IMG/VR virus record: IMGVR_UViG_2728369592_000008
Source of the DNA: a virus
Lineage: Duplodnaviria > Heunggongvirae > Uroviricota > Caudoviricetes
Reading direction: 5' to 3' (one strand)
Length of the DNA stretch: 20,348 nucleotides
Shown here: in pieces, positions 1 through 20,348 of the stretch
Layout: the number at the start of each line of letters is the position of its first letter
How positions within the stretch are numbered: position 1 is the stretch's first letter
Translations under genes and position numbers: made by a program
Notes under the pieces: model-generated
What the model saw: only the letters and a program-made list of their open reading frames with translations
What the model was told of the DNA's origin: nothing
Database searches by the model: none

Positions 1-1254
1 ATGCTGGAACAAATGGGCATTGCCGCGAAGCAAGCCTCTTATAAATTAGCGCAACTCTCCAGCCGCGAAAAAAATCGCGTGCTGGAAAAAATCGCCGATG
101 AACTGGAAGCACAAAGCGAAATCATCCTCAACGCTAACGCCCAGGATGTTGCTGACGCGCGTGCCAATGGCCTTAGCGAAGCGATGCTTGACCGTCTGGC
201 ACTGACGCCCGCACGGCTGAAAGGCATTGCCGACGATGTGCGCCAGGTGTGCAATCTCGCCGATCCGGTGGGGCGGGTAATCGATGGCGGCGTACTGGAC
301 AGTGGCCTGCGTCTGGAGCGTCGTCGCGTACCGCTGGGGGTTATTGGCGTGATTTATGAAGCGCGCCCGAACGTGACGGTTGATGTCGCTTCGCTGTGCC
401 TGAAAACAGGTAACGCAGTGATCCTGCGCGGCGGCAAAGAAACGTGTCGCACTAACGCGGCAACGGTGGCAGTGATTCAGGACGCCCTGAAATCCTGTGG
501 CTTACCGGCGGGTGCCGTGCAGGCGATTGATAATCCTGACCGTGCGCTGGTCAGTGAAATGCTGCGTATGGATAAATACATCGACATGCTGATCCCGCGC
601 GGCGGGGCTGGTTTGCATAAACTGTGCCGCGAACAGTCGACAATTCCGGTGATCACTGGTGGTATAGGCGTATGCCATATTTACGTTGATGAAAGCGCAG
701 AGATCGCTGAAGCATTAAAAGTGATCGTCAACGCGAAAACTCAGCGACCGAGCACATGTAATACGGTAGAAACGTTGCTGGTAAATAAAAACATCGCAGA
801 TAGCTTCCTGCCCGCATTAAGCAAGCAAATGGCGGAAAGTGGCGTGACGTTACACGCAGATGCTGCTGCGCTGGCGCAGTTGCAGGCAGGCCCCGCGAAG
901 GTGGTGGCTGTTAAAGCCGAAGAGTATGACGATGAGTTCCTGTCATTAGACTTGAACGTCAAAATTGTCAGCGATCTTGACGATGCTATCGCCCATATTC
1001 GTGAACACGGCACGCAACACTCCGATGCGATCCTGACCCGCGATATGCGCAACGCCCAGCGTTTTGTTAATGAAGTAGATTCATCCGCTGTTTACGTTAA
1101 CGCCTCTACGCGTTTTACCGACGGCGGCCAGTTTGGACTGGGCGCGGAAGTGGCGGTAAGCACACAAAAACTCCACGCGCGTGGCCCGATGGGCCTGGAA
1201 GCACTGACCACTTACAAGTGGATCGGCATCGGTGATTACACCATTCGTGCGTAA
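1..1254 (+). CDS. proA: gamma-glutamyl phosphate reductase (glutamate-5-semialdehyde dehydrogenase)
   Basis: Full 417 aa ORF; I recognise the sequence ([16 protein letters not shown] ... [11 protein letters not shown]) as enterobacterial ProA. It sits immediately upstream of thrW, as in E. coli. Confidence 0.95.
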
Positions 1255-1368
1255 ATAAAACCGGGTGATGCAAAAGTAGCCATTTGATTCACAAGGCCAT
1301 TGACGCATCGCCCGGTTAGTTTTAACCTTGTCCACCGTGATTCACGTTCGTGAACATGTCCTTTCAGG

Positions 1369-1444
1369 GCCGATATAGCTCAGTTGGTAGAGCAGCGCAT
1401 TCGTAATGCGAAGGTCGTAGGTTCGACTCCTATTATCGGCACCA
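1369..1444 (+). tRNA. thrW: tRNA-Thr, anticodon CGT (decodes ACG)
   Basis: 76 nt, GCCGATATAGCTCAGTTGGTAGAGC ... GGTTCGACTCCTATTATCGGCACCA; anticodon CGT at 1402-1404; encoded CCA end; T-arm GGTTCGACTCC. Confidence 0.9.
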
Positions 1445-1460
1445 TTCAAACATCTCCCCA

Positions 1461-1548
1461 AGTCTACTAAAGTCTTTCAAAACCCCTTATAATCCGCGTA
1501 TTAAAGCCCCGCTCGTCTTTTGACGTCTACTAAAGTCCCTCAAAATCT
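1461..1548 (+). repeat. Two direct repeats sharing GTCTACTAAAGTC...TCAAAA in attL; candidate integrase arm-type or accessory-factor sites
   Basis: AGTCTACTAAAGTCTTTCAAAACC (1461-1484) and CGTCTACTAAAGTCCCTCAAAATC (1525-1548), between the tRNA end and int. Confidence 0.5.
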
Positions 1549-1609
1549 ACGGTCAGATGGGGGTACTTATGGGGGTATTTGCTGTTCGGTTTAGTGGAGG
1601 TACCCCCAA

Positions 1610-2824
1610 GTGAAACTCAATGCCCGTCAAATAGACACAGCCAAGCCAAAAGAGAAGGCTTACAAGCTGGCCGATGGTGGCGGTTTGTATCTCTTGGTAA
1701 AACCTAATGGAGGTAAATACTGGCGACTTAAATATCGTGTAGCTGGTAAAGAGAAGCTATTGGCACTAGGTGTTTATCCTGAGGTTACTCTAGCCGATGC
1801 TCGGGCAAAACGTGAAGATGCGAAAAGAGGTATCGCTGGTGGTATCGATCCGATGGAAGCGAAACGAGAGGAAAAGATTGCCCGGGAAACGCAGTTAAAC
1901 AACACCTTCAAAGATATTGCCATTGAGTGGCACAGCAGCAAATTAAAAAAATGGTCTGCTGGTTATGCTTCAGACATCCTCGAAGCCTTCAACAAAGATG
2001 TGTTCCCTTACATTGGCAAAAAACCCATCGCCGAAATCAAACCACTTGAACTTCTGAATGTGCTGCGTCGCATCGAGGGGCGCGGTGCTACAGAAAAAGC
2101 CAAAAAAGTGAGGCAACGGTGCGGGGAAGTTTTCCGCTATGCAATAGTCACTGGTCGCGCAGAGTATAACCCTGCACCAGACCTTACTAGCGCGATGCAA
2201 GGCCATGAATCTAATCATTACCCTTTCCTTACAGCCAAAGAATTACCTGATTTTTTCAAGGCATTGTCCAGTTACTCAGGAAGCGCATTGGTTGTTATGG
2301 CGGCTCGTCTACTGATTATCACCGGCTTGCGGACTGGCGAACTACGTGGCGCATTATGGGATGAAATTGATTTCAACAAGGCTATCTGGGAGATACCCGC
2401 TTCACGTATGAAAATGCGGCGGACTCATATTGTGCCATTGTCTGAGCAGGCTCTTTCGCTTATTGGGAAGATTAGAGAAATAACAGGCAATTACCCTCTT
2501 ATGTTTCCCGGGCGCAATGATCCAAGGAAAACAATGAGCGAGGCCAGCATAAACCAAGTGTTTAAGCGCATTGGCTACGCTGGACGTGTAACTGGTCATG
2601 GGTTCCGGCACACTATGAGTACGATTTTGCATGAGCAGGGCTATAACACCGCGTGGATAGAAACGCAGCTCGCTCACGTTGATAAGAACTCAATTCGTGG
2701 CACATACAACCATGCGCAATATCTGGATGGAAGGCGGGAGATGCTTCAATGGTATGCCGACTATATGGATTCTCTCGAGCATGGCGGAAATGTGGTGCAT
2801 ATGGTGTTTGAAAAACACGCATGA
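1610..2824 (+). CDS. Tyrosine-type site-specific integrase (P4-like integrase family)
   Basis: 404 aa, GTG start with GGAGG at 1596-1600. N-terminal arm-binding-like region (KLADGGGLYLLVKPNGGKYWRLKYR), C-terminal catalytic region with HGFRHT and the presumed catalytic Tyr in RGTYNHAQY. tRNA-adjacent. Confidence 0.9.
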   Translation: MKLNARQIDTAKPKEKAYKLADGGGLYLLVKPNGGKYWRLKYRVAGKEKLLALGVYPEVTLADARAKREDAKRGIAGGIDPMEAKREEKIARETQLNNTFKDIAIEWHSSKLKKWSAGYASDILEAFNKDVFPYIGKKPIAEIKPLELLNVLRRIEGRGATEKAKKVRQRCGEVFRYAIVTGRAEYNPAPDLTSAMQGHESNHYPFLTAKELPDFFKALSSYSGSALVVMAARLLIITGLRTGELRGALWDEIDFNKAIWEIPASRMKMRRTHIVPLSEQALSLIGKIREITGNYPLMFPGRNDPRKTMSEASINQVFKRIGYAGRVTGHGFRHTMSTILHEQGYNTAWIETQLAHVDKNSIRGTYNHAQYLDGRREMLQWYADYMDSLEHGGNVVHMVFEKHA

Positions 2825-2967
2825 AACAACTGGACAAGTATACAGAGGTTTACTAAAGTATAGGGGAGTAGATTGATAAAAACTCACAGAGGATTGCTAT
2901 TTAACAGTTAGCCCTGGAGAAGGGCAATCGCTCTTTTATAAACGAAGGTGTATTGAGCCTTCTACGT

Positions 2968-3031
2968 CGCTGACAAAGCGGAATGTTCTTTAACAGGCTT
3001 TGGCGCTGACAAAGCGCAATTGTTCTTTAAA
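2968..3031 (+). promoter_or_regulatory. Two ~28 bp tandem direct repeats (CGCTGACAAAGCG-AAT-TTCTTTAA) in the int-alpA intergenic region
   Basis: 2968-2995 and 3004-3031 nearly identical; followed by a 13 bp inverted repeat AAGACCGCAATAT / ATATTGTGGTCTT at 3133-3165 upstream of alpA. Confidence 0.45.
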
Positions 3032-3252
3032 ACTACTGGATGTCACGCCTAATAGCGTGATCCTGCCGAAATGCAGGGTAGCTCTACCCTTGTGGAGCAA
3101 ACAAACCAAAACAATCTGACTATCTTTTATAAAAGACCGCAATATGTTTTTCATATTGTGGTCTTTGGCGTATTCGACATTTGACGCAAATAAAACTCTC
3201 GCCATTCGTTGCAGGAGGGAGTTATTGCGTCATTAGTACAGGATATTAATAA

Positions 3253-3456
3253 ATGGCTAATTACAATTCATTAATTCGTCTCTCTGAAGTTCAAAGGCGA
3301 ACTGGTTATAGCAAAGCATGGATTTATCGTCTTATTAGTCAGGGGAGGTTCCCTAAACAGGTAAAAATTGGAAGTCGGGCAATTGCTTTTGTTGAGTCTG
3401 AAATAGATGAATGGATTGAGAAGTGTATATTAGAATCTAGAGACGAGGTGGCCTGA
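3253..3456 (+). CDS. alpA: AlpA-family phage transcriptional regulator (small HTH DNA-binding protein)
   Basis: 67 aa; LIRLSEVQRRTGYSKAWIYRLISQGRFPKQVKIGSRAIAFVESEIDEWI is typical of AlpA / prophage CP4-57 regulator family; position right after the integrase. Confidence 0.8.
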   Translation: MANYNSLIRLSEVQRRTGYSKAWIYRLISQGRFPKQVKIGSRAIAFVESEIDEWIEKCILESRDEVA

Positions 3457-3887
3457 TGGAAAAGAAAAACCGCCCATTACAGGCGGCTAATTCAGATATT
3501 CGTGTATCTGATGTTACGCCCCTTACAAAATCCCTTCAAGCACCAAAGCGCACACCGAAAAAGCATCGTGCCAGAGTCTATATGCTGCGTACTGGTATAG
3601 AGGGATGGACAGAAAATGACATTCTTCGCTACTGCCGTCTGTCTTCTGGTCGTAACTATGCAACAGAGTTAGAACGCCAGCTTGGAATCACTCTGGAGCG
3701 TATCGACGAAAAGAATCCTGATGGTATCGGAACACACCTTCGCTACCGTTTCTCCTGCCGTGGTGATGTTCTGAAAGTGATCACTCATATTAACCATCTT
3801 GCGAACATAAATGATCACAACGGACTTTCTCAGCAGGAAATTGCCGACATTCTGAAACTCTACCCGGACGCGTTTAACGCCGCCTAA
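3456..3887 (+). CDS. Hypothetical protein (basic N-terminus); start overlaps the alpA stop
   Basis: 143 aa ORF, ATG overlapping the alpA TGA (translational coupling). No family recognised. Confidence 0.55.
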   Translation: MEKKNRPLQAANSDIRVSDVTPLTKSLQAPKRTPKKHRARVYMLRTGIEGWTENDILRYCRLSSGRNYATELERQLGITLERIDEKNPDGIGTHLRYRFSCRGDVLKVITHINHLANINDHNGLSQQEIADILKLYPDAFNAA

Positions 3888-3899
3888 CGGAGACTGAAA

Positions 3900-4733
3900 A
3901 TGAACATCGAAAAAAGCAGATTAATTTCTGAGGCCGCCCCTCATCTGAACGCCTCTCTGGGCACAATTAACGGTAATGAATTTGCCGCAATTGTCCCGGT
4001 TATTCCTGGTCATATCGGTGGGCGTGAAACCAATATTGTTAGCGCAAAAGCGTTACACAAAGCGTTGGGCGTGGGAAAAGACTTCTCTACATGGATCACT
4101 GATCGCATCTCTGAATATGACTTCACCATTGGGCACGATTACTCAGTCCATAAAACAATTTCCCCAAATTTGGGGAAAAGCCCGAATGGCGCGGCTTACA
4201 GCAAGATAAAGCACTCTGGCAGACCCGGCAAAGACTATCTGTTAAGTGTCGGAATGGCGAAAGAACTGGCAATGATCGAACGCAATGATCAGGGTCGCGC
4301 TATCCGCCGTTATTTCATCCAGTGCGAGGAAGAATTACAGCGTAGCGTGCCTGAAATCGCCGCCCGCTATCGTCGCCAGCTAAAAGCCCGTCTCAGTGCC
4401 GCAAACAACTTTAAGCCAATGTGCGATGCGCTGAATATGGCCCGTGCCGAGATGGGTAAAACGACGCAGCAACACCACTACACAAACGAGAGCAATATGA
4501 TTTCTCGTATCGTTCTTGGTGGGCTAACTGCTAAGCAGTGGGCGCGGATAAATGGCTATTCTGGCGAACCTCGCGACCATATGAACGCAGAACAGCTTGA
4601 GCACCTCTCATATCTCGAAAGCACCAATATCACGTTAATTGATATGGGCATGGAATATGAGCAGCGCAAAGGAGAACTCACCCGCCTGTCGCAACGCTGG
4701 CTCGCCAAGCGTCTGGAGGTGGTCAATGTCTAA
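3900..4733 (+). CDS. Phage antirepressor-like protein (AntA/KilAC-type DNA-binding domain), tentative
   Basis: 277 aa; segment DYLLSVGMAKELAMIERNDQGRAIRRYFIQCEEEL resembles the conserved core of phage antirepressor / Rha-like domains. Recognition by eye only. Confidence 0.5.
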   Translation: MNIEKSRLISEAAPHLNASLGTINGNEFAAIVPVIPGHIGGRETNIVSAKALHKALGVGKDFSTWITDRISEYDFTIGHDYSVHKTISPNLGKSPNGAAYSKIKHSGRPGKDYLLSVGMAKELAMIERNDQGRAIRRYFIQCEEELQRSVPEIAARYRRQLKARLSAANNFKPMCDALNMARAEMGKTTQQHHYTNESNMISRIVLGGLTAKQWARINGYSGEPRDHMNAEQLEHLSYLESTNITLIDMGMEYEQRKGELTRLSQRWLAKRLEVVNV

Positions 4734-4908
4734 GCCAACAGGAACACCACAACCACAAAAACGCTACAAAGATGCCCACGGAGCACTCGTTACTGTCGAA
4801 AGCGTGTCTCACAACCGAGTGACGTTTTATCGCGACGGGTATCAATCGCCATGCGTACAACCGCTGGCGCGTTTCATGAAGGAGTTCGCGGAGGTTAACA
4901 AATGCTAA
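4726..4908 (+). CDS. Small hypothetical protein (60 aa)
   Basis: ATG at 4726 preceded by GGAGGTGG (4714-4721); it is the in-frame internal start of the listed 4639-4908 ORF and overlaps the end of the upstream gene. Confidence 0.45.
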   Translation: MSKPTGTPQPQKRYKDAHGALVTVESVSHNRVTFYRDGYQSPCVQPLARFMKEFAEVNKC

Positions 4909-5969
4909 CCGTCCAGAAGAAGACATTTTCACTGGCTGGTATGTCGCCAAAATCCAGCAATATGACGGCAAAGTCAGGCATTAATACCGCAGATACAAGC
5001 AAAGTTTATCATTTGCTGGTGGTCGGAACGGATGCCTTAACCATATCAGAAATCTCGGGCGATGATATTAGCATTGAGAAGGTCAGCGGCTGCGCCAGAA
5101 AATTTCTGGTCGTAGATGATGTCTTCCGCTCGTGTAGTGACTCCACAAAAACATTCGTCCACGCGCGTGACGTTAACGAAATGAGCGCGATGTACTGTGC
5201 ATCTGGTGCTTCCAATAGCGAGTTTTCGGAGTCCATAAAAAAGAGCTTGCCGTTATGCGGCAACACGGTTTATGGTTATAAGGCACCTCATAAAACGGGT
5301 GCCGGGATTGGCGTCCTGGTAAATCGAATGGCGACATATGACGCGCCGAGCGTCTTTTTTTATGTCGTAGGTCTGACTCACCCATTTTTTGGGCGTTGGT
5401 GTATAATCCAGCGCCTTTGTCAATCAATGGTGGCTCAGGCAGGGGCTTCTTCGGAAGCGCCGGTATCCATTCGAGCCGGTTACGCCAACCCTGTCTGGGC
5501 TACCACCAGCGAAATTGGCGTTTCCGGTGGTAGCGTTACATGCTATCGAATGGAGGCTGCCACATGCTGGCTACTACCCCTACCCAAAAACCGCAATTTA
5601 TCTGGATTATCGCCGCAGTTCGCCGCGATTGCCCGACAATTACCGCCAAAATTCATCATATTGCTGCCGAGTCTGAACGCGATGCTCGCCGTTCTCTGGT
5701 GCGCGATCACGTCTGCTTTTTTGCTGGTCGTATCCGCATGGAGGTGGCTCATGATTAAAACCTACGATGTGCATATGGATCCCCTCGAACGCACAAGCCA
5801 GATCATCACACTGACAGAAGTGATTAACGACATTCTGGTGAGCAACTCTCCCTCACGAGACGAAAGACTGAAGGCGTTACTCGCGATATTGGATCTCGCC
5901 GTTCGTGACGTTCATTTCCTGCTGGAAGGTGGCGAAATGCCAGGAAAAACGGGGGCAACCAATGAATAA
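4902..5969 (+). CDS. Unresolved ORF (355 aa as read); possibly a fusion artefact or overprinted region, with a likely independent 72 aa gene at 5751-5969
   Basis: Start at 4902 has a good RBS (GGAGG 4890-4894) and the frame stays open for 355 codons, but the middle section has atypical Ser/Cys/Trp-rich composition. An in-frame ATG at 5751 has its own strong RBS (GGAGGTGG 5740-5747). Confidence 0.3.
5564..5758 (+). CDS. Small hypothetical protein (64 aa), alternative frame nested in the 4902-5969 ORF
   Basis: ATG 5564 with GGAGG at 5552-5556; protein-like composition ([15 protein letters not shown]); stop overlaps the ATG at 5751. Conflicts with the 4902-5969 reading; only one model can be fully right. 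Confidence 0.35.
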   Translation: MLATTPTQKPQFIWIIAAVRRDCPTITAKIHHIAAESERDARRSLVRDHVCFFAGRIRMEVAHD

Positions 5970-6156
5970 CTCAATTAATACCCCTCGCCTTACGTCCGCA
6001 CTTCAATTAATCGAGCAAGCAGCGGCTGTCCTGGTTGCTGTCAGTCTTTCGGCTGAAGAAATGGACGCTGCTGATGTCGTGGATGCGATTAAAGCGTGCT
6101 CATCTTTGGTTAACGATGCCCGTGCCGAGCTGGTAATTCTTGGGGGTGAAAAATGA
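5962..6156 (+). CDS. Small hypothetical protein (64 aa)
   Basis: ATG 5962 preceded by a G-rich RBS, overlaps upstream stop; part of a chain of coupled small ORFs. Confidence 0.45.
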   Translation: MNNSINTPRLTSALQLIEQAAAVLVAVSLSAEEMDAADVVDAIKACSSLVNDARAELVILGGEK

Positions 6157-6416
6157 ATATCAACTTAATTTATCGTCATCCGTGTGAGCTGGAAATTGAA
6201 TCATTGCTGGGGCGTGAAGAGCCATATCCAGACACATTCACTCCCGCAGATTGCGCGACTGAACGGCTTACCAGAGCGCGCACAGGTCTGGTTCATGTGA
6301 TGAATGAGATTGTTCCCTCGGTGGGAGGGGAACAGGCGACAGTAATCAATAGCTGGCTACAAAAAGTTACCTCCCTGATAGATATCGGTTTAATCGATGT
6401 GGAGAGTGCGAAATGA
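6153..6416 (+). CDS. Small hypothetical protein (87 aa)
   Basis: ATGA start/stop overlap with the upstream ORF. Confidence 0.5.
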   Translation: MNINLIYRHPCELEIESLLGREEPYPDTFTPADCATERLTRARTGLVHVMNEIVPSVGGEQATVINSWLQKVTSLIDIGLIDVESAK

Positions 6417-6634
6417 CCAACATCCAGCTCATTGAAGCGCAATGTCGCATCGAACAGGTTCAGACTGTTTTAGGGTTCTGGCTTGAAGGGGCCAGCCCCA
6501 GCAACAGAGACAAGTTAATGATTGGCGCGGTTATGTCACTGCTTAATGGCGTACCAGAAGCTATTCAGGAAGCGGACGAATTGTTGGGCAAATATGAGTT
6601 ACAGAATCATTCAGGCGAGGCGAAACATGAATAA
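6413..6634 (+). CDS. Small hypothetical protein (73 aa)
   Basis: ATGA start/stop overlap with the upstream ORF. Confidence 0.5.
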   Translation: MTNIQLIEAQCRIEQVQTVLGFWLEGASPSNRDKLMIGAVMSLLNGVPEAIQEADELLGKYELQNHSGEAKHE

Positions 6635-7229
6635 TTTCTTAACTTTCCATGCAGAAGCAACGCCTGACGGCGTAAACATCATGTACCGCAGCAACGATGG
6701 CATGACAGAACGCGTTGAGGCCATCTCATATATTGATGCCGTAAATCGTCTGGATGCCGGGGATTATGACGATAAACCAGATGAAGGTATGTCAATACAT
6801 CTCGCTATTGCCGATGGCGGCAACCAGGGATATTTCGATTACACATCACAGCATAACGTCATTATGTGGAGATGGCTGATCGCAACAGTATTCATGCTGG
6901 AAATGAGAGAGGAAAACGGCACTGTCAGCATCATTGATGATACTGGCAATCCTTCCGAAGTGGCTGTTTATTCCAACGGCATCGTCGCCATGCCGCTGTA
7001 TCCAGTAGCAGAGCGCCTCGCTATGGCAAACAACATTGAGGGCGCGATGATAGAACGTTTTGGCATCGAGTCTGGCACAGAACGCGCCATCATTTTCTAC
7101 AGAGCCATGATGGATGTGGAACAAGGAGCACTGACTCCATTTGGTCGTGAAACGCTTGCTGAACTTCACAACAGCTTTATAGCTGAACTGAATGAAAACG
7201 GCATGCCAGCGGAACCAGTGACGCACTGA
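6627..7229 (+). CDS. Hypothetical protein (200 aa)
   Basis: In-frame ATG at 6627 overlapping the previous stop; the listed 6522 start would overlap the upstream gene by ~110 nt and is less likely. Confidence 0.5.
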   Translation: MNNFLTFHAEATPDGVNIMYRSNDGMTERVEAISYIDAVNRLDAGDYDDKPDEGMSIHLAIADGGNQGYFDYTSQHNVIMWRWLIATVFMLEMREENGTVSIIDDTGNPSEVAVYSNGIVAMPLYPVAERLAMANNIEGAMIERFGIESGTERAIIFYRAMMDVEQGALTPFGRETLAELHNSFIAELNENGMPAEPVTH

Positions 7230-7239
7230 GGATGGAGCC

Positions 7240-7581
7240 ATGATTACTAAAAATTTCCGACTGAATGCGCTGGCAAATAAGTATGCGTCGGCACTGTATA
7301 ACCACATTACCTCCACCAGCGGCGGGGACTATTTCATGGTTGATGCGGACGGCGAGGCCGTCCGTGTGGAAATCGTCAATGGAGTAAAAGGCGTTCGCAG
7401 CCTGATCGATAGCTACACACTGGCAGCCATGAAAGTGTTCTACCCGCAGTGGGAAACCGTGGGGATCGAGCTTCTTGAACGTTGCGTCACTAAGGACGGA
7501 TTGACTGACGTCGGGCGTGAGATATGGCAAAGCATGGTTAATGACATGGGCGCAACTGTAGCGGGAGGTTCTCATGCGTGA
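7240..7581 (+). CDS. Hypothetical protein (113 aa)
   Basis: ORF with GGATGGAG RBS upstream; co-oriented with neighbours. Confidence 0.5.
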   Translation: MITKNFRLNALANKYASALYNHITSTSGGDYFMVDADGEAVRVEIVNGVKGVRSLIDSYTLAAMKVFYPQWETVGIELLERCVTKDGLTDVGREIWQSMVNDMGATVAGGSHA

Positions 7582-7945
7582 AAATGCAGAAATGGCGCTT
7601 AGCTCCGCAATCGGAGAGCAGGTGGCAAAGATTGCTGGTGCTGTGTGGATTCATAACCTTCATTCTACTGGTGAAGAGAAAATGGTAATTCAGACGCCAG
7701 AGGGACGCACCATTACTACATCTCTGAAGCCGTCAGATGTTTGTGATCTGATTTGCGCATTCATGTACCCAGCAATGAGGACTGTCCACGGCGATAAGTG
7801 GAAACTTGCGACAACCGCTGAATTTGATATGTGGCTAAACAATGATGGCATGCTGACTGATTACGGAATAACCAAGTGGCAGATGCTGGTTAGCCATATC
7901 GCAAACGCTATAGACCACGTGGGGTACGGTGATGCGAAACATTGA
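7574..7945 (+). CDS. Hypothetical protein (123 aa)
   Basis: ORF with GGGAGG RBS; overlaps neighbours at both ends. Confidence 0.5.
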   Translation: MRENAEMALSSAIGEQVAKIAGAVWIHNLHSTGEEKMVIQTPEGRTITTSLKPSDVCDLICAFMYPAMRTVHGDKWKLATTAEFDMWLNNDGMLTDYGITKWQMLVSHIANAIDHVGYGDAKH

Positions 7946-10688
7946 TCTTATCCGTCAGGTTATCAGTGCGTCTGAAAACAACTGGCCTCATGTGCTGGGC
8001 TGCCTGAACATAAATGTCCCTGACTCTCCGCGCCGTCATGCTCCCTGCCCTGCATGTGGGGGCAAAGATCGATTCCGGTTCGATGACAACGGGCGCGGTA
8101 GCTTCATCTGTAATCAGTGCGGCGCTGGTGATGGGCTGGATTTAATTAAACGCGTAAATAACTGCGACACAACAGAGGCGGCGCTTCTTGCCGCTGATGT
8201 TCTGGGTATTGATTACCGGACAACGGAAACACCAGAAGCCACCAGCCAGAAACGGGAACAACTGGAAACCGAGCGCCAGCGACGCGAACAGGAGCGCCTG
8301 AAAAGGGCAGAGAAGGACGAACAACAAAGACGGGATACGTTTTCCCGTCAGTTTGATGACATGCGCAGAAAGGCTGTAAACGGCAAATCTGATTATCTGG
8401 TTGCGAAAGGGGTAGGTGATTTTACATTCCCCGTGTTGCCCGATGGATCTCTGTTGCTGGCGCTGGTGGATAAATCCGGCGCAGTAACAGCAGCACAGAC
8501 TATTACCTCACATGGTGAAAAAAGACTCCTGACAGGTTCAGCAAAGCGGGGGGCATATCACGCCATAAACGCACCAGAAACAACACAGAGCATCTTAATC
8601 GCAGAAGGTCTGGCAACGGCATTATCTGCCCATTTAATTCGTCCAGAGGCGCTGACAGTGGCGGCGATTGATGCCGGGAACCTGTTATATGTCGCCCAGG
8701 TACTGCGGGATAAATTTCCTTCAGCACAAATCATCATTGCTGCGGATAACGACCACAGCGAAGGAAGACAAAACACGGGGAGAATAGCAGCAGAAAAAGC
8801 AGCTTTATCTGTTTCTGGATGGGTGGCATTACCCCCGACAGATCACAAAGCAGACTGGAATGATTACCACCAAAAACACGGCATTAAATGCGCCACAGAA
8901 GCGTTCAATAAGTCAATGTACCAACCACAGGGTAATGGCGTGAAACAGGAGCCACAGACCATTGAGGGAAGCGATTTTAAGGTTATGGATACCGACCCAC
9001 TGAAACCAAGAATAGAAAGCCGCGAGGATGGTATTTATTGGGTATCTCCGAGAGCTGACAGCCAGAGTGGAGAAATCATCAATAACGAAAGCTGGTTATG
9101 TTCTCCGTTAAGCGTTATCGGTACTGGCAGAGACGATAAAGACCAGTATCTCATTCTTCGCTGGCTGTCGTTTGGTTCTGAAACGCCGACAACCGCTGCC
9201 ATTCCACTGGCTGATATTGGTGAACGTGAAGGATGGCGCACACTTAAAGCTGGTGGGGTAAATGTCACGACCAAAAGCAGCCTCAGAGCAATACTGGCAG
9301 ACTGGCTACAACGCAGTGGCTCTCGTGAATTGTGGCGTGTTGCTCATGCCACTGGCTGGCAATGCGGAGCGTACATCATGCCTGATGGGGAAATCATCGG
9401 AACACCTGAAAATCCTGTGCTGTTCAGCGGGAGAAGCTCAGCCGCAGCCGGATATACCGTCTCAGGGAGCGCGAAAAGCTGGCGTGATAACGTGGCGCGT
9501 CTGGCCTTTGGTAACTATTCAATGATGACCGGGATCGGCGCAGCACTGGCAGCGCCATTGATTGGGCTGGTGGGCGCTGACGGGTTCGGCATTCATTTCT
9601 ATGAGCAGTCGAGCGCAGGTAAGACCACCACGGCAAACGTGGCGAGCAGCTTATACGGCAACCCTGATTTACTGCGGCTGACGTGGTACGGAACCGCGCT
9701 GGGGCTGGCAAATGAGGCCGCCGCCCACAATGACGGACTAATGCCGCTTGATGAAGTTGGTCAGGGCGCTGATCCTGTCAGCGTTTCACAGTCTGCCTAT
9801 GCGTTATTTAACGGTGTAGGGAAACTGCAAGGCGCTAAAGATGGTGGAAACCGGGATCTAAAACGCTGGCGTACAGTGGCAATCAGCACCGGAGAAATGG
9901 ATTTAGAAACATTTATCGCTACTTCCGGGCGAAAAACCAAAGCCGGGCAACTGGTGCGACTGCTGAATATTCCGTTGAGTAAAGCAGTACGCTTTCACGA
10001 TTACCAGAACGGAAAACAGCACGCAGACGCACTGAAAGACGCTTACCAGCATCACCACGGCGCGTCCGGGCGTGAGTGGATTAAATGGCTGGCACACCAC
10101 CAGCAACAGGCTATTAAAACCGTTCGTGATTGCGAAAGCAGATGGAGAAGCCTGATCCCATCCGATTATGGTGAGCAGGTTCACCGTGTAGCCGCGCGAT
10201 TTGCCATTCTAGAGGCCGCATTGTTGTTAGGCGAGGTTGTAACAGGCTGGGATGCTCAGACATGCCGTGATGCGATACAGCACAGCTATAACGCATGGTT
10301 GCGCGAGTTCGGCACAGGTAACAAAGAGCATCAGCAGATTATTGAACAAACGGAGGCATTTCTTAATGCCTATGGGCTTAGCCGTTTTGCACCATTTCCA
10401 TACAGCCCGGCAGATTTGCCCATCAAAGATTTAGCCGGATACCGTCAGCGTGGAGAACATGACGAAAGCCCAATGATTTTCTACACATTCCCGGCCACAT
10501 TTGAAAAGGAGATCGCATGTGGTTTCAACGCAAAACAGTTTGCTGAAGTGTTGAAAAAAGCCGGGATGCTAACCCCACCAAACAGCGGTCGTGGATACCA
10601 AAGAAAATCACCACGTATTCAGGGACGACAAATAAACGTTTATGTACTCAATTACCAGCCAGGAGATTATAACTCATCTGAAGAATGA
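7932..10688 (+). CDS. Phage/satellite primase-helicase (zinc-ribbon + Toprim primase + P-loop NTPase)
   Basis: ~918 aa. Cys-rich zinc-binding motif PCPACGGKDRFRFDDNGRGSFICNQCG; Toprim-like acidic motifs (IAEGLATALS, IIIAADNDHSEGRQNTG); Walker A SSAGKTT near nt 9610. Architecture as in P4 alpha-like replication proteins. ATG 7932 preferred over the GTG at 7929. Confidence 0.85.
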   Translation: MRNIDLIRQVISASENNWPHVLGCLNINVPDSPRRHAPCPACGGKDRFRFDDNGRGSFICNQCGAGDGLDLIKRVNNCDTTEAALLAADVLGIDYRTTETPEATSQKREQLETERQRREQERLKRAEKDEQQRRDTFSRQFDDMRRKAVNGKSDYLVAKGVGDFTFPVLPDGSLLLALVDKSGAVTAAQTITSHGEKRLLTGSAKRGAYHAINAPETTQSILIAEGLATALSAHLIRPEALTVAAIDAGNLLYVAQVLRDKFPSAQIIIAADNDHSEGRQNTGRIAAEKAALSVSGWVALPPTDHKADWNDYHQKHGIKCATEAFNKSMYQPQGNGVKQEPQTIEGSDFKVMDTDPLKPRIESREDGIYWVSPRADSQSGEIINNESWLCSPLSVIGTGRDDKDQYLILRWLSFGSETPTTAAIPLADIGEREGWRTLKAGGVNVTTKSSLRAILADWLQRSGSRELWRVAHATGWQCGAYIMPDGEIIGTPENPVLFSGRSSAAAGYTVSGSAKSWRDNVARLAFGNYSMMTGIGAALAAPLIGLVGADGFGIHFYEQSSAGKTTTANVASSLYGNPDLLRLTWYGTALGLANEAAAHNDGLMPLDEVGQGADPVSVSQSAYALFNGVGKLQGAKDGGNRDLKRWRTVAISTGEMDLETFIATSGRKTKAGQLVRLLNIPLSKAVRFHDYQNGKQHADALKDAYQHHHGASGREWIKWLAHHQQQAIKTVRDCESRWRSLIPSDYGEQVHRVAARFAILEAALLLGEVVTGWDAQTCRDAIQHSYNAWLREFGTGNKEHQQIIEQTEAFLNAYGLSRFAPFPYSPADLPIKDLAGYRQRGEHDESPMIFYTFPATFEKEIACGFNAKQFAEVLKKAGMLTPPNSGRGYQRKSPRIQGRQINVYVLNYQPGDYNSSEE

Positions 10689-10710
10689 GCTTCTTCATGT
10701 GCGTAGAAAA

Positions 10711-10828
10711 GGTGTTGGTTCAGTTGGTTCAGTTGGTTCAATTTGTAAAGTGTATTGTTTTATAAGGATTTTATTCTTTTTATTGAACCAACACTGAACC
10801 AACAACACGGTATTTTGAACCAACACAA
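10711..10828 (+). repeat. Iteron cluster, putative origin of replication (three direct GTTGGTTCA repeats, AT-rich spacer, three inverted copies)
   Basis: GGTGTTGGTTCAGTTGGTTCAGTTGGTTCA at 10711-10740, AT-rich 10751-10781, then TTGAACCAACA-type repeats at 10782-10828; immediately downstream of the primase stop. Confidence 0.65.
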
Positions 10829-10874
10829 TGTGACTGAATTGATGCGCACAACACCTGGCTGGCATCAGAGAGTG

Positions 10875-10950
10875 TTTTACGAGACTTTCGTAAAATCCTG
10901 TGTACAAGGGCGTGACGTTTTTGAAAGTGAGCACTACGAAATTTTCGTAG
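10875..10950 (+). promoter_or_regulatory. Two palindromic sites sharing a TACGAAA/TTTCGTA half-site
   Basis: TTTTACGA-N5-TCGTAAAA at 10875-10895 and the perfect palindrome CTACGAAA-T-TTTCGTAG at 10934-10950. Confidence 0.4.
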
Positions 10951-11143
10951 TTCAAAAAACAGCCTCTGAGAAGTTGTTATGCCTGTTCAGCAAACCATCC
11001 GCATAGCTGATCGCGAATCAAATTACCAATGGAGCCAGAAGCAAGGGCAGAACTGAAAAGCGCCTGCCGTGAAGAGTAATGCGACACCATAAATATAGTT
11101 TTTAGAGTCCATAAAAAACCTGTCAAAACCTGACACACAGAAC

Positions 11144-11177
11144 GATGCCACCAGCTACTGAGCGGTGGCATTTTTTT
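11144..11177 (+). terminator. Rho-independent terminator closing the primase transcription unit
   Basis: Stem TGCCACC (11146-11152) / GGTGGCA (11164-11170) followed by TTTTTTT (11171-11177). Confidence 0.65.
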
Positions 11178-11273
11178 GTGCTATTTGTTTCATATTTTGC
11201 AATTACTATGATGAATATTGCGATTTGTGAAACTATAATAACTGTTGTTTTATACAGTTCTAAGGGGGGCGTT

Positions 11274-11435
11274 ATGGCTATTTCAGTAAAGCCGGTATTG
11301 ATAAGTGAGAAGCAAATGGAAGCGATAAAGAAAATTCAGGAAGAGCAGCGTAAAAAATCAGGAATTGGAGTAGCGCCAACTCTGCATGAAATTGCACGAG
11401 GGTTAATAGATAAGGCGCTGGCAGGCTGTATGTGA
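11274..11435 (+). CDS. Small hypothetical protein (53 aa), first gene of the cargo operon
   Basis: ATG 11274 preceded by AAGGGGGG; the listed longer ORF (from 11145) would read through the terminator and is rejected. Confidence 0.45.
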   Translation: MAISVKPVLISEKQMEAIKKIQEEQRKKSGIGVAPTLHEIARGLIDKALAGCM

Positions 11436-11451
11436 AAATGGATGGCATCGC

Positions 11452-11913
11452 ATGGAACTAAAATTTATTGATAACCCTGTGCGATTACAGGCCTTTCTTA
11501 ACGAGCCAGGCAATACCGAAAATATTGTTGAGCCGGGGCACACGTACTACATCAAGCCTGATGCGGTATATCTCGGCATCTACGAAGGATTGGTGCTGGC
11601 TGGCGTTCATGAAGTGCGTAACTTCTGGCATAGCATTGTTGAATGCCATGCGGTGTACGACCCCGGATTCCGTGGTGAATATGCACTGCAAGGGCATCGA
11701 TTATTCTGCAAATGGCTTCTCGAAAACTCACCATTCCTTAACAGCATTACCATGGTTCCTGACACCACCAAATACGGACGGGCAATTATCCGTTTGCTTG
11801 GCGCTACCCGTGTTGGTCACCTTGATGATGCTTATATCAGATGTGGTAAACCCGTCGGCGTAACGCTTTATCAGTTAACTCGGCAACAATATAAGGAATT
11901 CAGCGAATGTTAA
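11452..11913 (+). CDS. Hypothetical protein (153 aa); possibly a P22 gp14-like virion protein by position
   Basis: ORF directly upstream of, and overlapping, the next gene; the call is by position and size only. Confidence 0.5.
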   Translation: MELKFIDNPVRLQAFLNEPGNTENIVEPGHTYYIKPDAVYLGIYEGLVLAGVHEVRNFWHSIVECHAVYDPGFRGEYALQGHRLFCKWLLENSPFLNSITMVPDTTKYGRAIIRLLGATRVGHLDDAYIRCGKPVGVTLYQLTRQQYKEFSEC

Positions 11914-12584
11914 TTACCCACATAGCTCATAAACATCTCAATCGTGCCGTATACGAAAAAGGCGGTGATGGTGGTGCCTCTAAAGCTCAGGCGAAGGCCC
12001 AGCAGCAGGCAATTGATTTGCAGCGCGAGCAGTGGAATACGGTGATGAATAATCTCAAGCCGTATGCAGAAGTCGGATTGCCTGCTTTACAACAACTACA
12101 AGGACTGATGACTCTGGAAGGGCAGAATAAAGCCGCGAATGATTTCTTTGGTTCTGGTTTATATAAAACACAGGCAGATCAGGCCCGTTATCAGAACCTT
12201 GTCTCAGCAGAAGCTACCGGGGGGCTTGGCTCAACAGCTACCAGTAACCAGTTATCTTCCATTGCGCCCATGCTTTATAACAATTGGCTTAGTGGGCAAA
12301 TGCAAAATTATGGAAACCTGCTAAATGTCGGGATGAATGCGGCATCAGGGCAGGCAACAGCAGGGCAAAACTACGCCAATAATACCGGGCAACTCTTGCA
12401 GGGGCTTGGCGCTATTCGTGCAGGTCAGGCGCAGCAGCCATCCAGTCTTGCGCGTGGTATTGGTGGGGCGGCATCAGGCGCTTTAGCGGGTGCGCAACTT
12501 GGTTCCGTTGTTCCGGGTATAGGTAATGTCGCCGGGGCTATTGGTGGTGGGCTTATTGGTCTTGTTGGGGGGCTTGGATTCTAA
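11907..12584 (+). CDS. Gly/Gln-rich protein with C-terminal glycine-zipper hydrophobic tail; possibly P22 gp7-like ejection protein
   Basis: 225 aa; RBS AAGGAA; C-terminus GIGGAASGALAGAQLGSVVPGIGNVAGAIGGGLIGLVGGLGF; size and position match the first ejection protein of P22-like phages (from memory). Confidence 0.5.
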   Translation: MLITHIAHKHLNRAVYEKGGDGGASKAQAKAQQQAIDLQREQWNTVMNNLKPYAEVGLPALQQLQGLMTLEGQNKAANDFFGSGLYKTQADQARYQNLVSAEATGGLGSTATSNQLSSIAPMLYNNWLSGQMQNYGNLLNVGMNAASGQATAGQNYANNTGQLLQGLGAIRAGQAQQPSSLARGIGGAASGALAGAQLGSVVPGIGNVAGAIGGGLIGLVGGLGF

Positions 12585-14005
12585 TGGCGACATGGCAACT
12601 TGGCGGGCTGCCTAGCATGGCACCGCAAAATGATAATGCTCCTCGTTCTTCCGTTCCTCAGCCTGTGCAGTATCAGCAGCAGCCAAACGTAGGTTTAATG
12701 GCGCTACAGGGGCTAAGAGGCGTTGCTGAGATTAATCAGCAGGCACGTCAACAACAGCGTAAAGCAGAGTTTCAGAAAGCATATGCCGGGGCTTTTGAGT
12801 CTGGAGACAGAAACAAAATGCGCAGTCTTATTTCTGAGTATCCAGAAGAATTTGAAAGCGTTCAGAAAGGGATGGGCTTTATTGATGACGACCAGAGAAA
12901 TTCTATTGGTCATCTTGCGACTAGTGCTCAAATCGCATCTTCGCTCGGAACTGGGGCATTTGGAAAATTCATAGCAGATAACGAAGATGAAATGCGTCGC
13001 TTGGGAATTTCTCCTGAGTCTGTTGCCGAAATGCATGTTAATGATCCACAGGGATTCCAGCGGCTTGCTGGTAGTATGGCACTGTTTTCTCTCGGTCATG
13101 AGAAGTATTTCGATATCAAAGATCAAATGGAAGGTCGGGATATTGAGCGTGGCAAGTTGGCAGAAACAATCCGCAGCAATCAGGCTGGCGAAGCACTTCA
13201 GGCGAGAGGGCAGGATATTAGCCGAGCAAATGCGTTAACGTCAGCATATGCACCAACAGCAGCAATGCAGAATTACAATCAGTACGCTCAAATGTTAAAG
13301 GAGGATCCAGAGGGGGCGGCGGCATTTGCGGCAGCGGCTGGAATTAATACAAACGCCAAAAAATTAATGAGTGTTAGAGAAAACGATGATGGCACTGTCA
13401 CAAAATACTACACAGACGGAAGTGAAGAGCAGGGAAAACTAAACCAGCCAATATCTGGAGATGGGTTTCGTCCAATAGCTTTGCCAACAGCCCAAAAGAT
13501 CATGGAAAAGTCGCCAGAAGGGGCTAAAAAAGCTGCTGGATTTGCATACAGGGTTAGGGATGCTCTTGATTCAATAGATACACTGAAAGACCAGCTTAGC
13601 CCACAGCGAGTGGCGATCATTAATAATGCTTTGGGTAATGGGACGCTGGCTAACTTAACGCTCAGCCCAACAGAGCAGCAATACGTTGTTAATGCTAATG
13701 ACGCAATAATGGCAATACTCCGTCAGGAAACAGGGGCAGCTATCGTACCTGCTGAAATGTCAAAATATTATCAAATGTATTTCCCTCAGCCTGGCGACTC
13801 CACAAAAACCATTGATACCAAGCGCCGGAAGATGGAAAACCAGTTCAATTCGCTGAAAGCTGCTTCTGGTCGAGCTTATGATGCTTTGCGGGTTATTTCA
13901 GCAGTTGACAGAGGAACTTCTTCTTCGTCGCAGACATTGCCGCAATCTGAGCAGGTATCACAGCCAGCAGCCAGCAGTAACTTTTCTTCACTATGGGGTG
14001 ATTAA
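12584..14005 (+). CDS. Hypothetical protein (473 aa); possibly P22 gp20-like DNA-transfer/ejection protein
   Basis: ATG overlaps upstream stop (TAATGG); size and order consistent with the middle ejection protein of P22-like phages. Confidence 0.5.
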   Translation: MATWQLGGLPSMAPQNDNAPRSSVPQPVQYQQQPNVGLMALQGLRGVAEINQQARQQQRKAEFQKAYAGAFESGDRNKMRSLISEYPEEFESVQKGMGFIDDDQRNSIGHLATSAQIASSLGTGAFGKFIADNEDEMRRLGISPESVAEMHVNDPQGFQRLAGSMALFSLGHEKYFDIKDQMEGRDIERGKLAETIRSNQAGEALQARGQDISRANALTSAYAPTAAMQNYNQYAQMLKEDPEGAAAFAAAAGINTNAKKLMSVRENDDGTVTKYYTDGSEEQGKLNQPISGDGFRPIALPTAQKIMEKSPEGAKKAAGFAYRVRDALDSIDTLKDQLSPQRVAIINNALGNGTLANLTLSPTEQQYVVNANDAIMAILRQETGAAIVPAEMSKYYQMYFPQPGDSTKTIDTKRRKMENQFNSLKAASGRAYDALRVISAVDRGTSSSSQTLPQSEQVSQPAASSNFSSLWGD

Positions 14006-16110
14006 TGGCTAAAGCATGGAAAGATGTTATCGCCTCTCCACAGTATCAGGCGTTAGCACCAGAACAAAAAGCGCAGGCTCAGGAGCAATACTTCAATGAA
14101 GTCGTTGCCCCGCAAGCCGGAGAAAGTGTAGAGCAGGCTAAGCAGGCTTTTTATGCTGCCTATCCACTACCATCAACGAATGAAATAGACCGAGCCCAAT
14201 CAGCAACTCAAAATATTCAACATACATCATCTGATAATTCTCTTGCGTCAGGGTATGCAAAGTTAGCTACTCAGCAAAGAGAGGGGCTTGAGCGTTCAGC
14301 AGAACAGGGAGCCAGCCTTGGGGCTGCGATGCGCGATGCTATAACAGGCGAAAGCCGAATGACTCCAGAGATGGAGAGACTGCAAAATGTCGACCTTGCC
14401 CCAGAGTTAACCTCACTCAGCATGGATGCTCTAAAAGCTCGATGGTCTCAACTTTTCGGCTCTGACGCATCTCAGGAAAAGATTCTTCAGAGCATGGGAG
14501 CGAAATTAAGGCAGGATGAGAAGGGTAACACTATCGTTTCCCTGCCATCCGGTGATTATGCTCTGAACAAGCCGGGTTTATCGCCGCAAGACGTGGCATC
14601 GTTTCTGGCTAATGCGCTGGCGTTTACACCAGCGGGCAGGGCCGGAACGGTGCTGGGGGCCATAGGGAAATCAGCAGCTACAGATTTAGCACTACAGGGA
14701 GCCACCAGCCTCGCTGGTGGAGAAGATATTGATCCGTTACAAACGGTAATTTCTGCTGGCATTGGTGGTATTGGTAAGGGGCTGGAAAATACAGCGAGTG
14801 CGGTTTCGAGGGCTGTTCGTGGTGATATGTCGCCTGAAGCAAAGGCTGCTGTCGACTTTGCATCGGAAAGAAATCTGCCGTTAATGACCAGTGACATGCT
14901 GAAAGATAAAACCTTTATGCAGAGTCAGGCTCAGACATTAGGCGAAAGAGTTCCTTTTTTTGGAACCGGTAAGAATCGGCTGAATCAACAACAAGCACGA
15001 GAAAATTTAGTCAGAACATTTAGCGATGGTCTGGGTGGCATTTCTGATAAACAGCTTTATGAATCTGCGACTAAAGGGCAACAAAAATTCATTGAGGCAG
15101 CAGGAAAGCGATATAACCGCATAATTGACGCTATGGGGGATACCCCTGTCGATCTCTCAAACACGGTAAAAGCTATCGACAATCAGATTGCTGTGTTAAG
15201 CCGCCCGGGTAAATCTCAGGATAGAGCCGCGGTAAAAGTCTTGCAGCAATTTAAAGACGATATCACCAGCGGACCAAATGACCTGCGTCTGGCGAGGGAA
15301 AACAGAACCGATCTTCGAAAGCGGTTTATGGCGTCATCTGACACTGTTGATAAAGATACGCTCCAGAAAGCCAGCGATATTATCTACAAGGCATATACGG
15401 CGGATATGAAAAAAGCCGTAGCCAAAAATCTTGGAGCAGACGAAGCCATTAATATGGCAAGGGTTGATCGCTCATGGTCTAAATTCAATGACATGATGGG
15501 AAGAACGCGCGTTCAAAAGGCAATAGCCAGCGGCAAGGCCACGCCTGAGGATGTAACAAAACTCGTTTTTAGCCAAAGCCCATCAGAACGTTCTCAGCTT
15601 TACAGGCTTCTGGATGACAATGGTAGGCAAAACGCACGAGCAGCCATAGTTCAGAATGCTGTAGATAAGGCGACTGATCCGTCTGGAAATATCAGTGTTG
15701 AGAAGTTTATTAATGCGTTACACCGGAACAGGAAGCAATCAGCAACTTTCTTTAAAGGCGTACATGGAAAGGAACTGGACGGCGTTATTAAATACCTCAA
15801 CGATACAAGACACGCGGCAAAAGCGAACGTTCAAAACTTAAATGGTCAGCAGCTTTATGGATTGTTAGTTGGTGGTGGCATCATAAACGCAGCAGTATTA
15901 GCGGGGATGCTAAAAACGGCTGCGTTTGTTGTTCCTGCTGCTGGTGCCGTAGGCGGAGCCGCGAAGGCATACGAAAGCCCTGTTATACGAAATGCCTTGT
16001 TACGTTTGGCAAATACGCCAAAAGGTAGCACAGCATATGACAGAGCGATCAGTACGGTCACACAATCGCTCACCAGAGTCGCACAGGCATCACAAAAAGA
16101 AGCTCAATAA
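14005..16110 (+). CDS. Hypothetical protein (701 aa) with C-terminal hydrophobic hairpin; possibly P22 gp16-like DNA-transfer/ejection protein
   Basis: ATG overlaps upstream stop; Ala/Gln/Lys-rich; hydrophobic stretch LLVGGGIINAAVLAGMLKTAAFVVPAAGAVGGAA near the C-terminus. Confidence 0.5.
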   Translation: MAKAWKDVIASPQYQALAPEQKAQAQEQYFNEVVAPQAGESVEQAKQAFYAAYPLPSTNEIDRAQSATQNIQHTSSDNSLASGYAKLATQQREGLERSAEQGASLGAAMRDAITGESRMTPEMERLQNVDLAPELTSLSMDALKARWSQLFGSDASQEKILQSMGAKLRQDEKGNTIVSLPSGDYALNKPGLSPQDVASFLANALAFTPAGRAGTVLGAIGKSAATDLALQGATSLAGGEDIDPLQTVISAGIGGIGKGLENTASAVSRAVRGDMSPEAKAAVDFASERNLPLMTSDMLKDKTFMQSQAQTLGERVPFFGTGKNRLNQQQARENLVRTFSDGLGGISDKQLYESATKGQQKFIEAAGKRYNRIIDAMGDTPVDLSNTVKAIDNQIAVLSRPGKSQDRAAVKVLQQFKDDITSGPNDLRLARENRTDLRKRFMASSDTVDKDTLQKASDIIYKAYTADMKKAVAKNLGADEAINMARVDRSWSKFNDMMGRTRVQKAIASGKATPEDVTKLVFSQSPSERSQLYRLLDDNGRQNARAAIVQNAVDKATDPSGNISVEKFINALHRNRKQSATFFKGVHGKELDGVIKYLNDTRHAAKANVQNLNGQQLYGLLVGGGIINAAVLAGMLKTAAFVVPAAGAVGGAAKAYESPVIRNALLRLANTPKGSTAYDRAISTVTQSLTRVAQASQKEAQ

Positions 16111-16128
16111 CTGGTAGCCATGGATGGC

Positions 16129-16743
16129 TTAGATATCTCTGCTGTCTCCATTAGGAAATAAAAGATAATATGGATTTGCCTTTCTTGCTCTCCTTGCTTC
16201 ACCTGGATACCTGTTAGTCAGTAGTTTGCATAATGAGCAGAGAACAACACTCAAGAAAATTCCGAATGAGAAGATCAATATCTCACCAAAAATCAATGGC
16301 GATATTAAATTTTCAGGATTTAATGATAAGTCAATGTTAAAAACATATTGAGCAATACCAGTAAGTATCAATAATATAATCCCTATGGAATACATTGCTG
16401 TTTCCCAAACATCAGACAGTCTATTTTTGAATTGTTCGCTGGAGTAGTAGTTTGTTATAAAGTCAGAAAAATCACTCTCATATGCATCATCTTTAGGTGA
16501 TGTTAGAAATCCTCTGTCTCTCCATACCTTCTCCCAATTAGTCGATTCTTTTTTTAAGGAAAAATAAATATGTATTGCCAAAAGGATAGCCAAAATTGGT
16601 GTTAGCTCTAAAAAATAGAATGTTATGGAATAAATAATACTGCCATGTTCAAACTCATCTGGGACTATCATGTATGCACAAAAATAAATTGAAAAGTACA
16701 CCATGCAGATAGTTAGCAATTCTTTAGTATCTTTTCTGCTCAC
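16129..16743 (-). CDS. AT-rich polytopic inner-membrane protein (about four predicted TM helices); candidate superinfection-exclusion or defence effector
   Basis: 204 aa, GTG start with AAGGGGG RBS; hydrophobic segments at roughly aa 9-27, 36-61, 116-135, 147-176; visibly lower GC than flanking genes; convergent with the upstream operon. Confidence 0.55.
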   Translation of the reverse strand: MSRKDTKELLTICMVYFSIYFCAYMIVPDEFEHGSIIYSITFYFLELTPILAILLAIHIYFSLKKESTNWEKVWRDRGFLTSPKDDAYESDFSDFITNYYSSEQFKNRLSDVWETAMYSIGIILLILTGIAQYVFNIDLSLNPENLISPLIFGEILIFSFGIFLSVVLCSLCKLLTNRYPGEARRARKANPYYLLFPNGDSRDI

Positions 16744-16960
16744 ACCAACCCCCTTTAGCGTTGTTTAGAATGGCAATCATCATATATCCAAGACATGGCA
16801 TTTGGTACATAGCTTGGGTCGGGATTTCAAATCCGATCCCCGTTGATGGGGCCGTTACAGTACGCGCATATCCGCTTTATGTGAAACAGGAAGATTTTTC
16901 TGATATCACTGCCACAGCAAAACACCAATTTCGTGACCAGTACGCGCGCGAGGGGTATCA

Positions 16961-16979
16961 GTTGCAAAAATTTTGCAAC
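16961..16979. promoter_or_regulatory. Perfect 19 bp palindrome GTTGCAAAA-A-TTTTGCAAC flanked by GACCAGTACGC direct repeats
   Basis: Palindrome at 16961-16979; GACCAGTACGC at 16934-16944 and 16987-16997; related CAGTACGCGC motifs near 16858 and 17225. Confidence 0.45.
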
Positions 16980-17612
16980 TACGTCCGACCAGTACGCACA
17001 CGATGGCGGGGGATACCATGAAACTGTTCTCTACACGAGACAGAGTGGTGGTGATGTGTTGATTATCGGCGTATATGCGCACAGGACGCGCTATGACGAT
17101 GTTTTATGCGGGTACACCAATCACATGTATCTGATGTGATAAATCGTGTTACATGACATCTCATGTTGTGCTGGTGGTTATCACGACGTTCTGAATCTGG
17201 CCTTTGCCTGATATTTTGCGACAAGTACGCGCGCGTAGCATCGAAATTATCGGATGGCGTATGCTGCTGGCAATATGAAGACCGATAGTATTAACCGAAA
17301 AGCGATTAAGGAGTGCCAACTTTTCAGTAGAGAAACTAGCCAGCATAGGAAAATGTAGAAATTACCCAATTAATAGGTAAAAGTTATTGACACAGCCTGT
17401 AGTGGATAACGATATGAATAAAAACCACATATAGTGGTTTTTCGTGAGTGATGATAGTATCTATGTTAGTTTCCTAAGTAACTGTGCATTGACATGTGGA
17501 TAACTTCGGATAGAGTTACAGGCAACCGAGCCCGATCCTCTGTTTCTCCGCCGCCGATTTCAGGCATGTGAGTTTCACGGTCGGGCCTTTTATTATCTTT
17601 TGTTTCGCCACT

Positions 17613-18590
17613 ATGATTGCCGCAAAGCCTCATAAGGACTATCACGAATTGCTAGGATTGCTACTTGAACGTGGCATGATTATCAATGATCGAAATCGTG
17701 CGATACGTAAGCTGTCGCAGGTTGGATATTATCGATTGTCAGGTTTTTGGTACCCATCAAGAATTATTGCGACAACAGATAAAGGTCTTTCGTACAGAAC
17801 AGACCGATTTCTTGCTGGTACCAGTTTCGAGAAGACGTACGATCTATATCTTTTTGACAAAAAACTGCGTCTTTTGATGATTGATGCTATCGAAAGAATA
17901 GAGATTCATGTTCGTTCAGTCATCGCGCATGAGGTTGGTCGCAATGATCCACTTGCCTACATGTCATCAAAATACATTAATCCAAAATTCTCATCTGCCT
18001 TCGAGCATTGGGTGTATAAGCAAAAAGTAAAATTAGACGAAAGCAGAGATGACTGTATTGAATGGCATCGAAGCCAAGGCAAGGAGATTCCATTTTGGGT
18101 GGCGGTGGAGACCTGGGATTTTGGTCAGATGTCTAAATATTATGCGATGCTTAATGGTCATATGCAGGGGAAAATTATACGTCGTTTTGGCATTGATAAT
18201 AAGCAGACATTTGCAAAATGGTTGAAGTGCCTTAATCTCATAAGGAATCGTTGCGCTCACCATTCCAGAATATGGAATAGAAAGCATCCCCGAGTTCCAG
18301 TACCGGATAATGAATACTTTGACGGACTTAATCTCCATCCAGAGAGTTGCGAGAGGATTTTTAGCGCGATCTGTATTATCTGGTACTTAGTTAAACGACT
18401 TGGTCCGGGATCAACATGGCTTCGGCAAATTGCAGACCTTATTGACTCTAAACCAAATGTTCCCGGATGTGGATATGATTCAATGGGTTTACCTGCTAAA
18501 GGATTCCCACGAGAGAGATTCTCTCAGGACTTAGGTTTTGTTATCGCCGACAACGACCCTGTAGCTGAAGGGCGGAAAGGGAGCGATTGA
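17613..18590 (+). CDS. Abi_2-family abortive infection protein (AbiD/AbiF-like)
   Basis: Signature stretches match the family: KPHKDYHELLGLLLERGMIINDRNRAIRKLSQVGYYRLSGFWYP, LYLFDKKLRLLMIDAIERIEIHVRSVIAHEV, LIRNRCAHHSRIWNR. ATG 17613 preferred; the listed 17568 start adds 15 hydrophobic residues. Confidence 0.8.
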   Translation: MIAAKPHKDYHELLGLLLERGMIINDRNRAIRKLSQVGYYRLSGFWYPSRIIATTDKGLSYRTDRFLAGTSFEKTYDLYLFDKKLRLLMIDAIERIEIHVRSVIAHEVGRNDPLAYMSSKYINPKFSSAFEHWVYKQKVKLDESRDDCIEWHRSQGKEIPFWVAVETWDFGQMSKYYAMLNGHMQGKIIRRFGIDNKQTFAKWLKCLNLIRNRCAHHSRIWNRKHPRVPVPDNEYFDGLNLHPESCERIFSAICIIWYLVKRLGPGSTWLRQIADLIDSKPNVPGCGYDSMGLPAKGFPRERFSQDLGFVIADNDPVAEGRKGSD

Positions 18591-18619
18591 GCGATAAATA
18601 TCATTTATACACTGATCAA

Positions 18620-19060
18620 TTACTGAAGCAGCGTATTGATTCTTTTAATATTGTTACCCTGACGCTTCCACGCGCTGTAAATGTCTTTATCCCACGCTTT
18701 ACCAGCTTTTGTTTGGTAGCCTGCTTCATTGAGCCGTTCCGCTATCACACGCCCATTATCAAATCCCTGTCGGATGGTATCGGCAATGATCTTTATAACT
18801 GCCGTTTCGTTATATGGCTTTGGTGGGATGTTCGGCTTTCCGGCAATAAGCGACGCAGCGGCTTTTTCCATGCGCTCCACCAGCCCAAGCATTCGTGAAT
18901 CAATAGACTTTTCCGGCTGTCCCAGCTTCATGCGAATCGCATCAACAAGCCAGGAGGTTTTATCCCCTCCAGAAGCGAGAACAGACCGATTAAACTCATC
19001 CTGCAATTCAGATGGGATGCGGAACGCGACCAGATTAGATTTGCTCATTGCAAAGACCAT
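18620..19060 (-). CDS. Ribbon-helix-helix DNA-binding protein with C-terminal recombinase-type (catalytic-domain-less) DNA-binding module
   Basis: 146 aa; N-terminal SNLVAFRIPSELQDEFNRSVLASGGDKTSWLVDAIRMKL fits an RHH fold; C-terminal IADTIRQGFDNGRVIAERLNEAGYQTKAGKAWDKDIYSAWKRQ resembles the DNA-binding 'recombinase' domain of large serine recombinases. No clear RBS; start could be 19048. Confidence 0.55.
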   Translation of the reverse strand: MVFAMSKSNLVAFRIPSELQDEFNRSVLASGGDKTSWLVDAIRMKLGQPEKSIDSRMLGLVERMEKAAASLIAGKPNIPPKPYNETAVIKIIADTIRQGFDNGRVIAERLNEAGYQTKAGKAWDKDIYSAWKRQGNNIKRINTLLQ

Positions 19061-19077
19061 ATCAGTGAGTAATATCC

Positions 19078-19109
19078 ATACAGTATACCACTGTATAACA
19101 CTGTTATAC
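19078..19109. promoter_or_regulatory. Overlapping palindromes upstream of the RHH gene (candidate autoregulatory operators)
   Basis: ATACAGT-ATACC-ACTGTAT (19078-19096) and GTATAACA-C-TGTTATAC (19093-19109). Confidence 0.45.
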
Positions 19110-19157
19110 GCTCAAATATCAGCCAGAAAATAACGGACCAATCACAAAGCTATCGCT

Positions 19158-19286
19158 GTGTTGTTGGTTCAGAGCTGGGCTGTGTTGGTTCAAAATGAGT
19201 TGATGTTGGTTCAATATTTCAGAAAAAACACAATAAAAACAACGATCTTTACAAATTGAACCAACTGAACCAACTGAACCAACACC
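19158..19286 (-). repeat. Second iteron cluster, inverted copy of the ori cluster (crr-like cis replication site?)
   Basis: 19247-19286 is the exact reverse complement of the 40-mer at 10711-10750; three further TGTTGGTTCA copies at 19162-19215 across an AT-rich spacer. Confidence 0.6.
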
Positions 19287-19319
19287 TTTTTGCTTATCTA
19301 TATAATCTGAGAGGCAGAA

Positions 19320-19607
19320 ATGATAAGGGACAGGAAAGCTGAAGAACTGGAGTCAAAAGGGCTATACCGGAGAGCTGCCGCACGATGGGCAGAAGTCATG
19401 ATGCTGGCAGATGGCGATAAAGAACGTGAACATGCAGCAAACAGACGCTCTGAATGTATCCGTAAGGCGGCACGCCCACCAGCAACTACAGACAGATTCG
19501 GAGATTTAAGACAGGCAGTTAAGCGGACTCATTCGGCTCTTGGTATGGATGAGGAAGCGAGAGGGTATTTCAGGCGTTATCGCGATAAAGATTGCCAGAG
19601 ACAGTAA
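19320..19607 (+). CDS. PerC-family transcriptional activator-like protein
   Basis: 95 aa; N-terminal RKAEELESKGLYRRAAARWAEVM resembles PerC/Pch family activators carried on prophages; RBS GAGAGG upstream. Confidence 0.55.
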   Translation: MIRDRKAEELESKGLYRRAAARWAEVMMLADGDKEREHAANRRSECIRKAARPPATTDRFGDLRQAVKRTHSALGMDEEARGYFRRYRDKDCQRQ

Positions 19608-19868
19608 TGCTCTCTCTGTTTTGGCAAATTACCCCTCACTTTGAAGGGATCGGAGCTATAAAAATGGTGTTATCCGGCTTCCTGCATTGCAGGTTTTCGA
19701 AAGAATCAATGGGTTAGGTTATCGTGCAAATTTGCACTCTGCCAGCCAACGCAATTTCTCGTTGGCGGAAATATCAGGTATTTACTGAACGAACGGTCTA
19801 CCCGCCTGTTCAACTACCAGTTGTACATGGCTGCTTTATGTGCAAATGGTGGTGAGAGAAAATTGTTT

Positions 19869-19888
19869 GGGGGTACTTTTGGGGGTAT
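19869..19888 (+). repeat. GGGGGTACTTTTGGGGGTAT motif near attR, near-identical to the int-proximal motif at 1559-1578
   Basis: 19 of 20 positions identical to GGGGGTACTTATGGGGGTAT (1559-1578); both lie ~70-115 bp inside the island ends in the same orientation. Confidence 0.5.
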
Positions 19889-20348
19889 CTCCAAAGATGT
19901 AACTGGAAAATGTCTTTATATATCAATGTATTTTTATTGTTTGTTTTGTTCCTATTATCGCACCATTTAAATCAATAAGTTATCTCACATTTAAGTAAAC
20001 TACGTTCTCCTCTTGTGCCTTTGATTTTGCTCGCGTGCGCGGTGAAATGCCTGACTGAAAGGTGAGCATATCGACGAACCATTTCGAGAGTTTCCCATCT
20101 GCTCATTTTTAAGTGCAAGCAGGAAAACACCGGACTAAACCAATCAGCTGTTCGAAAATGGCAAGCGGATTAATATGCCATGGCGGGGCAGCTTTGAGCC
20201 GCACGCATGGGGTGTGGCAAGCCTGATGGATTTTGCTGTGCCTGTGGTGGCGTGTTTGCTGGTTTGGCTGTTGGTTAAACGCGAAAGTCATAATGCCAGG
20301 GGAATACCGCAGGGTGTTCAGGTTTTGCATAAAAAAGCCCACCATTAA

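Follow-up and report, generated by a model that had tools for sequence, protein, structure and literature searches.

The window, by which we mean the whole 20,348-nt stretch analysed, carries the tRNA gene thrW and, joined to its 3' end, an inserted island whose features are collected in Table 1. The initial annotation had described a repeat of the tRNA 3' end at both ends of an element, with a gap of one nucleotide; repeat and gap hold, with starts one base further to the left, at 1428 and 19950 and not at 1429 and 19951. The sequence TCCTATTATCGGCACCATT of 1428-1446 recurs as TCCTATTATC-GCACCATT at 19950-19967, and the pattern TCCTATTATC[N0-1]GCACCATT has exactly these two matches in the window (GG in the left copy, G in the right) and none in 100 shuffles. 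The expectation that an unoccupied thrW would join directly to the sequence beyond the right repeat was borne out when a synthetic empty junction (window 1001-1446 plus 19968-20348, 827 nt) was compared with complete E. coli genomes: it matched unbroken across 1446/19968 at 100% identity in all 25 of the complete genomes listed, and was covered to at least 80% in 82, in 78 of them at an identity of at least 99%. Because this junction is unbroken in E. coli genomes, the insert comprises 1447-19967 (18,521 bp), in agreement with the earlier description of a complete element of ~18.5 kb with both ends in view. Within it GTCTACTAAAGTC occurs twice, at 1462 and 1525, and TGGGGGTACTTATGGGGGTAT at 1558-1578 pairs with a copy at 19868-19888, a layout of arm-type repeats common to MB49, LS45 and EcCIMP1. 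Just outside attR lie a fossil P22-like attL and integrase 3' end (19950-20149), and strain LS45 has a complete P22-like prophage in tandem with the element at thrW; the idea that a P22-like remnant would fit this site is thus right, in a different sense from the one first meant.

Table 1. Features of the thrW island and its attachment site, with the evidence for each.
Feature	Position	Strand	Evidence or remark
thrW tRNA-Thr(CGT), integration target; attB in tRNA 3' end	1369-1444	+	ARAGORN, Rfam tRNA
attL core TCCTATTATCGGCACCATT = thrW 3' end	1428-1446	+	repeat pattern, empty-site junction
Probable arm-type sites, integrase/excisionase	1462-1578	+	repeat search; function inferred
Tyrosine integrase (Arm-DNA-bind_3, Phage_int_M, Phage_integrase)	1610-2824	+	Pfam, BLAST; 42% identity to P4 Int
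AlpA-family regulator	3253-3456	+	Pfam
AntA/AntB-family antirepressor, candidate helper derepressor (inferred)	3900-4733	+	Pfam, PHROG
DUF4222 small protein	4726-4908	+	Pfam, PGAP
pac-like block, 107 nt, no terS ORF around	5050-5156	-	homology to P22-type gene 3 nt 268-374
isrK-family sRNA	5283-5360	+	Rfam 67.1 bits (gathering score 50)
C4 antisense RNA, P4/P1-type RNA immunity factor	5423-5510	+	Rfam 79.5 bits (gathering score 45)
Icd-like cell-division inhibitor	5540-5758	+	NCBIfam NF033153
Six small conserved backbone ORFs, function not assigned	5962-7945	+	PHROG, PGAP
Primase-helicase (Zn_Ribbon_Prim, Toprim_3, DUF927)	7929-10688	+	Pfam
Iteron cluster A, six exact TGAACCAAC	10714-10824	both	repeat search, motif count
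Conserved 53-aa ORF ahead of delivery module	11274-11435	+	PGAP; tblastn: 31/66 relatives
gp14 homologue, DUF2824, ejection-protein assembly factor	11452-11913	+	Pfam E=2e-61
gp7 ejection protein	11907-12584	+	Pfam P22_gp7 E=2e-72
gp20 ejection protein (Inj_translocase)	12584-14005	+	Pfam E=6e-58, PHROG
gp16-like ejection (DNA transfer) protein	14005-16110	+	phrog_770 E=2e-161, synteny
SieA-like inner-membrane superinfection-exclusion protein	16129-16743	-	PHROG, homology, motif, hydrophobic segments
AbiD/Abi_2 abortive-infection protein, defence cargo	17568-18590	+	Pfam; PADLOC AbiD E=8e-58
146-aa ORF	18620-19060	-	no significant family match
Iteron cluster B, six exact TGAACCAAC, mirror image of cluster A	19163-19283	both	repeat search
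PerC-family regulator	19320-19607	+	Pfam
Arm-type repeat TGGGGGTACTTTTGGGGGTAT, partner of 1558-1578	19868-19888	+	repeat search
attR core TCCTATTATCGCACCATT (single G)	19950-19967	+	repeat pattern

As first read, the content is mosaic, with Pfam, PHROG and PADLOC placing a core of integrase, AlpA and primase beside a P22-like ejection cassette and AbiD. The reported lack of capsid, terminase and lysis genes extends to the portal (Pfam, PHROG and tblastn searches found none of these), with the correction that 107 nt of a small-terminase gene are present as a non-coding piece, which the initial annotation had no means of recognising. Iteron cluster A begins 26 nt past the primase stop, where crr occupies the equivalent place in P4, and consists of three tandem minus-strand copies of TGAACCAAC, an AT-rich spacer and three plus-strand copies; together with its mirror image, cluster B, it brackets the cargo. 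Exact iterons number 12 against 0.17 expected, and the same 3+3 / 3+3 layout is found in MB49, E118, Ecol_244 and EcCIMP1. In the annotated P4 record crr lies directly after the alpha gene and the second repeat cluster is ori, an arrangement that the island's clusters recall, and they probably form its origin of replication. Our literature search found no earlier description of mirror-image iteron clusters around satellite cargo. Within the cargo, the SieA-like protein shares 34% identity, the motif NRYPGEAR..K and the pattern of hydrophobic segments with the validated type-B SieA of prophage HS1, and the 146-aa ORF has no significant family in Pfam, PHROG, PADLOC or NCBIfam searches.

The four ejection genes are all full length and follow a 53-aa ORF that lies ahead of the delivery module throughout the family, and which we would guess to be a ribbon-helix-helix regulator. 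PGAP names the gp16-like protein 'P22-gp16 family' or 'injection protein'. Comparison of the thrW copy with the yicC copy shows 32 synonymous and 10 non-synonymous changes in the ejection genes and dN/dS values of 0.06-0.19, close to the 0.05 of the primase; the genes are under purifying selection. Among 50,697 phage records no DNA closely matches the cassette, similarity being confined to patches of 68-89% identity. In relatives from other genera this slot is taken by a tape-measure or SLT protein standing alone. Neither satellite ejection genes under purifying selection nor such slot-sharing relatives had an earlier description in our literature search.

Over window positions 1-12744 the left 11.3 kb of the island is 97.7% identical to EcCIMP1, a PICI of E. 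coli MP1 (Pick, Stadel & Raivio, ISME J 2025, PMC11773190) that occupies the same site (the tRNA-Thr between proA and yagU) with the same att core. This stretch spans int, alpA, antA, the DUF4222 gene, the pac block region, isrK/C4, icd, the primase, iteron cluster A, the 53-aa ORF, gp14 and gp7, and EcCIMP1 likewise has PerC near its right end, two iteron clusters and arm-type repeats. Past 12744, however, the two islands carry different alleles of the gp20 body and of gp16: in EcCIMP1 a 906-aa protein bearing a lytic transglycosylase domain precedes a lipoprotein, where this island has the 701-aa gp16-like protein and then the SieA-like one; the cargo is AbiD and the 146-aa ORF here and alpA_1 and others there, the pac block alleles differ, and the sizes are 18.5 and 20.0 kb. 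The helper-dependence of EcCIMP1 has been demonstrated experimentally: it excises only on induction of the P22-like phage Kapi1, in a manner that requires int and alpA (whose product is master activator and excision factor), it is transduced by Kapi1 at very low frequency, and its PerC homologue represses LEE (PMC11773190). Excision, replication and packaging of the present island are extrapolated from EcCIMP1, from which its right half differs. The element is present in 101 of 5,426 complete E. coli genomes at a coverage of at least 80%, and its layout of int, alpA, primase, ejection cassette and PerC is found again elsewhere on the chromosome, at yicC/dinD, where the integrase is another one and a 12-bp repeat flanks the island. 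Considering the identity to EcCIMP1, the yicC/dinD site, the satellite-flanked cassette and the purifying selection, the evidence favours a satellite over a decayed prophage or a defence island, three readings between which the initial annotation had not decided, and the insert 1447-19967 is very likely an intact PICI of the EcCIMP1 family, a satellite of P22-like (Lederbergvirus) phages, in thrW.

We regard it as highly improbable that a P4-like island and a P22-like prophage in tandem at thrW were instead fused by a deletion joining the left part of the island to the right end of the prophage (genes 14-7-20-16-sieA), leaving an immobile remnant. P22-like prophages do adjoin the element at thrW, a fossil integrase end lies beside attR, and the gene order 14-7-20-16-sieA is that of P22-like prophages, but the cassette is bordered on both sides by satellite sequence (the mirror-image iteron clusters, PerC and the arm-type repeat at 19868-19888 that pairs with 1558-1578), so a prophage remnant in place cannot account for it. 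Moreover, the same cassette holds the same position in the yicC/dinD relatives, where no P22-like prophage is adjacent, its genes are intact and under purifying selection, it has no close DNA counterpart in the phage records, and EcCIMP1, of the same architecture, is mobile (PMC11773190). Unlikely as well is a mainly defensive island, in which the ejection proteins, the SieA-like protein and AbiD would block P22-like phages in the resident cell and transfer would be incidental, the ejection proteins acting as poison subunits in the procapsids of an invader to yield non-infectious progeny. Besides the presence of the SieA-like and AbiD genes, this is supported by the superinfection immunity against Kapi1 to which EcCIMP1 adds (PMC11773190), by the anti-phage genes known from PICI hot spots (PMC11364771), and by the low identity (23-54%) between the ejection proteins of the satellite and those of the prophage that shares the LS45 genome with it, gp16 not being alignable at all, so that mixed assemblies could be non-functional. 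EcCIMP1 was, however, without effect on the Kapi1 titre after induction (PMC11773190), a result that speaks against any strong poisoning of assembly in this pair. The pac-like block is conserved, as is the machinery for replication and excision, and this points to active horizontal transfer. Since satellites commonly both defend their host and spread, the defence and satellite readings are compatible. Counting against the satellite reading we prefer, P22-type ejection genes occur in only 2 of the 66 species-level primase relatives, a search for a sigma-70-like promoter ahead of the cassette found none, and a Kapi1-like prophage is present in only 2 of 21 EcCIMP1 strains (PMC11773190).

In the pac-like block the similarity to terS sets in with the first base annotated as P22 pac, and both of its borders are sharp. 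The block is 86-92% identical to the pac-containing terS segment of P22-like phages and conserved across the satellite family: both yicC-site copies have it in identical form, and EcCIMP1 has a diverged allele; in one copy PGAP labels it a partial 'DNA-packaging protein'. Its 22-mer in the window is GAATGTTTTTGTGGAGTCACTA; the 22-mer of the EcCIMP1 allele, one mismatch away, is carried by a full-length TerS of 162 aa that is encoded both on an IMG/VR contig and in the complete P22-like prophage of the ST131 strain MB1159. We lean towards a working packaging signal. The block could also be a scar left when the element once recombined with a helper, or a patch of homology that lets the satellite recombine into helper concatemers and so be packaged passively, and these we consider the less probable readings. 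Recombination with phage terS clearly occurs here, as the 85 nt that follow the 22-mer combine pieces from several phage terS alleles; one satellite's whole block is 99.1% identical to the MB1159 prophage allele, and Kapi1 transduces EcCIMP1 despite its unrelated terminase. What a scar or patch explains poorly is that in every copy the homology sets in precisely with base one of the annotated pac site, that the 22-mer varies least among five satellite alleles (at 2/22 sites, against 14/55 in the remaining block) yet differs markedly between phage alleles (eight distinct 22-mers), and that satellites at two different sites of integration have kept the fragment, which in 9 copies from IMG/VR or genomes has no terS ORF around it. 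Against a packaging signal stand the mismatches of the window 22-mer to the P22 pac site (7/22) and to the Louie type (6), and the different 142-aa small terminase of Kapi1, the sole proven helper, which has no similarity to the block. Kapi1 is either not a user of the block or a poor helper, and the latter fits the very low transduction of EcCIMP1. A pac-site terS fragment in a satellite had no earlier description in our literature search.

Pac-type SaPIs of Staphylococcus use headful packaging into helper capsids, in which a full-size head holds island multimers, and encode their own TerS to redirect packaging, whereas this island lacks a TerS gene and instead seems to copy the helper pac site. 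EcCICFT073/EcCIEDL933-type islands redirect lambda-like terminases with cos sites and Rpp, whereas here the candidate signal is the pac-site piece of a P22-type terS and the module is one of ejection proteins. Those islands share with ours the int-alpA-primase backbone, a PerC-like accessory gene, a helper-induced AlpA circuit and the lack of capsid genes, and what follows the primase in other Gram-negative PICIs is an unrelated module (PMC11773190). Identity to P4 is 42% for Int, 33% for the N-terminal 360 aa of the island's primase-helicase (against alpha) and 39% for Vis/AlpA. Both elements have a C4-type immunity RNA, and in each of them short iterons of either orientation form two clusters, one right after the primase gene. 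They differ in the iteron (TGAACCAAC here, TGTTCACC in P4), in the helicase domain (DUF927 here) and in the helper (a P22-like podovirus for the island, P2 for P4), and no homologues of sid, delta, psu, epsilon, gop, beta or cII, and no P2/P4 cos, were found in the island. The families and order of the ejection and sieA genes are as in P22-like phages, but the terminase, portal, coat, tail and lysis genes of those phages are absent, terS being reduced to the 107-nt non-coding piece.

We propose that in the resident state P4-type RNA immunity (C4 and isrK) would keep the island quiet, while the SieA-like injection block and AbiD would protect the host. A helper signal would turn on alpA, Int with the help of AlpA would free a circle by crossover in (G)CACCATT, and the AntA-type antirepressor may target the helper repressor. 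The primase-helicase would then start at the two TGAACCAAC clusters, in a manner like P4 ori/crr, to give concatemers, on which a gp3-type small terminase of the helper would recognise the borrowed pac site at 5135-5156 and P22 heads would be filled by headful, with ~2.3 island copies per head. Ejection proteins enter procapsids ahead of the DNA, so the island's gp14, gp7, gp20 and gp16 could not be targeted to satellite-filled heads alone, which speaks against this scheme; built into procapsids, they would nevertheless give particles the satellite's own injection conduit. Such a conduit may permit entry where the SieA of a resident P22-like prophage blocks injection by acting on gp20/gp16, and Int would finally put the island into thrW. 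SieA-escape mutants of P22 map to gp16 and gp20, and the sieA-like genes studied in detail were all in P22-like prophages (Leavitt et al., PMC10461980), whereas the gene here is satellite-borne. A role of the ejection proteins in delivery or exclusion bypass is offered only tentatively. Injection proteins of their own, combined with a copied packaging signal, may explain how such satellites are packaged.

The element inserted at thrW is a PICI of the EcCIMP1 family with a different right half, and is a satellite of P22-like phages. It is an att-flanked island of 18,521 bp (1447-19967), within the ~10-20 kb typical of Gram-negative PICIs, both ends of which lie inside the window, and as in other Gram-negative PICIs it has its integrase at one end, alpA after int, and a replication module, while Pfam and PHROG profile searches recovered no capsid, portal, terminase, tail or lysis families within it. 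The exceptions to this absence of virion genes are the virion-internal ejection proteins gp7, gp20 and gp16. The initial annotation had proposed a complete element bounded by att repeats, and left open whether this was a satellite, a decayed prophage or a defence island. In agreement with the first proposal, the window contains exactly two copies of the gapped att pattern, and 0/100 shuffles contained any. The empty-site comparison that it had suggested also bears this out, as a synthetic empty junction of 827 nt (window 1001-1446 joined to 19968-20348) was found at 100% identity and as a single unbroken piece in 25/25 of the complete E. coli genomes listed, and was at least 80% covered in 82 genomes, 78 of these at 99% identity or more. 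Among 5,426 complete E. coli genomes, 101 (~2%) carry the whole element at a coverage of at least 80%, with varying flanks to the right of attR. As to class, the element can now be placed as a PICI-type satellite of P22-like phages, from a family that is already published.

EcCIMP1 was described as a 19,963-bp PICI in tRNA-Thr between proA and yagU of E. coli MP1, with the att core TCCTATTATC (Pick, Stadel and Raivio 2025, PMC11773190). Its excision and circularisation were seen only when the P22-like phage vB_EcoP_Kapi1 was present and induced, and required alpA and int; transduction by Kapi1 took place at very low frequency, superinfection immunity against Kapi1 was increased by the element, and its packaging mechanism was left open, with 'DNA transfer' and DUF2824 genes named only as candidates (PMC11773190). 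The window element has the same att site, attL, attR and arm repeats as EcCIMP1 and a near-identical backbone, with 97.7% identity to the MP1 locus across window 1-12744, a stretch that runs from proA to 160 nt into gp20. However, past 12744 this similarity is lost except at 16816-17300 (96%) and 19162-19403 (87%), and as the post-primase module and cargo differ we regard it as a variant and not as the same element. The first of these stretches is non-coding and is conserved despite differing flanking genes; it holds three GACCAGTACGCGCGCG-like repeats (16935, 16987 and 17220) and no clear promoter or terminator, and no Rfam match was found across 16700-17600. Promoter and terminator scans around the ejection cassette were likewise uninformative. 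Extrapolating from EcCIMP1 with Kapi1 (PMC11773190), induction, packaging and transfer of the window copy would be helper-dependent. The same architecture is also found between yicC and dinD in other strains, with another integrase and a flanking 12-bp direct repeat; one such variant, in strain Ecol_244, is without gp14 and gp7 and keeps gp20 and gp16.

Features of the window element and of related loci (window positions unless a locus handle, L plus number, is given)
Feature	Position	Strand	Remarks
proA	1-1254		left flank of window
tRNA-Thr(CGT)	1369-1444
attL core	1428-1446		tRNA 3' end, TCCTATTATCGGCACCATT
Arm-type repeat	1462 and 1525		GTCTACTAAAGTC
Arm-type repeat	1558 and 19868		TGGGGGTACTT(A/T)TGGGGGTAT
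Tyrosine integrase	1610-2824	plus	integrase domains
AlpA	3253-3456	plus	Phage_AlpA E=7e-20; just downstream of int
143-aa ORF	between AlpA and AntA-type gene	plus
AntA-type antirepressor	3900-4733	plus
DUF4222 protein	after antirepressor	plus
isrK sRNA	5283-5360	plus
C4 antisense RNA	5423-5510	plus	Rfam C4 79.5 bits
Icd-like protein	5540-5758	plus
Six small conserved ORFs	between Icd-like gene and primase-helicase	plus
Primase-helicase, 919 aa	7929-10688	plus	Zn_Ribbon_Prim, Toprim_3, DUF927
Iteron clusters	10714-10824 and 19163-19283		six TGAACCAAC copies each
53-aa ORF	11274-11435	plus	starts MAISVKPVLISEKQMEAIKK...
P22 gp14 (DUF2824), gp7, gp20, gp16 homologues	11452-16110	plus
Membrane protein, 204 aa	16129-16743	minus	SieA-like
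AbiD	17568-18590	plus
146-aa ORF	between AbiD and PerC	minus
PerC	19320-19607	plus
attR core	19950-19967		TCCTATTATCGCACCATT, one G fewer than attL
Integrase-fragment ORF	19972-20130	minus	fossil of P22-like prophage left end
yicC/dinD-site family members	L003 3146 and 21300; L004 2967 and 20200		flanking repeat GGTGTACATAAT
Slot genes in relatives	L151 14632-18039; L152 15686-18823; L175 17230-20964; L144 17927-20545; L169 14758-17421; L193 ~18300

A decayed prophage is ruled out by the setting and history of the ejection cassette. The cassette is enclosed by satellite sequence at two unrelated chromosomal sites, and no close match to its DNA was found in 50,697 phage records. Comparison of the copies from these two sites gives dN/dS values of 0.06-0.19 for its genes (from 32 synonymous and 10 non-synonymous changes), comparable to the 0.05 of the primase. 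None of the hallmarks of a P22-like prophage (lambdoid early region, terminase, portal, scaffold, coat, tail needle and tailspike) was found in the element, nor any nucleotide similarity to the structural genes of Kapi1 or of the P22-like prophage of strain LS45 beyond the ejection genes and a terS fragment. The element resembles P4 in Int, AlpA and the primase N-terminal domain, which are 42%, 39% and 33% identical, respectively, and in its C4 RNA and iterons; in the annotated P4 genome crr directly follows the alpha primase gene, at a distance of 4.7 kb from a second cluster (ori), and each of the two is made up of 8-bp repeats in both orientations. However, P4 sid, delta, psu and epsilon had no match in the element, tblastn of all P4 proteins reached only Int, the alpha N-terminal domain and a cI-region ORF, and no cos-like site of the P2 type was found in it at up to four mismatches. 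Since the element has P4-like replication and immunity parts without these genes or cos, it appears to work like P4 in those functions and is not a P4-like satellite. Among defence genes, PADLOC matched AbiD and, weakly, PDC-S22 on the antirepressor, and nothing else in the element.

The iteron TGAACCAAC is present in 12 exact copies vs 0.17 expected, and in each of its two clusters an AT-rich spacer of ~43 nt separates three tandem copies from three dispersed ones in the opposite orientation. The clusters are mirror images that bracket 8.3 kb of cargo, a layout that is the same in strains MB49, E118 and Ecol_244 and in EcCIMP1, and together with the primase-helicase they would form the element's own replication module, with a putative role as origin.

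The att sites themselves allow the position of strand exchange to be refined. The single G of attR is seen in three contexts with unlike right flanks (window, MB49, EcCIMP1; loci L001 and L008), whereas attL always has GG. Because the single G recurs in copies whose right flanks differ, it derives from attP and not from random mutation, and because GG is linked to the bacterial left arm and G to the left arm of the element, strand exchange falls to the right of that position. From this linkage we infer that the crossover or overlap must be (G)CACCATT and not the published core. Arm-type repeats flank the att core on both sides, as expected of a functional attP. Directly beyond attR, 19950-20149 shows 76% nucleotide identity to attL plus the integrase 3' end of the LS45 prophage (68% at the protein level), and this integrase fossil is also found in empty-site thrW genomes, where it is annotated 'integrase'. 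In LS45 a complete P22-like prophage is followed by the element in tandem at thrW, which indicates that the site is common to P22-like phages and the satellite. The attR core of LS45 (locus L002, ~30548) carries a point mutation, TCCTCTTATC, and excision of that copy might be impaired.

Comparison of the window with the LS45 prophage returned an unexpected 102-nt match inside the phage small-terminase gene. The block (5050-5156, minus strand) is the counterpart of gene 3 from nt 268 to 374, with 91.6% identity to E. coli phages Bas106, Dewey, Louie and IME10 and 86% to P22. The pac site of P22 is 22 bp long, lies within gene 3 and is recognised by gp3. With the annotated site at 4-25 of the P22-pbi record AF527608 as pac reference, the satellite similarity starts at the first base of the pac site and stops abruptly 107 nt later; both flanks are unrelated and no terS reading frame surrounds it. 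In the window the block lies within a 355-aa ORF (4902-5969, plus strand), annotated by PGAP as 'ash family protein', which also spans isrK and the C4 RNA and has the Icd-like gene in another frame. No Pfam or NCBIfam model matched this ORF (nor did NCBIfam match the ejection proteins, the SieA-like protein or the 53-aa ORF), and the 'ash' call, which obscures two sRNAs and the pac fragment, is probably an artefact of annotation. In one copy PGAP annotated the block as a partial 'DNA-packaging protein'. H141, with a 100% 'DNA-packaging protein' match, was considered as cognate prophage and rejected, being another satellite copy with a PGAP pseudogene fragment. The block is identical in the yicC-site copies, has a diverged allele in EcCIMP1, and is found in 687 of 5,426 genomes, where it coincides either with the 'ash family protein' annotation of the satellite or with part of a terS gene in a prophage. 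A conserved 30-mer taken from it gave 127 matches (120 IMG/VR loci plus other loci of our analysis), of which 113 were in full terS ORFs and nine were complete satellite fragments, the window and its relatives included.

Within the block the satellite 22-mers, GAA(T/G)(G/A)TTTTTGTGGAGTCACTA, differ from the P22 pac site at 7/22 positions and from the Louie type at 6, and are identical to or one base (1/22) from the 22-mer of a genuine TerS of 162 aa, which occurs both in an IMG/VR contig and in the ST131 strain MB1159, there as part of a complete P22-like prophage. Across all 107 nt, the MB1159 prophage allele and that of one satellite are 99.1% identical. Among five satellite alleles the 22-mer is variable at 2/22 sites, compared with 14/55 in the rest of the block, and the part downstream of the 22-mer is a mosaic of different phage alleles. 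Together these patterns suggest that the satellite has borrowed a pac site, which selection would maintain and recombination with helpers renew. The small terminase of Kapi1 (locus L009, 18704-19132), the helper established by experiment, is of a different, 142-aa type that has no similarity to the block, which could explain the poor transfer of EcCIMP1 by this phage; the att of Kapi1 is also unrelated to thrW, and Kapi1 integrates elsewhere. A copied pac site would predict that efficient helpers are phages with an MB1159-type gene 3, and not Kapi1.

On the opposite strand, gp16 is followed by the gene for a 204-aa protein that aligns over 118 residues with the experimentally validated type-B SieA of prophage HS1, at 34% identity (E = 2e-9). 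This protein carries the motif NRYPGEARRARK (NRYPGEAR..K) vs the SieA consensus FnRYPnEAnnFNK, has the same pattern of hydrophobic segments, and on these features of its sequence qualifies as a predicted homologue of this inner-membrane superinfection-exclusion protein, whose gene likewise follows gene 16. According to Leavitt et al., SieA prevents P22-like phages from injecting, and the mutations by which they escape lie in the C-terminal parts of gp20 and gp16; in the cases that they examined in detail sieA was found solely in P22-like prophages (PMC10461980), whereas here the homologue is carried by a satellite. The same C-terminal parts of gp20 and gp16 are those that differ between the window element and EcCIMP1. 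Where the window has its SieA-like gene, EcCIMP1 has after its gp16-like gene (locus L008, 13132-13830) one for a 232-aa predicted lipoprotein (signal ending ...LLAGC), a further candidate for the reported superinfection immunity of EcCIMP1.

The ejection proteins of the satellite are 23-54% identical to those of the tandem LS45 prophage, with gp16 unalignable, and this prophage was rejected as source of the cassette; no donor was found in our phage collection, where matches were patchy and at 68-89% identity. Our preferred reading, which we hold tentatively and with more doubt than conviction, is that the satellite would load its own conduit proteins into helper procapsids, and would carry the exclusion gene while resident. 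Ejection proteins that act as a defensive 'poison subunit' are a live alternative. The presence of intact ejection genes under selection beside a SieA homologue suggests that satellites join the injection contest between P22-like phages and their lysogens.

A family scan with the primase as query, using one genome per species, identified 66 loci at 50% primase identity or more across Enterobacterales, most of them with the int, alpA, antA, icd and 53-aa ORF backbone. A contig labelled Chryseobacterium sp. 18061, a member of the Bacteroidota (L135, CACSKA010000004.1), has a 78% identical primase plus AntA and Icd homologues typical of Enterobacterales, and probably reflects assembly contamination or mislabelling. 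P22-type ejection genes were present in only 2/66 loci, from an Escherichia sp. and Leclercia. The 53-aa ORF, which matches no family and could encode a small regulator that binds DNA, was found in 31/66 related loci, immediately upstream of whichever delivery module is present. In other genera the slot that follows it may hold a lone gene for a tape-measure protein of 1,000-1,250 aa, with further large tail genes absent from its vicinity; the proteins of Chimaeribacter, Pantoea and Symbiopectobacterium have clear Pfam tape-measure matches, that of Pluralibacter matches TMP_4, and that of Enterobacter intestinihominis is below the Pfam threshold. Further occupants among the relatives are SLT-domain proteins (~870-890 aa in Klebsiella and Leclercia, 595 aa in Enterobacter adelaidei), a T7 gp14-like protein and an Sf6-type small terminase. 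Proteins that leave the virion to form a DNA entry path are a recurring theme here, which we take as a lead. Returning to our preferred reading of the ejection genes, one could speculate, though we consider so broad a scheme rather unlikely, that the slot after the primase and 53-aa ORF is reserved for a delivery module matched to the virion type of the helper, and that with its copied pac site the satellite rides in helper-built particles which carry its own injection conduit. Our literature searches for satellites with ejection proteins, P22-like pac sites or tape-measure proteins found no prior description of such a delivery-slot strategy, and the Tai paper concerns another PICI-borne function (PMC11364771).

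The element itself is ordinary, and it is its anatomy that bears on how a PICI without terminase, capsid or cos functions enters P22-like heads. What our analysis adds to the published family is a putative copy of a pac site, a pair of iteron clusters, a SieA homologue and a refined crossover position, all of which are directly testable. Such islands move abortive-infection and exclusion genes, as well as PerC-type virulence regulators, between strains. If the delivery-slot scheme were true, the satellite could moreover enter cells, helper lysogens included, that block injection via the helper's own conduit proteins, as in SieA-type exclusion.

Follow-up and report, generated by a model that had tools for sequence, protein, structure and literature searches.

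In phage-satellite islands of the PICI type, the published layout of the origin consists of two oppositely oriented iteron sets on either side of an AT-rich region, situated directly 3' of rep (PMC6092414, PMC9371898). The Reps of SaPIs are self-loading helicases in which a C-terminal winged helix reads the iterons directly 3' of rep, half of which are found on each side of the AT-rich centre (PMC9371898). For EcCICFT073, the ori region has been validated experimentally by means of plasmid maintenance (PMC6092414). At the sequence level, this ori is a compact multi-set quasi-palindrome with CTGTCTACC iterons, in which the outer tandem sets are inverted and 190 nt apart. In the P4 record, the cis-required region (crr, 4291-4590) is located directly 3' of the gene for alpha (4636-6969) and ori is situated at 9086-9809. 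In crr as well as in ori, one and the same 8-bp repeat points in both directions, and its tandem copies follow each other every 9 bp. Replication of P4 needs both the ori and the crr clusters. The plasmids P1 (incC/incA) and F (incB/incC) likewise have identical Rep-binding repeats, grouped into two clusters that surround the rep gene or are close to it.

The DNA analyzed here, a stretch of 20,348 nt referred to as the window, is by its sequence a relative of EcCIMP1, a phage-satellite island (PICI) of E. coli at thrW. For EcCIMP1 of E. coli MP1, excision and transfer have been shown, transfer only with the P22-like helper Kapi1, and neither an origin nor iterons are mentioned in the respective paper (PMC11773190). 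The EcCIMP1 sequence has the gene order of the window and the identical two arrays of repeats, with six exact iterons each. The left end of the window harbors proA and tRNA-Thr (1369-1444), followed by the integrase gene, AlpA (PF05930, E 7e-20), and an AntA-like gene, and then by an Ash-family gene, several small ORFs, the primase-helicase gene, and the first array (array 1). The genes for Int, AlpA, AntA, Ash, and the primase are all on the plus strand, at tRNA-Thr (thrW). Downstream of array 1, P22-like gp14/gp7/gp20/gp16, a SieA-like gene, Abi_2, a reverse ORF of 146 aa, the second array (array 2), and perC are encountered. The region 9800-11500 is matched in 596 of 5426 complete E. coli genomes, that is in roughly a tenth of them.

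Several properties connect the window with the PICIs. Array 1 is placed immediately 3' of the primase-helicase (pri-rep) gene, opposed short iteron sets (three on the plus and three on the minus strand) flank an AT-rich region, and the initiator is a Rep-type helicase with a predicted C-terminal winged helix. The iterons also seem to be specific for the cognate Rep, as judged from covariation, which linkage might in part produce, and the element is an island with int, alpA, and co-oriented genes that, by its EcCIMP1/Kapi1 counterpart, is helper-induced. In contrast to the penta- or hexanucleotides of PICIs, however, the iterons of the window are 9-mers, and its helicase is fused to a primase domain that resembles that of P4 alpha. 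Whereas the unit of EcCICFT073 comprises ~230 bp, the unit of the window is interrupted by a cargo of 8.3 kb, and sequence similarity between the EcCICFT073 primase and the primase-helicase of the window was not detected.

With P4, the window has in common two distant clusters of one iteron, one of them directly 3' of the primase-helicase gene, as well as the tandem 9-bp period and homologous N-terminal primase domains. By analogy, the split unit may be said to resemble the bipartite ori/crr plan of P4. Unlike the TGTTCACC-type 8-mers of P4, however, the iteron of the window is GTTGGTTCA, and the protein is not of the alpha type over its whole length, its remaining part matching DUF927, SaPI Rep, and Cch. 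In addition, crr is a 120-bp direct duplication, whereas array 2 of the window is a mirror copy of array 1. An earlier note on this DNA had compared the layout with iteron origins of both P4 and PICIs; the published PICI layout does match, but in P4 the 3' cluster is crr and not ori. The iteron plasmids P1 and F also possess two clusters, and by analogy, the second cluster of the window might serve for the pairing of clusters known as handcuffing. In contrast to plasmid iterons, which are direct and have 17-22 bp, the repeats of the window have 9 bp and occur in both orientations, no Rep_3/RepA-type Pfam domain was found in any of the window proteins scanned, and the element is not a plasmid but an island that is integrated and induced by a helper.

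Two iteron arrays and their conservation

Direct reading of the window bears out the arrangement described in the earlier note, namely three direct 9-mers, an AT-rich spacer, and three inverted copies at 10714-10824 (Table 1). Their position right after the replication gene is equally borne out, as array 1 starts 26 nt past the gene because the stop codon of the latter is at 10686-10688. The minus-strand copies, which on the plus strand appear as the reverse complement TGAACCAAC, are not in tandem but follow each other at start-to-start distances of 11 and 21 nt. Compared to a GC content of 47% for the whole window, the spacer of array 1 is poor in GC. Exact copies of GTTGGTTCA occur 12 times in the window, whereas 0.08 +/- 0.27 copies (at most 1) are expected from 100 dinucleotide-preserving shuffles, and when up to one mismatch is allowed, 20 matches are obtained versus 4.9 +/- 2.3 expected. 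All 12 exact copies are confined to two clusters with six copies per cluster, and the repeats are confirmed as real and non-randomly clustered.

Table 1. Positions of the iteron arrays and associated features in the window.
Feature	Position	Strand	Sequence and remarks
Primase-helicase (pri-rep) gene	7932-10688	+	Pfam Zn_Ribbon_Prim, Toprim_3, DUF927; PHROG DNA primase
Candidate specificity block, codons of residues 892-897 (RKSPRI)	10602-10619	+	Class-separating columns; class-invariant
Left arm of 9-nt inverted pair flanking array 1	10655-10663		CCAGCCAGG; in last codons of primase-helicase gene
Array 1, tandem set	10714-10722, 10723-10731, 10732-10740	+	3 x GTTGGTTCA; 9-bp period; direct reading
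Array 1, AT-rich spacer	10741-10783		43 nt, 16% GC; contains conserved ATTTGTAAAG and core TTTTATAAGGATTTT
Array 1, spaced set	10784-10792, 10795-10803, 10816-10824	-	3 x GTTGGTTCA
Cargo zone between arrays	10829-19162		Absent in compact relatives (linker of ~35-60 nt instead)
Right arm of 9-nt inverted pair flanking array 1	10854-10862		CCTGGCTGG
Array 2, spaced set	19163-19213 (starts 19163, 19184, 19205)	+	3 x GTTGGTTCA; spacing 21 and 21 nt
Array 2, AT-rich spacer	19214-19256		43 nt, 21% GC; ends in CTTTACAAAT, mirror of ATTTGTAAAG
Array 2, tandem set	19257-19283 (starts 19257, 19266, 19275)	-	3 x GTTGGTTCA; 9-bp period

The earlier note had given the first array alone. The six further copies form array 2 (19163-19283), which is situated ~8.4 kb from array 1 and which reverse-complement alignment identifies as its inverted copy. 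The two arrays agree fully in their iterons and in the adjoining ATTTGTAAAG, the remaining part of the spacer has diverged, and the similarity ends at the array borders. The tandem set of array 2 is followed by a conserved CACCTTTTTGCTTATCTATATAAT and is located 36 nt ahead of perC (19320). The segment 10711-10828 represents just half of a conserved two-array unit, with 19163-19283 as the mirror half.

With one genome scanned per species, 77 loci encoding relatives of the primase-helicase were obtained, mostly from Enterobacterales and with 50-81% identity. In about 53 of the 62 related loci that could be assessed, the tandem iteron set begins 19-47 nt past the stop codon of the primase gene, and loci with the array layout range from Escherichia to Yersinia, Serratia, Pantoea, and Erwinia. 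For the 29 loci with the GTTGGTTCA iteron, identity to the window amounts to 97% at iteron positions, 63% in the spacer, and 30% past the array, whereas at the adjacent gene end it is 39% at third-codon positions and 77% at first and second positions. Therefore, the 9-mers are more constrained than the coding sequence alongside. Other iterons are encountered at the same geometry (GTTGTCTCA, GTCGGTTCA, ACGGGTTAY, GGTCGGTT, GTCGGGTA, GTGGGTTA, and CTTATCCCA), and at least seven different iteron sequences exist among the related loci. The 9-bp tandem period, the AT-rich spacer, and inverted copies at ~11 and 21 nt are kept across the classes, as is a conserved spacer core, TTTATAAGG(A/T)TTTT. In every two-array locus the iteron class is identical in both arrays, the pattern that would be expected of a binding site co-evolving with a reader encoded at the same locus.

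With respect to the distance between the arrays, the related loci fall into several forms. In the compact form, represented by ~25 loci and five iteron classes, the first reverse tandem set follows the forward one at a distance of 230-307 nt, and the short linker between the arrays often carries CTGGCTGGCAG. In the split form (~11 loci), tandem and reverse tandem sets are 393-9050 nt apart, with 8544 nt in the window, and in ~17 related loci a reverse tandem set is absent within the fetched flank. The spacer of the second array is AT-rich in all split and in some compact loci and GC-rich in other compact loci. What is found between the arrays varies among loci, and perC is located either inside or outside of the pair. 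Because ~25 relatives as well as the ori of EcCICFT073 have a compact multi-set unit, the compact double array is the usual form of the origin in these islands, and that of the window is split by the 8.3-kb cargo. The view that array 2 is the tandem remnant of a second island was rejected, as array 2 is inverted, adjoins array 1 in ~25 loci, and is present together with array 1 in EcCIMP1.

Besides the iterons, other short elements are present around array 1. Its flanking 9-nt inverted pair CCAGCCAGG/CCTGGCTGG is kept across iteron classes: among 48 related loci, CCAGCCAG is found exactly in the final 60 nt of the gene in 25 cases and the right arm CCTGGCTGG is exact in 18, each at a background of 0.36 per kb. 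In compact relatives, the CCTGGCTGG arm falls into the linker that joins the two arrays. Speculatively, this pair could be a priming or host-factor site. Two further conserved elements are independent of the iteron class, namely TCATGTGCGTAGAAAAGG (TCACAYGYG... in relatives), which extends over 10695-10713 between stop codon and first iteron, and the spacer core TTTTATAAGGATTTT (10755-10772), which is found again in loci with other iteron classes. Just past array 1, two palindromes of the type TACGA-N5-TCGTA (10878-10892 and 10935-10949) are situated 57 nt apart; both are conserved among islands of E. coli, and at one related locus (L019) such a pair is also found past array 2. They look like operators of a dimeric regulator for late or cargo genes.

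Exceptional arrangements exist as well. One related locus (L056) has CTTATCCCA-type iterons past the primase gene, yet an orphan GTTGGTTCA-type array is located 6 kb downstream (17871-17985). A locus from Yersinia pekkanenii possesses three array sets (8154-14214), and the same contig also encodes an HNH-endonuclease protein with similarity to the C-terminal region of the primase.

The primase-helicase and iteron specificity

The product of 7932-10688 had been taken for a primase-helicase, an assignment that is upheld by its Pfam domains, by homology to SaPIbov1 Rep, and by its P4 alpha-like primase part. The start of the gene is supported by the RefSeq start in relatives. The protein consists of an N-terminal Zn-ribbon and Toprim primase, a DUF927 helicase, and a C-terminal winged-helix-like domain. 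Residues 8-362 are 33% identical to P4 alpha (E 3e-34), and sequence comparison with P4 alpha revealed no similarity past residue 362. In a PDB sequence search, residues 403-814 match SaPIbov1 Rep (8tch) with an E value of 1.8e-11, and Cch (5dgk) is also among the best sequence and fold matches. Although the AF2 model, which comprises residues 640-919, is of moderate quality overall (pLDDT 73, pTM 0.48), its last 100 residues reach a pLDDT of 83-95, and its top Foldseek matches are 8tch and 5dgk (E 2e-5). At the C-terminus, the secondary structure of the AF2 model follows the winged-helix-like order strand-strand-helix-helix-hairpin. The last 100 residues are therefore predicted to form a winged helix, an assignment based on the order of secondary structure elements and on the global match to 8tch rather than on superposition at the level of residues.

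For a comparison of iteron classes, 30 proteins of the GTTGGTTCA class and five of the GTTGTCTCA class were aligned. Proteins of the two classes otherwise intermingle and share up to 80% identity, and only seven of ~920 columns separate the GTTGGTTCA from the GTTGTCTCA class completely, and five of these seven correspond to residues 892-895 and 897. At this block, RKSPRI of the GTTGGTTCA class is replaced by GRV-RE in the GTTGTCTCA class, the latter consisting of about three independent lineages. Among GTTGGTTCA-class proteins, GRG[YF]QRKSPRI is invariant, and other classes display RKTPRI, TRKTLRI, TKKTLV, or KRKAKRI as their versions of the block. In the AF2 model, residues 892-897 are part of a predicted hairpin (wing) that follows the helix formed by residues 868-877. 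Among the other shared island proteins, namely Int, AlpA, p143, AntA, and p235, none was found to track the iteron class, the number of separating columns being 0-1. Residues 892-897 are thus a candidate determinant of iteron specificity. As the covarying codons are ~95-110 nt from the first iteron, the covariation may partly be due to hitch-hiking in a swapped module. The proposal of the earlier note that the repeats are bound by the primase/Rep of the element itself is supported by these comparisons, in which the iteron class covaries with residues 892-897 and with no other shared protein. A code of this kind, with residues 892-897 on one side and the 9-mer on the other, is a candidate that could explain how co-resident satellites avoid cross-talk.

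Origin, auxiliary cluster, or operator

Altogether, we consider it quite probable that arrays 1 and 2 are the cognate iterons of the island's own primase-helicase and constitute the cis-acting origin of an EcCIMP1-like PICI. Most likely, this is a PICI-type, Rep-read iteron origin and as such of a kind that is already known. The computed evidence for it comprises the clustering of repeats, the conservation of layout and bases, the covariation of array 1, array 2, and the C-terminal block, and the homology to self-loading initiators. A string search of the literature for either of the tandem-iteron 18-mers gave no hit, figures not being indexed in such searches, and for this island family the putative origin seems to be without description in the searchable literature. 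EcCIMP1-type islands therewith gain a concrete candidate origin.

From the work on SaPI Reps and PICIs we infer a mechanism that covers binding, melting, initiation, and the choice of the array that fires. After induction by the helper phage and excision, the C-terminal winged-helix domains would recognize the 9-bp iterons via the hairpin of residues 892-897. The primase-helicase would form oligomers on both of the opposed iteron sets and melt the AT-rich spacer of 43 bp between them, the proposed melting site in array 1 being 10741-10783. The helicase would then load itself and the fused Toprim primase would prime synthesis. Array 2 contains the same modules in inverted order, and therefore the same protein should bind array 2 as well. 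It might be employed as a second loading site or, in a crr-like auxiliary role, might pair with array 1 and loop out the 8.3-kb cargo.

It is also conceivable, if unlikely, that array 1 is a crr-like auxiliary or copy-control cluster for the binding of Rep and that replication starts at array 2 or elsewhere. Such a function would agree with the plan of P4, where crr is directly 3' of alpha, ori is 4.7 kb away, and type-1 repeats are present in both, with the P4-alpha-like primase domain of the window, and with the presence of every array 1 module, AT-rich spacer included, in array 2. As the cluster 3' of the primase gene is crr in P4, position alone does not identify array 1 as the start site. 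However, the first array always has an AT-rich spacer with a conserved core, whereas the second is GC-rich in many compact relatives, and array 1 is therefore the more constant candidate for the melting site. The ~17 related loci that lack a second array within the fetched flank also speak against a start at array 2, and the mapped origins of SaPIs and of Gram-negative PICIs are directly 3' of rep (PMC6092414, PMC9371898).

Considerably less probable is a function of the arrays as promoter-operator sites instead of an origin, at which the 146-aa product, AlpA, or a Rep acting only as repressor would control late or cargo genes and perC. Array 2 does reside in a divergent intergenic region between the 146-aa ORF on the minus strand and perC, and a conserved TTTTGCTTATATA element is always found directly next to its tandem set. 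Plasmid Reps that bind iterons are often autoregulators, which also counts in favor of operators. In contrast, array 1 is at the 3' end of a gene and not upstream of one, perC may be inside or outside of the array pair, and no other shared island protein tracks the iteron class. A consensus promoter was found in neither array region: a crude scan for sigma-70-like promoters, which may miss activator-dependent ones, detected 0 at 10400-11500 and at 18800-19700, where 2.3 and 1.5, respectively, are expected by chance. As the repeats overlap no sigma-70-like promoter recognizable by this crude scan, a promoter-operator array was rejected. The 146-aa ORF was rejected as the iteron binder as well, since it is missing from most two-array loci and has distinct direct repeats of its own. 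That the inverted arrays are substrates of recombination, either as transposon-like ends of the cargo or as arms of an invertible segment, is hardly credible. Two inverted copies of ~115 nt do bracket 8.3 kb of horizontally acquired genes, and the cargo between them differs among genera and strains, but this cargo contains neither a transposase nor an invertase, ~25 relatives have their arrays adjacent and free of cargo, and each array is internally inverted, unlike the ends of transposons. Using a chimeric query in which the primase end was joined to the reverse-complemented side of array 2, no match with at least 80% coverage was obtained, the inverted junction occurring in 0 of 5426 complete E. 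coli genomes, and an invertible cargo was rejected.

Cargo and island context

Under the preferred reading of the arrays as a Rep-read origin, the split arrangement points to the origin linker as the site at which late genes derived from helpers build up, as do defence genes. Gram-negative PICIs are known to capture late genes of their helpers downstream of primase and ori, and a build-up of cargo in the origin linker bears on this capture by satellites (PMC10111431). More specifically, and as a tentative proposal that we would sooner doubt than adopt, the central linker of the two-array quasi-palindrome might be the insertion site for cargo in this widespread PICI family of Enterobacterales, the halves of the quasi-palindrome having been pushed 0.4-9 kb apart in the window and in ~11 other loci while the iterons of both stayed perfect. 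If so, the primase-helicase would link arrays that are far apart, through looping or handcuffing as with ori and crr of P4, or else both arrays would fire. The shared arrays would then also provide homology anchors by which cassettes of late and defence genes are swapped between islands, and the wing motif of six residues, with RKSPRI and GRV-RE among its versions, would represent a simple and portable code for origin specificity.

The left part of the cargo (11452-16743) is a P22-like cassette for ejection proteins (gp14/DUF2824, gp7, gp20, and gp16) together with a SieA-like gene, all of them inside of a satellite. About 400 nt of this part match Kapi1 and two further podophages of Escherichia with 89-91% identity, and the alleles vary between strains. 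The right part (16744-19060), which includes Abi_2 (17568-18590) and its neighbors, varies among strains of E. coli that have the flanking arrays in common, and it may be a hotspot for defence genes. The reverse ORF of 146 aa (18620-19110) adjoins array 2 in several genera. A Pfam scan of its product found no significant domain, and our impression from its sequence is that it might be ribbon-helix-helix-like. The direct repeats of this ORF, which are located between its start and array 2, are ACTGTATAAC and ACTGTTATAC in the window and two copies of GTAAGACAG elsewhere.

Inside of the Ash-family ORF, Rfam matches to isrK (5283-5360) and to C4 antisense RNA (5423-5510) are found, which suggests an RNA immunity module of the P4 type in this PICI. 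Regarding attL and attR, the tRNA region was found to share no exact repeat of at least 12 nt with either the end of the window or the locus from strain LS45 (L001). In that strain, a P22-like prophage remnant with Arc and a partial tailspike (L001, 1-4816) is situated directly upstream of the island integrase, suggesting that a helper-type prophage and a satellite reside side by side near thrW.

Follow-up and report, generated by a model that had tools for sequence, protein, structure and literature searches.

The element analysed here has a published sister island, the PICI EcCIMP1 from E. coli MP1 (Pick, Stadel & Raivio, ISME J 2025, PMC11773190; GenBank OR778291). The P22-like phage Kapi1 induces and transfers EcCIMP1, with the dependence on helper and alpA established experimentally (PMC11773190). 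Kapi1 transfers very little of it, about 5e3 particles/ml, and reaches the same titres after induction whether or not the island is there (PMC11773190), so that an effect of such islands on the particles is at most putative. The same paper labels certain genes of the island as 'DNA transfer' or DUF2824 and proposes a packaging role for them, but contains neither their identification with P22 genes 14-7-20-16 nor a pac site. In SaPIs, operon I is under SOS/LexA control (Ubeda et al. 2007, as cited in PMC6092414). On the phage side, the procapsid-binding regions of the P22 ejection proteins comprise residues 21-154 of gp7 and the N-terminal 314 aa of gp20 (PMC8402733); P22 tolerates substitution by very different ejection proteins, and the regions that determine escape from SieA are C-terminal in both gp16 and gp20 (PMC10883804).

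The window, i.e. the whole stretch of 20,348 nucleotides that was analysed (IMG/VR record IMGVR_UViG_2728369592_000008), carries an operon whose element is an 18.5-kb E. coli satellite of the published EcCIMP1 family and not a phage. This island is bounded by att repeats (1428-19959) at the tRNA-Thr gene thrW and is collinear with EcCIMP1; its att core TCCTATTATC occurs twice in the window against 0.01 expected copies. The 3' end of thrW resembles the P22 attP region: window positions 1399-1450 are 96% identical to P22 21293-21344, a segment that contains the attP core (21300-21322). The initial annotation had overlooked the PICI context, as well as a SieA-like gene and a copy of a pac site. 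The backbone and cargo of the island are as follows:

1369-1444, plus strand: tRNA-Thr (CGT) gene thrW, the integration target (ARAGORN, Rfam)
1428-1437, plus strand: attL core TCCTATTATC, identical to the published EcCIMP1 att core (PMC11773190)
1610-2824, plus strand: P4-type tyrosine integrase (RefSeq annotation of an identical island; collinear with the EcCIMP1 integrase)
3253-3456, plus strand: alpA-type regulator (phrog_66, phrog_2790), the protein identical to the EcCIMP1 master regulator WP_000035054.1
5283-5360, plus strand: isrK-like sRNA (Rfam gathering-score match, 67.1 bits), inside an annotated 'ash family' ORF
5423-5510, plus strand: C4 antisense (immunity) RNA (Rfam gathering-score match, 79.5 bits), inside the 'ash family' ORF
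7929-10688, plus strand: primase/helicase, the island replicase, with zinc ribbon, Toprim and DUF927 (Pfam; phrog_1139, 2.4e-178)
10714-10826, no strand: replication origin candidate, with GTTGGTTCA in three direct and three inverted copies around an AT-rich spacer (find_repeats families D1/D2 and I5-I15)
17568-18590, plus strand: AbiD/Abi_2 abortive-infection gene, accessory cargo (PF07751, 2.3e-52; PADLOC AbiD, 8.4e-58)
19320-19607, plus strand: PerC-family regulator, accessory cargo (RefSeq annotation), whose EcCIMP1 counterpart has been characterised (PMC11773190)
19950-19959, plus strand: attR core TCCTATTATC

Position and iteron architecture make 10714-10826 the probable origin. Between it and the cargo lies the five-gene operon, at window positions 11274-16110, with every ORF on the plus strand where the initial annotation had placed it:

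11274-11435, plus strand: leader ORF, 53 aa (162 nt in the RefSeq gene; the ORF list gives an extended version of 96 aa)
11452-11913, plus strand: gp14 homologue (DUF2824), 153 aa (PF11039, 2.3e-61; phrog_651, 2e-66)
11907-12584, plus strand: gp7 homologue, ejection protein, 225 aa (PF25688, P22_gp7, 1.9e-72; phrog_598)
12584-14005, plus strand: gp20 homologue, ejection protein, 473 aa (PF16928, Inj_translocase, 5.7e-58; phrog_917, 1.2e-111)
14005-16110, plus strand: gp16 homologue, ejection protein, 701 aa (phrog_770, 'DNA transfer protein', 1.9e-161, over residues 19-700)

The 14-7-20-16 assignment of the initial annotation proved right for all four proteins by Pfam, PHROG and BLASTP, each of them matching P22-type families in profile HMM searches (Pfam, PHROG). 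Identities to P22 gp14, gp7, gp20 and gp16 are 23, 56, 38 and 30% respectively (BLASTP), a likeness far beyond chance, and the operon matches the P22 order 14-7-20-16-sieA, including the convergent downstream gene. Of the four junctions in the operon, which had been described as translationally coupled, three overlap, by 7, 1 and 1 nt, and at the first 16 nt separate the leader ORF from the gp14 gene. The glycine-zipper or hydrophobic C-termini noticed earlier can be recognized as a glycine-rich C-terminus in the sequence of the gp7 homologue and a hydrophobic segment at residues 617-649 of the gp16 homologue. The reported lack of head and tail genes extends to the whole island, in which Pfam and PHROG searches detected no genes for portal, coat, scaffold, terminase, tail or lysis proteins. 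Judged by its sequence, the operon is a real and intact P22-type DNA-ejection gene set. On balance, we consider it probable that it serves as a helper-exploitation (virion-protein) operon of an EcCIMP1-family island at thrW that parasitises P22-like podophages by the mechanism set out below.

The individual proteins differ in how closely they follow their phage counterparts. The gp14 homologue is 98.7% identical to that of EcCIMP1, 83% to that of Kapi1 and 23% to that of P22. The gp7 homologue belongs to an island-specific clade, with residues 37-172 being 70% identical to phage gp7. In the gp20 homologue the N-terminal half is conserved and the C-terminal half mosaic; its Pfam match covers residues 34-213 and its PHROG match the full length. 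Over its full length the gp16 homologue is 33% identical to what is annotated in Sf6 as genes 12-13, and it shares 67% identity with a protein of phages N7 and HZ41; P546 is replaced by K, and a hydrophobic stretch takes the place of that region. The procapsid-binding regions defined in P22 correspond to the best-conserved parts of gp7 and gp20 here. Homologues of the leader ORF also head ejection-gene cassettes in Citrobacter and Serratia. An AF2 model of its product (pLDDT 76) has an extended N-terminus and two helices, and comparison with known folds gave RHH protein matches below significance; it is possibly a ribbon-helix-helix regulator.

The four-gene cassette is present in such islands in about 250 of 5,426 complete E. 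coli genomes, at no fewer than two integration sites, and its ORFs are intact in about 250 genomes. In the same set the island-type gp14+gp7 pair was found in 253 genomes and the primase-to-gp14 junction in 240, with two main haplotypes in 179 and 72 genomes. The cassette also occurs in islands at a second site with another integrase and in islands with a different replicase, and the same leader ORF precedes it in Citrobacter islands, with four genes, and in Serratia islands, with two. Across Escherichia and Citrobacter, the gp7 and gp14 of islands group in clades of their own, gp7 identity being 75-79% inside the island clade and no higher than 61% to the gp7 of any phage or prophage. The dN/dS among island copies ranges over 0.06-0.3 (0.06-0.15 for gp16, 0.2-0.3 for gp20), which points to purifying selection, some of which could date from residence of the alleles in phages. 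The gp20 and gp16 genes of prophage SF-468 are about 90% identical in nucleotides to island alleles, and the gp20 of the MB10 island is 93% identical in amino acids to that of SF-468, reflecting allele exchange between islands and real P22-like prophages. Many islands have gp20 and gp16 alone, which implies that gp14 and gp7 are dispensable for the role of the module.

This distribution bears on the notion that the cassette is a functionless P22-like prophage fragment, recombined into the thrW island or decayed beside it. P22 and the E. coli HS1 prophage both use thrW for attachment, a true P22-like remnant (26'-14-7-20') is known at argW in O157, and some islands lack gp14 and gp7 or have a stop in gp20 (internal in ETEC H10407). 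However, the cassette is enclosed by the att repeats and placed between island origin and cargo; it is neither preceded by gene 26 nor followed by immI or a tailspike gene, and it has its own conserved promoter and leader gene. The recurrence of this arrangement at another chromosomal site with another integrase and in other genera, the intact ORFs, the low dN/dS and the genus-spanning gp7/gp14 clades likewise speak against a fragment, and we regard this alternative as very improbable and already largely refuted. A simple deletion remnant, which the initial annotation had tied to a cassette confined to intact P22-like prophages, is rejected on the same grounds. Of the alternatives it had named, the best fit is a satellite that provides ejection proteins of its own for a helper capsid, the island being collinear with EcCIMP1, whose helper is P22-like.

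Further connections with P22-like phages emerge from DNA segments outside the operon:

5050-5156, minus strand: terS pac-segment copy, candidate packaging site, 107 bp corresponding to nt 268-374 of the P22-type small-terminase gene
5222-5241, plus strand: motif GTTTTNNGAGTCCATAAAAA, copy 1, inside a 24-nt stretch that matches nt 142-165 of the HS1/SF-468-type terS at 100% identity
11098-11117, plus strand: motif GTTTTNNGAGTCCATAAAAA, copy 2, upstream of the operon promoter and kept in Citrobacter and Serratia islands
16890-16911, plus strand: second pac-like 22-mer GAAGATTTTTCTGATATCACTG

The start of the 107-bp terS copy coincides exactly with the 22-bp pac site. The segment is 86% identical to P22 and 91-92% identical to E. 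coli P22-like phages (blastn, E 4e-35), has sharp edges and unrelated flanks, and recurs in each of the eight E. coli island variants in the comparison, the window included. Its pac 22-mer differs from that of P22 at seven positions, five of them within 17 aligned nt, and at several from the equivalent 22-mer of the single E. coli phage terS that was aligned. No copies of GTTTTNNGAGTCCATAAAAA are expected by chance. Of the seven other E. coli variants in the comparison, six keep the GAAGATTTTTCTGATATCACTG site after the cassette, and pac-like 22-mers are clustered in the Serratia loci and two of three Citrobacter loci.

Upstream of the leader ORF, two promoter elements can be recognized:

11234-11239, plus strand: TATAAT, conserved (sequence inspection)
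11242-11257, plus strand: LexA-box-like operator, CTGT-N8-ACAG (pattern search of the sequence)

The CTGT-N8-ACAG core is constant and the spacer variable across E. coli, Citrobacter and Serratia islands. The site agrees with the consensus at 14 of 20 positions, and from its core motif LexA is predicted to bind here.

Downstream, convergent with the operon, lies the remaining gene of the P22-like arrangement:

16129-16743, minus strand: SieA-like inner-membrane protein gene, candidate superinfection exclusion, 204 aa, in the position and orientation of P22 sieA

Its product has four hydrophobic segments and is 34% identical over 118 aa (E 2e-9) to the functional type-B SieA of prophage HS1. 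It shares with SieA types A-C (Leavitt et al. 2024, PMC10883804) the RYPxEA...K motif defined there (here RYPGEA...K), several transmembrane segments and the post-gene-16 position and orientation; types A and B are only 29-34% identical to it, over about half its length, and a tblastn search of a phage collection gave no match. A Citrobacter homologue sits at the sieA position in a full P22-like prophage. The sieA genes covered by PMC10883804 all belong to P22-like prophages, whereas this one belongs to a satellite.

The SieA-like gene and AbiD after the cassette look like a defence neighbourhood, raising the idea of an anti-phage module in which the island's ejection homologues would poison P22-like conduits or virions by forming mixed, non-functional assemblies, or would block incoming DNA in the resident cell together with the SieA-like protein. 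Such a cassette would be a new system, as PADLOC finds no match for it. Yet the unchanged Kapi1 titres give no sign of virion poisoning, SieA by itself is enough for P22 exclusion, and EcCIMP1 has a superinfection-immunity phenotype without a SieA-like gene. Four full-length proteins with purifying selection along their length and allele swaps with functional prophages are expected of working ejection proteins rather than decoys, and a LexA-type operator would silence the operon in resting cells, a poor design for exclusion. Repurposing for exclusion is a live but weaker rival, which we hold to be unlikely.

The best reading of the operon is instead an SOS-induced module whose products would be loaded into helper capsids. 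As homology and the experiments published on the sister island EcCIMP1 show, a P22-like helper induces alpA, whereupon the island excises, replicates with its own primase and iteron origin and moves in helper particles. The LexA-box-like operator, which overlaps the promoter, would allow SOS derepression of the operon in time with helper prophage induction, and the helper terminase may start headful packaging on island concatemers at the terS pac copy (5050-5156). Island gp7, gp20 and gp16, aided by gp14, could enter helper procapsids via their conserved scaffold/procapsid-binding regions, yielding particles with island-encoded ejection proteins that would form the trans-envelope DNA conduit in the next cell. 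This suggests a satellite that brings its own genome-delivery proteins to stolen capsids. Since the targets of SieA-type exclusion are the C-terminal parts of gp20 and gp16, and exactly these parts are mosaic here, the likely gain would be entry into cells that exclude ordinary P22-like particles; if so, helper lysogens would be the main cells opened to the island. This possible evasion of SieA is purely our inference, and a SieA-like gene is present in the island itself. The module might also free the island from relying on helper ejection genes that are defective.

The latter benefit borders on a further alternative, a helper-complementing back-up set that would provide P22-like prophages, if defective or mismatched, with ejection proteins and so let a crippled helper yield infectious particles for the island. 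Resident P22-like prophages with damaged ejection genes do exist (a gp16 frameshift in SF-468, a truncated remnant in O157 EDL933), heterologous ejection proteins function in P22, and alpA_1 of EcCIMP1 has a comparable 'insurance' function, replacing the helper excisionase (PMC11773190). A back-up set leaves the island-specific gp7/gp14 divergence and the two-gene variants unexplained, and it also requires the putative incorporation into helper capsids. We consider it quite unlikely, and it overlaps the virion-protein reading rather than excluding it.

The element family is already published, and the role of its cassette is not. EcCIMP1 shares with the window island the integration site (thrW, between proA and yagU), the att core TCCTATTATC and a collinear backbone of int, alpA (identical protein), PM1773-like, AntA/B, DUF4222, ash and primase genes, followed by an identical 53-aa leader ORF, gp14 (98.7%), gp7 (99.6%) and PerC. 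The alleles diverge from a point some 160 nt inside gene 20: gp20 is 48% identical in its N-terminal part only, BLAST finds no relationship between the gp16 of EcCIMP1, which has 906 aa and an SLT domain, and the gp16 of 701 aa here, and the gene after gp16 encodes a lipoprotein in EcCIMP1 and the SieA-like protein here. Unlike EcCIMP1, the window island has AbiD and lacks alpA_1. P22, as well as Sf6 (genes 11-13), HK620, CUS-3 and Kapi1, encode the four homologous proteins in the same order and with the same tight coupling; the convergent exclusion-gene slot of P22 and the mosaic, variable gp20 and gp16 of P22-like phages also recur in the window. In contrast to P22, the cassette here is outside a phage, with no gene 26, immI or tailspike next to it; a promoter and leader ORF of its own take the place of the Q/gp23-antiterminated late transcript, and its gp7 falls outside the entire spread of enterobacterial phage gp7. 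SaPI operon I, other PICI packaging-interference modules (TerS, CpmAB, Ppi, Rpp) and cf-PICIs occupy the same slot downstream of the replication module; the operon is probably SOS-controlled like SaPI operon I, and cos-carrying PICIs have a copy of the helper packaging site, as does this island. Those modules encode terminase, capsid-size or capsid-forming proteins, whereas this one encodes internal ejection proteins; our literature search found no paper describing satellite-encoded ejection proteins as such. With P4-like satellites the island shares a P4-type integrase, a Toprim/DUF927 alpha-like primase, a C4-type immunity RNA and the ash/icd region, but their sid, psu, delta and cos-type module was not detected in it by Pfam and PHROG searches, and its helper-specific parts point to P22-like pac phages rather than P2.

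The operon that the initial annotation had likened to the DNA-ejection genes 14-7-20-16 of phage P22 is present in both the ORF list and the annotation with the same extent and gene sizes:

11274-16110, plus strand: the five-gene operon
11274-11435, plus strand: leader ORF, 53 aa
after the leader ORF, plus strand: four ORFs of 153, 225, 473 and 701 aa, with start/stop overlaps of 7, 1 and 1 nt

Pfam, PHROG and BLASTP searches bore out this assignment for all four larger products, each of which was recovered as a member of the corresponding P22 family in the profile searches. The 153-aa protein belongs to the DUF2824 or gp14 family (PF11039, 2.3e-61; phrog_651, 2e-66) and the 225-aa protein to the P22_gp7 family (PF25688, 1.9e-72; phrog_598), while the 473-aa protein contains the Inj_translocase domain of gp20 (PF16928, 5.7e-58) and matches phrog_917 over its full length, and residues 19-700 of the 701-aa protein match phrog_770, the 'DNA transfer protein' family of gp16 (1.9e-161). 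The BLASTP identities to P22 gp14, gp7, gp20 and gp16 are 23, 56, 38 and 30%, respectively. In tblastn searches the 701-aa protein aligned over its whole length (33%) with the part of Sf6 in which genes 12-13 are annotated, and it is 67% identical to its counterpart at the equivalent place in the coliphages N7 and HZ41; phmmer searches of PDB sequences gave no match to any of the four proteins. As in the P22 annotation, genes 14-7-20-16 form a single transcription unit, beyond which lies a convergent moron/exclusion slot, filled in P22 by sieA. Rather than occupying the P22 late-operon location between the tail needle gene 26 and immI/tailspike, the cassette is flanked upstream by a primase, an origin and the leader ORF, and downstream by a sieA-like gene, AbiD, PerC and attR.

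These flanks belong to an 18.5-kb element inserted at a tRNA gene and bounded by direct repeats:

1-1254: proA, at the start of the window
1369-1444: tRNA-Thr gene thrW
1428-1437 and 19950-19959: direct repeats TCCTATTATC bounding the island
1610-2824: int
3253-3456: alpA
7929-10688: primase

The order of genes is P4-type integrase, alpA, AntA/B antirepressor, ash region, small ORFs and a Toprim/DUF927 primase, followed by the cassette, the SieA-like gene, AbiD and PerC. Pfam and PHROG scans of the island ORFs found no capsid, portal, scaffold, terminase, tail or lysis gene (the initial annotation had noted the lack of portal, coat, terminase and tailspike genes), and yet the island carries gp7, gp20 and gp16, which in P22 are virion-internal proteins. 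Gram-negative PICIs are characterized by an integrase at one end, an alpA-type master regulator, their own replication, a size of about 12-20 kb and att repeats (PMC6092414), and the island shows each of these hallmarks, with int, alpA, the primase with adjacent iterons, a length of 18.5 kb and the att repeats. In two respects it departs from the strict definition, namely the carriage of genes for virion-internal proteins, where it may still conform in a loose sense, and the use of a tRNA target that is common with P22-like prophages. By the criteria of Fillol-Salom et al. 2018, PICI attachment sites are never occupied by prophages (PMC6092414), but HS1, the P22-like prophage of E. coli HS, is integrated at thrW. 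The 3' end of thrW matches P22 attP (window 1399-1450), and the island core at 1428-1437 abuts a stretch homologous to the P22 attP core. In E. coli HS, HS1 at thrW is followed by another island with a P4-type integrase, which carries BREX.

The closest published relative is EcCIMP1, a PICI of E. coli MP1 that is excised only on induction of the P22-like phage Kapi1, requires alpA and int, and is transduced by Kapi1 at low frequency (PMC11773190). It has the same att core, the same site, a collinear backbone and near-identical core proteins, the alpA product and leader ORF being identical to those of the window island, with gp14 98.7% and gp7 99.6% identical. Judged from this comparison, the window element is a new allelic member of the EcCIMP1 family. 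A stretch of 60 nt at 19659-19718 is 85% identical to Kapi1 13227-13286, inside the anti-repressor gene of that phage.

The presence of ejection genes without head and tail genes could also be explained by a defective P22-like prophage, and the initial annotation had allowed that the cassette might occur only in contiguous intact P22-like prophages, this locus being a deletion remnant. This is contradicted by the finding of islands with the cassette at other sites and in other genera. The pair of island-type gp14 and gp7 occurs in 253 of 5,426 complete E. coli genomes, and in 240 of the 253 the junction from primase to gp14 is retained; the family is common, with a share of roughly 4-5% among complete E. 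coli genomes. Nearly all of these carriers have one of two haplotypes, the window type in 179 genomes (as counted with the sieA-like gene) and the EcCIMP1 type in 72, and they part about 160 nt into gene 20. Between yicC and dinD, an island with a different integrase carries the four-gene cassette as well, and two-gene versions with gp20 and gp16 only are found at both sites, thrW and yicC/dinD, and with a different replicase. With the leader ORF as probe, we recovered islands with four-gene cassettes in Citrobacter and with two-gene cassettes in Serratia, in all of which the cassette lies directly behind the leader ORF, downstream of the replicase. A pattern-based gp7-profile scan of GTDB species representatives, which is insensitive to the island gp7 clade, assigned 28 of 29 enterobacterial gp7 loci to ordinary P22-like prophages, in which genes 10 and 26 precede gp7 (and, in most of the loci, a tailspike follows), and one to an island; the Citrobacter and Serratia islands came by the leader-ORF route.

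The island versions of gp7 and gp14 from Escherichia and Citrobacter form clades of their own. Island gp7 shows 75-79% identity across genera and at most 61% to any phage or prophage gp7, and branches outside all of these. Between island copies, gp16 has a dN/dS of 0.06-0.15 and gp20 one of 0.2-0.3; for gp14 and gp7 the value is about 0.06-0.1 where there are sufficient differences. A defective prophage would be expected to have P22-like genes or pseudogenes on its flanks, an integrase of the P22 type and signs of decay. These are not seen, and the gene context, the dN/dS values and the island clades all speak against this origin; a cassette that is a functionless remnant is essentially excluded. 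A genuine P22-like remnant does exist at argW of E. coli O157:H7 EDL933, next to intS, and looks quite different, consisting of a truncated needle gene, gp14, gp7 and a short gp20 (26'-14-7-20'); remnants of this type explain the many partial DUF2824 matches in O157 genomes.

Strain SF-468 has a complete P22-like prophage at argW whose gp20 and gp16 alleles are about 90% identical at the nucleotide level to the window alleles, and the gp20 of the MB10 island is 93% identical in amino acid sequence to SF-468 gp20; as read from these alleles, gp20 and gp16 are exchanged with phages. Many related islands carry gp20 and gp16 alone behind the leader ORF, without gp14 and gp7 (L005, L042, L043, L048, L052 and L053 among the loci compared). 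In such two-gene islands the gp20 N-terminus is of the phage type (MATWQQGINSGG...), whereas four-gene islands have an island-specific N-terminus that accompanies gp14 and gp7 of the island type. In Klebsiella michiganensis (L054/L055) the leader ORF precedes a 605-aa protein (phrog_7694, 2e-183) with regions resembling tape-measure proteins and injection transglycosylases, and the locus also encodes a 168-aa protein with a TerS-like N-terminus; this pair may be an equivalent module for a different type of helper.

The region between the primase and the leader ORF contains the following elements:

10714-10826: iterons GTTGGTTCA, three direct and three inverted, around an AT-rich stretch just 3' of the primase stop
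11136-11180: terminator-like hairpin, after the iterons
11234-11239: TATAAT
11242-11257: CTGT-N8-ACAG, directly after TATAAT

The iteron region is a probable origin of replication. The promoter region that follows the hairpin is kept from E. coli to Serratia, and a TGCAAT-N13-ATTGCG palindrome overlies its -35 region. CTGT-N8-ACAG constitutes a LexA-box core, whose half-sites are constant and whose spacer is variable in the E. coli, Citrobacter and Serratia islands. The established E. coli LexA-box consensus is TACTG(TA)5CAGTA, and the 11242-11257 region matches it at 14 of 20 positions. From this LexA-like core we infer that the cassette operon is under SOS control, as is known for operon I of the SaPIs (Ubeda et al. 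2007, as cited in PMC6092414). Mimicry of a P22 late promoter or qut site was considered as well, and blastn of the operon upstream region against P22, HS1 and Kapi1 gave chance 12-14-mers only. An AlphaFold2 model of the leader protein, of acceptable quality, has an extended N-terminus and two helices and is compatible with a ribbon-helix-helix regulator; in Foldseek searches the matches to such proteins (VapB, ParD, TCP) all had E > 1, and Pfam has no family for, or match to, either the leader ORF or the SieA-like protein.

Further analysis pointed to candidate packaging sites and small RNAs within the island:

4902-5969: annotated 'ash family' ORF, 355 aa
5050-5156, minus strand: 107-bp copy of nt 268-374 of a P22-type terS (gene 3)
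5222-5241 and 11098-11117: two copies of the motif GTTTTNNGAGTCCATAAAAA, none being expected by chance
5283-5360: isrK-like sRNA, Rfam-significant, inside the ash-family ORF
5423-5510: C4 antisense immunity RNA, Rfam-significant, inside the ash-family ORF
16890-16911, plus strand: pac-like 22-mer GAAGATTTTTCTGATATCACTG, after the sieA-like gene

The terS segment runs antisense to the ash-family ORF, within its 5' part. The Ash domain begins only at residue 106, and this, together with the RNAs within the ORF, indicates that the annotated start is probably over-called, being placed too far upstream. The segment is 86% identical to P22 terS and 91-92% identical to the terS genes of the E. coli P22-like phages Bas106, Dewey, Louie, IME10, E212 and HZ41 (E 4e-35). 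The first base of the homologous stretch is exactly that of the 22-bp P22 pac site, its end is sharp, and the flanks are unrelated. All eight E. coli island variants compared, the window among them, have the segment. Its pac 22-mer differs from that of P22 at seven positions (five within 17 aligned nt) and is nearer to the version in the single E. coli phage terS aligned. These features suggest that the segment would serve as the pac site of the island for helpers with a P22-type TerS. Of the seven other E. coli variants compared, six also have the downstream 22-mer GAAGATTTTTCTGATATCACTG, and clusters of two to four pac-like 22-mers follow the cassette, at about 14-15.9 kb, in the Serratia loci and two of three Citrobacter loci (L049 and L051-L053). 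The GTTTTNNGAGTCCATAAAAA copy at 5222-5241 belongs to a 24-nt stretch with 100% identity to nt 142-165 of a terS gene of the HS1/SF-468 type. In the Citrobacter and Serratia islands (L049-L053) the motif recurs ahead of the promoter of the leader ORF and again beyond the cassette, and it may represent a second pac type or a regulator site. No similarity to Kapi1 terS or pac was detected in the E. coli islands compared, and the Kapi1 TerS probably resembles the Sf6 type. This absence would fit the very low transfer of EcCIMP1 by Kapi1, and the terS segment predicts helpers with a P22-type TerS, which may explain the poor transfer by Kapi1.

Two genes downstream of the cassette bear on exclusion of phages:

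16129-16743, minus strand: SieA-like gene, 204 aa, convergent to the cassette after gene 16
17568-18590: AbiD/Abi_2 abortive-infection gene, island cargo

The SieA-like protein shows 34% identity over 118 residues to the type-B SieA of HS1, which is active in experiments (PMC10883804). Its motif NRYPGEARRARK aligns with those of the P22 and HS1 proteins with RYPGEA...K invariant, RYPxEA...K being the SieA signature of Leavitt et al. (PMC10883804). It has four hydrophobic segments, and a Citrobacter homolog (50% identical) fills the sieA slot of a complete P22-like prophage. It combines an FxRYPxEAxxFNK-type motif with a predicted multi-pass membrane topology; sieA genes lie between the homologs of 16 and 9, and the gene here lies after the homolog of 16. 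The phrog_7745 match is weak (4.4e-4), and a tblastn search of 50,697 phage records gave no match, so that the homology rests on pairwise and motif evidence together with synteny. On these grounds the product is a divergent SieA homolog carried by a satellite; published sieA genes are all in P22-like prophages (PMC10883804). EcCIMP1, by contrast, has an unrelated lipoprotein with a faint TraT-like match in this slot, and other island variants have small membrane proteins there. Related Serratia islands encode RnlAB or Abi_2 in the corresponding region.

This neighborhood raises the possibility that the cassette itself is a defense or exclusion module, especially as EcCIMP1 contributes to superinfection immunity (PMC11773190) and the SieA-like and AbiD genes adjoin the cassette in the window. 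Such a role is weakened by several observations: Kapi1 titers are unchanged (PMC11773190), EcCIMP1 has no SieA-like gene, and the ejection genes show full-length purifying selection and an SOS-type operator. PADLOC matched AbiD alone, with no defense-family match for any cassette protein or the SieA-like protein.

The most economical model is that ejection proteins supplied by an SOS-derepressed operon are loaded into helper capsids. P22 ejection proteins enter procapsids in a scaffold-dependent manner via residues 21-154 of gp7 and the N-terminal 314 residues of gp20 (PMC8402733), and very divergent ejection proteins can stand in for those of P22 (PMC10883804). The procapsid-binding counterparts are the conserved parts of the island proteins, and the C-terminal parts are mosaic. 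The private gp7/gp20/gp16 set would enter capsids built by the helper, the gp14, gp7 and gp20 N-terminal alleles having co-evolved as island-specific forms, while the stolen pac segment would direct packaging of the island and the island-encoded proteins would build the conduit for its DNA in the next cell. SieA stops injection, including that by generalized transducing particles, and escape from it maps to the C-terminal regions of gp16 and gp20 (PMC10883804). The mosaic C-termini of these proteins might allow island particles to cross envelopes closed to ordinary P22-like particles by SieA-type inner-membrane blocks, in which case the satellite could reach the helper lysogens that it needs. 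At the P22 escape positions the window gp16 conserves G532 and has K in place of P546, and a hydrophobic, glycine/alanine-rich stretch at residues about 617-649 (15855-15951) replaces the region aligning with these positions; the G532/P546 pattern is suggestive and does not amount to evidence for SieA resistance. Besides entry to SieA-protected helper lysogens, the island might gain independence from defective helper genes. Of the parts of this model, the identity of the genes, the nature of the island, the type of helper, conservation, selection and the exchange of alleles are demonstrated by the present analysis or by published work, whereas control of expression, use of pac, incorporation into capsids and the benefit are inferred. 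A cassette kept as a back-up set for crippled helpers is compatible with the loading model and partly a variant of it. Under the loading model the same backbone could take other 'injection' modules for other helpers, such as the tape-measure/transglycosylase-like and TerS-like pair of Klebsiella michiganensis.

The EcCIMP1 study drew these genes as 'DNA transfer' and suggested a packaging role, leaving the packaging mechanism open (PMC11773190). The literature searched contained no description of satellite-encoded ejection proteins as such; the complete 14-7-20-16 set in islands and its island-specific lineage across genera had not been recognized there, and the island copy of the pac segment, the LexA-like operator and the SieA homolog are not described. 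The window and its relatives offer concrete, testable answers to the role of the genes and the packaging that the EcCIMP1 study left open. The system is also a natural experiment on the co-variation of SieA and ejection proteins, a question left explicitly open by Leavitt et al. 2024 (PMC10883804), and the family carries defense (AbiD) and virulence-regulator (PerC) cargo.

Compared with known satellites, the island has the integrase, primase and C4 RNA in common with the P4-like forms; no sid, psu or delta family was found in Pfam and PHROG scans of all island ORFs, and, judged from gene families alone, it falls outside that group as defined by these genes and a P2-type cos site. Satellites that steal or resize capsids, that redirect the terminase or that make heads of their own are known. 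That these islands are the first satellite family with its own genome-delivery apparatus, combining SOS-loaded gp7/gp20/gp16, a pac segment, SieA bypass and swappable modules, is a tentative proposal that we consider rather doubtful as a whole. If true, the carriage of proteins that open the envelope of the next cell would add a further layer, not described as such, to the piracy practiced by these elements.

Follow-up and report, generated by a model that had tools for sequence, protein, structure and literature searches.

A divergent SieA-like membrane protein gene as probable accessory cargo of an EcCIMP1-like satellite island in Escherichia coli

Introduction

SieA is among the oldest known superinfection-exclusion functions, and the mode of action of the family is still unsettled. 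According to a recent study by Leavitt et al. (2024; PMC10883804), SieA of phage P22 (type A; Hofer 1995) is sufficient by itself for exclusion, and P22 escapes from it only through changes in gp16 and gp20, in the C-terminal part of each. Types A and B, which are 24% identical, give indistinguishable exclusion (PMC10883804). P22 SieA has also been reported to be active in E. coli, with CUS-3 excluded at least 10^8-fold. Direct interference with the gp20/gp16 conduit and occlusion of a host factor, for example YajC, have been proposed as modes of action (PMC10883804). The same study singled out a cytoplasmic motif near the C-terminus of SieA, FxRYPxEAxxFNK, and described an extra N-terminal transmembrane (TM) helix, beyond three core TMs, in types B and C. 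SieA proteins of E. coli and Salmonella were of type A or B only, whereas type C was confined to Providencia, Morganella and Proteus; type C is ~25% identical to types A and B and carries N- and C-terminal extensions of ~40 and ~10 aa (PMC10883804).

In E. coli MP1, the PICI EcCIMP1 is induced and mobilised by Kapi1, a P22-like phage (Pick, Stadel & Raivio 2025, PMC11773190). Kapi1 falls in a cluster with P22 and Sf101 and has genes for DNA transfer and ejection proteins. EcCIMP1 has a part in superinfection immunity against this phage, which it restricts only when lysogens are superinfected, and no known defence system was found in it (PMC11773190).

Here we describe a gene from a sequence of 20,348 nucleotides (IMGVR_UViG_2728369592_000008), referred to below as the window. 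The gene had been noted, from the sequence alone, as a strongly AT-rich gene for a four-helix membrane protein and a candidate for exclusion of phages. Comparison with P22-like prophages and with EcCIMP1 points to a distant member of the SieA family, carried by a satellite island.

Results

An AT-rich gene for a predicted four-helix membrane protein

The minus-strand reading frame is intact and uninterrupted over 204 codons, from a GTG at 16743-16741 to a TAA at 16131-16129. The GTG start is backed by the alignment of orthologues, in which M1 is invariant and E8 nearly invariant, and it is preceded by a strong Shine-Dalgarno (SD) sequence that sits in the flank common to all cassette variants (Table 1). 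A stricter promoter scan of the upstream region returned nothing; a relaxed scan gave one candidate with a poor -35, the -10 of which ends 35 nt before the start codon, and no convincing promoter was found overall. P22 sieA is weakly transcribed (PMC10883804), and the weak predicted expression signals of the window gene would be in line with such low transcription. A search of 16000-17700 against Rfam returned no RNA family.

Table 1. Positions of the SieA-like gene and of neighbouring features in the window.
Feature	Position	Strand	Remarks
P22-type gp16 ejection-protein gene	14005..16110	+	701 aa; PHROG 770 and 29864
Inverted repeat AGCCAT-GG-ATGGCT	16116..16129	.	left cassette boundary, between convergent stops
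SieA-family gene	16129..16743	-	204 aa; ORF and translation, homology, topology
Conserved non-coding block upstream of the SieA-like gene	16744..17245	.	common to all island variants
Shine-Dalgarno AAGGGGG	16755-16749	-	5 nt before GTG; read from sequence
Weak sigma-70-like promoter candidate, GTACCA-18 nt spacer-TATGAT	16779..16808	-	relaxed scan

The gene has a GC content of 32.8%, the window as a whole one of 47.2%; among all 615-nt frames of the window, the lowest value belongs to the one that begins at 16120, which lies ~3.4 sd under the mean. The AT bias extends to all three codon positions (GC1/2/3 of 0.34/0.34/0.30, against 0.58/0.45/0.41 in the adjacent gp16 gene). The original prediction had taken this bias as a sign of separate horizontal acquisition. 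However, sieA genes of other elements show the same trait relative to their own gp16 genes: 33.7% vs 49.9% in P22, 36.3% vs 47.1% in the E. coli HS prophage HS1, 38.0% vs 50.0% in Citrobacter and 38.9% vs 49.6% in Morganella. Each of the compared sieA genes is thus 10-16 GC points under the adjacent gp16. Low GC is a general trait of sieA genes and not peculiar to this locus; because all of them are AT-rich, composition alone is weak evidence of separate acquisition.

Hydropathy analysis delimited four hydrophobic segments in the product (~9-27, 36-61, 115-135 and 148-173). An AlphaFold2 (AF2) model built with 14 homologues (pLDDT 76.9, pTM 0.60) placed long helices at 3-30, 36-65, 105-134 and 149-176, with shorter ones within loop 62-114 and in the C-tail. 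The K+R counts of the N-tail, loop 1, loop 2, loop 3 and C-tail (3/0/8/0/6) predict an N-in/C-in topology, in which the loops on the periplasmic side, two in number, are very short. The protein would be expected to lie in the inner membrane. The predicted layout consists of three core TM helices and one extra N-terminal TM, the arrangement known from types B and C. The four-helix architecture first proposed, for a gene convergent with an ejection-like operon, was therefore upheld by hydropathy, charge distribution and AF2 alike.

Within the clade formed by the protein and its closest homologues (see below), 9 of the 27 residues in the predicted cytoplasmic loop 88-114 are invariant, as are 8 of the 15 in the predicted cytoplasmic C-tail 174-188, and the least conserved region is the predicted periplasmic loop 136-147. 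This clustering of cytoplasmic invariants, together with the variation of the periplasmic loop, suggests that an effector surface in the cytoplasm or close to the membrane may be conserved, with an outer face that varies. The pattern points to sites for mutations that may part the mechanism of SieA from its specificity. A Foldseek comparison of the AF2 model with BFVD and PDB gave no match with E<1, so that the fold evidence is neutral on the relationship to SieA, and a profile search of PDB sequences found no relative.

Homology to SieA

PHROG 7745 ('superinfection exclusion SieA-like') matches residues 91-186 of the protein (E=4.4e-4). In BLASTP comparisons, the protein was 29% identical to P22 SieA (NC_002371) over 108 aa (E=8e-8) and 34% identical to the type B SieA of HS1 over 118 aa (E=2e-9), the latter being its best pairwise match among functionally tested SieA proteins. 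Full-length identity to the tested SieA proteins is just 17-21%, and the pairwise match is limited to the C-terminal two-thirds. With hhalign, the profile of the protein's own clade aligned with a profile of types A and B and distant relatives at 99.6% probability (E=2.6e-24, 130 columns), and an HMM of types A and B and distant relatives, built without any clade member, gave the ORF a score of 80.7 bits. HMMER, run exhaustively against 1.84 billion representatives, retrieved 43 proteins at E<=1e-3, nearly all of them 160-200 aa long and aligned over the same C-terminal core.

Two signatures are shared with SieA, YSSExFxNRxSD (also written YSSExxxNRxSD) and NRYPGEAxxxxK. The first reads YSSEQFKNRLSD in the window protein and FSPERFENRITD in P22 SieA; the second reads NRYPGEARRARK and GRYPGEANGFNK, respectively, and corresponds to the cytoplasmic motif of Leavitt et al. 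When this motif, FxRYPxEAxxFNK, is aligned with TNRYPGEARRARK at 176-188, R, Y, P, E, A and K match (6/9), and F1, F11 and N12 are replaced. In the RYPGEA core, R147, P149 and A152 are invariant and Y148 is nearly so across the alignment of types A and B and their relatives (A6), and R178 and P180-A183 are invariant in the alignment of the protein's own clade (A5). From these sequence comparisons, we regard the homology of the window protein to SieA as secure.

Scans of the protein against Pfam-A, NCBIfam and PADLOC yielded nothing above threshold. P22 SieA also scores nothing, and because the authentic protein is missed too, the silence of the curated libraries carries no weight. Defence finders miss the window gene, and it is labelled 'hypothetical' in every annotated E. 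coli copy among those listed. A tblastn search of 50,697 phage genomes with the protein gave no match.

The window protein and P22 SieA are homologous over the cytoplasmic loop, the last two TMs and the C-tail, and have S-x-E-x-F-x-N-R-x-x-D and RYPGEA in common. Both genes are strongly AT-rich and convergent with gene 16 at a distance of ~20 nt (18 nt in the window, where the stop of gp16 is at 16110, and 22 nt in P22). In contrast, full-length identity is ~17%; the window protein is 40 aa longer, with the extra N-terminal TM and ~9 extra C-terminal residues; and the C-terminal motif ends in RRARK instead of the NGFNK of P22. Unlike P22 sieA, the window gene is not in a P22-like prophage and has no adjacent mnt, arc, ant or tailspike gene. 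SieA of HS1, likewise from E. coli, resembles the window protein in having four TMs with an extra N-terminal helix, and both elements integrate at thrW; it differs in its full-length identity of ~18%, in its position in a different clade of the neighbour-joining (NJ) tree, and in that HS1 is a complete P22-like prophage.

A SieA lineage apart from types A and B

The closest relatives are few: a Citrobacter freundii protein (50% identity), one metagenomic sequence (~40%), and proteins of Morganella morganii, Providencia spp. and Proteus at 31-35% identity and ~94% coverage. The proteins in the corresponding slot of Citrobacter, Morganella, Providencia and Proteus can be aligned with the window protein over the full length (50% identity for Citrobacter, 31-32% for Morganella and Providencia, E=4e-33). 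They share with it the four-TM layout, the motifs WR(D/E)RG, YYSS..KNR.SDA and TNRYPGEARRAR, and a position adjacent to gp16. In the NJ tree, E. coli and Citrobacter form a branch that is a deep sister lineage of the Morganella/Providencia/Proteus group, and the combined clade stands well apart from types A and B, at 17-21% full-length identity.

By its host range, the Morganella/Providencia/Proteus sister group is probably the type C of Leavitt et al. The extensions of the window protein are ~31 aa at the N-terminus and ~9 aa at the C-terminus. A second Morganella/Proteus lineage (P0022-like), 36% identical to type B, has a ~42-aa N-terminal extension and an F..(F/Y)NK motif and fits parts of the type C description better. 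Be it type C or otherwise, the window protein, judged by its sequence, represents a SieA lineage unreported for E. coli. No clade member turned up when 185,579 species-representative genomes were scanned, first with the clade alignment and again with the back-translated TNRYPGEARRAR motif. The clade is rare, as judged from the empty result of both scans, which give no taxonomy.

The Citrobacter orthologue lies in a complete P22-like prophage, convergent with gp16; mnt and a small ORF precede it on its own strand, and arc, ant and the tailspike gene lie beyond. Orthologues from Morganella, Providencia, Proteus/'Shigella sp. FC1655' and two metagenomic contigs also occupy the canonical sieA slot of P22-like prophages. 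With the window included, the clade member adjoins gp16 in 7 of the 8 contexts examined. In the eighth, it follows a cI-type repressor in a lambdoid prophage, which is a classic lysogen-expressed position. The proposal that the gene sits where P22-like phages carry sieA is thus supported, with distant SieA homology in addition; conservation beside phage genes extends across genera.

gp16 belongs to the presumed kind of SieA target, and its gene serves as the syntenic anchor of sieA genes. The window gp16 is 76% identical in amino acids to the gp16 beside the Citrobacter orthologue, which indicates that gp16 and the slot gene moved as a module. It is also 94% identical, over 633 aa, to the gp16 of a CUS-3-like prophage in E. 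coli S88. Upstream of gp16 are P22-type gp20, gp7 and gp14 genes (Pfam Inj_translocase, 5.7e-58; P22_gp7, 1.9e-72).

An EcCIMP1-like carrier island

The window is located between proA/tRNA-Thr and the pao/yagU region of E. coli. Its genes encode an integrase, an AlpA-type regulator, an antirepressor, an Ash-like protein, a TOPRIM/DUF927 primase, gp14/gp7/gp20/gp16, the SieA-like protein, Abi_2 and PerC. The window annotation contains no capsid, portal, terminase, tailspike or lysis gene, and remnants of mnt, arc, ant, orf59a and the tailspike gene, sought in the window, were absent, as was gene 9. Positions 108-12744 (12.6 kb), which reach from int to where gp20 begins, are 97.8% identical to EcCIMP1 (NZ_CP139039.1). 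The two islands have in common the proA/tRNA-Thr site, the AlpA-antirepressor-Ash-DUF927 primase-E-protein-PerC layout and a conserved non-coding block. On gene content and sequence identity, the carrier is an EcCIMP1-like PICI, that is, a phage satellite, and not a P22-like prophage. A search for an exact att repeat (direct, >=12 nt) shared by the tRNA end and the window's right end found none.

Agreement with EcCIMP1 is lost precisely across the C-terminus of gp20, gp16 and the slot that follows gp16, and similarity resumes in the non-coding block at 16816-17297 with 96% identity. The gp16 of EcCIMP1 is a different protein (no BLASTP match at E<=1e-5) of 906 aa with a lytic transglycosylase domain. 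It is followed in the slot by a gene for a 232-aa lipoprotein instead of a SieA homologue, and EcCIMP1 has no Abi_2 gene. The non-coding block is present in ~595 E. coli genomes and contains five same-strand CAGTACGCGC repeats in 16858-17232 and a perfect palindrome at 16960-16980; the part upstream of the SieA-like gene (Table 1) presumably holds a regulatory region.

Exchange of cargo in the slot downstream of gp16

In two sister islands, L012 and L013, the sequence is near-identical to that of the window as far as the inverted repeat on one side and matches it as far as the shared SD/GTG on the other. Between these boundaries lie unrelated ORFs, which encode a four-TM protein of ~116 aa and a signal-peptide protein of 132 aa. 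The inverted repeat is kept in both islands, with the unrelated ORFs abutting it. It forms a weak hairpin of about -9 kcal/mol without a T-run, and a terminator scan between gp16 and the SieA-like gene found none. The 3' flank of gp16 is alike (96-100%) whatever cassette follows, the exchange boundaries coincide with start and stop codons, and the cargo ORFs use one SD/start context. The separate acquisition that had been proposed is correct, and it is supported chiefly by this precise exchange of the cassette between flanks that are identical in sister islands; base composition, from which it had been drawn, counts for little.

Of 5,426 complete E. coli genomes, 352 contained both flanks in a search with the two flanks joined, and the slot in them falls into three size classes (~615, 354 and 445 bp). 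The SieA-like gene is present in 103 E. coli genomes, always at >=99% identity and matched over >=80% of its length in 102, and these copies are 0-5 nt apart. The 116-aa cargo has a counterpart, 89% identical, in the corresponding slot of the CUS-3-like P22-type prophage in E. coli S88. Because this prophage has both the 89% identical cargo and the 94% identical gp16, satellites and their probable helpers, as far as sequences tell, draw on one pool of gp16-linked cargo. With the EcCIMP1 lipoprotein, at least four unrelated types of slot cargo were seen, all of them predicted envelope proteins.

An independent position of the Abi_2 gene

The Abi_2/AbiD gene lies 824 bp from the SieA-like gene on the opposite strand, in divergent orientation. 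Two further islands, L015 at thrW and L016, which has a different integrase and lies between yicC and yicG, have the same SieA-like gene with 0-1 nt differences and are without Abi_2, gp14 and gp7. Conservation between the window and these islands ends at ~17245, before Abi_2; Abi_2 therefore appears to occupy a second, independent variable slot. In L012 and L013, an Abi gene is present together with unrelated slot cargo, and the clade members in the P22-like prophages examined have no Abi neighbour. Joint action with Abi_2, which had been suggested from proximity, was rejected, since L015 and L016 keep the SieA-like gene without Abi_2 and co-occurrence is not conserved.

Discussion

We propose, with a probability of roughly 70%, that the gene encodes a divergent SieA-family protein which is accessory cargo of an EcCIMP1-like PICI and blocks DNA delivery by P22-like phages at the inner membrane. 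Homology, predicted topology, synteny, the behaviour of the cassette and the identity of the carrier come from the sequences compared here; the exclusion phenotype, specificity, membrane localisation and expression assigned to the protein are read across from SieA proteins already characterised. In keeping with the proposal, types A and B exclude alike despite 24% identity, P22 SieA is active in E. coli against CUS-3, the island gp16 closely resembles a CUS-3-like gp16, and EcCIMP1 is mobilised by a P22-like phage and contributes to superinfection immunity. The resident island would make the protein at a low level, and the protein, its N- and C-termini cytoplasmic, would span the inner membrane four times. 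When a P22-like podophage has adsorbed and released its ejection proteins, the gp20/gp16 conduit would be stopped from passing DNA across the inner membrane, either through direct contact with the conduit or through occlusion of a host factor. Adsorption would be unaffected, and unrelated phages would not be excluded. The candidate exclusion protein of the original prediction is thus the best-supported explanation, by virtue of SieA homology. The accompanying idea that it works with the ejection-like proteins needs to be turned round: by analogy with P22, SieA would act against incoming gp16 and gp20, not with the resident E-proteins. With this gene, the SieA family gains a carrier of a new kind, namely a satellite parasitic on P22-like phages. 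Against exclusion as the function count the low full-length identity to tested SieA proteins (17-21%), the restriction of the match to the C-terminal two-thirds, the three replaced motif positions and the failure of both scans to yield a convincing promoter. It is also not self-evident what adaptive value a satellite would gain by excluding its own helper type, and EcCIMP1, the only tested relative of the island, is without the SieA-like gene.

We consider it unlikely that the SieA homologue has been re-purposed for the satellite cycle and, in place of protecting the host or in addition to it, tells particles with helper-type ejection proteins from those with island-type ones. It may, for example, let island-transducing particles in but keep out the helper and phages related to it, or stop island particles from superinfecting cells that already have the island. 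The island does have its own gp14/gp7/gp20/gp16 and lacks genes for capsid, portal, terminase and tailspike; gp16 and the slot move together as a module; escape of P22 from SieA maps to the C-terminal regions of gp16 and gp20 (PMC10883804); and EcCIMP1 restricts Kapi1 solely when lysogens are superinfected (PMC11773190). However, the constant 3' flank of gp16 (96-100%) means that gp16 and slot cargo do not co-vary, and an ordinary CUS-3-like prophage has a gp16 with 94% identity to the island protein. Alternatively, the gene may be a hitch-hiking remnant without current function, brought in by gp20C-gp16-sieA recombination from a P22-like prophage. The stretch in which the island differs from EcCIMP1 comprises precisely the C-terminus of gp20, gp16 and the slot, as a single such recombination event would leave it, the promoter signals are weak, and copies at >=99% identity offer too little variation for showing purifying selection within E. 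coli. We nevertheless find a remnant distinctly improbable: no copy among those examined is disrupted (four compared in full differ by 0-1 nt, and 102 of the 103 genomes match over >=80%), the gene occurs in islands with different integrases and integration sites, the slot keeps the shared SD and start, always with an intact envelope-protein ORF, and the cytoplasmic motifs are conserved across genera.

Two other explanations are very hard to sustain. As a membrane effector or sensor partner of Abi_2/AbiD in a two-gene abortive-infection system, the protein would have in its favour only the proximity of divergent genes 824 bp apart, whereas islands with the gene and no Abi_2 (L015, L016), islands with an Abi gene and other cargo (L012, L013) and prophage orthologues without an Abi neighbour all speak for independence; moreover, P22 SieA suffices by itself (PMC10883804). 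That the gene might encode a housekeeping transporter, or a holin- or toxin-type small membrane protein unrelated to exclusion, is scarcely credible. Matches to membrane families in Pfam and NCBIfam (MnhB, E=0.018, and similar ones) were sub-threshold and composition-driven, no curated family was matched at threshold, and PDB contained no relative by sequence or fold. All homologues with an examined context are in a prophage or satellite, and the absence of the clade from the 185,579 species-representative genomes is incompatible with a housekeeping role.

Beyond a divergent SieA acting in exclusion, the slot as a whole can be read more boldly: the position downstream of gp16 in EcCIMP1-family satellites may be a dedicated hotspot for anti-phage envelope cargo and the source of the superinfection immunity of EcCIMP1. 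We regard this as doubtful. In its most novel version, the satellite SieA would be paired with the island's own ejection proteins, in which case helper-type phages or other satellites would be excluded and entry of the island's own particles controlled. The slot cargo nonetheless provides a concrete and testable class of candidates for the unexplained superinfection immunity of EcCIMP1-like PICIs, and the locus gains in interest if this cargo explains the immunity of EcCIMP1 or if the satellite SieA and its own ejection proteins form a pair. The slot resembles the P4/P2 hotspots and moron slots in that unrelated cargo is swapped between conserved flanks and that a second variable slot holds an Abi gene in some variants. 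It differs from them in that the boundaries are the start and stop codons themselves, and in that the four cargo types are all small envelope proteins.

Implied exchange of the gp16 module and cargo of the slot

Compared with EcCIMP1 (L021), the PICI of E. coli MP1, the window showed 97.8% identity as far as the start of gp20 but differed completely across the C-terminus of gp20, gp16 and the slot (window 12745-16815). A CUS-3-like prophage in E. coli S88 encodes a gp16 that shares 94% identity with the one in the window. Taken together, the divergence from EcCIMP1 and the match to the S88 gp16 imply that modules have been swapped between satellites and P22-like prophages.

The slot occupied by the SieA-like gene carries other cargo in the sister islands L012 and L013 and in EcCIMP1 (see table). 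None of these alternative products showed similarity to SieA by BLASTP or HMM, and PADLOC gave no match for the slot cargo of L012 or L013; they may be further exclusion proteins. One member of the SieA-like clade, P0047 (L011:7001-7600), is encoded in a lambdoid prophage 13 nt 3' of a cI-type S24 repressor gene, not beside gp16, and shares ~30-36% identity with the window protein, varying with the alignment. Its position next to the repressor gene rather than gp16 indicates that the family occupies more than one lysogen-expressed slot.

Features of the window and of related islands and prophages
Feature	Location	Strand	Remarks
isrK	window 5283-5360	+	Rfam, 67 bits
C4 antisense RNA	window 5423-5510	+	Rfam, 79.5 bits
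~116-aa four-TM protein	L012:7730-8080	-	same slot as SieA-like gene
S88 prophage counterpart of the ~116-aa protein	L014:9300-9629	-	89% identical; same slot as SieA-like gene
132-aa signal-peptide protein	L013:6449-6847	-	same slot as SieA-like gene
232-aa lipoprotein	L021:12632-13330 (EcCIMP1)	-	LLAGC lipobox; same slot as SieA-like gene
CAGTACGCGC repeats	16858-17232	+	5 copies on one strand, none with more than one mismatch; spacing 80/52/92/141
Perfect palindrome AGTTGCAAAA-A-TTTTGCAACT	16960-16980		same non-coding block as the repeats
Second variable slot	window ~17245-19100		content differs among island variants
Abi_2/AbiD gene	window 17568-18590		in second variable slot

Ejection-protein genes and gene annotation

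P22-type gp14, gp7, gp20 and gp16 (window 11452-16110, plus strand) are the sole virion genes of the PICI, and the set is reduced to gp20 and gp16 in the variants L013, L015 and L016. In EcCIMP1, the ejection-type genes have been named only as 'DNA transfer' and possible morphogenesis genes (PMC11773190); in the literature searched, we found no discussion of satellites providing their own ejection proteins.

In RefSeq, the island gp16 is called a partial pseudogene in several genomes (L001:16206-18021, L012:5606-7421), whereas the gp16 ORF of the window is intact (701 codons). The annotation of one genome places the start of the SieA-like gene further upstream, giving 218 aa (L016:14001-14657). 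Both the pseudogene labels and the 218-aa start look like annotation artefacts. A precomputed Pfam label, PF26849.1, is attached to the database records of some relatives (P0022, P0048 and P0050) and was absent from all our Pfam-A scan results, including that of P0048 at E<=10; it may represent a recent SieA-type family.

Small RNAs, second variable slot and repeats

The isrK and C4 RNAs fall within the region of an annotated 'ash family protein' ORF, 3' of the antirepressor gene, an arrangement that resembles the immI antisense control module of the P1/P7 type.

Besides Abi_2/AbiD, the second variable slot of the window holds a 146-aa ORF on the minus strand. In L015 and L016 the slot is instead filled by small hypothetical ORFs, and another Abi allele is found in L012 and L013.

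The CAGTACGCGC array lies in the non-coding block separating the SieA-like gene from Abi_2; elsewhere in the window, over 20 kb, just two matches of similar quality were found. The block looks iteron-like and is a candidate origin, packaging site or set of regulator sites. It is kept in ~595 E. coli genomes, EcCIMP1 among them.

Follow-up and report, generated by a model that had tools for sequence, protein, structure and literature searches.

The long gap between two divergently oriented genes at 16744-17567 of the window (the whole 20,348-nucleotide stretch analyzed) is probably a patchwork of two mosaic modules, and it lies in a thrW-integrated island at the place that the "ant moron"/immI region has in P22-like phages. 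Module 1 (16740-17305) would be island backbone, consisting of the start region of the leftward gene and the decaying remnant of a small gene. Module 2 (17306-17612) would have arrived with the AbiD cassette and would supply the abiD promoter and a leader with a hairpin plus U tract. The gap can now be annotated with a SieA-like start region, a relic open reading frame (ORF), and an AbiD cassette preceded by a predicted promoter and a leader of its own. The repeats that had drawn attention to the region carry little biological weight in themselves: their enrichment is real, but population data point to mutational features of a decaying gene rather than a control device. A preliminary description had offered three explanations for the gap, i.e., a multi-operator control region, a small structured RNA, or the remnant of another element, and the last fits best, as most of the gap appears to be the frameshifted relic of a small plus-strand gene in a mosaic prophage backbone.

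Genomic context and comparison with P22

The gap and its flanks comprise the following main features.

16129-16743, minus strand: gene for a SieA-like superinfection-exclusion membrane protein of 204 amino acids (aa), GTG start at 16743-16741
16740-17305: conserved backbone block, with a core at 16740-17244 that extends to 17280-17305 in most alleles
17306-17612, plus strand: 5' region of the AbiD cassette
17613-18590, plus strand: AbiD (Abi_2) abortive-infection gene (Pfam Abi_2, E = 2e-52; PADLOC AbiD, E = 7e-58), cargo of the hotspot

RefSeq annotates no gene at 16744-17567 and places the Abi start at ATG 17613, where the N terminus of a second allele also aligns. This start is more likely than GTG 17568, and the gap is then ∼869 bp long. 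Both flanks had been suspected of a role in defense, which the matches of AbiD and the SieA homologue corroborate. The leftward protein matches phrog_7745 ("SieA-like"; E = 4.4e-4) and is 29% identical to P22 SieA over 108 aa (BLASTP, E = 8e-8), including the C-terminal RYPGEA. Its gene follows the gene 16 homologue at a distance of 18 bp and in the other orientation, matching the arrangement of P22 sieA.

The island occupies a tRNA-Thr gene (thrW) of Escherichia coli, with the tRNA-Thr next to the integrase, and the gap directly follows P22-type genes 14-7-20-16 and the leftward SieA homologue. ORFs at 11452-16110 match PHROGs 651, 598, 917, and 770, corresponding to genes 14, 7, 20, and 16, and gp16 is 67% identical to that of Lederbergvirus N7. 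The layout parallels those of P22 (reference record NC_002371.2) and phage N7. The region between genes 16 and 9 of P22-like phages is in rapid flux and contains frame-broken genes (Villafane et al. 2008, PMC2629481).

Several features liken the island to P22-like immI. First, the homologue of gene 16 (ejection protein), part of a P22-like late cluster, immediately precedes the region. Second, the leftward sieA homologue starts at a GTG after ..TAA(A)GG(G)AGG(G)TTGGT, with predicted promoter activity. Third, a plus-strand ORF of ∼120 codons starts ∼30 bp from this GTG. Fourth, further leftward genes face a divergent plus-strand regulator, and finally, the region is strongly mosaic and includes genes with broken frames. 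In contrast to P22, the island region yielded no homologue of mnt, arc, ant, or sar, a PerC-family gene stands where arc and ant would be, no tailspike (gene 9) is annotated after PerC in loci L001, L003, and L004, and the plus-strand ORF and the P22 ORF share no sequence similarity. The island is also incomplete as a P22-like prophage, its virion module being limited to genes 14, 7, 20, and 16. A search of the region for sar or any other Rfam family gave no match. The 146-aa protein at the mnt position was considered as an Mnt-like ribbon-helix-helix (RHH) protein, an identity that was not confirmed by any Arc/RHH Pfam or PDB match. Because of this and the missing tailspike, the immI analogy is partial.

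The host island is a more interesting lead than the repeats: it carries an integrase, P1-type immunity RNAs, and a primase with iterons, but of a P22-like phage only the genes for ejection proteins. A literature search for islands with P22-type ejection genes found none.

The backbone block and its plus-strand ORF

Of 5426 complete E. coli genomes, 545 carry the block at 95 to 100% identity, in all cases on the chromosome. The copy number per genome has a median of one and a maximum of three, and the context is the same each time, never a plasmid. A phage origin was rejected, as blastn of the block against 50,697 phage records and tblastn with two neighboring small proteins both returned nothing. 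The junctions are discrete (left, 16740, 16816, and 16827; right, 17244, 17280, 17300/17305, and 17542), and every left type pairs with several right types. The block is more divergent than gp16 and sieA and less so than third positions of the RHH-position gene; recombination confounds this comparison with the flanking genes, which gives no clear verdict on selection, purifying selection included. Persistence of 16816-17244 is not explained by sieA expression, since E-type loci retain this segment without any leftward gene.

Within the block, the following leftward signals and ORF were recognized; all promoters are consensus matches, i.e., predictions, and shuffled sequences are expected to contain just as many.

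16741-16830, minus strand: translation-initiation region of the leftward gene and probable promoter, with GTG at 16743-16741 and Shine-Dalgarno (SD) sequence GGGGG at 16753-16749
16784-16779, minus strand: candidate -10 element TATGAT (prediction only)
16830-16802, minus strand: candidate promoter TTGAAA-17-TACCAA (prediction only)
17273-17246, minus strand: candidate sigma-70 promoter TTGCCA-16-GATAAT, predicted start near 17240
16770-17139, plus strand: frameshifted relic of an orphan ORF of 105 to 123 codons, split into 16770-17021 and 16933-17139

The left 80 bp would provide the translation start, and probably the promoter, of the leftward exclusion gene, with exclusion or membrane genes being swapped exactly at the GTG. 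Four types of leftward gene (A, that of the window, B, C, and D) share this one GTG at the junction, making it a clean case of cassette exchange at a conserved start codon with a single SD sequence (GGGAGGG in other alleles). The 25 nucleotides preceding the GTG share homology with the start region of P22 sieA, CTAAGGAGGTTGGTGTG, and P22 PsieA is annotated 31 to 61 nucleotides upstream of the P22 sieA GTG. The longest invariant run among 26 alleles, 60 bp at 16761-16820 (P = 0.006), lies in the same part of the block. Neither of the two candidate leftward promoters in the block is strictly conserved; that at 17273-17246 is present in alleles R2 to R6, with variable hexamers in XDL, and is absent from R1, where co-oriented genes sit directly upstream.

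The gap had been described as long and lacking a convincing ORF. RefSeq agrees in annotating no gene, but the ORF fragments at 16761-17021 and 16933-17139 are pieces of a single 123-codon ORF. Among 47 related loci, 19 retain it intact, namely, XDL (L003 6029-6400, RefSeq WP_001444474.1) and 18 others, and 28 have a truncated form; the ORF appears to be under no selection at present. In the window it is broken by the loss of one base in an A run (16966-16970) and one in a G run (17008-17012). A small plus-strand gene may once have been expressed head-to-head with sieA, like the phrog_1365 gene of P22, and now be decaying. Codon usage and positional analogy are the main arguments for such a coding origin. 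The codon-usage log-odds of the ORF (0.08 to 0.10) compare with 0.14 ± 0.085 for true frames and are reached by none of 1050 out-of-frame windows and none of 36 intergenic control frames. They also lie above 1999 of 2000 dinucleotide shuffles (z = 3.1 to 3.5), while the other five frames score negative. In P22, an ORF of phrog_1365 (E = 1e-39) next to sieA matches the relic in position, strand, and size, with no sequence similarity between them.

A doubtful but reasonable alternative is that the ORF is a chance open frame and that the block beyond the sieA start is functionless DNA, kept by recent ancestry and as a recombination bridge between swappable modules. The pairing of each left type with several right types is consistent with this, as is divergence of the block equal to or above that of adjacent genes. 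The ORF has no recognizable SD sequence and no Pfam or PHROG match, and a word-indexed search plus a full phmmer search of 1.8 billion representative proteins retrieved only same-locus fragments. An AF2 single-sequence model of the 105-aa form was uninformative (pLDDT of 37), polymorphisms fall 13/13/12 by codon position with no bias even within intact-ORF alleles, and shuffled sequences contain a stop-free run of ≥126 codons in 2.5% of cases. Chance does not readily account, however, for exactly this frame falling in the coding range and outscoring the out-of-frame, intergenic, and shuffled controls, or for a genuine P22 gene of equal size and strand at the same distance from the sieA start. 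A decaying gene remains the preferred reading, although it would be an orphan relic at best: descent from a known protein family was rejected given the lack of homology outside the locus and of Pfam or PHROG matches. Coding on the minus strand was likewise dismissed, as all three antisense frames score as noncoding; a 53-aa minus-strand ORF has a substitution pattern of 9/7/7 (hand count).

Repeats, palindromes, and possible functions of the block

The sequence motifs of the block are listed below.

16858, 16938, 16990, 17082, and 17223, plus strand: five copies of CAGTACGCGC with ≤1 mismatch, spanning 16858-17232
16864-16875 and 17069-17080: inverted pair, 92% complementary
16935-16945 and 16987-16997: 11-bp direct repeats, GACCAGTACGC
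16935-16986: 52-bp unit between the GACCAGTACGC repeats, containing the palindrome and missing in some alleles
16961-16979: palindrome GTTGCAAAAATTTTGCAAC, extending to 21 bp (AGTTGCAAAAATTTTGCAACT) at 16960-16980
∼17226-17237: 12-bp palindrome TACGCGCGCGTA

As sequence features, the elements of the preliminary description are present. The perfect 19-bp palindrome is even 21 bp long, direct repeats flank it, the core motif recurs, including near 16858 and 17225, the 12-bp palindrome overlaps the latter copy, and the inverted pair was recovered. The motif is enriched above chance, with seven matches (≤1 mismatch) in the whole 20-kb window versus 1.17 expected, a number reached in 0 of 100 shuffles; five of these lie inside the gap in a span of 375 bp, all on the plus strand. 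The copies belong to a ∼23-nucleotide repeat (16928-16950 and 17213-17235) and to longer tracts that, as we read the sequence, alternate purines and pyrimidines.

The central segment containing the palindrome and repeats is the most polymorphic part of the block, with 24% of columns variable versus 8 to 13% in the flanks. Ten of the 69 variable columns fall inside CAGTACGCGC copies, which are therefore conserved no better than the remainder. The palindrome center is A5T4 in only 8 of 47 loci; in the other 39 it is A6T4, A4T6 (the reverse complement of the A6T4 form), A5GT4, or deleted. Exactly the 52-bp unit is absent from L005 to L007 and from proteins P0003 and P0004.

Quasi-palindromes and direct repeats are mutational hotspots through template switching and slippage. 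The block shows similar behavior: the palindrome center flips from AA to TT, alleles differ by ±1 in A, T, and G runs, and the 52-bp deletion lies precisely between the 11-bp direct repeats. This allele spectrum suggests that the palindrome, the direct repeats, and the CAGTACGCGC/(RY)n tracts belong to the interior of the relic and are hotspots of slippage and template switching rather than binding sites.

Operator function is distinctly unlikely. Under such a reading, the CAGTACGCGC sites and palindromes would bind a regulator, e.g., the 146-aa protein or PerC, that controls the SieA-like gene and/or abiD; five same-strand copies in 375 bp, far beyond chance, a perfect 21-bp palindrome, a 12-bp palindrome, and a location between divergent genes speak for it. 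Operators should be better conserved than their surroundings and lie at promoters, but these copies and the palindrome occupy the most variable segment, away from predicted promoters. The palindrome center differs in 39 of 47 loci, natural alleles have lost the palindrome and one repeat, and spacings of 80, 52, 92, and 141 bp have no helical or tandem regularity. No copy occurs near the predicted abiD promoters or at 19061-19319 by the candidate regulators. Moreover, the motif-bearing block is present in 545 genomes and the Abi cassette in only 129, so that the motifs cannot be dedicated Abi operators. Of the proposed multi-operator region, only the ends retain a regulatory aspect, i.e., the left 80 bp, with the SD sequence, GTG, and probable promoter, and the right 300 bp, with the predicted AbiD promoter and leader.

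It is unlikely that the block functions as RNA, either as a leftward leader of ∼500 nucleotides ahead of the SieA-like gene or as a small RNA of its own, with a structure that regulates expression. The promoter-like site at 17273-17246 would start transcripts at the right edge of the block, R1 alleles carry the block within a string of leftward genes, and the palindrome forms a stable local hairpin (fold z of -2.3). Nevertheless, the suggested structured RNA fared poorly: none of 150 predicted consensus pairs has a compensatory change (covariation term, -0.55), and whole-block fold z scores are -0.64 for the minus strand and -1.17 for the plus strand. No Rfam 15 family matches the block at gathering thresholds or at E values up to 10, and no intrinsic terminator is predicted. 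Indels and the 52-bp deletion are tolerated, the block persists in E-type loci, which have no leftward gene, and complementarity to the island C4 and isrK RNAs is limited to a single 9-mer, which is at chance level; such pairing was rejected. A tRNA-like or att remnant, prompted by the hairpin TCGGGATTTCAAATCCGA, was also rejected; its 20-mer matched three genome contigs (an Armatimonadetes metagenome-assembled genome and two Echinicola species), all unrelated, with no match over a tRNA.

A very improbable possibility is that the block is a transcriptional collision zone, where rightward late read-through from the ejection-gene operon meets leftward transcription of the exclusion gene and the cruciform-prone palindrome and the five Z-DNA-prone tracts act as supercoiling-sensitive barriers. 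These barriers would then determine how far the SieA-like gene is expressed in the lysogen relative to genes further right, comparable to the effect on read-through to the tailspike gene suggested for the P22 ant moron (PMC2629481).

A function at the DNA level, with the block serving as replication-origin iterons, a site-specific recombination site for cassettes, or a fragment of a repetitive mobile element, is most unlikely. Direct repeats of ∼20 to 23 nucleotides surround an A/T-rich palindrome, the island encodes a TOPRIM/DUF927 primase, and the mosaic junctions are discrete. However, a textbook iteron cluster with a different motif, GTTGGTTCA (three copies in tandem and three inverted), lies right after the primase gene at 10712-10826, the repeats of the block are irregularly spaced, and the junctions do not coincide with motif copies. 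The block has no terminal inverted repeats, and its low copy number, constant context, and absence from plasmids and phage records also argue against this function. The concern that the motifs are fragments of a known repetitive element gained no support from the single median copy in the same context. The terminal inverted repeats and dispersed copies of an insertion sequence (IS) or MITE are absent, and the block is itself an IS target in one genome, where an insertion with an 8-bp duplication splits it.

The AbiD cassette and the cargo site

Homology with other backbone alleles ends at 17305. The AbiD module beyond this point is found in 129 genomes, always whole and ahead of two different Abi_2 alleles. 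Its 5' region contains the following on the plus strand.

17387-17392: TTGACA
17402 and 17496: GTGGATAAC
17420-17442: hairpin (fold z of -2.2)
17489-17516: promoter-like TTGACA-16-TAGAGT (consensus prediction)
17530-17586: leader hairpin, followed by a U-rich tract at 17587-17605

Rousset and colleagues are said to have described, in 2022, P2/P4 hotspots in which defense-gene cargo lies between conserved anchors of prophages and satellites. The island resembles these in having a fixed site, between 17305 and the stop codon of the 146-aa gene, with alternative cargoes: two AbiD alleles, a metalloprotease-like pair, an AlpA-type HTH gene, and a small membrane protein. Unlike in those hotspots, one anchor is not a conserved core gene but noncoding or relic DNA, and the island type differs. 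The block marks a defense-cargo hotspot in ∼10% of complete E. coli genomes.

Transcripts from the cassette's own predicted promoter would include the leader hairpin, which may attenuate abiD expression. The leader stem is GCCCGAUC/GGUCGGGC in the window and GCCCGGCC/GGCCGGGC in the second Abi_2 allele.

Genomic setting of the gap

The gap, a spacer at 16744-17567 between a leftward SieA-like gene and a rightward AbiD gene, is a further instance of a known region type: the mosaic moron/immunity region that follows gene 16 in P22-like elements. Its parts would be a conserved start region shared by interchangeable exclusion genes, an orphan gene in decay, and the promoter-leader belonging to an inserted AbiD cassette.

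The window comes from the E. coli chromosome and contains tRNA-Thr (thrW), the attachment site used by P22-type phages (PMC2629481), followed by an integrase. The ORFs at 11452-16110 are homologous to P22 genes 14, 7, 20, and 16 (among sequenced phages, the closest is Lederbergvirus N7, with gp16 67% identical). Directly after gene 16, a leftward gene encodes a 204-aa membrane protein that matches phrog_7745 and, judged by sequence similarity, is a SieA homologue (29% identity to P22 SieA over 108 residues, E 8e-8, C-terminal RYPGEA included). In P22, gene 16 is followed by sieA (leftward, with its own promoter), ~400 bp, orf59a and mnt (both leftward), and then arc, ant, and gene 9, and phage N7 has a similar string of leftward genes facing arc and ant. 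Unlike in P22, a leftward gene faces a PerC-family gene in the window:

18620-19060, minus strand: 146-aa protein in the position of mnt; its N-terminus resembles a ribbon-helix-helix motif by eye, with no confirming match in Pfam, PDB, or NCBIfam

By this gene order, the gap corresponds in position to the "ant moron"/immI region, which is documented as changing faster than any other part of P22-like late regions and includes genes that have been truncated or frameshifted (PMC2629481).

The surrounding thrW island (1369-19607) comprises the integrase, an AntA/AntB gene, a TOPRIM/DUF927 primase, the sieA homologue, a cargo hotspot, and the PerC-family gene. Of the P22-like virion module it carries genes 14, 7, 20, and 16 only; the window has no capsid, portal, terminase, or tailspike genes. 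The layout recurs in other strains (also in loci L003, from strain XDL, and L004) and looks like a satellite-like element carrying its own ejection proteins, of which a literature search found no published description. In E. coli O26 RM10386 (L001), ~3 kb without annotated feature (23128-26089) separates the island from another block; this block has a capsid gene and an integrase in reversed orientation and may be a tandem second element. Rfam also gave strong matches to isrK (67 bits) and C4 antisense RNA (79.5 bits), immunity I RNAs of P1/P7 type, at 5283-5360 and 5423-5510. Because both lie inside ORF 4902-5969, the RefSeq annotation of this ORF as an "ash family protein" may be wrong or overlapping.

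Two modules and a shared start region

In a blastn search of 5426 complete E. coli genomes, the left part of the gap was found in 545 (median one copy, all chromosomal, 95-100% identity), of which only 127-128 hold most of the gap. Junction mapping in 70-odd loci from genomes, viral contigs, and metagenomes showed that homology ends at few discrete points: 16740, 16816, and 16827 on the left and 17244, 17280, 17300/17305, and 17542 on the right, unless it continues into Abi. In non-Abi alleles, diverged backbone homology goes on past 17305, where the window changes to unrelated sequence; 16740-17305 (the block) is therefore island backbone and 17306 onward the Abi cassette. The 5' module of the cassette (17306-17542) is whole in 129 genomes, upstream of two different Abi_2 alleles; as alternative cargo, this site can hold a metalloprotease-like pair, an AlpA-type HTH gene, or the gene of a 73-aa membrane protein. 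Right of the block, a small plus-strand ORF (MKTDSINRK..., 17275-17358), a candidate small gene, starts within the backbone extension and has a different continuation in every right-hand allele (compared in L022, L036, and L003); XDL-type alleles differ from L022 in this region by an 11-bp deletion between GGCAAG repeats.

The left junction coincides exactly with a GTG (16743-16741) that is the start of at least four leftward gene types: the SieA-like gene of the window, two diverged small membrane proteins, and a signal-peptide protein of phrog_2651. Their Shine-Dalgarno sequence lies inside the block (GGGGG in the window, GGGAGGG in other alleles), and ~25 nt through the GTG (CTAAAGGGGGTTGGTGTG) share homology with the start region of P22 sieA (CTAAGGAGGTTGGTGTG), although the proteins are only 29% identical. 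In a comparison of 26 distinct alleles, one invariant run is by far longer than any other, at 60 bp (16761-16820; P = 0.006 under random placement of 69 variable columns), and what is missing from alleles with a left junction at 16816 or 16827 is exactly the exclusion gene and the 75-bp start stretch. The annotated PsieA promoter of P22 lies 31-61 nt upstream of sieA's start codon, and the stretch matching this position contains the following candidates:

16784-16779, minus strand: candidate -10 TATGAT, from our own reading
same stretch, minus strand: predicted promoter pair TTGAAA-17-TACCAA

These and the other promoters in the gap are predictions, promoter consensus matches in the region being as numerous as expected from shuffling. 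In loci sharing the left flank of the window, the block diverges by 1.4-3.4% versus 0-0.6% for gp16 and sieA, and it is less diverged than third codon positions of the 146-aa gene; such comparisons are unreliable because the alleles recombine, and any conclusion about selection is limited to the invariant left end.

Repeats and a probable relic ORF within the block

The preliminary description of the gap as gene free and rich in palindromes and a recurring motif is correct and statistically real. RefSeq has no feature there, the 19-bp palindrome at 16961-16979 is present and extends to 21 bp (16960-16980), direct repeats GACCAGTACGC occur at 16935 and 16987, and an inverted pair lies at 16864-16875 and 17069-17080. 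The motif CAGTACGCGC has five plus-strand copies (≤1 mismatch) at 16858, 16938, 16990, 17082, and 17223; across the whole 20-kb window there are 7 matches versus 1.17 expected, a number reached in 0 of 100 shuffles.

Two plus-strand ORF fragments (16761-17021 and 16933-17139) are pieces of one ORF whose intact, 123-codon form is found in O111:H- 11128 and in strain XDL, with a RefSeq annotation in the latter; compared with this form, one A is missing from the palindrome A run of the window and one G from its run at 17008-17012. Among the 47 loci covering the whole block, the ORF has 123 codons in 16, 105 codons in 3 (without the 52-bp unit 16935-16986), and is truncated to 37-97 codons in 28. 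Codon-usage log-odds, trained on the window's own genes with stop codons ignored and one gene left out at a time, gave 0.08-0.10 for the ORF, compared with 0.14 ± 0.085 for true frames and -0.18 ± 0.09 for wrong frames. This score was reached by 0 of 1050 wrong-frame windows, 0 of 36 intergenic frames, and 1 of 2000 dinucleotide shuffles (z 3.1-3.5), and the five other frames scored as noncoding. P22 has a plus-strand ORF at the same place, 31 bp from the sieA GTG (27 bp for the window ORF), dissimilar in sequence:

NC_002371.2 13861-14226 (2862-3227 in the fetched P22 locus, L079), plus strand: 121-codon ORF, unannotated in RefSeq, full-length phrog_1365 member (E 1.4e-39)

A real gene thus occupies that position in P22, presumably the one that the literature names hkcC. 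The annotated PsieA of P22 overlaps its first codons. Present function of the window ORF is argued against by substitutions spread evenly over codon positions 1/2/3 (13/13/12), absence of a Shine-Dalgarno sequence, no homologues beyond the locus among 5.8 billion clustered or 1.8 billion representative proteins, no Pfam or PHROG match, a poor AF2 model (pLDDT 37), and an open frame of a length found in 2.5% of shuffles. With moderate confidence, we regard the ORF as a gene relic.

The palindrome and repeats are located in the central segment of this ORF (16931-17040), where 24% of columns are variable versus 8% and 13% in its two flanks. The palindrome has its perfect A5T4 centre in only 8 of the 47 loci; A6T4 and A4T6, which are reverse complements, are the common alleles, further variants contain a G or are shorter by one base, and in one allele group the palindrome and one direct repeat are cleanly deleted between 11-bp repeats. 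The motif copies belong, by reading of the sequence, to alternating purine-pyrimidine tracts and a ~23-nt repeat, and are no better conserved than the rest, since 10 of the 69 variable columns fall inside them. The proposal of a multi-operator control array is consequently not supported: such variation is characteristic of hotspots for slippage and template switching in unconstrained DNA rather than of binding sites. The block also tolerates disruption, as one genome has an IS insertion inside it with an 8-bp duplication. The element has inverted ends GTAAGCGT... and duplicates CACAATGG (window 16999-17006), and was seen at L014 ~9244 and L027 ~484, both from IMG/VR source genome 2529292726.

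The suggestion of a small structured RNA fared no better. Rfam gave no match on the block even at E up to 10, fold z-scores of the 501-nt block were -0.64 (minus strand) and -1.17 (plus strand), RNAalifold on 26 alleles found 0 of 150 pairs compensatory, no terminator was predicted in the block region, and complementarity to the island's C4 and isrK RNAs was not above chance. A long leftward leader across the block is possible, without structural support, from a predicted site missing only from R1 alleles (one right-hand type), where co-oriented genes sit directly upstream:

17273-17246, minus strand: promoter-like TTGCCA-16-GATAAT, from which transcription would begin at the right edge of the block

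A replication origin in the block is argued against by a separate iteron-like cluster directly after the primase gene, with a motif unlike that of the block, which is probably the origin of the island:

10712-10826: GTTGGTTCA, three tandem copies with a 9-bp period
40-90 bp beyond this array: TGAACCAAC, three copies in inverted orientation

Predicted control region of the AbiD cassette

The rightward gene is identified as AbiD by Pfam (E 2e-52) and PADLOC (E 7e-58). ATG 17613 is the more likely start than GTG 17568, making the gap ~869 bp long. Upstream of it are:

17489-17516, plus strand: predicted promoter TTGACA-16-TAGAGT, the best match of the region
17387, plus strand: second TTGACA
17402-17410 and 17496-17504: two copies of GTGGATAAC, 94 bp apart, each adjoining a TTGACA hexamer
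17420-17442: A/U-flanked hairpin (z -2.2)
17530-17537 paired with 17579-17586: stem in the ~90-nt leader, followed by a U-rich tract (to 17605)

The second GTGGATAAC copy, TGTGGATAA, is what we take to be a perfect DnaA-box complement (TTATCCACA), a likeness that may be coincidence or mark a regulator site of the cassette. The leader stem reads GCCCGAUC/GGUCGGGC in the window versus GCCCGGCC/GGCCGGGC in the second Abi allele; pairing is kept through changes on both sides, and the loops of the two alleles are unrelated. Across these two alleles, the hairpin and U-rich tract are at most suggestive of a transcription attenuator.

What the first reader, a model, noticed from the sequence alone, without database searches (positions are those of the whole stretch)
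17613..18590. Abi_2-family abortive infection gene as island cargo
The conserved blocks of the AbiD/AbiF/Abi_2 family are clearly present (YYRLSGFWYP, LIRNRCAHHSRIWNR). The mechanism of this family is poorly understood, and its position here — after a long repeat-rich leader and divergent from the membrane protein — suggests a defence module on a mobile element.
Basis: partly seen in the sequence, partly recalled or inferred. Interest (0 to 1): 0.6.

Follow-up and report, generated by a model that had tools for sequence, protein, structure and literature searches.

The report
AbiF toxin with RNA antitoxin on satellite
The gene is a genuine AbiF/Abi_2-type abortive-infection RNase, and it comes with a short, conserved, structured RNA that is probably its antitoxin; the pair is swappable cargo on an E. 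coli phage satellite, so this is a known kind of defence system with an RNA partner that the Rfam 15 library does not contain.

Summary
Window 17613-18590 (+) encodes a 325-aa Abi_2 protein (Pfam E=2e-52). It is homologous over its full length to PbAbiF (PDB 8VZ6), by sequence (E=4e-36) and by predicted fold (TM 0.76/0.82), and it keeps the catalytic HEPN Arg and His.

It is mobile-element cargo: the window is an 18.5-kb EcCIMP1-like phage-inducible chromosomal island (PICI) at tRNA-Thr. The "long repeat-rich leader" is not a leader. Positions 16740-17300 are island backbone, found in 545 E. coli genomes whatever the cargo. The membrane protein assorts independently of the Abi gene. The mechanism is no longer obscure: in 2025 AbiF was shown to be a type III toxin-antitoxin system with an RNA antitoxin.

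The real upstream partner is a roughly 80-nt hairpin RNA (about 17523-17601). It lies behind its own sigma-70 promoter and ends in a U-rich tail 12 nt before the ATG. A covariance model finds it, once and in the same place, upstream of 79/80 genomic, 8/8 and 33/34 independent relatives, with strong covariation. Rfam's abiF model does not detect it. A second Abi allele (51% identity) replaces the RNA and gene together, with the breakpoint at the predicted transcription start.

Verdict: a new variant of a known kind, of moderate interest.

The parts
17613..18590 (+). abi gene: 325-aa Abi_2/AbiF-family HEPN protein, the predicted RNase toxin
   Evidence: Pfam PF07751 E=2e-52. PADLOC AbiD 7.3e-58. 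PDB 8VZ6 PbAbiF E=4e-36 over residues 4-301. AF2 model pLDDT 89.8; the only significant Foldseek PDB hit is 8vz6_A, E=1.5e-15, TM 0.76/0.82.
18243..18260 (+). Codons for the HEPN motif R211-N-R-C-A-H216 (Rx4H), the predicted active site
   Evidence: R211, N212, A215, H216 and H217 are invariant in 25 homologues. They align with PbAbiF R210/H215, whose double alanine mutant is reported inactive (PMC12373285).
17489..17516 (+). Sigma-70 promoter-like site TTGACA-16-TAGAGT that would drive the RNA and read-through abi mRNA
   Evidence: 10 of 12 matches. In 83 of 92 distinct related loci a promoter with at least 9 of 12 matches ends 6-8 nt before the RNA core, against 31 of 2000 random 60-mers. 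The -35 and -10 elements are invariant in alignment A4.
17523..17601 (+). Structured RNA of about 80 nt, the predicted antitoxin and leader. P1 pairs 17530-17537 with 17579-17586. The CYC bulge is 17538-17540. P2 pairs 17541-17542 with 17576-17577, and 17546-17550 with 17567-17572. The apical P3 pairs 17553-17555 with 17563-17565. The ends are inferred, not mapped.
   Evidence: Covariance model R1 hits 17520-17603, 51.2 bits, E=3.5e-12. Covariation: 90-92% of cells paired against 29-46% when partners are slid; score 0.47-0.48 against 0.11 or less; 10 of 14 and 13 of 16 pairs change on both sides. RNAalifold finds the same hairpin. Nine subclade sequences fold alike, with a covarying apical stem.
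17587..17605 (+). U-rich tail (CUUUUAUUAUCUUUUGUUU) directly after the GC-rich P1 stem; a likely intrinsic terminator or attenuator before the ATG, with no Shine-Dalgarno sequence
   Evidence: Read from the sequence. The CUUCUU/U-rich tail is conserved in alignment A2. PbAbiFr has the same arrangement. Terminator function is inferred: the simple terminator scan did not call it because the loop exceeds 8 nt.
17301..18650 (+). The Abi cargo cassette, occupying variable slot 2 of the island
   Evidence: Homology with islands that lack Abi stops at 17244/17300 and resumes at 18650 or 19162. The full cassette is in 73 E. coli genomes.
17368..17442 (+). Conserved upstream block that travels with the cassette: the CATTRATAGGTAAAA motif, then a small hairpin and T-run (AAAAACCACATATAGTGGTTTTT). 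Role unknown; it may be an insulating terminator or a regulator site.
   Evidence: Conserved in Enterobacterales, an Aeromonadaceae MAG and Pasteurellaceae Abi loci.
16740..17300 (.). Conserved non-coding island backbone holding five CAGTACGCGC repeats.
   Evidence: Present in 545 E. coli genomes whatever the cargo. Repeat statistics.
16129..16743 (-). 204-aa membrane protein in variable slot 1. It is weakly SieA-like and is not an obligate partner of Abi.
   Evidence: phrog_7745 SieA-like, E=4.4e-4. It assorts independently of Abi.
1429..19967 (+). The host element: an 18.5-kb EcCIMP1-like PICI. It runs from attL (3' end of tRNA-Thr(CGU), 1429-1446) to attR (19951-19967). It carries int (1610-2824), an HTH/AlpA-like gene, an antirepressor, ash, TOPRIM-DUF927 primase (7929-10688), P22-like gp14/7/20/16 genes (11452-16110) and PerC (19320-19607).
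   Evidence: Architecture and flanks (thrW/proA side, yagU) match EcCIMP1 as described in PMC11773190.

Best explanation
A two-part AbiF-type toxin-antitoxin abortive-infection module, carried as exchangeable cargo on a phage satellite.

Proposed mechanism:
- A strong sigma-70 promoter (17489-17516) transcribes a roughly 80-nt hairpin RNA (about 17523-17601).
- The GC-rich basal stem of that RNA plus its U-rich tail stops most transcripts.
- Rare read-through, with a start codon that lacks a Shine-Dalgarno sequence, makes small amounts of the 325-aa HEPN RNase (17613-18590).
- The RNA binds the AbiF dimer, one RNA per monomer, and blocks the R211/H216 active site.
- When a phage shuts off host transcription, destroys the RNA or supplies a trigger, the short-lived RNA is lost. 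The freed RNase then cuts cellular and phage RNA, growth stops and the infection aborts.
- The cassette sits in a variable slot of an EcCIMP1-like PICI, where different Abi alleles with their cognate RNAs, or unrelated genes, replace one another.

Shown here: family membership, fold, catalytic residues, the RNA structure and its strict association with the gene, the promoter, and the cargo status.

Inferred from PbAbiF and AbiFCd: RNase activity, toxicity, neutralisation by RNA binding, termination with read-through, and phage protection.
For: Protein:
- Pfam Abi_2 E=2e-52; PADLOC AbiD.
- PbAbiF 8VZ6 E=4e-36 over its full length. The predicted fold matches only 8vz6_A: E=1.5e-15, TM 0.76/0.82.
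- The Rx4H residues are invariant and align with PbAbiF R210/H215.

RNA:
- A regex finds the element in 66 of 81 upstream regions.
- The covariance model finds exactly one hit per locus, on the same strand and just upstream of the gene, in 79 of 80 genome loci.
- In loci not used to build the model it hits 8 of 8, plus the second gene of a tandem pair, and 33 of 34 IMG/VR loci.
- It hits none of the islands without Abi.
- Across about 1.3 Mb of sequence there were only two marginal stray hits.
- Covariation far exceeds the slid and shuffled controls.

Promoter: 83 of 92 loci against 1.6% of random sequence.

Precedent: PbAbiF's own RNA lies in the same place and has the same layout. That layout is promoter, AAC, GC-rich stem, CCUCU, a variable apex, AUGU, the 3' arm, a U-rich tail, about 20 nt, then ATG. 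[quoted passage not shown]

Cognate unit: in about 55 further E. coli genomes the DNA is 99.6% identical up to 17520. It then switches to a different RNA plus an Abi that is 51% identical.

Cargo.
Against: - No expression, toxicity or phage data exist for this gene or any close (>35% identical) relative.
- Rfam's abiF model RF03085 does not match the RNA even at E<=10 in a 151-nt search. It also finds nothing in 11 related loci. Homology of the two RNAs therefore rests on shared layout and a weak in-register alignment (9.5 bits).
- The conserved unpaired nucleotides sit mainly on the 5' side (the CYC bulge). In PbAbiFr the inhibitory nucleotides are reported in a 3'-side bulge (PMC12737573).
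- The single-sequence folding energy is unremarkable (z=-0.82).
- The RNA ends are predicted, not mapped.
- The published EcCIMP1 lacks any known defence system yet still gives superinfection immunity. The island's phenotype therefore need not depend on Abi.
Confidence: 0.72

Rival explanations
1. The upstream hairpin acts only in cis, as a transcription attenuator or leader that keeps abi expression low. It does not bind or neutralise the protein, and AbiF works as a single-gene system, as PADLOC and DefenseFinder model it.
For: A GC-rich stem followed directly by a U-run 12 nt before a start codon with no Shine-Dalgarno sequence. RCd22 deletion raised abiFCd mRNA 17-fold, a cis effect (PMC12373285). 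PADLOC treats AbiD as one gene.
Against: Unpaired nucleotides (5' CAAY, the CCYCUG bulge region, YAYG, the CUUCUU tail) stay conserved down to about 41-50% protein identity. That is more than a terminator needs. In both characterised relatives the RNA binds the protein and also acts in trans (8VZ6; PMC12373285). The allele swap keeps RNA and protein together.
Confidence: 0.13
2. The module is mainly an addiction (post-segregational killing) system that stabilises the satellite in its host or competes with other islands. Phage defence would be incidental.
For: It has the architecture of a toxin-antitoxin pair on an excisable island. Relatives sit in many kinds of mobile element: a lambdoid prophage nin region, other DUF927 islands and tail modules. 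Prophage stabilisation is discussed for AbiFCd.
Against: Lactococcal AbiD, AbiD1 and AbiF were found through phage resistance (PMC13064643). The slot also holds non-toxin cargo in most islands, so the island is stable without it. The two roles do not exclude each other.
Confidence: 0.1
3. One reading: a larger unit in which the 870-bp repeat-rich region and/or the divergent membrane protein are needed for Abi function.
For: Physical adjacency and divergent orientation. The repeats are statistically real.
Against: The repeat segment is in 545 genomes and the Abi cassette in 73. The membrane gene is in 102 and both together in 45. Abi occurs next to a different slot-1 gene. None of the 120+ relatives in other genera shares these neighbours.
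Confidence: 0.03

Closest known systems
PbAbiF-AbiFr (Prevotellaceae AbiF with its ncRNA; PDB 8VZ6; Zilberzwige-Tal et al. 2025, Cell, not readable here)
   Same: The same protein family over the full length (E=4e-36; predicted-fold TM 0.76/0.82), with the same catalytic Arg and His. In both, a single hairpin RNA lies directly behind a promoter and 12-20 nt before the ATG. Both RNAs have a 5' AAC, a GC-rich basal stem, a CCUCU stretch after the 5' arm, a variable apex and a U-rich tail.
   Different: Only 28% identical in the structure-based alignment. The RNA is longer (about 80 nt against about 37-nt core). Its conserved bulge is on the 5' side. Rfam RF03085 scores 58.5 bits on PbAbiFr but does not detect this RNA. 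My model aligns PbAbiFr only weakly (9.5 bits). The host is a Proteobacterium and the carrier is a PICI.
AbiFCd-RCd22 of Clostridioides difficile prophage phi027/phiC2 (PMC12373285)
   Same: An Abi_2 toxin on a phage-related element, with an upstream RNA under its own promoter, termination before the ORF, and read-through co-transcription. Acts as a type III-like toxin-antitoxin pair.
   Different: RCd22 carries two abiF motifs and a separate terminator hairpin. Here there is one hairpin whose basal stem doubles as the terminator-like element. The protein is about 29% identical. My model gives no hit on phiC2.
Lactococcal AbiD / AbiD1 / AbiF / AbiD-like (PMC13064643)
   Same: The founding phage-resistance members of Pfam Abi_2. 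Their upstream sequence is needed and is more conserved than the gene, and the genes are toxic without native signals.
   Different: They are plasmid-borne in Gram-positive bacteria. The RNA variant and the triggers are unknown for this clade.
Canonical type III toxin-antitoxin systems (ToxIN, AbiQ/AntiQ)
   Same: The logic is the same: promoter, antitoxin RNA, terminator, toxin RNase, with abortive infection.
   Different: Those antitoxins are tandem repeat arrays processed by the toxin. Here there is a single non-repeated hairpin, one covariance-model hit per locus. The toxin fold also differs: HEPN here, ToxN/Kid-like there.
EcCIMP1, a PICI of E. coli MP1 mobilised by the P22-like phage Kapi1 (PMC11773190)
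   Same: The same backbone: int, AlpA-type HTH, antirepressor, Ash, primase, DUF2824 and DNA-transfer genes, and PerC. The same chromosomal site next to yagU. The window is 90.7% identical to Kapi1 over 11545-11940.
   Different: The authors found no known defence system in EcCIMP1 with PADLOC or DefenseFinder. This variant carries the AbiF cassette in the slot between the SieA-like gene and PerC.

Membership tests
Pfam Abi_2 (PF07751) / AbiD-AbiF group | Profile HMM match above the curated gathering score across the domain | tested here: met
   178.6 bits against a cut-off of 25.6, profile positions 2-184 of 184. PADLOC AbiD positions 4-269 of 277.
Pfam Abi_2 (PF07751) / AbiD-AbiF group | HEPN Rx4-6H catalytic motif | tested here: met
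   R211-NRCA-H216 is invariant in 25 homologues and aligns with PbAbiF R210/H215.
Pfam Abi_2 (PF07751) / AbiD-AbiF group | AbiF fold as in the solved structure | tested here: met
   AF2 model pLDDT 89.8. The only significant PDB hit is 8vz6_A: E=1.5e-15, TM 0.76/0.82, rmsd 3.2.
AbiF-type RNA toxin-antitoxin (type III-like) | A conserved structured non-coding RNA encoded directly upstream on the same strand, with its own promoter | tested here: met
   Covariance-model hit at 17520-17603. One hit per gene in 79/80, 8/8 and 33/34 loci. Covariation is strong. Promoter statistics.
AbiF-type RNA toxin-antitoxin (type III-like) | The RNA binds the protein and neutralises its toxicity; the protein is an RNase that arrests growth | not testable with these tools
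   Needs expression, co-purification and mutagenesis. Inferred from PbAbiF and AbiFCd only.
AbiF-type RNA toxin-antitoxin (type III-like) | Protection against phage through abortive infection | not testable with these tools
   No phenotype data. No close homologue in INPHARED phages has been tested.
Rfam abiF RNA (RF03085) | Covariance-model match at or near the gathering score (37 bits) | tested here: not met
   No hit at E<=10 in 16000-19400, nor in the 151-nt stretch 17480-17630. None in 11 related loci. The same scan gives 58.5 bits on PbAbiFr and 37.6 bits on phiC2.
Canonical type III toxin-antitoxin (ToxIN-like) | Antitoxin made of tandem direct repeats | tested here: not met
   A single hairpin. 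There is no second covariance-model hit in any locus except where there is a second gene. The repeat scan found no tandem units next to the gene.
PICI (phage-inducible chromosomal island), EcCIMP1-like | An island of 10-20 kb with int, an AlpA-type regulator and a primase in one orientation, bounded by att repeats, with no capsid or lysis genes | tested here: met
   (attL 1429-1446, attR 19951-19967, about 18.5 kb). The layout matches PMC11773190.
PICI (phage-inducible chromosomal island), EcCIMP1-like | Induction and transfer by a helper phage | not testable with these tools
   Shown for EcCIMP1 with Kapi1 (PMC11773190), not for this variant.

The most novel reading that the evidence does not exclude
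The roughly 80-nt hairpin is a previously uncatalogued class of AbiF antitoxin RNA that serves a large proteobacterial clade of Abi_2 toxins. Toxin and RNA form specificity groups that are exchanged as one unit, with the junction at the RNA's transcription start, inside a dedicated slot of P22-helper-dependent PICIs. Related satellites would then carry distinct, non-cross-neutralising immunity alleles. This would extend the AbiF-to-Cas13 account of RNA-protein co-evolution to a second RNA architecture.
Probability: 0.3. Interest if true: 0.55.

Novelty: new variant of a known kind. Interest (0 to 1): 0.4.

Why it matters
AbiF is the proposed ancestor of Cas13, and its RNA partner is central to that account. 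So far only the abiF motif in Rfam has been catalogued and tested, in Bacteroidota and Bacillota.

The work here shows three things:
- A large proteobacterial clade, including two alleles in about 130 complete E. coli genomes, uses a differently built hairpin that standard RNA annotation misses.
- Single-gene calls such as 'Abi2' or 'AbiD' by defence-finding tools therefore omit an essential component. Cloning the ORF without positions 17489-17605 is likely to give toxicity or a false negative.
- There is a natural experiment for RNA-toxin specificity: two alleles sit behind an identical promoter in the same satellite slot.

It also adds a recognisable defence cassette to the EcCIMP1 family of satellites, whose superinfection immunity is so far unexplained.

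Tried and rejected
- **Rfam scans.** I scanned the window at gathering scores, then 16000-19400 and 17480-17630 at E<=10. There was no abiF hit and no other credible family.
- **Single-sequence folding.** Folding 17380-17625 gave z=-0.82, which is uninformative. The structure became clear only through comparison with relatives.
- **The 870-bp intergenic region as a leader.** Rejected on distribution and breakpoints.
- **The membrane protein as a partner.** Rejected because it assorts independently.
- **The 146-aa gene at 18620-19060 (- strand) as part of the module.** Rejected because it is shared with an island that lacks Abi.
- **Close homologues in sequenced phages.** None were found. All INPHARED hits are below 60% identity and come from phages of Gram-positive bacteria or unclassified faecal contigs.
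- **The Cell 2025 AbiF paper.** The library does not hold it. I could not check whether its RNA survey already covers this clade.
- **The CAGTACGCGC repeats.** The sequence gave no assignable function.
- **RNA against protein identity.** The correlation (Spearman 0.68) is expected from linkage alone, so I did not use it as evidence of co-evolution.

Full report
**1. The observation**

The ORF at 17568-18590 (+) contains an ATG at 17613 that gives a 325-aa protein. RefSeq annotates exactly this CDS as 'Abi family protein' in E. coli LS45, which is 99.9% identical to the window. All close homologues begin MIAAKPHK. In the Raoultella locus a stop codon lies directly upstream of that ATG, so 17613 is the start.

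Pfam Abi_2 matches at E=2e-52 and PADLOC AbiD at 7.3e-58.

**2. The protein**

- By sequence, the only solved relative is 8VZ6, 'PbAbiF dimer bound to ncRNA'. It matches at E=4e-36 over residues 4-301.
- An AlphaFold2 model (pLDDT 89.8, pTM 0.85) has that entry as its only significant Foldseek hit: E=1.5e-15, TM 0.76/0.82.
- The HEPN motif R211-NRCA-H216 is invariant in 25 homologues.
- It aligns with PbAbiF R210/H215, whose double mutant is reported inactive (PMC12373285).
- The last 16 or so residues are predicted to be disordered.

**3. What is known about the family**

Since 2025 AbiF has been described as a type III-like toxin-antitoxin system. It consists of a HEPN RNase and a small RNA encoded just upstream. 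The RNA binds the protein dimer and blocks its active site. The proposed evolutionary descendant is Cas13. The sources are:

- PMC12373285 for C. difficile AbiFCd-RCd22;
- PMC13064643 and PMC12737573, which summarise the PbAbiF work.

The catalogued RNA is Rfam abiF, RF03085. I therefore asked whether this gene has such an RNA.

**4. The RNA**

*Rfam.* Rfam finds nothing upstream, even at E<=10 in a 151-nt search.

*Comparison with relatives.* I fetched 80 genomic loci with relatives that are 41-68% identical to the window protein. They come from Enterobacterales, Pseudomonas, Desulfobacterota, Vibrionaceae, Pasteurellaceae and others. Their upstream regions share a conspicuous element:

5'-CAAYNGNGCCCRRNCCYCUG-[variable hairpin]-YAYGNYYGGGCCUUCUUNUUUCUGG

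In the window it is:

CAACCGAGCCCGAUCCUCUG...CACGGUCGGGCCUUUUAUUAUCUUUU (about 17523-17601)

*Covariation.* On a MAFFT alignment of 62 distinct copies I specified two helices.

| Measure | Specified structure | 3' partners slid 1-3 columns |
|---|---|---|
| Cells paired | 90.2% | 30-46% |
| Covariation score | 0.48 | 0.11 or less |

- Ten of the 14 pairs change on both sides.
- No shuffle out of 500 reached the observed value on four of the five measures; 6 of 500 did on the fifth, the count of pairs changed on both sides.
- RNAalifold independently returns the same hairpin.

*Covariance model.* I built model R1 from this alignment. Its hits are summarised below.

| Sequence set | Result |
|---|---|
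| Window | One hit, 17520-17603, 51.2 bits |
| 80 genome loci | Exactly one same-strand hit upstream of the gene in 79. The exception has no upstream DNA. In one locus the hit lies 3 kb upstream. |
| 8 loci not used to build the model | 8 of 8, plus the second gene of a tandem pair |
| 34 IMG/VR viral-contig loci, also independent | 33 of 34 |
| Related islands that lack Abi | None |

- On the model-fitted alignment, 92.1% of cells pair and 13 of 16 pairs change on both sides.
- In the window's own subclade, nine sequences fold alike. The apical stem varies freely in sequence but stays paired.

*Promoter.* In 83 of 92 distinct loci a sigma-70 promoter with at least 9 of 12 matches ends 6-8 nt before the element. 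Only 1.6% of random 60-mers score as well. In the window it is TTGACA-16-TAGAGT at 17489-17516.

*Tail.* The 3' arm is followed at once by a U-rich tail. The ATG comes 12 nt after the end of the predicted RNA (about 17601) and has no Shine-Dalgarno sequence.

**5. Relation to the known abiF RNA**

I recovered the PbAbiF locus. Its RNA is a textbook RF03085 match, at 58.5 bits.

The two RNAs share a linear layout:

- a promoter, then a 5' AAC;
- a GC-rich basal stem;
- CCUCU two or three nucleotides after the 5' arm;
- an apex that tolerates insertions (a Prevotella relative has 36 extra nt there);
- (A/C)(U/G)GU before the 3' arm;
- a U-rich tail, then 12-20 nt to the ATG.

They also differ:

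- The internal-loop asymmetry is not the same.
- RF03085 does not detect any of 11 loci of this clade.
- With filters off, my model aligns PbAbiFr in register but at only 9.5 bits.

A 31%-identical relative has yet another hairpin variant, which both models miss or barely see. I conclude that the RNA works like AbiFr and is probably a divergent homologue. It is not a member of RF03085 as that family is defined.

**6. The surroundings**

*The island.* The window is an integrative island of about 18.5 kb. It runs from the 3' end of tRNA-Thr(CGU) (attL, 1429-1446) to a near-identical repeat (attR, 19951-19967). In order it carries:

- int;
- an HTH gene;
- an antA/B antirepressor;
- ash;
- a TOPRIM-DUF927 primase;
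- P22-like gp14/7/20/16 genes;
- a membrane protein;
- the Abi cassette;
- a small gene at 18620-19060 on the - strand, whose N-terminus looks ribbon-helix-helix by eye (not tested);
- PerC.

This is the architecture and chromosomal site of EcCIMP1, a PICI mobilised by the P22-like phage Kapi1 (PMC11773190). The window is 90.7% identical to Kapi1 over 11545-11940. The EcCIMP1 authors found no known defence system in their island.

*The 'leader'.* Positions 16740-17244/17300, which hold the five CAGTACGCGC repeats, occur in 545 E. coli genomes. Downstream of that segment:

- E. coli 042 and O111 carry HTH genes;
- K56-43 carries two hypothetical genes.

Homology resumes at 18650 or 19162. So 17301-18650 is a cargo slot, and the 'leader' is island backbone.

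*The membrane protein.* It occupies a second variable slot and is weakly SieA-like. The counts show independent assortment:

- the Abi cassette is in 73 genomes;
- the membrane gene is in 102 genomes;
- both occur together in 45 genomes;
- Abi also occurs next to a different slot-1 gene.

**7. An allele swap at the transcription start**

About 55 further genomes match only the first 234 nt of the cassette. In E. coli 165 the sequence is 99.6% identical to the window up to 17520. That point is just past the -10 element. From there it diverges into a different RNA of the same family, followed by an Abi protein only 51% identical. The RNA and the toxin are therefore replaced as one unit behind a shared promoter. 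This fits a cognate pair.

**8. Relatives elsewhere**

Close relatives are cargo in many kinds of mobile element:

- a lambdoid prophage, between the replication genes and rusA/Q;
- another DUF927 island;
- a prophage tail region;
- a tandem pair in Proteus.

None of the INPHARED phages of Proteobacteria carries a close homologue.

**9. Verdict**

The finding is a real Abi_2 gene and real island cargo. Its value lies in the unannotated RNA partner and the cassette structure, not in the repeats or the membrane protein.

- Mechanism: an AbiF-type RNA-antitoxin and HEPN-toxin abortive-infection module. Confidence is about 0.7.
- Shown: structure, association, promoter and family membership.
- Inferred: toxicity, neutralisation and phage protection.
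- Novelty: a new variant of a known kind. One caveat applies: I could not read the 2025 Cell paper, which may already cover this RNA.
- Interest: 0.4.

Noticed in passing
window 5283-5360 and 5423-5510: Rfam gathering-level hits to isrK and to the C4 antisense RNA (the P1/P7 immunity RNA). Both lie inside the CDS that RefSeq annotates as 'ash family protein' (about 4902-5969), just after the antA/B antirepressor gene. This looks like a c4-ant type immunity module on a satellite, and the CDS start is probably over-extended across the RNA genes.
   Followed up: no
window 16858-17232 (within backbone 16740-17300): Five same-strand copies of CAGTACGCGC (at most 1 mismatch), often preceded by GAC, at irregular spacing (80, 52, 92 and 141 nt). 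The window has 7 matches against 1.17 expected. The segment is non-coding and 95-100% conserved in 545 E. coli genomes whatever the cargo. Its function is unknown; it could be a regulator-binding or packaging-related site of the satellite.
   Followed up: partly
window 11452-16110: The satellite carries its own P22-like gp14 (DUF2824) and ejection-protein genes (gp7/gp20/gp16-like, the last with a transglycosylase region). It is 90.7% identical to the helper-type phage Kapi1 over 11545-11940. It is unusual for a satellite to supply DNA-ejection proteins (also noted for EcCIMP1 in PMC11773190).
   Followed up: partly
window 16129-16743 (-): A 204-aa membrane protein with a weak SieA-like match (phrog_7745, E=4.4e-4). 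It sits after the gene-16 homologue, where I recall P22 carrying sieA (from memory, not checked). This is a second variable slot: other islands have unrelated 118-129-aa genes there.
   Followed up: partly
window 17368-17442: A CATTRATAGGTAAAA motif followed by a small hairpin with a T-run (AAAAACCACATATAGTGGTTTTT). It is conserved upstream of the RNA promoter in Abi cassettes of Enterobacterales, an Aeromonadaceae MAG and Pasteurellaceae. In some loci the motif directly abuts the -35 element. Role unknown.
   Followed up: partly
window 19951-20130: attR is a copy of the tRNA-Thr 3' end with a 1-nt deletion. Immediately outside it lies a C-terminal fragment of a tyrosine integrase on the - strand (19972-20130). 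This suggests a remnant of an earlier or tandem element at the same site. In strain LS45 the right end of a P22-like prophage lies just upstream of the tRNA.
   Followed up: no
L096 1142-3972; L053 2982-6924; L131 3917-4001: A Proteus contig has two tandem Abi_2 genes, each with its own upstream RNA. In a Candidatus Electronema genome the RNA lies 3 kb upstream of an N-terminally truncated gene, probably because of an insertion. A 31%-identical viral-contig relative has a third hairpin variant that neither Rfam abiF nor my model detects under normal filters.
   Followed up: partly
window 18525-18590 (protein residues ~305-325): A C-terminal tail with the motif LGF(V/I)xAxN(D/E)P. It is conserved only in the 61-74%-identity enterobacterial clade, is absent from the 50% clade and from PbAbiF, and is predicted to be disordered (pLDDT below 50).
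   Followed up: no

Follow-up and report, generated by a model that had tools for sequence, protein, structure and literature searches.

The 20,348-nucleotide stretch of DNA analysed in this study (hereafter the window) carries an island that, judged by its gene content and attachment sites, is an EcCIMP1-type phage-inducible chromosomal island (PICI) of Escherichia coli. The core of the attachment site, TCCTATTATC, occurs exactly twice in the window, at positions 1428-1437 and 19950-19959, and matches the published core; the first copy lies inside a tRNA-Thr(CGT) gene at 1369-1444. The genes follow the order integrase, AlpA-type HTH, antirepressor, DUF4222, Ash, TOPRIM/DUF927 primase, P22-like ejection-protein homologues, AbiD, the RHH-HTH gene examined here, PerC and yagU, and the island of strain MP1 has the same gene order. 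Besides the att repeats at a tRNA gene, the characteristics of a PICI that were found are an int-alpA-primase core, an iteron origin 3' of the replicase and no capsid or lysis genes.

EcCIMP1 itself is an E. coli PICI that is mobilised by phage vB_EcoP_Kapi1 (Pick et al. 2025, PMC11773190). The two islands agree in their att core, in their tRNA-Thr site between proA and yagU, in their iterons and in the order int-alpA-antirepressor-Ash-primase-ejection proteins-PerC. In contrast, EcCIMP1 does not contain the RHH-HTH gene, its slot beside iteron cluster 2 being taken by alpA_1 and an unannotated 72-aa open reading frame (ORF), and no RHH-HTH protein is described in the EcCIMP1 paper (PMC11773190). 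Since EcCIMP1 lacks the gene, yet is induced and transferred (PMC11773190), the RHH-HTH protein is dispensable for the basic cycle of the island.

The gene is located on the minus strand at the attR end of the island. In the ORF list of the window it extends over 18620-19060 (146 amino acids), and for E. coli LS45, as for many further strains, RefSeq gives the same ORF as a "hypothetical protein". Homologues are 141 to 147 amino acids long, their N termini all read MSKS, MNKS or MSNS, the alignment begins at the fifth codon of the listed ORF (MSKS...), and the upstream ATG at 19060 is not kept in frame in Raoultella or Serratia. We therefore placed the start at 19048, which gives a coding sequence at 18620-19048 with 142 amino acids plus stop, instead of the start at 19060 used by RefSeq and by the original prediction (146 amino acids). 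The latter had called its start codon uncertain, and the homologues indeed move it four codons downstream; the lack of a clear ribosome-binding site that it reported agrees with the weak Shine-Dalgarno sequence of the E. coli copy in the window, where relatives have GGTGG or AAGGA. The gene is real and conserved. Orthologues differ mainly at third codon positions (0.56-0.67 substitutions per codon vs. 0.15-0.37 at the first and second), as is typical of true coding sequences, and this indicates a gene under purifying selection.

A search of 5.8 billion proteins yielded 371 relatives, nearly all of them 141 to 147 amino acids long, from Enterobacterales and without Pfam annotation. A profile search of 1.84 billion representative proteins returned only 81 matches, mostly fragments of the same family, and the RHH-HTH family is therefore narrow. 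The gene is present in 361 of 5,426 complete E. coli genomes (~7%), at several integration sites, and had no match in 50,697 phage records; the family is specific to EcCIMP1-type islands. No model matching the RHH-HTH protein was found in NCBIfam or PADLOC, and NCBI names some proteins of a sister subfamily "recombinase family protein". Our search of the published literature found no description of such an RHH-HTH protein in PICIs. RgdR, a small regulator of E. coli PICIs, appears unrelated, judged by its published description only (99 amino acids, RGD motif).

Furthermore, we compared the surroundings of the gene in 49 loci from different species and metagenomic contigs, in which it is usually found near the end of the island. 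In most loci examined, the int-alpA-primase core is followed downstream by a variable accessory segment, and the gene lies beside this segment or past it; in loci of the sister subfamily it is situated inside the segment. The gene is usually monocistronic and convergent with the variable cargo. Its cargo neighbours are interchangeable and include PemK, ImmA/IrrE, tail-tape-measure-like, ejection-protein, AbiD and hypothetical genes.

The N-terminal part of the protein (18914-19048, minus strand; residues 1-45 from the conserved start) is predicted to comprise a beta-strand, SNLVAFRIP, followed by a helix A, a G-x-D-K-T turn and a helix B. The turn is invariant in the family alignment, and AF2 places helices at 17-29 and 36-46, within an N terminus that is of low confidence in the monomer, as might be expected of an obligate dimer. 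Searching the PDB with a profile of this part gave a CopG-family RHH protein (6xrw) as the top match (E value of 0.011, residues 3 to 46), with VapB26, MazE6 and TraY lower in the list, and phrog_30270, a PHROG without known function, matches residues 4 to 49 with an E value of 2.7e-4. The original prediction had described the N terminus as Arc/Mnt-like and had proposed a search for its domains among Pfam families. For the window protein, searches of Pfam and NCBIfam gave no RHH family, even at E values up to 10, and the Arc model does not match. Distant relatives, however, have sub-threshold RHH_1 and NikA-like matches, reaching 19.1 to 20.4 bits for RHH_1 (cut-off, 20.5) and 19.5 bits for Arc (cut-off, 20.4), and another distant match, P0185, fits the family profile through a repeat just under the RHH_1 and Arc cut-offs. 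What was found is thus a strand-helix-turn-helix unit of about 45 residues with remote homology to RHH proteins, with no curated model of the superfamily above its cut-off. The identification of the N terminus as a ribbon-helix-helix (RHH) domain is supported, at the level of remote homology.

The RHH-like part is followed by a long helix in the AF2 secondary structure (18842-18904, minus strand; residues 53-73 in the numbering of the 146-aa ORF) with the invariant residues R56, L60, R63, E65, A67, A68 and L71, which is probably a linker or oligomerisation helix. The C terminus (18623-18823, minus strand) is predicted to form an HTH domain of three to four helices around the near-invariant motif DNGRxIAERLNEAGYQTKAGKAWDKDIYSAWKR, which is more conserved across genera than the rest of the protein; modelled alone, this domain gave four helices at a pLDDT of 93.8. 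In Pfam, the window protein has only sub-threshold matches, to HTH_62 (E value of 0.041) and Recombinase (E value of 0.077). The first, to PF20552, scores 14.4 bits against a gathering score of 27, and the second, to PF07508, reaches 13.7 bits (cut-off, 21.1) and covers model positions 3 to 42 of 102, short of a full recombinase domain. Of HTH_62/PF20552 itself, our literature search found no mention. Within the family, HTH_62 matches 19 of 24 members (best E value, 0.013) and Recombinase 11 of 24, and a distant relative, P0195, found with the family profile at an E value of 2.8e-4, reaches 43.9 bits for HTH_62 and exceeds the cut-offs of both HTH_62 and Recombinase.

The likeness to PF07508 and HTH_62 lies in the motif I-A-x-x-L-N-x-x-G-x-x-T-x-x-G-x-x-W, followed by a helix. 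A C-terminal HMM gave nothing significant against the integrases of Bxb1, A118, TP901-1 and phiC31, and a profile-profile comparison with hhalign aligned 62 columns to residues 176 to 249 of the Bxb1 integrase (P value of 1.5e-4, probability of 51%), which we take to be the start of its recombinase domain. These matches suggest, weakly but reproducibly, that the HTH is a remote relative of the initial HTH portion of the "recombinase" domain found in large serine recombinases. Unlike those enzymes, the window protein has no resolvase catalytic domain, zinc ribbon or coiled coil: Pfam gave no Resolvase match in it or in the family members, and with only 142 amino acids there is no room for a zinc ribbon, a coiled coil or further domains. 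By homology, the HTH is a second, independent module without catalytic function. The recombinase-like C terminus without a catalytic domain that had been claimed is supported in outline as part of a two-module architecture, by remote homology and not by matches at family thresholds, and the Pfam search proposed as a check returned sub-threshold HTH_62 and Recombinase matches but nothing for the RHH module. A Foldseek comparison of the full-length AF2 model with the PDB gave nothing usable, given the low confidence of the N terminus and the arbitrary placement of the domains, and full-length and C-terminal sequence profiles found only chance matches among PDB sequences. The protein is under the curated thresholds of every named family tested.

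Upstream of the gene we examined the inverted heptads GTATAAC (19093-19099) and GTTATAC (19103-19109), which are placed 10 bp apart from centre to centre with a 3-bp spacer. This palindrome (GTATAACA/TGTTATAC) is present exactly at 19093-19109 (minus strand), with its beginning 61 nt upstream of the start codon. All assessable loci (~45 loci from many genera of Enterobacterales) have it, beginning 56 to 63 nt upstream of the start. The upstream regions of E. coli, Klebsiella and Serratia share no similarity beyond a GTATAAC-N3-GTTATAC block followed by a -10-like element; the heptads are invariant, spacer and flanks vary freely, and the heptads together with the extended -10 are of near-maximal information content. 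The extended -10, TGGTATACT (19082-19090, minus strand), is conserved directly downstream of the heptads in both operator classes described below and belongs to the predicted promoter of the gene. In relatives it reads TGnTATAAT or TGGTAAAAT, and in the window copy the -10 is a weak TATACT. A generic scan for consensus sigma-70 -35 and -10 elements gave no promoter in the region, and a terminator scan only one terminator at chance level.

A pattern of the heptads plus the -10 was found in 48 of 2.9 million IMG/VR contigs, and all 47 assessable matches precede an RHH-HTH gene, whose start follows 32 to 36 nt later. Within 20 kb, a palindrome of this kind is not rare (with up to three mismatches allowed, one or more were found in 39 of 100 shuffled sequences), and it is the conservation at the same place across genera that sets it beyond chance. 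No further copies were found in the window at up to three mismatches, and there is essentially one copy per 20-kb locus. By blastn, the block is absent from 50,697 phage genomes. A search of 42 loci for a second conserved motif around the gene returned only iteron-derived k-mers, in a minority of loci. On this comparative evidence, GTATAAC-N3-GTTATAC is a genuine cis element and a putative operator. A second palindrome, ATACAGT-N5-ACTGTAT (19078-19096, minus strand), spans the -10, with exact ATACAGT and ACTGTAT arms. It occurs in E. coli, Klebsiella, Raoultella, Pluralibacter and Serratia, is absent from Morganellaceae and class B loci, and may be a lineage-specific extra half-site. The overlapping palindromes that the original prediction saw in the promoter region are thus both present exactly, and the one at 19093-19109 is conserved across genera.

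The heptads vary together with the N terminus of the protein. Proteins of class A, which begin with MSKSNL[VI]AFR, are always preceded by the inverted arrangement GTATAAC-N3-GTTATAC, and those of class B, which begin with MSKSLSVTFR, always by the direct arrangement GTCTTAC-N3-GTCTTAC in the same register. All seven residues that discriminate between the classes lie within residues 5 to 40, three of them in the beta-strand (5, 6 and 8), and none is found in the central helix or the HTH. When the strand is aligned with that of Arc, positions 6 and 8 are presumably those that face the DNA. Outside the RHH domain, enterobacterial class A proteins show 76% identity to class B vs. 67% to class A of Morganellaceae. 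From this pattern, strand and operator would have been kept together across the older divergence, with a joint change on a single branch. The sister subfamily, with the strand SRLFSFR, has GTTTAC repeats upstream of the start. The covariation of operator and strand, which consists of one switch from A to B plus this one case in the sister family and is not statistical, is suggestive. By comparison, then, the site has the form of an RHH-type operator, with heptads 10 bp apart and a change of class that coincides with changes at strand positions 5, 6 and 8.

The gene abuts a second iteron cluster, as had been noted. This cluster (19158-19290) is made up of three GTTGGTTCA at 21-bp spacing and three TGAACCAAC at 9-bp spacing; six exact GTTGGTTCA are found at 19163-19283, as an inverted copy of the cluster at 10707-10827. 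Altogether the window holds twelve exact copies of GTTGGTTCA, which form two mutually inverted arrays of about 120 bp. Just 3' of the primase gene, the cluster at 10707-10827 occupies the place given for the origin of Gram-negative PICIs (PMC6092414). In other loci, iterons of different sequence go with different types of replicase: Morganella psychrotolerans and Providencia heimbachae have AGTGTGTCA, Photorhabdus has CGTTATCCC, and an E. coli locus with a DUF5906 replicase (L062) has CCTGTACCAC. A search of 16000-20348 against Rfam gave only a spurious match of a miRNA model to the iteron hairpin.

In the reading that we favour, with a probability of roughly 0.65, the protein negatively autoregulates its own promoter through its RHH domain and the two heptads. 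The N-terminal domain would dimerise, and two dimers, probably linked by the central helix, would each bind one heptad, one helical turn apart. Since the heptads directly abut the extended -10, the bound protein would cover the -35 and spacer region, and it is on this account that repression of its own promoter is proposed. The analysis shows the gene and its domains, a conserved synteny and a footprint of operator and promoter that covaries with the RHH beta-strand; we infer DNA binding and repression, as well as the oligomeric state and any trans-acting role.

The same operator could also be read by the C-terminal HTH, with the RHH domain serving only for dimerisation or for another target. 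Such a division of labour would fit the invariant and basic putative recognition helix KDIYSAWKR and the constant positions GT.T.AC that the heptads keep across operator classes, but the operator class changes while the HTH remains unchanged, and it is three residues of the beta-strand that change instead. In RHH proteins, two of these three are expected to face the DNA. Moreover, operators of RHH proteins such as Arc, CopG and omega typically have two heptads 10 bp apart that are either direct or inverted, which again speaks against the HTH as the reader and leaves this explanation quite unlikely. Unlikely, too, is that the protein binds or modulates the adjoining GTTGGTTCA array, for instance to control a second origin, handcuffing, copy number or the PerC promoter, which overlaps the last iteron. 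Across many genera, an array precedes the gene by 70 to 190 nt in more than 20 loci, it is separated from the operator by only about 10 bp in class B loci, and in L062 the gene, the iteron cluster and PerC travel as one block despite the different replicase type. However, this block is about 98% identical to the window and may be a recent mosaic. The iterons follow the replicase (AGTGTGTCA, CGTTATCCC and CCTGTACCAC in the cases above), whereas the HTH is the same throughout, and no class-specific residue tracks them. Providencia, Photorhabdus, Xenorhabdus and some Morganella, among the many loci without iterons near the gene, have none within several hundred bases. The suggestion that the protein binds the iterons is thus not upheld.

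Repression of the cargo or of the Abi gene had likewise been suggested. AbiD (PADLOC E value of 8e-58) and the RHH-HTH gene are convergent and 29 bp apart, the pair recurs in a Raoultella locus, and RHH domains are common in antitoxins, with VapB and MazE types among the best PDB matches. Regulation of the neighbouring cargo, or a role as an antitoxin-like partner, is nevertheless very unlikely in our judgement. The usual monocistronic gene, convergent with cargo, provides no co-transcribed toxin as in a type II operon, the neighbours are interchangeable, and the arrangement with Abi occurs in only about 51 of the 361 E. coli genomes that have the gene. The operator, unique in the window at three mismatches and essentially unique per locus, has no copy near AbiD, and no PADLOC model matches the protein. 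The near-invariance of the HTH motif, beyond that of the rest of the protein, rather argues for a conserved partner outside the promoter. This partner would be neither in the promoter nor the iterons. The protein might therefore act mainly in trans outside the island, through its conserved HTH on a promoter or protein of the helper phage or host, with autoregulation fixing the dose. No second conserved site was found near the gene, which is in line with such a role, and in EcCIMP1 the same slot holds another regulator, alpA_1, which acts on the helper prophage (PMC11773190). Against it, no candidate target was found, and the blastn search of the 50,697 phage genomes did not detect the operator block, so that we regard a main role in trans as tentative and rather improbable. 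Action in trans and autorepression are compatible and do not exclude each other.

Autorepression by an RHH protein has counterparts among known systems. As in Mnt and Arc of P22, a small N-terminal RHH domain is combined with an operator that overlaps the promoter, and in the manner of Mnt, which has a C-terminal helix for tetramerisation, two dimers would occupy half-sites about one helical turn apart. The omega repressor has a target of 7-bp units whose arrangement may be direct or inverted, and these resemble the direct heptads of class B and the inverted heptads of class A. A likeness to CopG and omega is also seen in the top structure match, the CopG-family protein 6xrw, and in the location of the gene beside replication iterons. 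The setting is reminiscent of P22 as well, with P22-like ejection-protein homologues on the island and a closest described relative that is mobilised by vB_EcoP_Kapi1 (PMC11773190). In contrast to Mnt and Arc, the window protein has no family-level match to them, its heptads are of other sequence, an HTH is added after the central helix, and the gene belongs to a satellite and not to a phage. It differs from CopG and omega in having only two heptads at 3-bp spacing (10-bp register), no genes for copy control or partition and a C-terminal HTH without counterpart.

Although Gram-negative PICIs are common, what is known of their regulation is confined to AlpA, and the majority of their small genes carry the label "hypothetical". 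The present analysis offers a mechanism that can be tested for one of these genes, defines its operator of 17 bp and the residues predicted to set specificity, and identifies the gene as a conserved landmark bordering the variable segment of defence and cargo genes. The protein may be a two-headed switch specific to satellites, in which RHH autorepression would fix the dose and the recombinase-derived HTH would act in trans on DNA or protein of the helper phage or host; we consider this a speculative and rather improbable prospect. If it is true, the pairs of beta-strand and heptad would amount to a small natural set of orthogonal operator-repressor specificities. Should the C-terminal domain act on the helper phage or host, the protein would represent a new kind of satellite-helper regulator; otherwise, it would be an autoregulated RHH protein of the ordinary kind to which an unusual domain has been added.

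Variants of the RHH-HTH gene (18620-19048, minus strand) were found in other loci. Three IMG/VR contigs (L068, L081, and L105) carry ATA instead of ATG as the start codon of an otherwise intact gene, preceded by an unchanged operator and -10 element. In a Rahnella locus and a metagenome contig (L115 and L116), a gene of the sister subfamily, at approximately 7700-8000, is divergent from the neighboring operon, which includes tail-assembly-chaperone-like and lytic transglycosylase genes. The GTTTAC repeats at this gene extend up to the start codon, and the L115 copy has seven consecutive A residues at the start, which put the ATG out of frame.

Immediately inside each att end of the island lies a copy of TGGGGGTACTT(A/T)TGGGGGTAT (1558-1578 and 19868-19888). 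Both copies probably serve the integrase or an excision factor as arm-type binding sites, which would flank the core on both sides in the excised circle. Just beyond attR, a tyrosine integrase is represented by a C-terminal fragment (19972-20130, minus strand) that looks like the remnant of a decayed neighboring island, resembling the decayed island described beside EcCIMP1, the E. coli PICI mobilized by phage vB_EcoP_Kapi1 (Pick et al. 2025, PMC11773190).

Within the island, the region 11452-16110 encodes homologs of ejection proteins of the P22/Sf6/APSE type. The closest RefSeq genome annotates them as DUF2824, as "phage DNA ejection protein," and as a hypothetical protein of 701 amino acids. 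The gp20-like protein (12584-14005) shows only 40 to 53% identity to phage versions. Such homologs, also present in EcCIMP1, are unusual cargo for a satellite said to have no structural genes. The 820-bp noncoding gap between the open reading frame at 16129-16743 and the AbiD gene harbors three copies of a GC-rich motif, GAC(C/A)AGTACGCGCGCG (16928-17239). Rfam gave no match for this region. In Serratia (L006) the homologous gene is likewise preceded by the motif, as it is in part in Klebsiella (L002), and the motif may be a conserved element of cargo junctions.

The adjoining cargo gene encodes an AbiD-family abortive-infection protein (17568-18590; PADLOC E value, 8e-58). Other islands carry a PemK toxin, ImmA/IrrE with a partner, or other genes at its position; the site therefore behaves as a hotspot for defense and cargo genes. 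An 8.4-kb accessory segment is flanked on both sides by mutually inverted, ori-type iteron arrays (10707-10827 and 19158-19290). The full array is duplicated, each copy consisting of GTTGGTTCA repeats, three at 9-bp and three at 21-bp spacing, with an AT-rich core between them, a layout similar to that of P4 ori/crr. The duplicated arrays could also be homology anchors for the exchange of cargo: in E. coli, one island whose replicase differs (L062) retains only the second array.

Follow-up and report, generated by a model that had tools for sequence, protein, structure and literature searches.

An iteron cluster beside perC as the probable second lobe of a Pri-Rep origin split by cargo in a PICI-like satellite of Escherichia coli

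The thrW island described here carries two iteron clusters in mirror-image orientation: lobe A, which follows the primase-helicase (Pri-Rep) gene, and lobe B, which lies beside perC at the far end of an accessory module. We consider that lobe B is probably the second lobe of a two-lobed Pri-Rep iteron origin that has been split by the cargo module, analogous to the crr/ori pair of P4, and that it works in replication. That lobe B would be a Rep-binding part of the replicon, whatever its exact task, is very likely, judging from its sequence. A two-lobed origin is favoured because the 12 exact iterons, against 0.17 expected, exclude chance; because the word shared by both lobes co-varies with the C-terminal domain of the helicase; because lobe B is under purifying selection across 12 loci; because a swap of the helicase module brings new iterons, again in two inverted lobes; and because lobes 2 of split loci keep origin-like spacers, with P4 and SaPIs as precedents and with homology of the protein to PDB entry 8tch.

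Results

The satellite and its surroundings

The window (the whole 20,348-bp stretch that was analysed, IMGVR_UViG_2728369592_000008) opens with proA, followed by the gene for tRNA-Thr(cgt) at 1369-1444, in the 3' end of which the island starts (Table 1). Its left part holds, in this order, the integrase gene, alpA, antA, an ash-family ORF, small ORFs and the primase-helicase gene, as assigned by Pfam, PADLOC and PHROGs. A solved structure, PDB 8tch ("pathogenicity island protein"), resembles residues 402-813 of Pri-Rep (E 1.8e-11). Gram-negative PICIs are described by Fillol-Salom 2018 (PMC6092414) as having the order int-alpA-...-pri-rep-ori, and some as carrying perC. In the island, int, alpA, pri-rep and ori likewise run in one direction from a specific att site, and the 18.5 kb fall within the PICI range of ~10-20 kb.

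Table 1. Features of the island and its two lobes (positions in the window, except in the last row)
Feature	Position	Strand	Remarks
Whole island, PICI-like satellite, E. coli thrW	1428..19967	+	18.5 kb
attL core TCCTATTATCGGCACCATT	tRNA-Thr(cgt) 3' end		imperfect copy = attR TCCTATTATCG-CACCATT at ~19951-19967
Arm-type repeats TGGGGGTACTT(A/T)TGGGGGTAT	1558-1578 and 19868-19888
Tyrosine integrase gene	1610-2824		Pfam
Pri-Rep primase-helicase gene	7932..10688	+	918 aa; zinc ribbon, Toprim and DUF927 domains (Pfam)
Lobe A	10707..10827		tandem GTTGGTTCA x3 10714-10740; spacer 10741-10783; phased TGAACCAAC 10784, 10795, 10816; TGAACCAAC sites by strand: 10714/10723/10732 (-), 10784/10795/10816 (+)
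CCTGGCTGGCA motif	10854..10864	+	~30 bp beyond lobe A
Accessory module between lobes	11274..19060		Pfam, PADLOC, PHROGs and LS45 RefSeq annotation
Small ORF o53	11274-11435		53 aa; head of accessory module
P22-like gp14, gp7, gp20, gp16 genes	11452-16110
Weakly SieA-like ORF	16129-16743	-
AbiD abortive-infection gene, cargo	17568-18590		PADLOC E 8e-58
o146m, regulator-like ORF	18620-19060	-	146 aa
Lobe B	19158..19290		phased GTTGGTTCA 19163, 19184, 19205; spacer 19214-19256; tandem TGAACCAAC x3 19257-19283; TGAACCAAC sites by strand: 19163/19184/19205 (-), 19257/19266/19275 (+)
Longest exact inverted match	19247..19290		44 bp; reverse complement of 10707-10750
TTATCTATATAAT, TTATATATA-like motif	19294..19306	+	~12 bp outside lobe B tandem iterons, 14 bp upstream of perC start
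perC-family regulator gene	19320..19607	+	directly outside lobe B; Pfam PerC E 2.6e-33
GC-rich short lobe-2 spacer of relatives	~220-260 bp after rep stop		L005, L006, L007, L010, L011, L013, L019, L023, L034, L041, L047

E. coli LS45 has an annotated island identical to this one, with yagU as its right flank. There the island does not stand directly beside proA/thrW but is preceded by Arc, a truncated tailspike gene and other genes of a P22-like prophage remnant (L001 1-4216), a layout which suggests that thrW is occupied in tandem by a possible helper type. Indirect hints at a helper phage are found on both sides of this border, in the P22-like ejection genes of the island and in the P22-like remnant beside its LS45 copy. 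Of 5,426 complete E. coli genomes, 586 contain a match to the primase-origin region, typically at two places (median) and at no more than 6; related islands occupy other sites as well, next to yicC and at a tRNA-Ser gene.

Two Rfam families score above their gathering thresholds on the plus strand of the island, isrK (67 bits, 5283-5360) and the C4 antisense RNA (79.5 bits, 5423-5510). Both matches sit within an "ash family protein" ORF (4902-5969), at a place where relatives have an icd-like gene, and they suggest an antisense-RNA immunity region of the P1/P4 type. An element of ~100 nt upstream of isrK (5147-5242) recurs where the cargo operon begins, just beyond lobe A (10892-10961, 11097-11118); the parts common to both copies are GCGTGACGTT..TGAAA.TGAGC and AGTTTTCGGAGTCCATAAAAAA, and the two may be paralogous promoters or leaders.

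Anatomy of the two lobes

The exact word TGAACCAAC occurs 12 times in the 20,348 bp, all 12 copies lying inside the two clusters; shuffled sequences gave 0.17 copies on average and never more than 2, so that none of 100 shuffles reached 12. Both lobes consist of three tandem iterons at 9-bp spacing, a 43-bp spacer and three phased iterons in the opposite orientation, lobe B being the mirror image of lobe A. The spacers are AT-rich (84% in lobe A, 79% in lobe B). The phased iterons follow each other at 11 and 21 bp in lobe A versus 21 and 21 bp in lobe B, so that the lobes differ here by a helical turn. Lobe A starts 26 bp past the rep stop codon, and ~8.4-8.5 kb separate it from lobe B.

The sequence-only reading had described a second, inverted cluster with a perfect 40-bp match to the origin, as well as conservation of the AT-rich spacer and of three single iterons. 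All of this is real, and the exact match extends to 44 bp, comprising the tandem iterons and the conserved flanks TTTACAAAT (19248-19256) and CACCTTTT. A repeat finder returned 55-nt arms at 93% identity and a 38-nt arm at 82%. The same reading let the clusters bracket the whole cargo; they do enclose all other accessory genes, but perC lies just outside lobe B.

As single-stranded DNA, lobe A folds at -27.5 kcal/mol (z -6.5) and lobe B at -23.5 kcal/mol (z -3.0); since the iterons stand head-to-head, this hairpin potential is trivial and we do not use it as evidence. Rfam found no known RNA at either lobe at gathering scores. A permissive search gave only far-sub-threshold matches to miRNA precursors, caused by the palindromic iterons, and a known RNA at the lobes was therefore rejected.

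Selection rather than gene conversion

When 12 B lobes from different genera are aligned, the iterons, TTTACAAAT, the TTATATATA-like motif and the 43-bp length of the AT-rich spacer are kept, while the sequence of the spacer and the flanks drift. Over the 100 nt beside the tandem block, A lobes of different genera are 65-87% identical and B lobes of different genera 68-79%, versus 57-64% for A and B of the same genome. Because identity within one type across genera exceeds that between A and B within a genome, the two lobes are old paralogues with separate orthology; and since the same motifs recur in the B lobes of other genera, the 44-bp identity marks a constrained core. Selection or recent gene conversion had been offered as alternative explanations of the perfect match. 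The sequence comparison argues for the former, and recent A-B conversion was rejected, as lobes A and B of one genome are less alike outside the tandem block than B lobes are across genera.

The iteron word follows the C-terminal domain of the helicase

Eight variants of the word (GTTGGTTCA, GAGACAACA, AACGGGTTA, GTCGGTTCA, AAACCGACC, ACCCGACCT, ATAACCCAC and ACTTATCCC) were found in ~55 replicons, and at two-cluster loci the word was identical in both clusters in every case seen. When the tree is built from the C-terminal 140 aa of the helicase, proteins with the same class of word group together, the single exception being L023, with a word that is one base different; a tree of the whole protein shows no such grouping. 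The C-terminal domain of Pri-Rep is thus presumed to be the reader of the iterons. This co-variation fits what is described for SaPI Reps, in which a C-terminal winged-helix domain reads the iterons and which are thought to load two hexamers round an AT-rich centre (PMC9371898, PMC7581432).

Helicase swaps and orphan lobes

An island with the same backbone, but with a DUF5906 helicase module in place of the DUF927 one, is present in 140 E. coli genomes. The breakpoint of the swap lies inside the primase-helicase gene and leaves the N-terminal primase domain in place (L002 8759-12360; L003), and the N-terminal primase domains of both types of protein read the same in alignments with P4 alpha. 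The DUF5906 module brings iterons of its own (CCTGTACCACCTATACCA-like), arranged as two inverted clusters 1 kb apart that flank two small ORFs; having two lobes is therefore a layout that more than one helicase family uses.

Upstream of perC, islands of the DUF5906 type retain an orphan lobe B (L002, at 19355-19395; L121, L122, L123, L124, L003 and L125). Among these seven sampled orphans, two are intact (L003, L125), two have one mutated iteron and three are cut to two iterons, whereas all six iterons of lobe B are intact in the five islands with a cognate helicase. Damage in 5/7 non-cognate versus 0/5 cognate islands points the way one would expect but is suggestive only, the sample being small and three of the five damaged lobes sharing an allele. 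The intact lobes of L003 and L125, which stand beside a non-cognate helicase, mean that lobe B can persist without its Rep in cis; such an orphan may reflect a recent swap, action in trans with a co-resident island or a Rep-independent role.

Adjacent and split lobes in relatives

A primase-helicase scan with one genome per species gave 77 loci, ~55 of which, all from Enterobacterales, had a locatable rep stop codon and downstream DNA and were usable. In the commonest state (~29 loci), both lobes stand back to back in the first 300 bp after the rep stop, in the order tandem iterons, AT spacer, phased iterons and then phased iterons, spacer, tandem iterons. The split state comprises 13 loci including the window, with lobes 0.3-9.0 kb apart and accessory genes between them; in the ten kb-scale splits checked, the cargo lies between the phased-iteron ("dispersed") sides. 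Another 11 loci show a single lobe in the 10 kb of DNA retrieved for each. These stretches contain neither an att site nor an arm repeat, so the ends of these islands lie beyond them, which makes these loci uninformative rather than contrary. Both arrangements also occur among IMG/VR contigs.

On the helicase tree, adjacent and split states are interspersed, and the lobes have therefore been separated or rejoined repeatedly. The window itself is sister to an adjacent-type Enterobacter locus, and two Lonsdalea britannica loci with rep genes 93% identical nevertheless differ in state, 5.86 kb separating lobe 1 from the tandem part of lobe 2 in this pair. The CCTGGCTGGCA motif is found between the two lobes in adjacent-type relatives (compared: L005, L025, L010, L023, L017 and the E. 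coli islands), and its copy just beyond lobe A can for this reason be taken to mark the left breakpoint of the split.

What lies between split lobes varies from locus to locus: the window has P22-like ejection genes and AbiD there, and relatives have SLT-domain injection proteins, tape-measure proteins, SoFic and a P4 Beta-like protein. A homologue of o53 usually leads the inter-lobe cargo, and a homologue of o146m stands at its other end, just inside lobe 2, at seven split loci (L014, L021, L022, L027, L061, L062 and the window). Two mapped adjacent-type loci, L005 and L023, have the same kind of cargo downstream of both lobes. Overall, the proposal that the clusters mark the boundary of an inserted module is supported in a refined form, with the cargo placed inside a split origin, as relatives have their lobes either adjacent or separated by differing cargo; the stricter expectation that cargo always sits between two clusters in related islands proved false, given the ~29 relatives with adjacent lobes.

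The spacer of lobe 2 differs with the state of the locus. It is 43 bp long and 72-88% AT at all ten kb-scale split loci checked, whereas at 11 adjacent-type loci (Table 1, last row) it is 34-36 bp long and GC-rich, with 28-41% AT. Where lobe 2 is on its own, it has the look of a complete origin in every case. In the 11 adjacent-type relatives, lobe 2 need not be the site of melting, because its spacer is short and GC-rich. The lobe-2 spacers of L005, L010 and L023, the three inspected, have a GGCGCGG core in common despite different iteron words, and this spacer type may be a binding site for another factor.

Two further observations concern individual loci. In Yersinia pekkanenii (L035 8154-14214), three copies of the double-lobe origin occur in 6 kb, one of them within a stretch that matches the primase-helicase, which suggests that the 3' end of rep and the origin were duplicated. 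Genes for virion DNA ejection are present in the satellite of the window (11274-16743), and the same position in L021, L022, L056 and L061 is taken by SLT-domain injection or TMP_3 tape-measure proteins; this suggests a helper-matched injection module typical of the satellite family.

Sequence features on the perC side

The divergent genes o146m (-) and perC (+) are 260 bp apart, and lobe B occupies this gap. The TTATATATA-like motif next to it, which is kept in adjacent-type relatives as well as in the 12 aligned B lobes, has in TTATCTATATAAT a possible -10 region; a consensus sigma-70 scan found no promoter at lobe A or lobe B, TTATCTATATAAT included, and a terminator scan found none at lobe B. 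Between the start of o146m and lobe B, at 19080-19109, there are three 10-bp repeats (ACAGTATACC, ACTGTATAAC, ACTGTTATAC), which could be an operator. The N-terminus of o146m, MSKSNLVAFRIPSELQDEFNRSVLASGGDKTSWLVDAIRMKL, resembles a ribbon-helix-helix regulator by eye, with no significant Pfam family.

Comparison with P4 and with SaPI/PICI origins

The alpha protein of P4 binds both ori and crr, and crr is needed in cis. In the P4 GenBank record, crr (4291-4590) adjoins the 3' end of alpha and is made up of a pair of 120-bp direct repeats with five type-1 repeats each, while ori (9086-9809), with six type-1 repeats, is 4.7 kb away. The island shares this logic: one iteron region follows the 3' end of the initiator gene, and another with the same iterons lies kilobases off, with genes in between (4.7 kb in P4, ~8.4 kb in the island). 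Each P4 unit is moreover built from two iterons at 9-bp spacing, a gap of ~35 bp and then iterons of the opposite orientation. The primase domain of Pri-Rep is a homologue of that of alpha (33% identity over 359 aa, E 2e-41), but only the first ~360 aa of Pri-Rep align with alpha, the helicase of which is of the D5/DUF5906 type, in contrast to the DUF927/SaPI-Rep-like helicase of the island. A DUF5906 helicase is present in two sister islands, L002 and L003, where it is accompanied by different iterons. P4 also differs in having three units, with crr as direct repeats, against two single, inverted units in the island, and in most relatives of the island the units are adjacent. Pfam and PHROGs scans of the island ORFs found none of the P4 genes sid, psu, delta and epsilon.

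It had been suggested from the sequence that the two clusters are an ori and a cis-replication region as in P4, bound by an alpha protein. The first part has gained support, as the same word is present in both clusters, the word follows the C-terminal domain of the helicase and the P4 record displays the same logic; as to the second part, the initiator is not an alpha protein, its primase domain alone being alpha-like and its helicase resembling DUF927 proteins and SaPI Rep.

The replication origin of SaPIs and PICIs is said to have been the subject of work by Ubeda in 2007. It is described as an AT-rich centre with at least two iterons per side in opposed directions (PMC9371898, Qiao 2022), located directly downstream of the rep ORF (PMC9371898, PMC6092414). 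Both lobes show the opposed iterons, three per side, round an AT-rich centre that this definition (PMC9371898) asks for; lobe A also lies directly after the rep ORF, and lobe B, beside perC, does not. The resemblance may extend to the protein, the C-terminal domain of SaPI Rep being the reader of iterons and the C-terminal 140 aa of Pri-Rep being the part with which the island's word co-varies. The difference is that the text of PMC6092414 and of PMC9371898 describes one unit beside rep, versus a mirror pair of A and B here, up to 9 kb apart. In the PICI EcCICFT073, which is not the island of the window, the rep gene and the region just downstream sufficed for plasmid replication (PMC6092414); for this reason, the distant lobe may be dispensable.

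Discussion

Under the two-lobed reading, we would expect Pri-Rep to bind both lobes via its C-terminal domain after induction and excision, the AT-rich spacers to melt and the self-loading helicase to be loaded. The lobes might then act together in one of two ways, either by initiating at two sites with opposite polarity, or as an origin and a cis-acting partner that communicate via protein-mediated looping, as is held for P4 alpha with ori and crr. Since both lobes are conserved, they may in addition serve as passive homology arms, at which the cargo block would be exchanged or lost by recombination between related satellites. It is tempting to go further and to suppose that both lobes are working origins of opposite polarity, and that the gap between them is a dedicated dock for helper-matched ejection/tape-measure and defence modules, which would be swapped by recombination in the lobes; the cargo arc might be copied first or over-amplified on induction, and orphan lobes could let the Rep of a co-resident satellite replicate or jam a satellite. 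To this extended scenario we give only a low probability.

Lobe B might instead serve chiefly as an operator at which Rep acts on divergent promoters of perC and o146m, which would couple expression to replication and leave it little role in initiation. Its place in the gap between these two genes would suit such a function, as would the TTATATATA-like motif just outside the tandem iterons in all B lobes, the GC-rich lobe-2 spacers of many adjacent-type loci, which are unsuited to melting, and the persistence of the unit of lobe 2 and perC, which is kept in the adjacent-type L005, where perC follows lobe 2, and survives the replacement of the helicase in L003 and L125. However, perC follows lobe 1, not lobe 2, in L014, L022 and L027, no sigma-70 consensus promoter was found at lobe B, and the 43-bp AT-rich spacer and six iterons that lobes 2 keep at split loci go beyond the needs of an operator, so that we regard this explanation as unlikely. 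More doubtful still is a negative role in copy control or incompatibility, in which lobe B would titrate or handcuff Rep in the manner of P1 incA, and thereby limit the replication of its own satellite or sequester the Rep of competitors. A pair of clusters with identical Rep-binding repeats, placed near rep or on either side of it, is indeed the classical layout of iteron plasmids such as P1 (oriR/incA), F and RK2, where the cluster outside the origin acts negatively, and control by titration or pairing is conceivable here. Orphan lobes B do persist beside a different helicase, and related islands are commonly co-resident, at up to 6 places in one E. coli genome. Nevertheless, the second cluster of those plasmids is built of direct repeats and lacks an AT-rich centre, whereas lobe B mirrors the whole origin with its complete anatomy; and a satellite needs burst replication after induction, for which self-limitation is not obviously useful.

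The two other candidates are highly improbable. The sequence-only reading had proposed that the lobes are recombinogenic inverted repeats by which the 8.5-kb segment flips, as a programmed or frequent switch, and a perfect inverted repeat of 44 bp would indeed suffice for occasional RecA-dependent inversion. We searched all complete E. coli genomes with a synthetic junction of a flip between the 44-bp repeats, and none of the 553 matching genomes contained the inverted junction at ≥80% coverage (best coverage 58%). All 11 E. coli islands retrieved have their cargo in one and the same orientation relative to rep, the island genes include no detected invertase or resolvase, and in the relatives with adjacent lobes there is nothing to flip. 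Flipping is thus largely refuted at the level of assemblies. As for a dead relic, that is, the leftover origin of a degraded second satellite fused with the island, it is true that tandem and mosaic islands occur at thrW and that helicase modules swap between islands. Yet no helicase remnant lies beside lobe B, B-type lobes with intact iterons are conserved across genera, and most relatives have lobe 2 beside lobe 1, downstream of one rep gene; on this conservation and the adjacent arrangement the relic was rejected.

Satellites of the PICI type are described with one origin beside rep, whereas the present family of Enterobacterales, found in about a tenth of complete E. coli genomes, has two mirror units. 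If both units are needed, assays and minimal replicons that contain only the region after rep would miss half the origin, the long-standing P4 ori/crr puzzle could be studied in another natural system, independent of P4 and much more variable, and the lobes would explain where and how cargo such as anti-phage genes and virion ejection proteins is exchanged among satellites. If lobe B is dispensable, the result would be comparative anatomy and little more. The main value of the finding lies in the natural series of adjacent, split and orphan lobes that this family offers for probing the role of a second iteron region.
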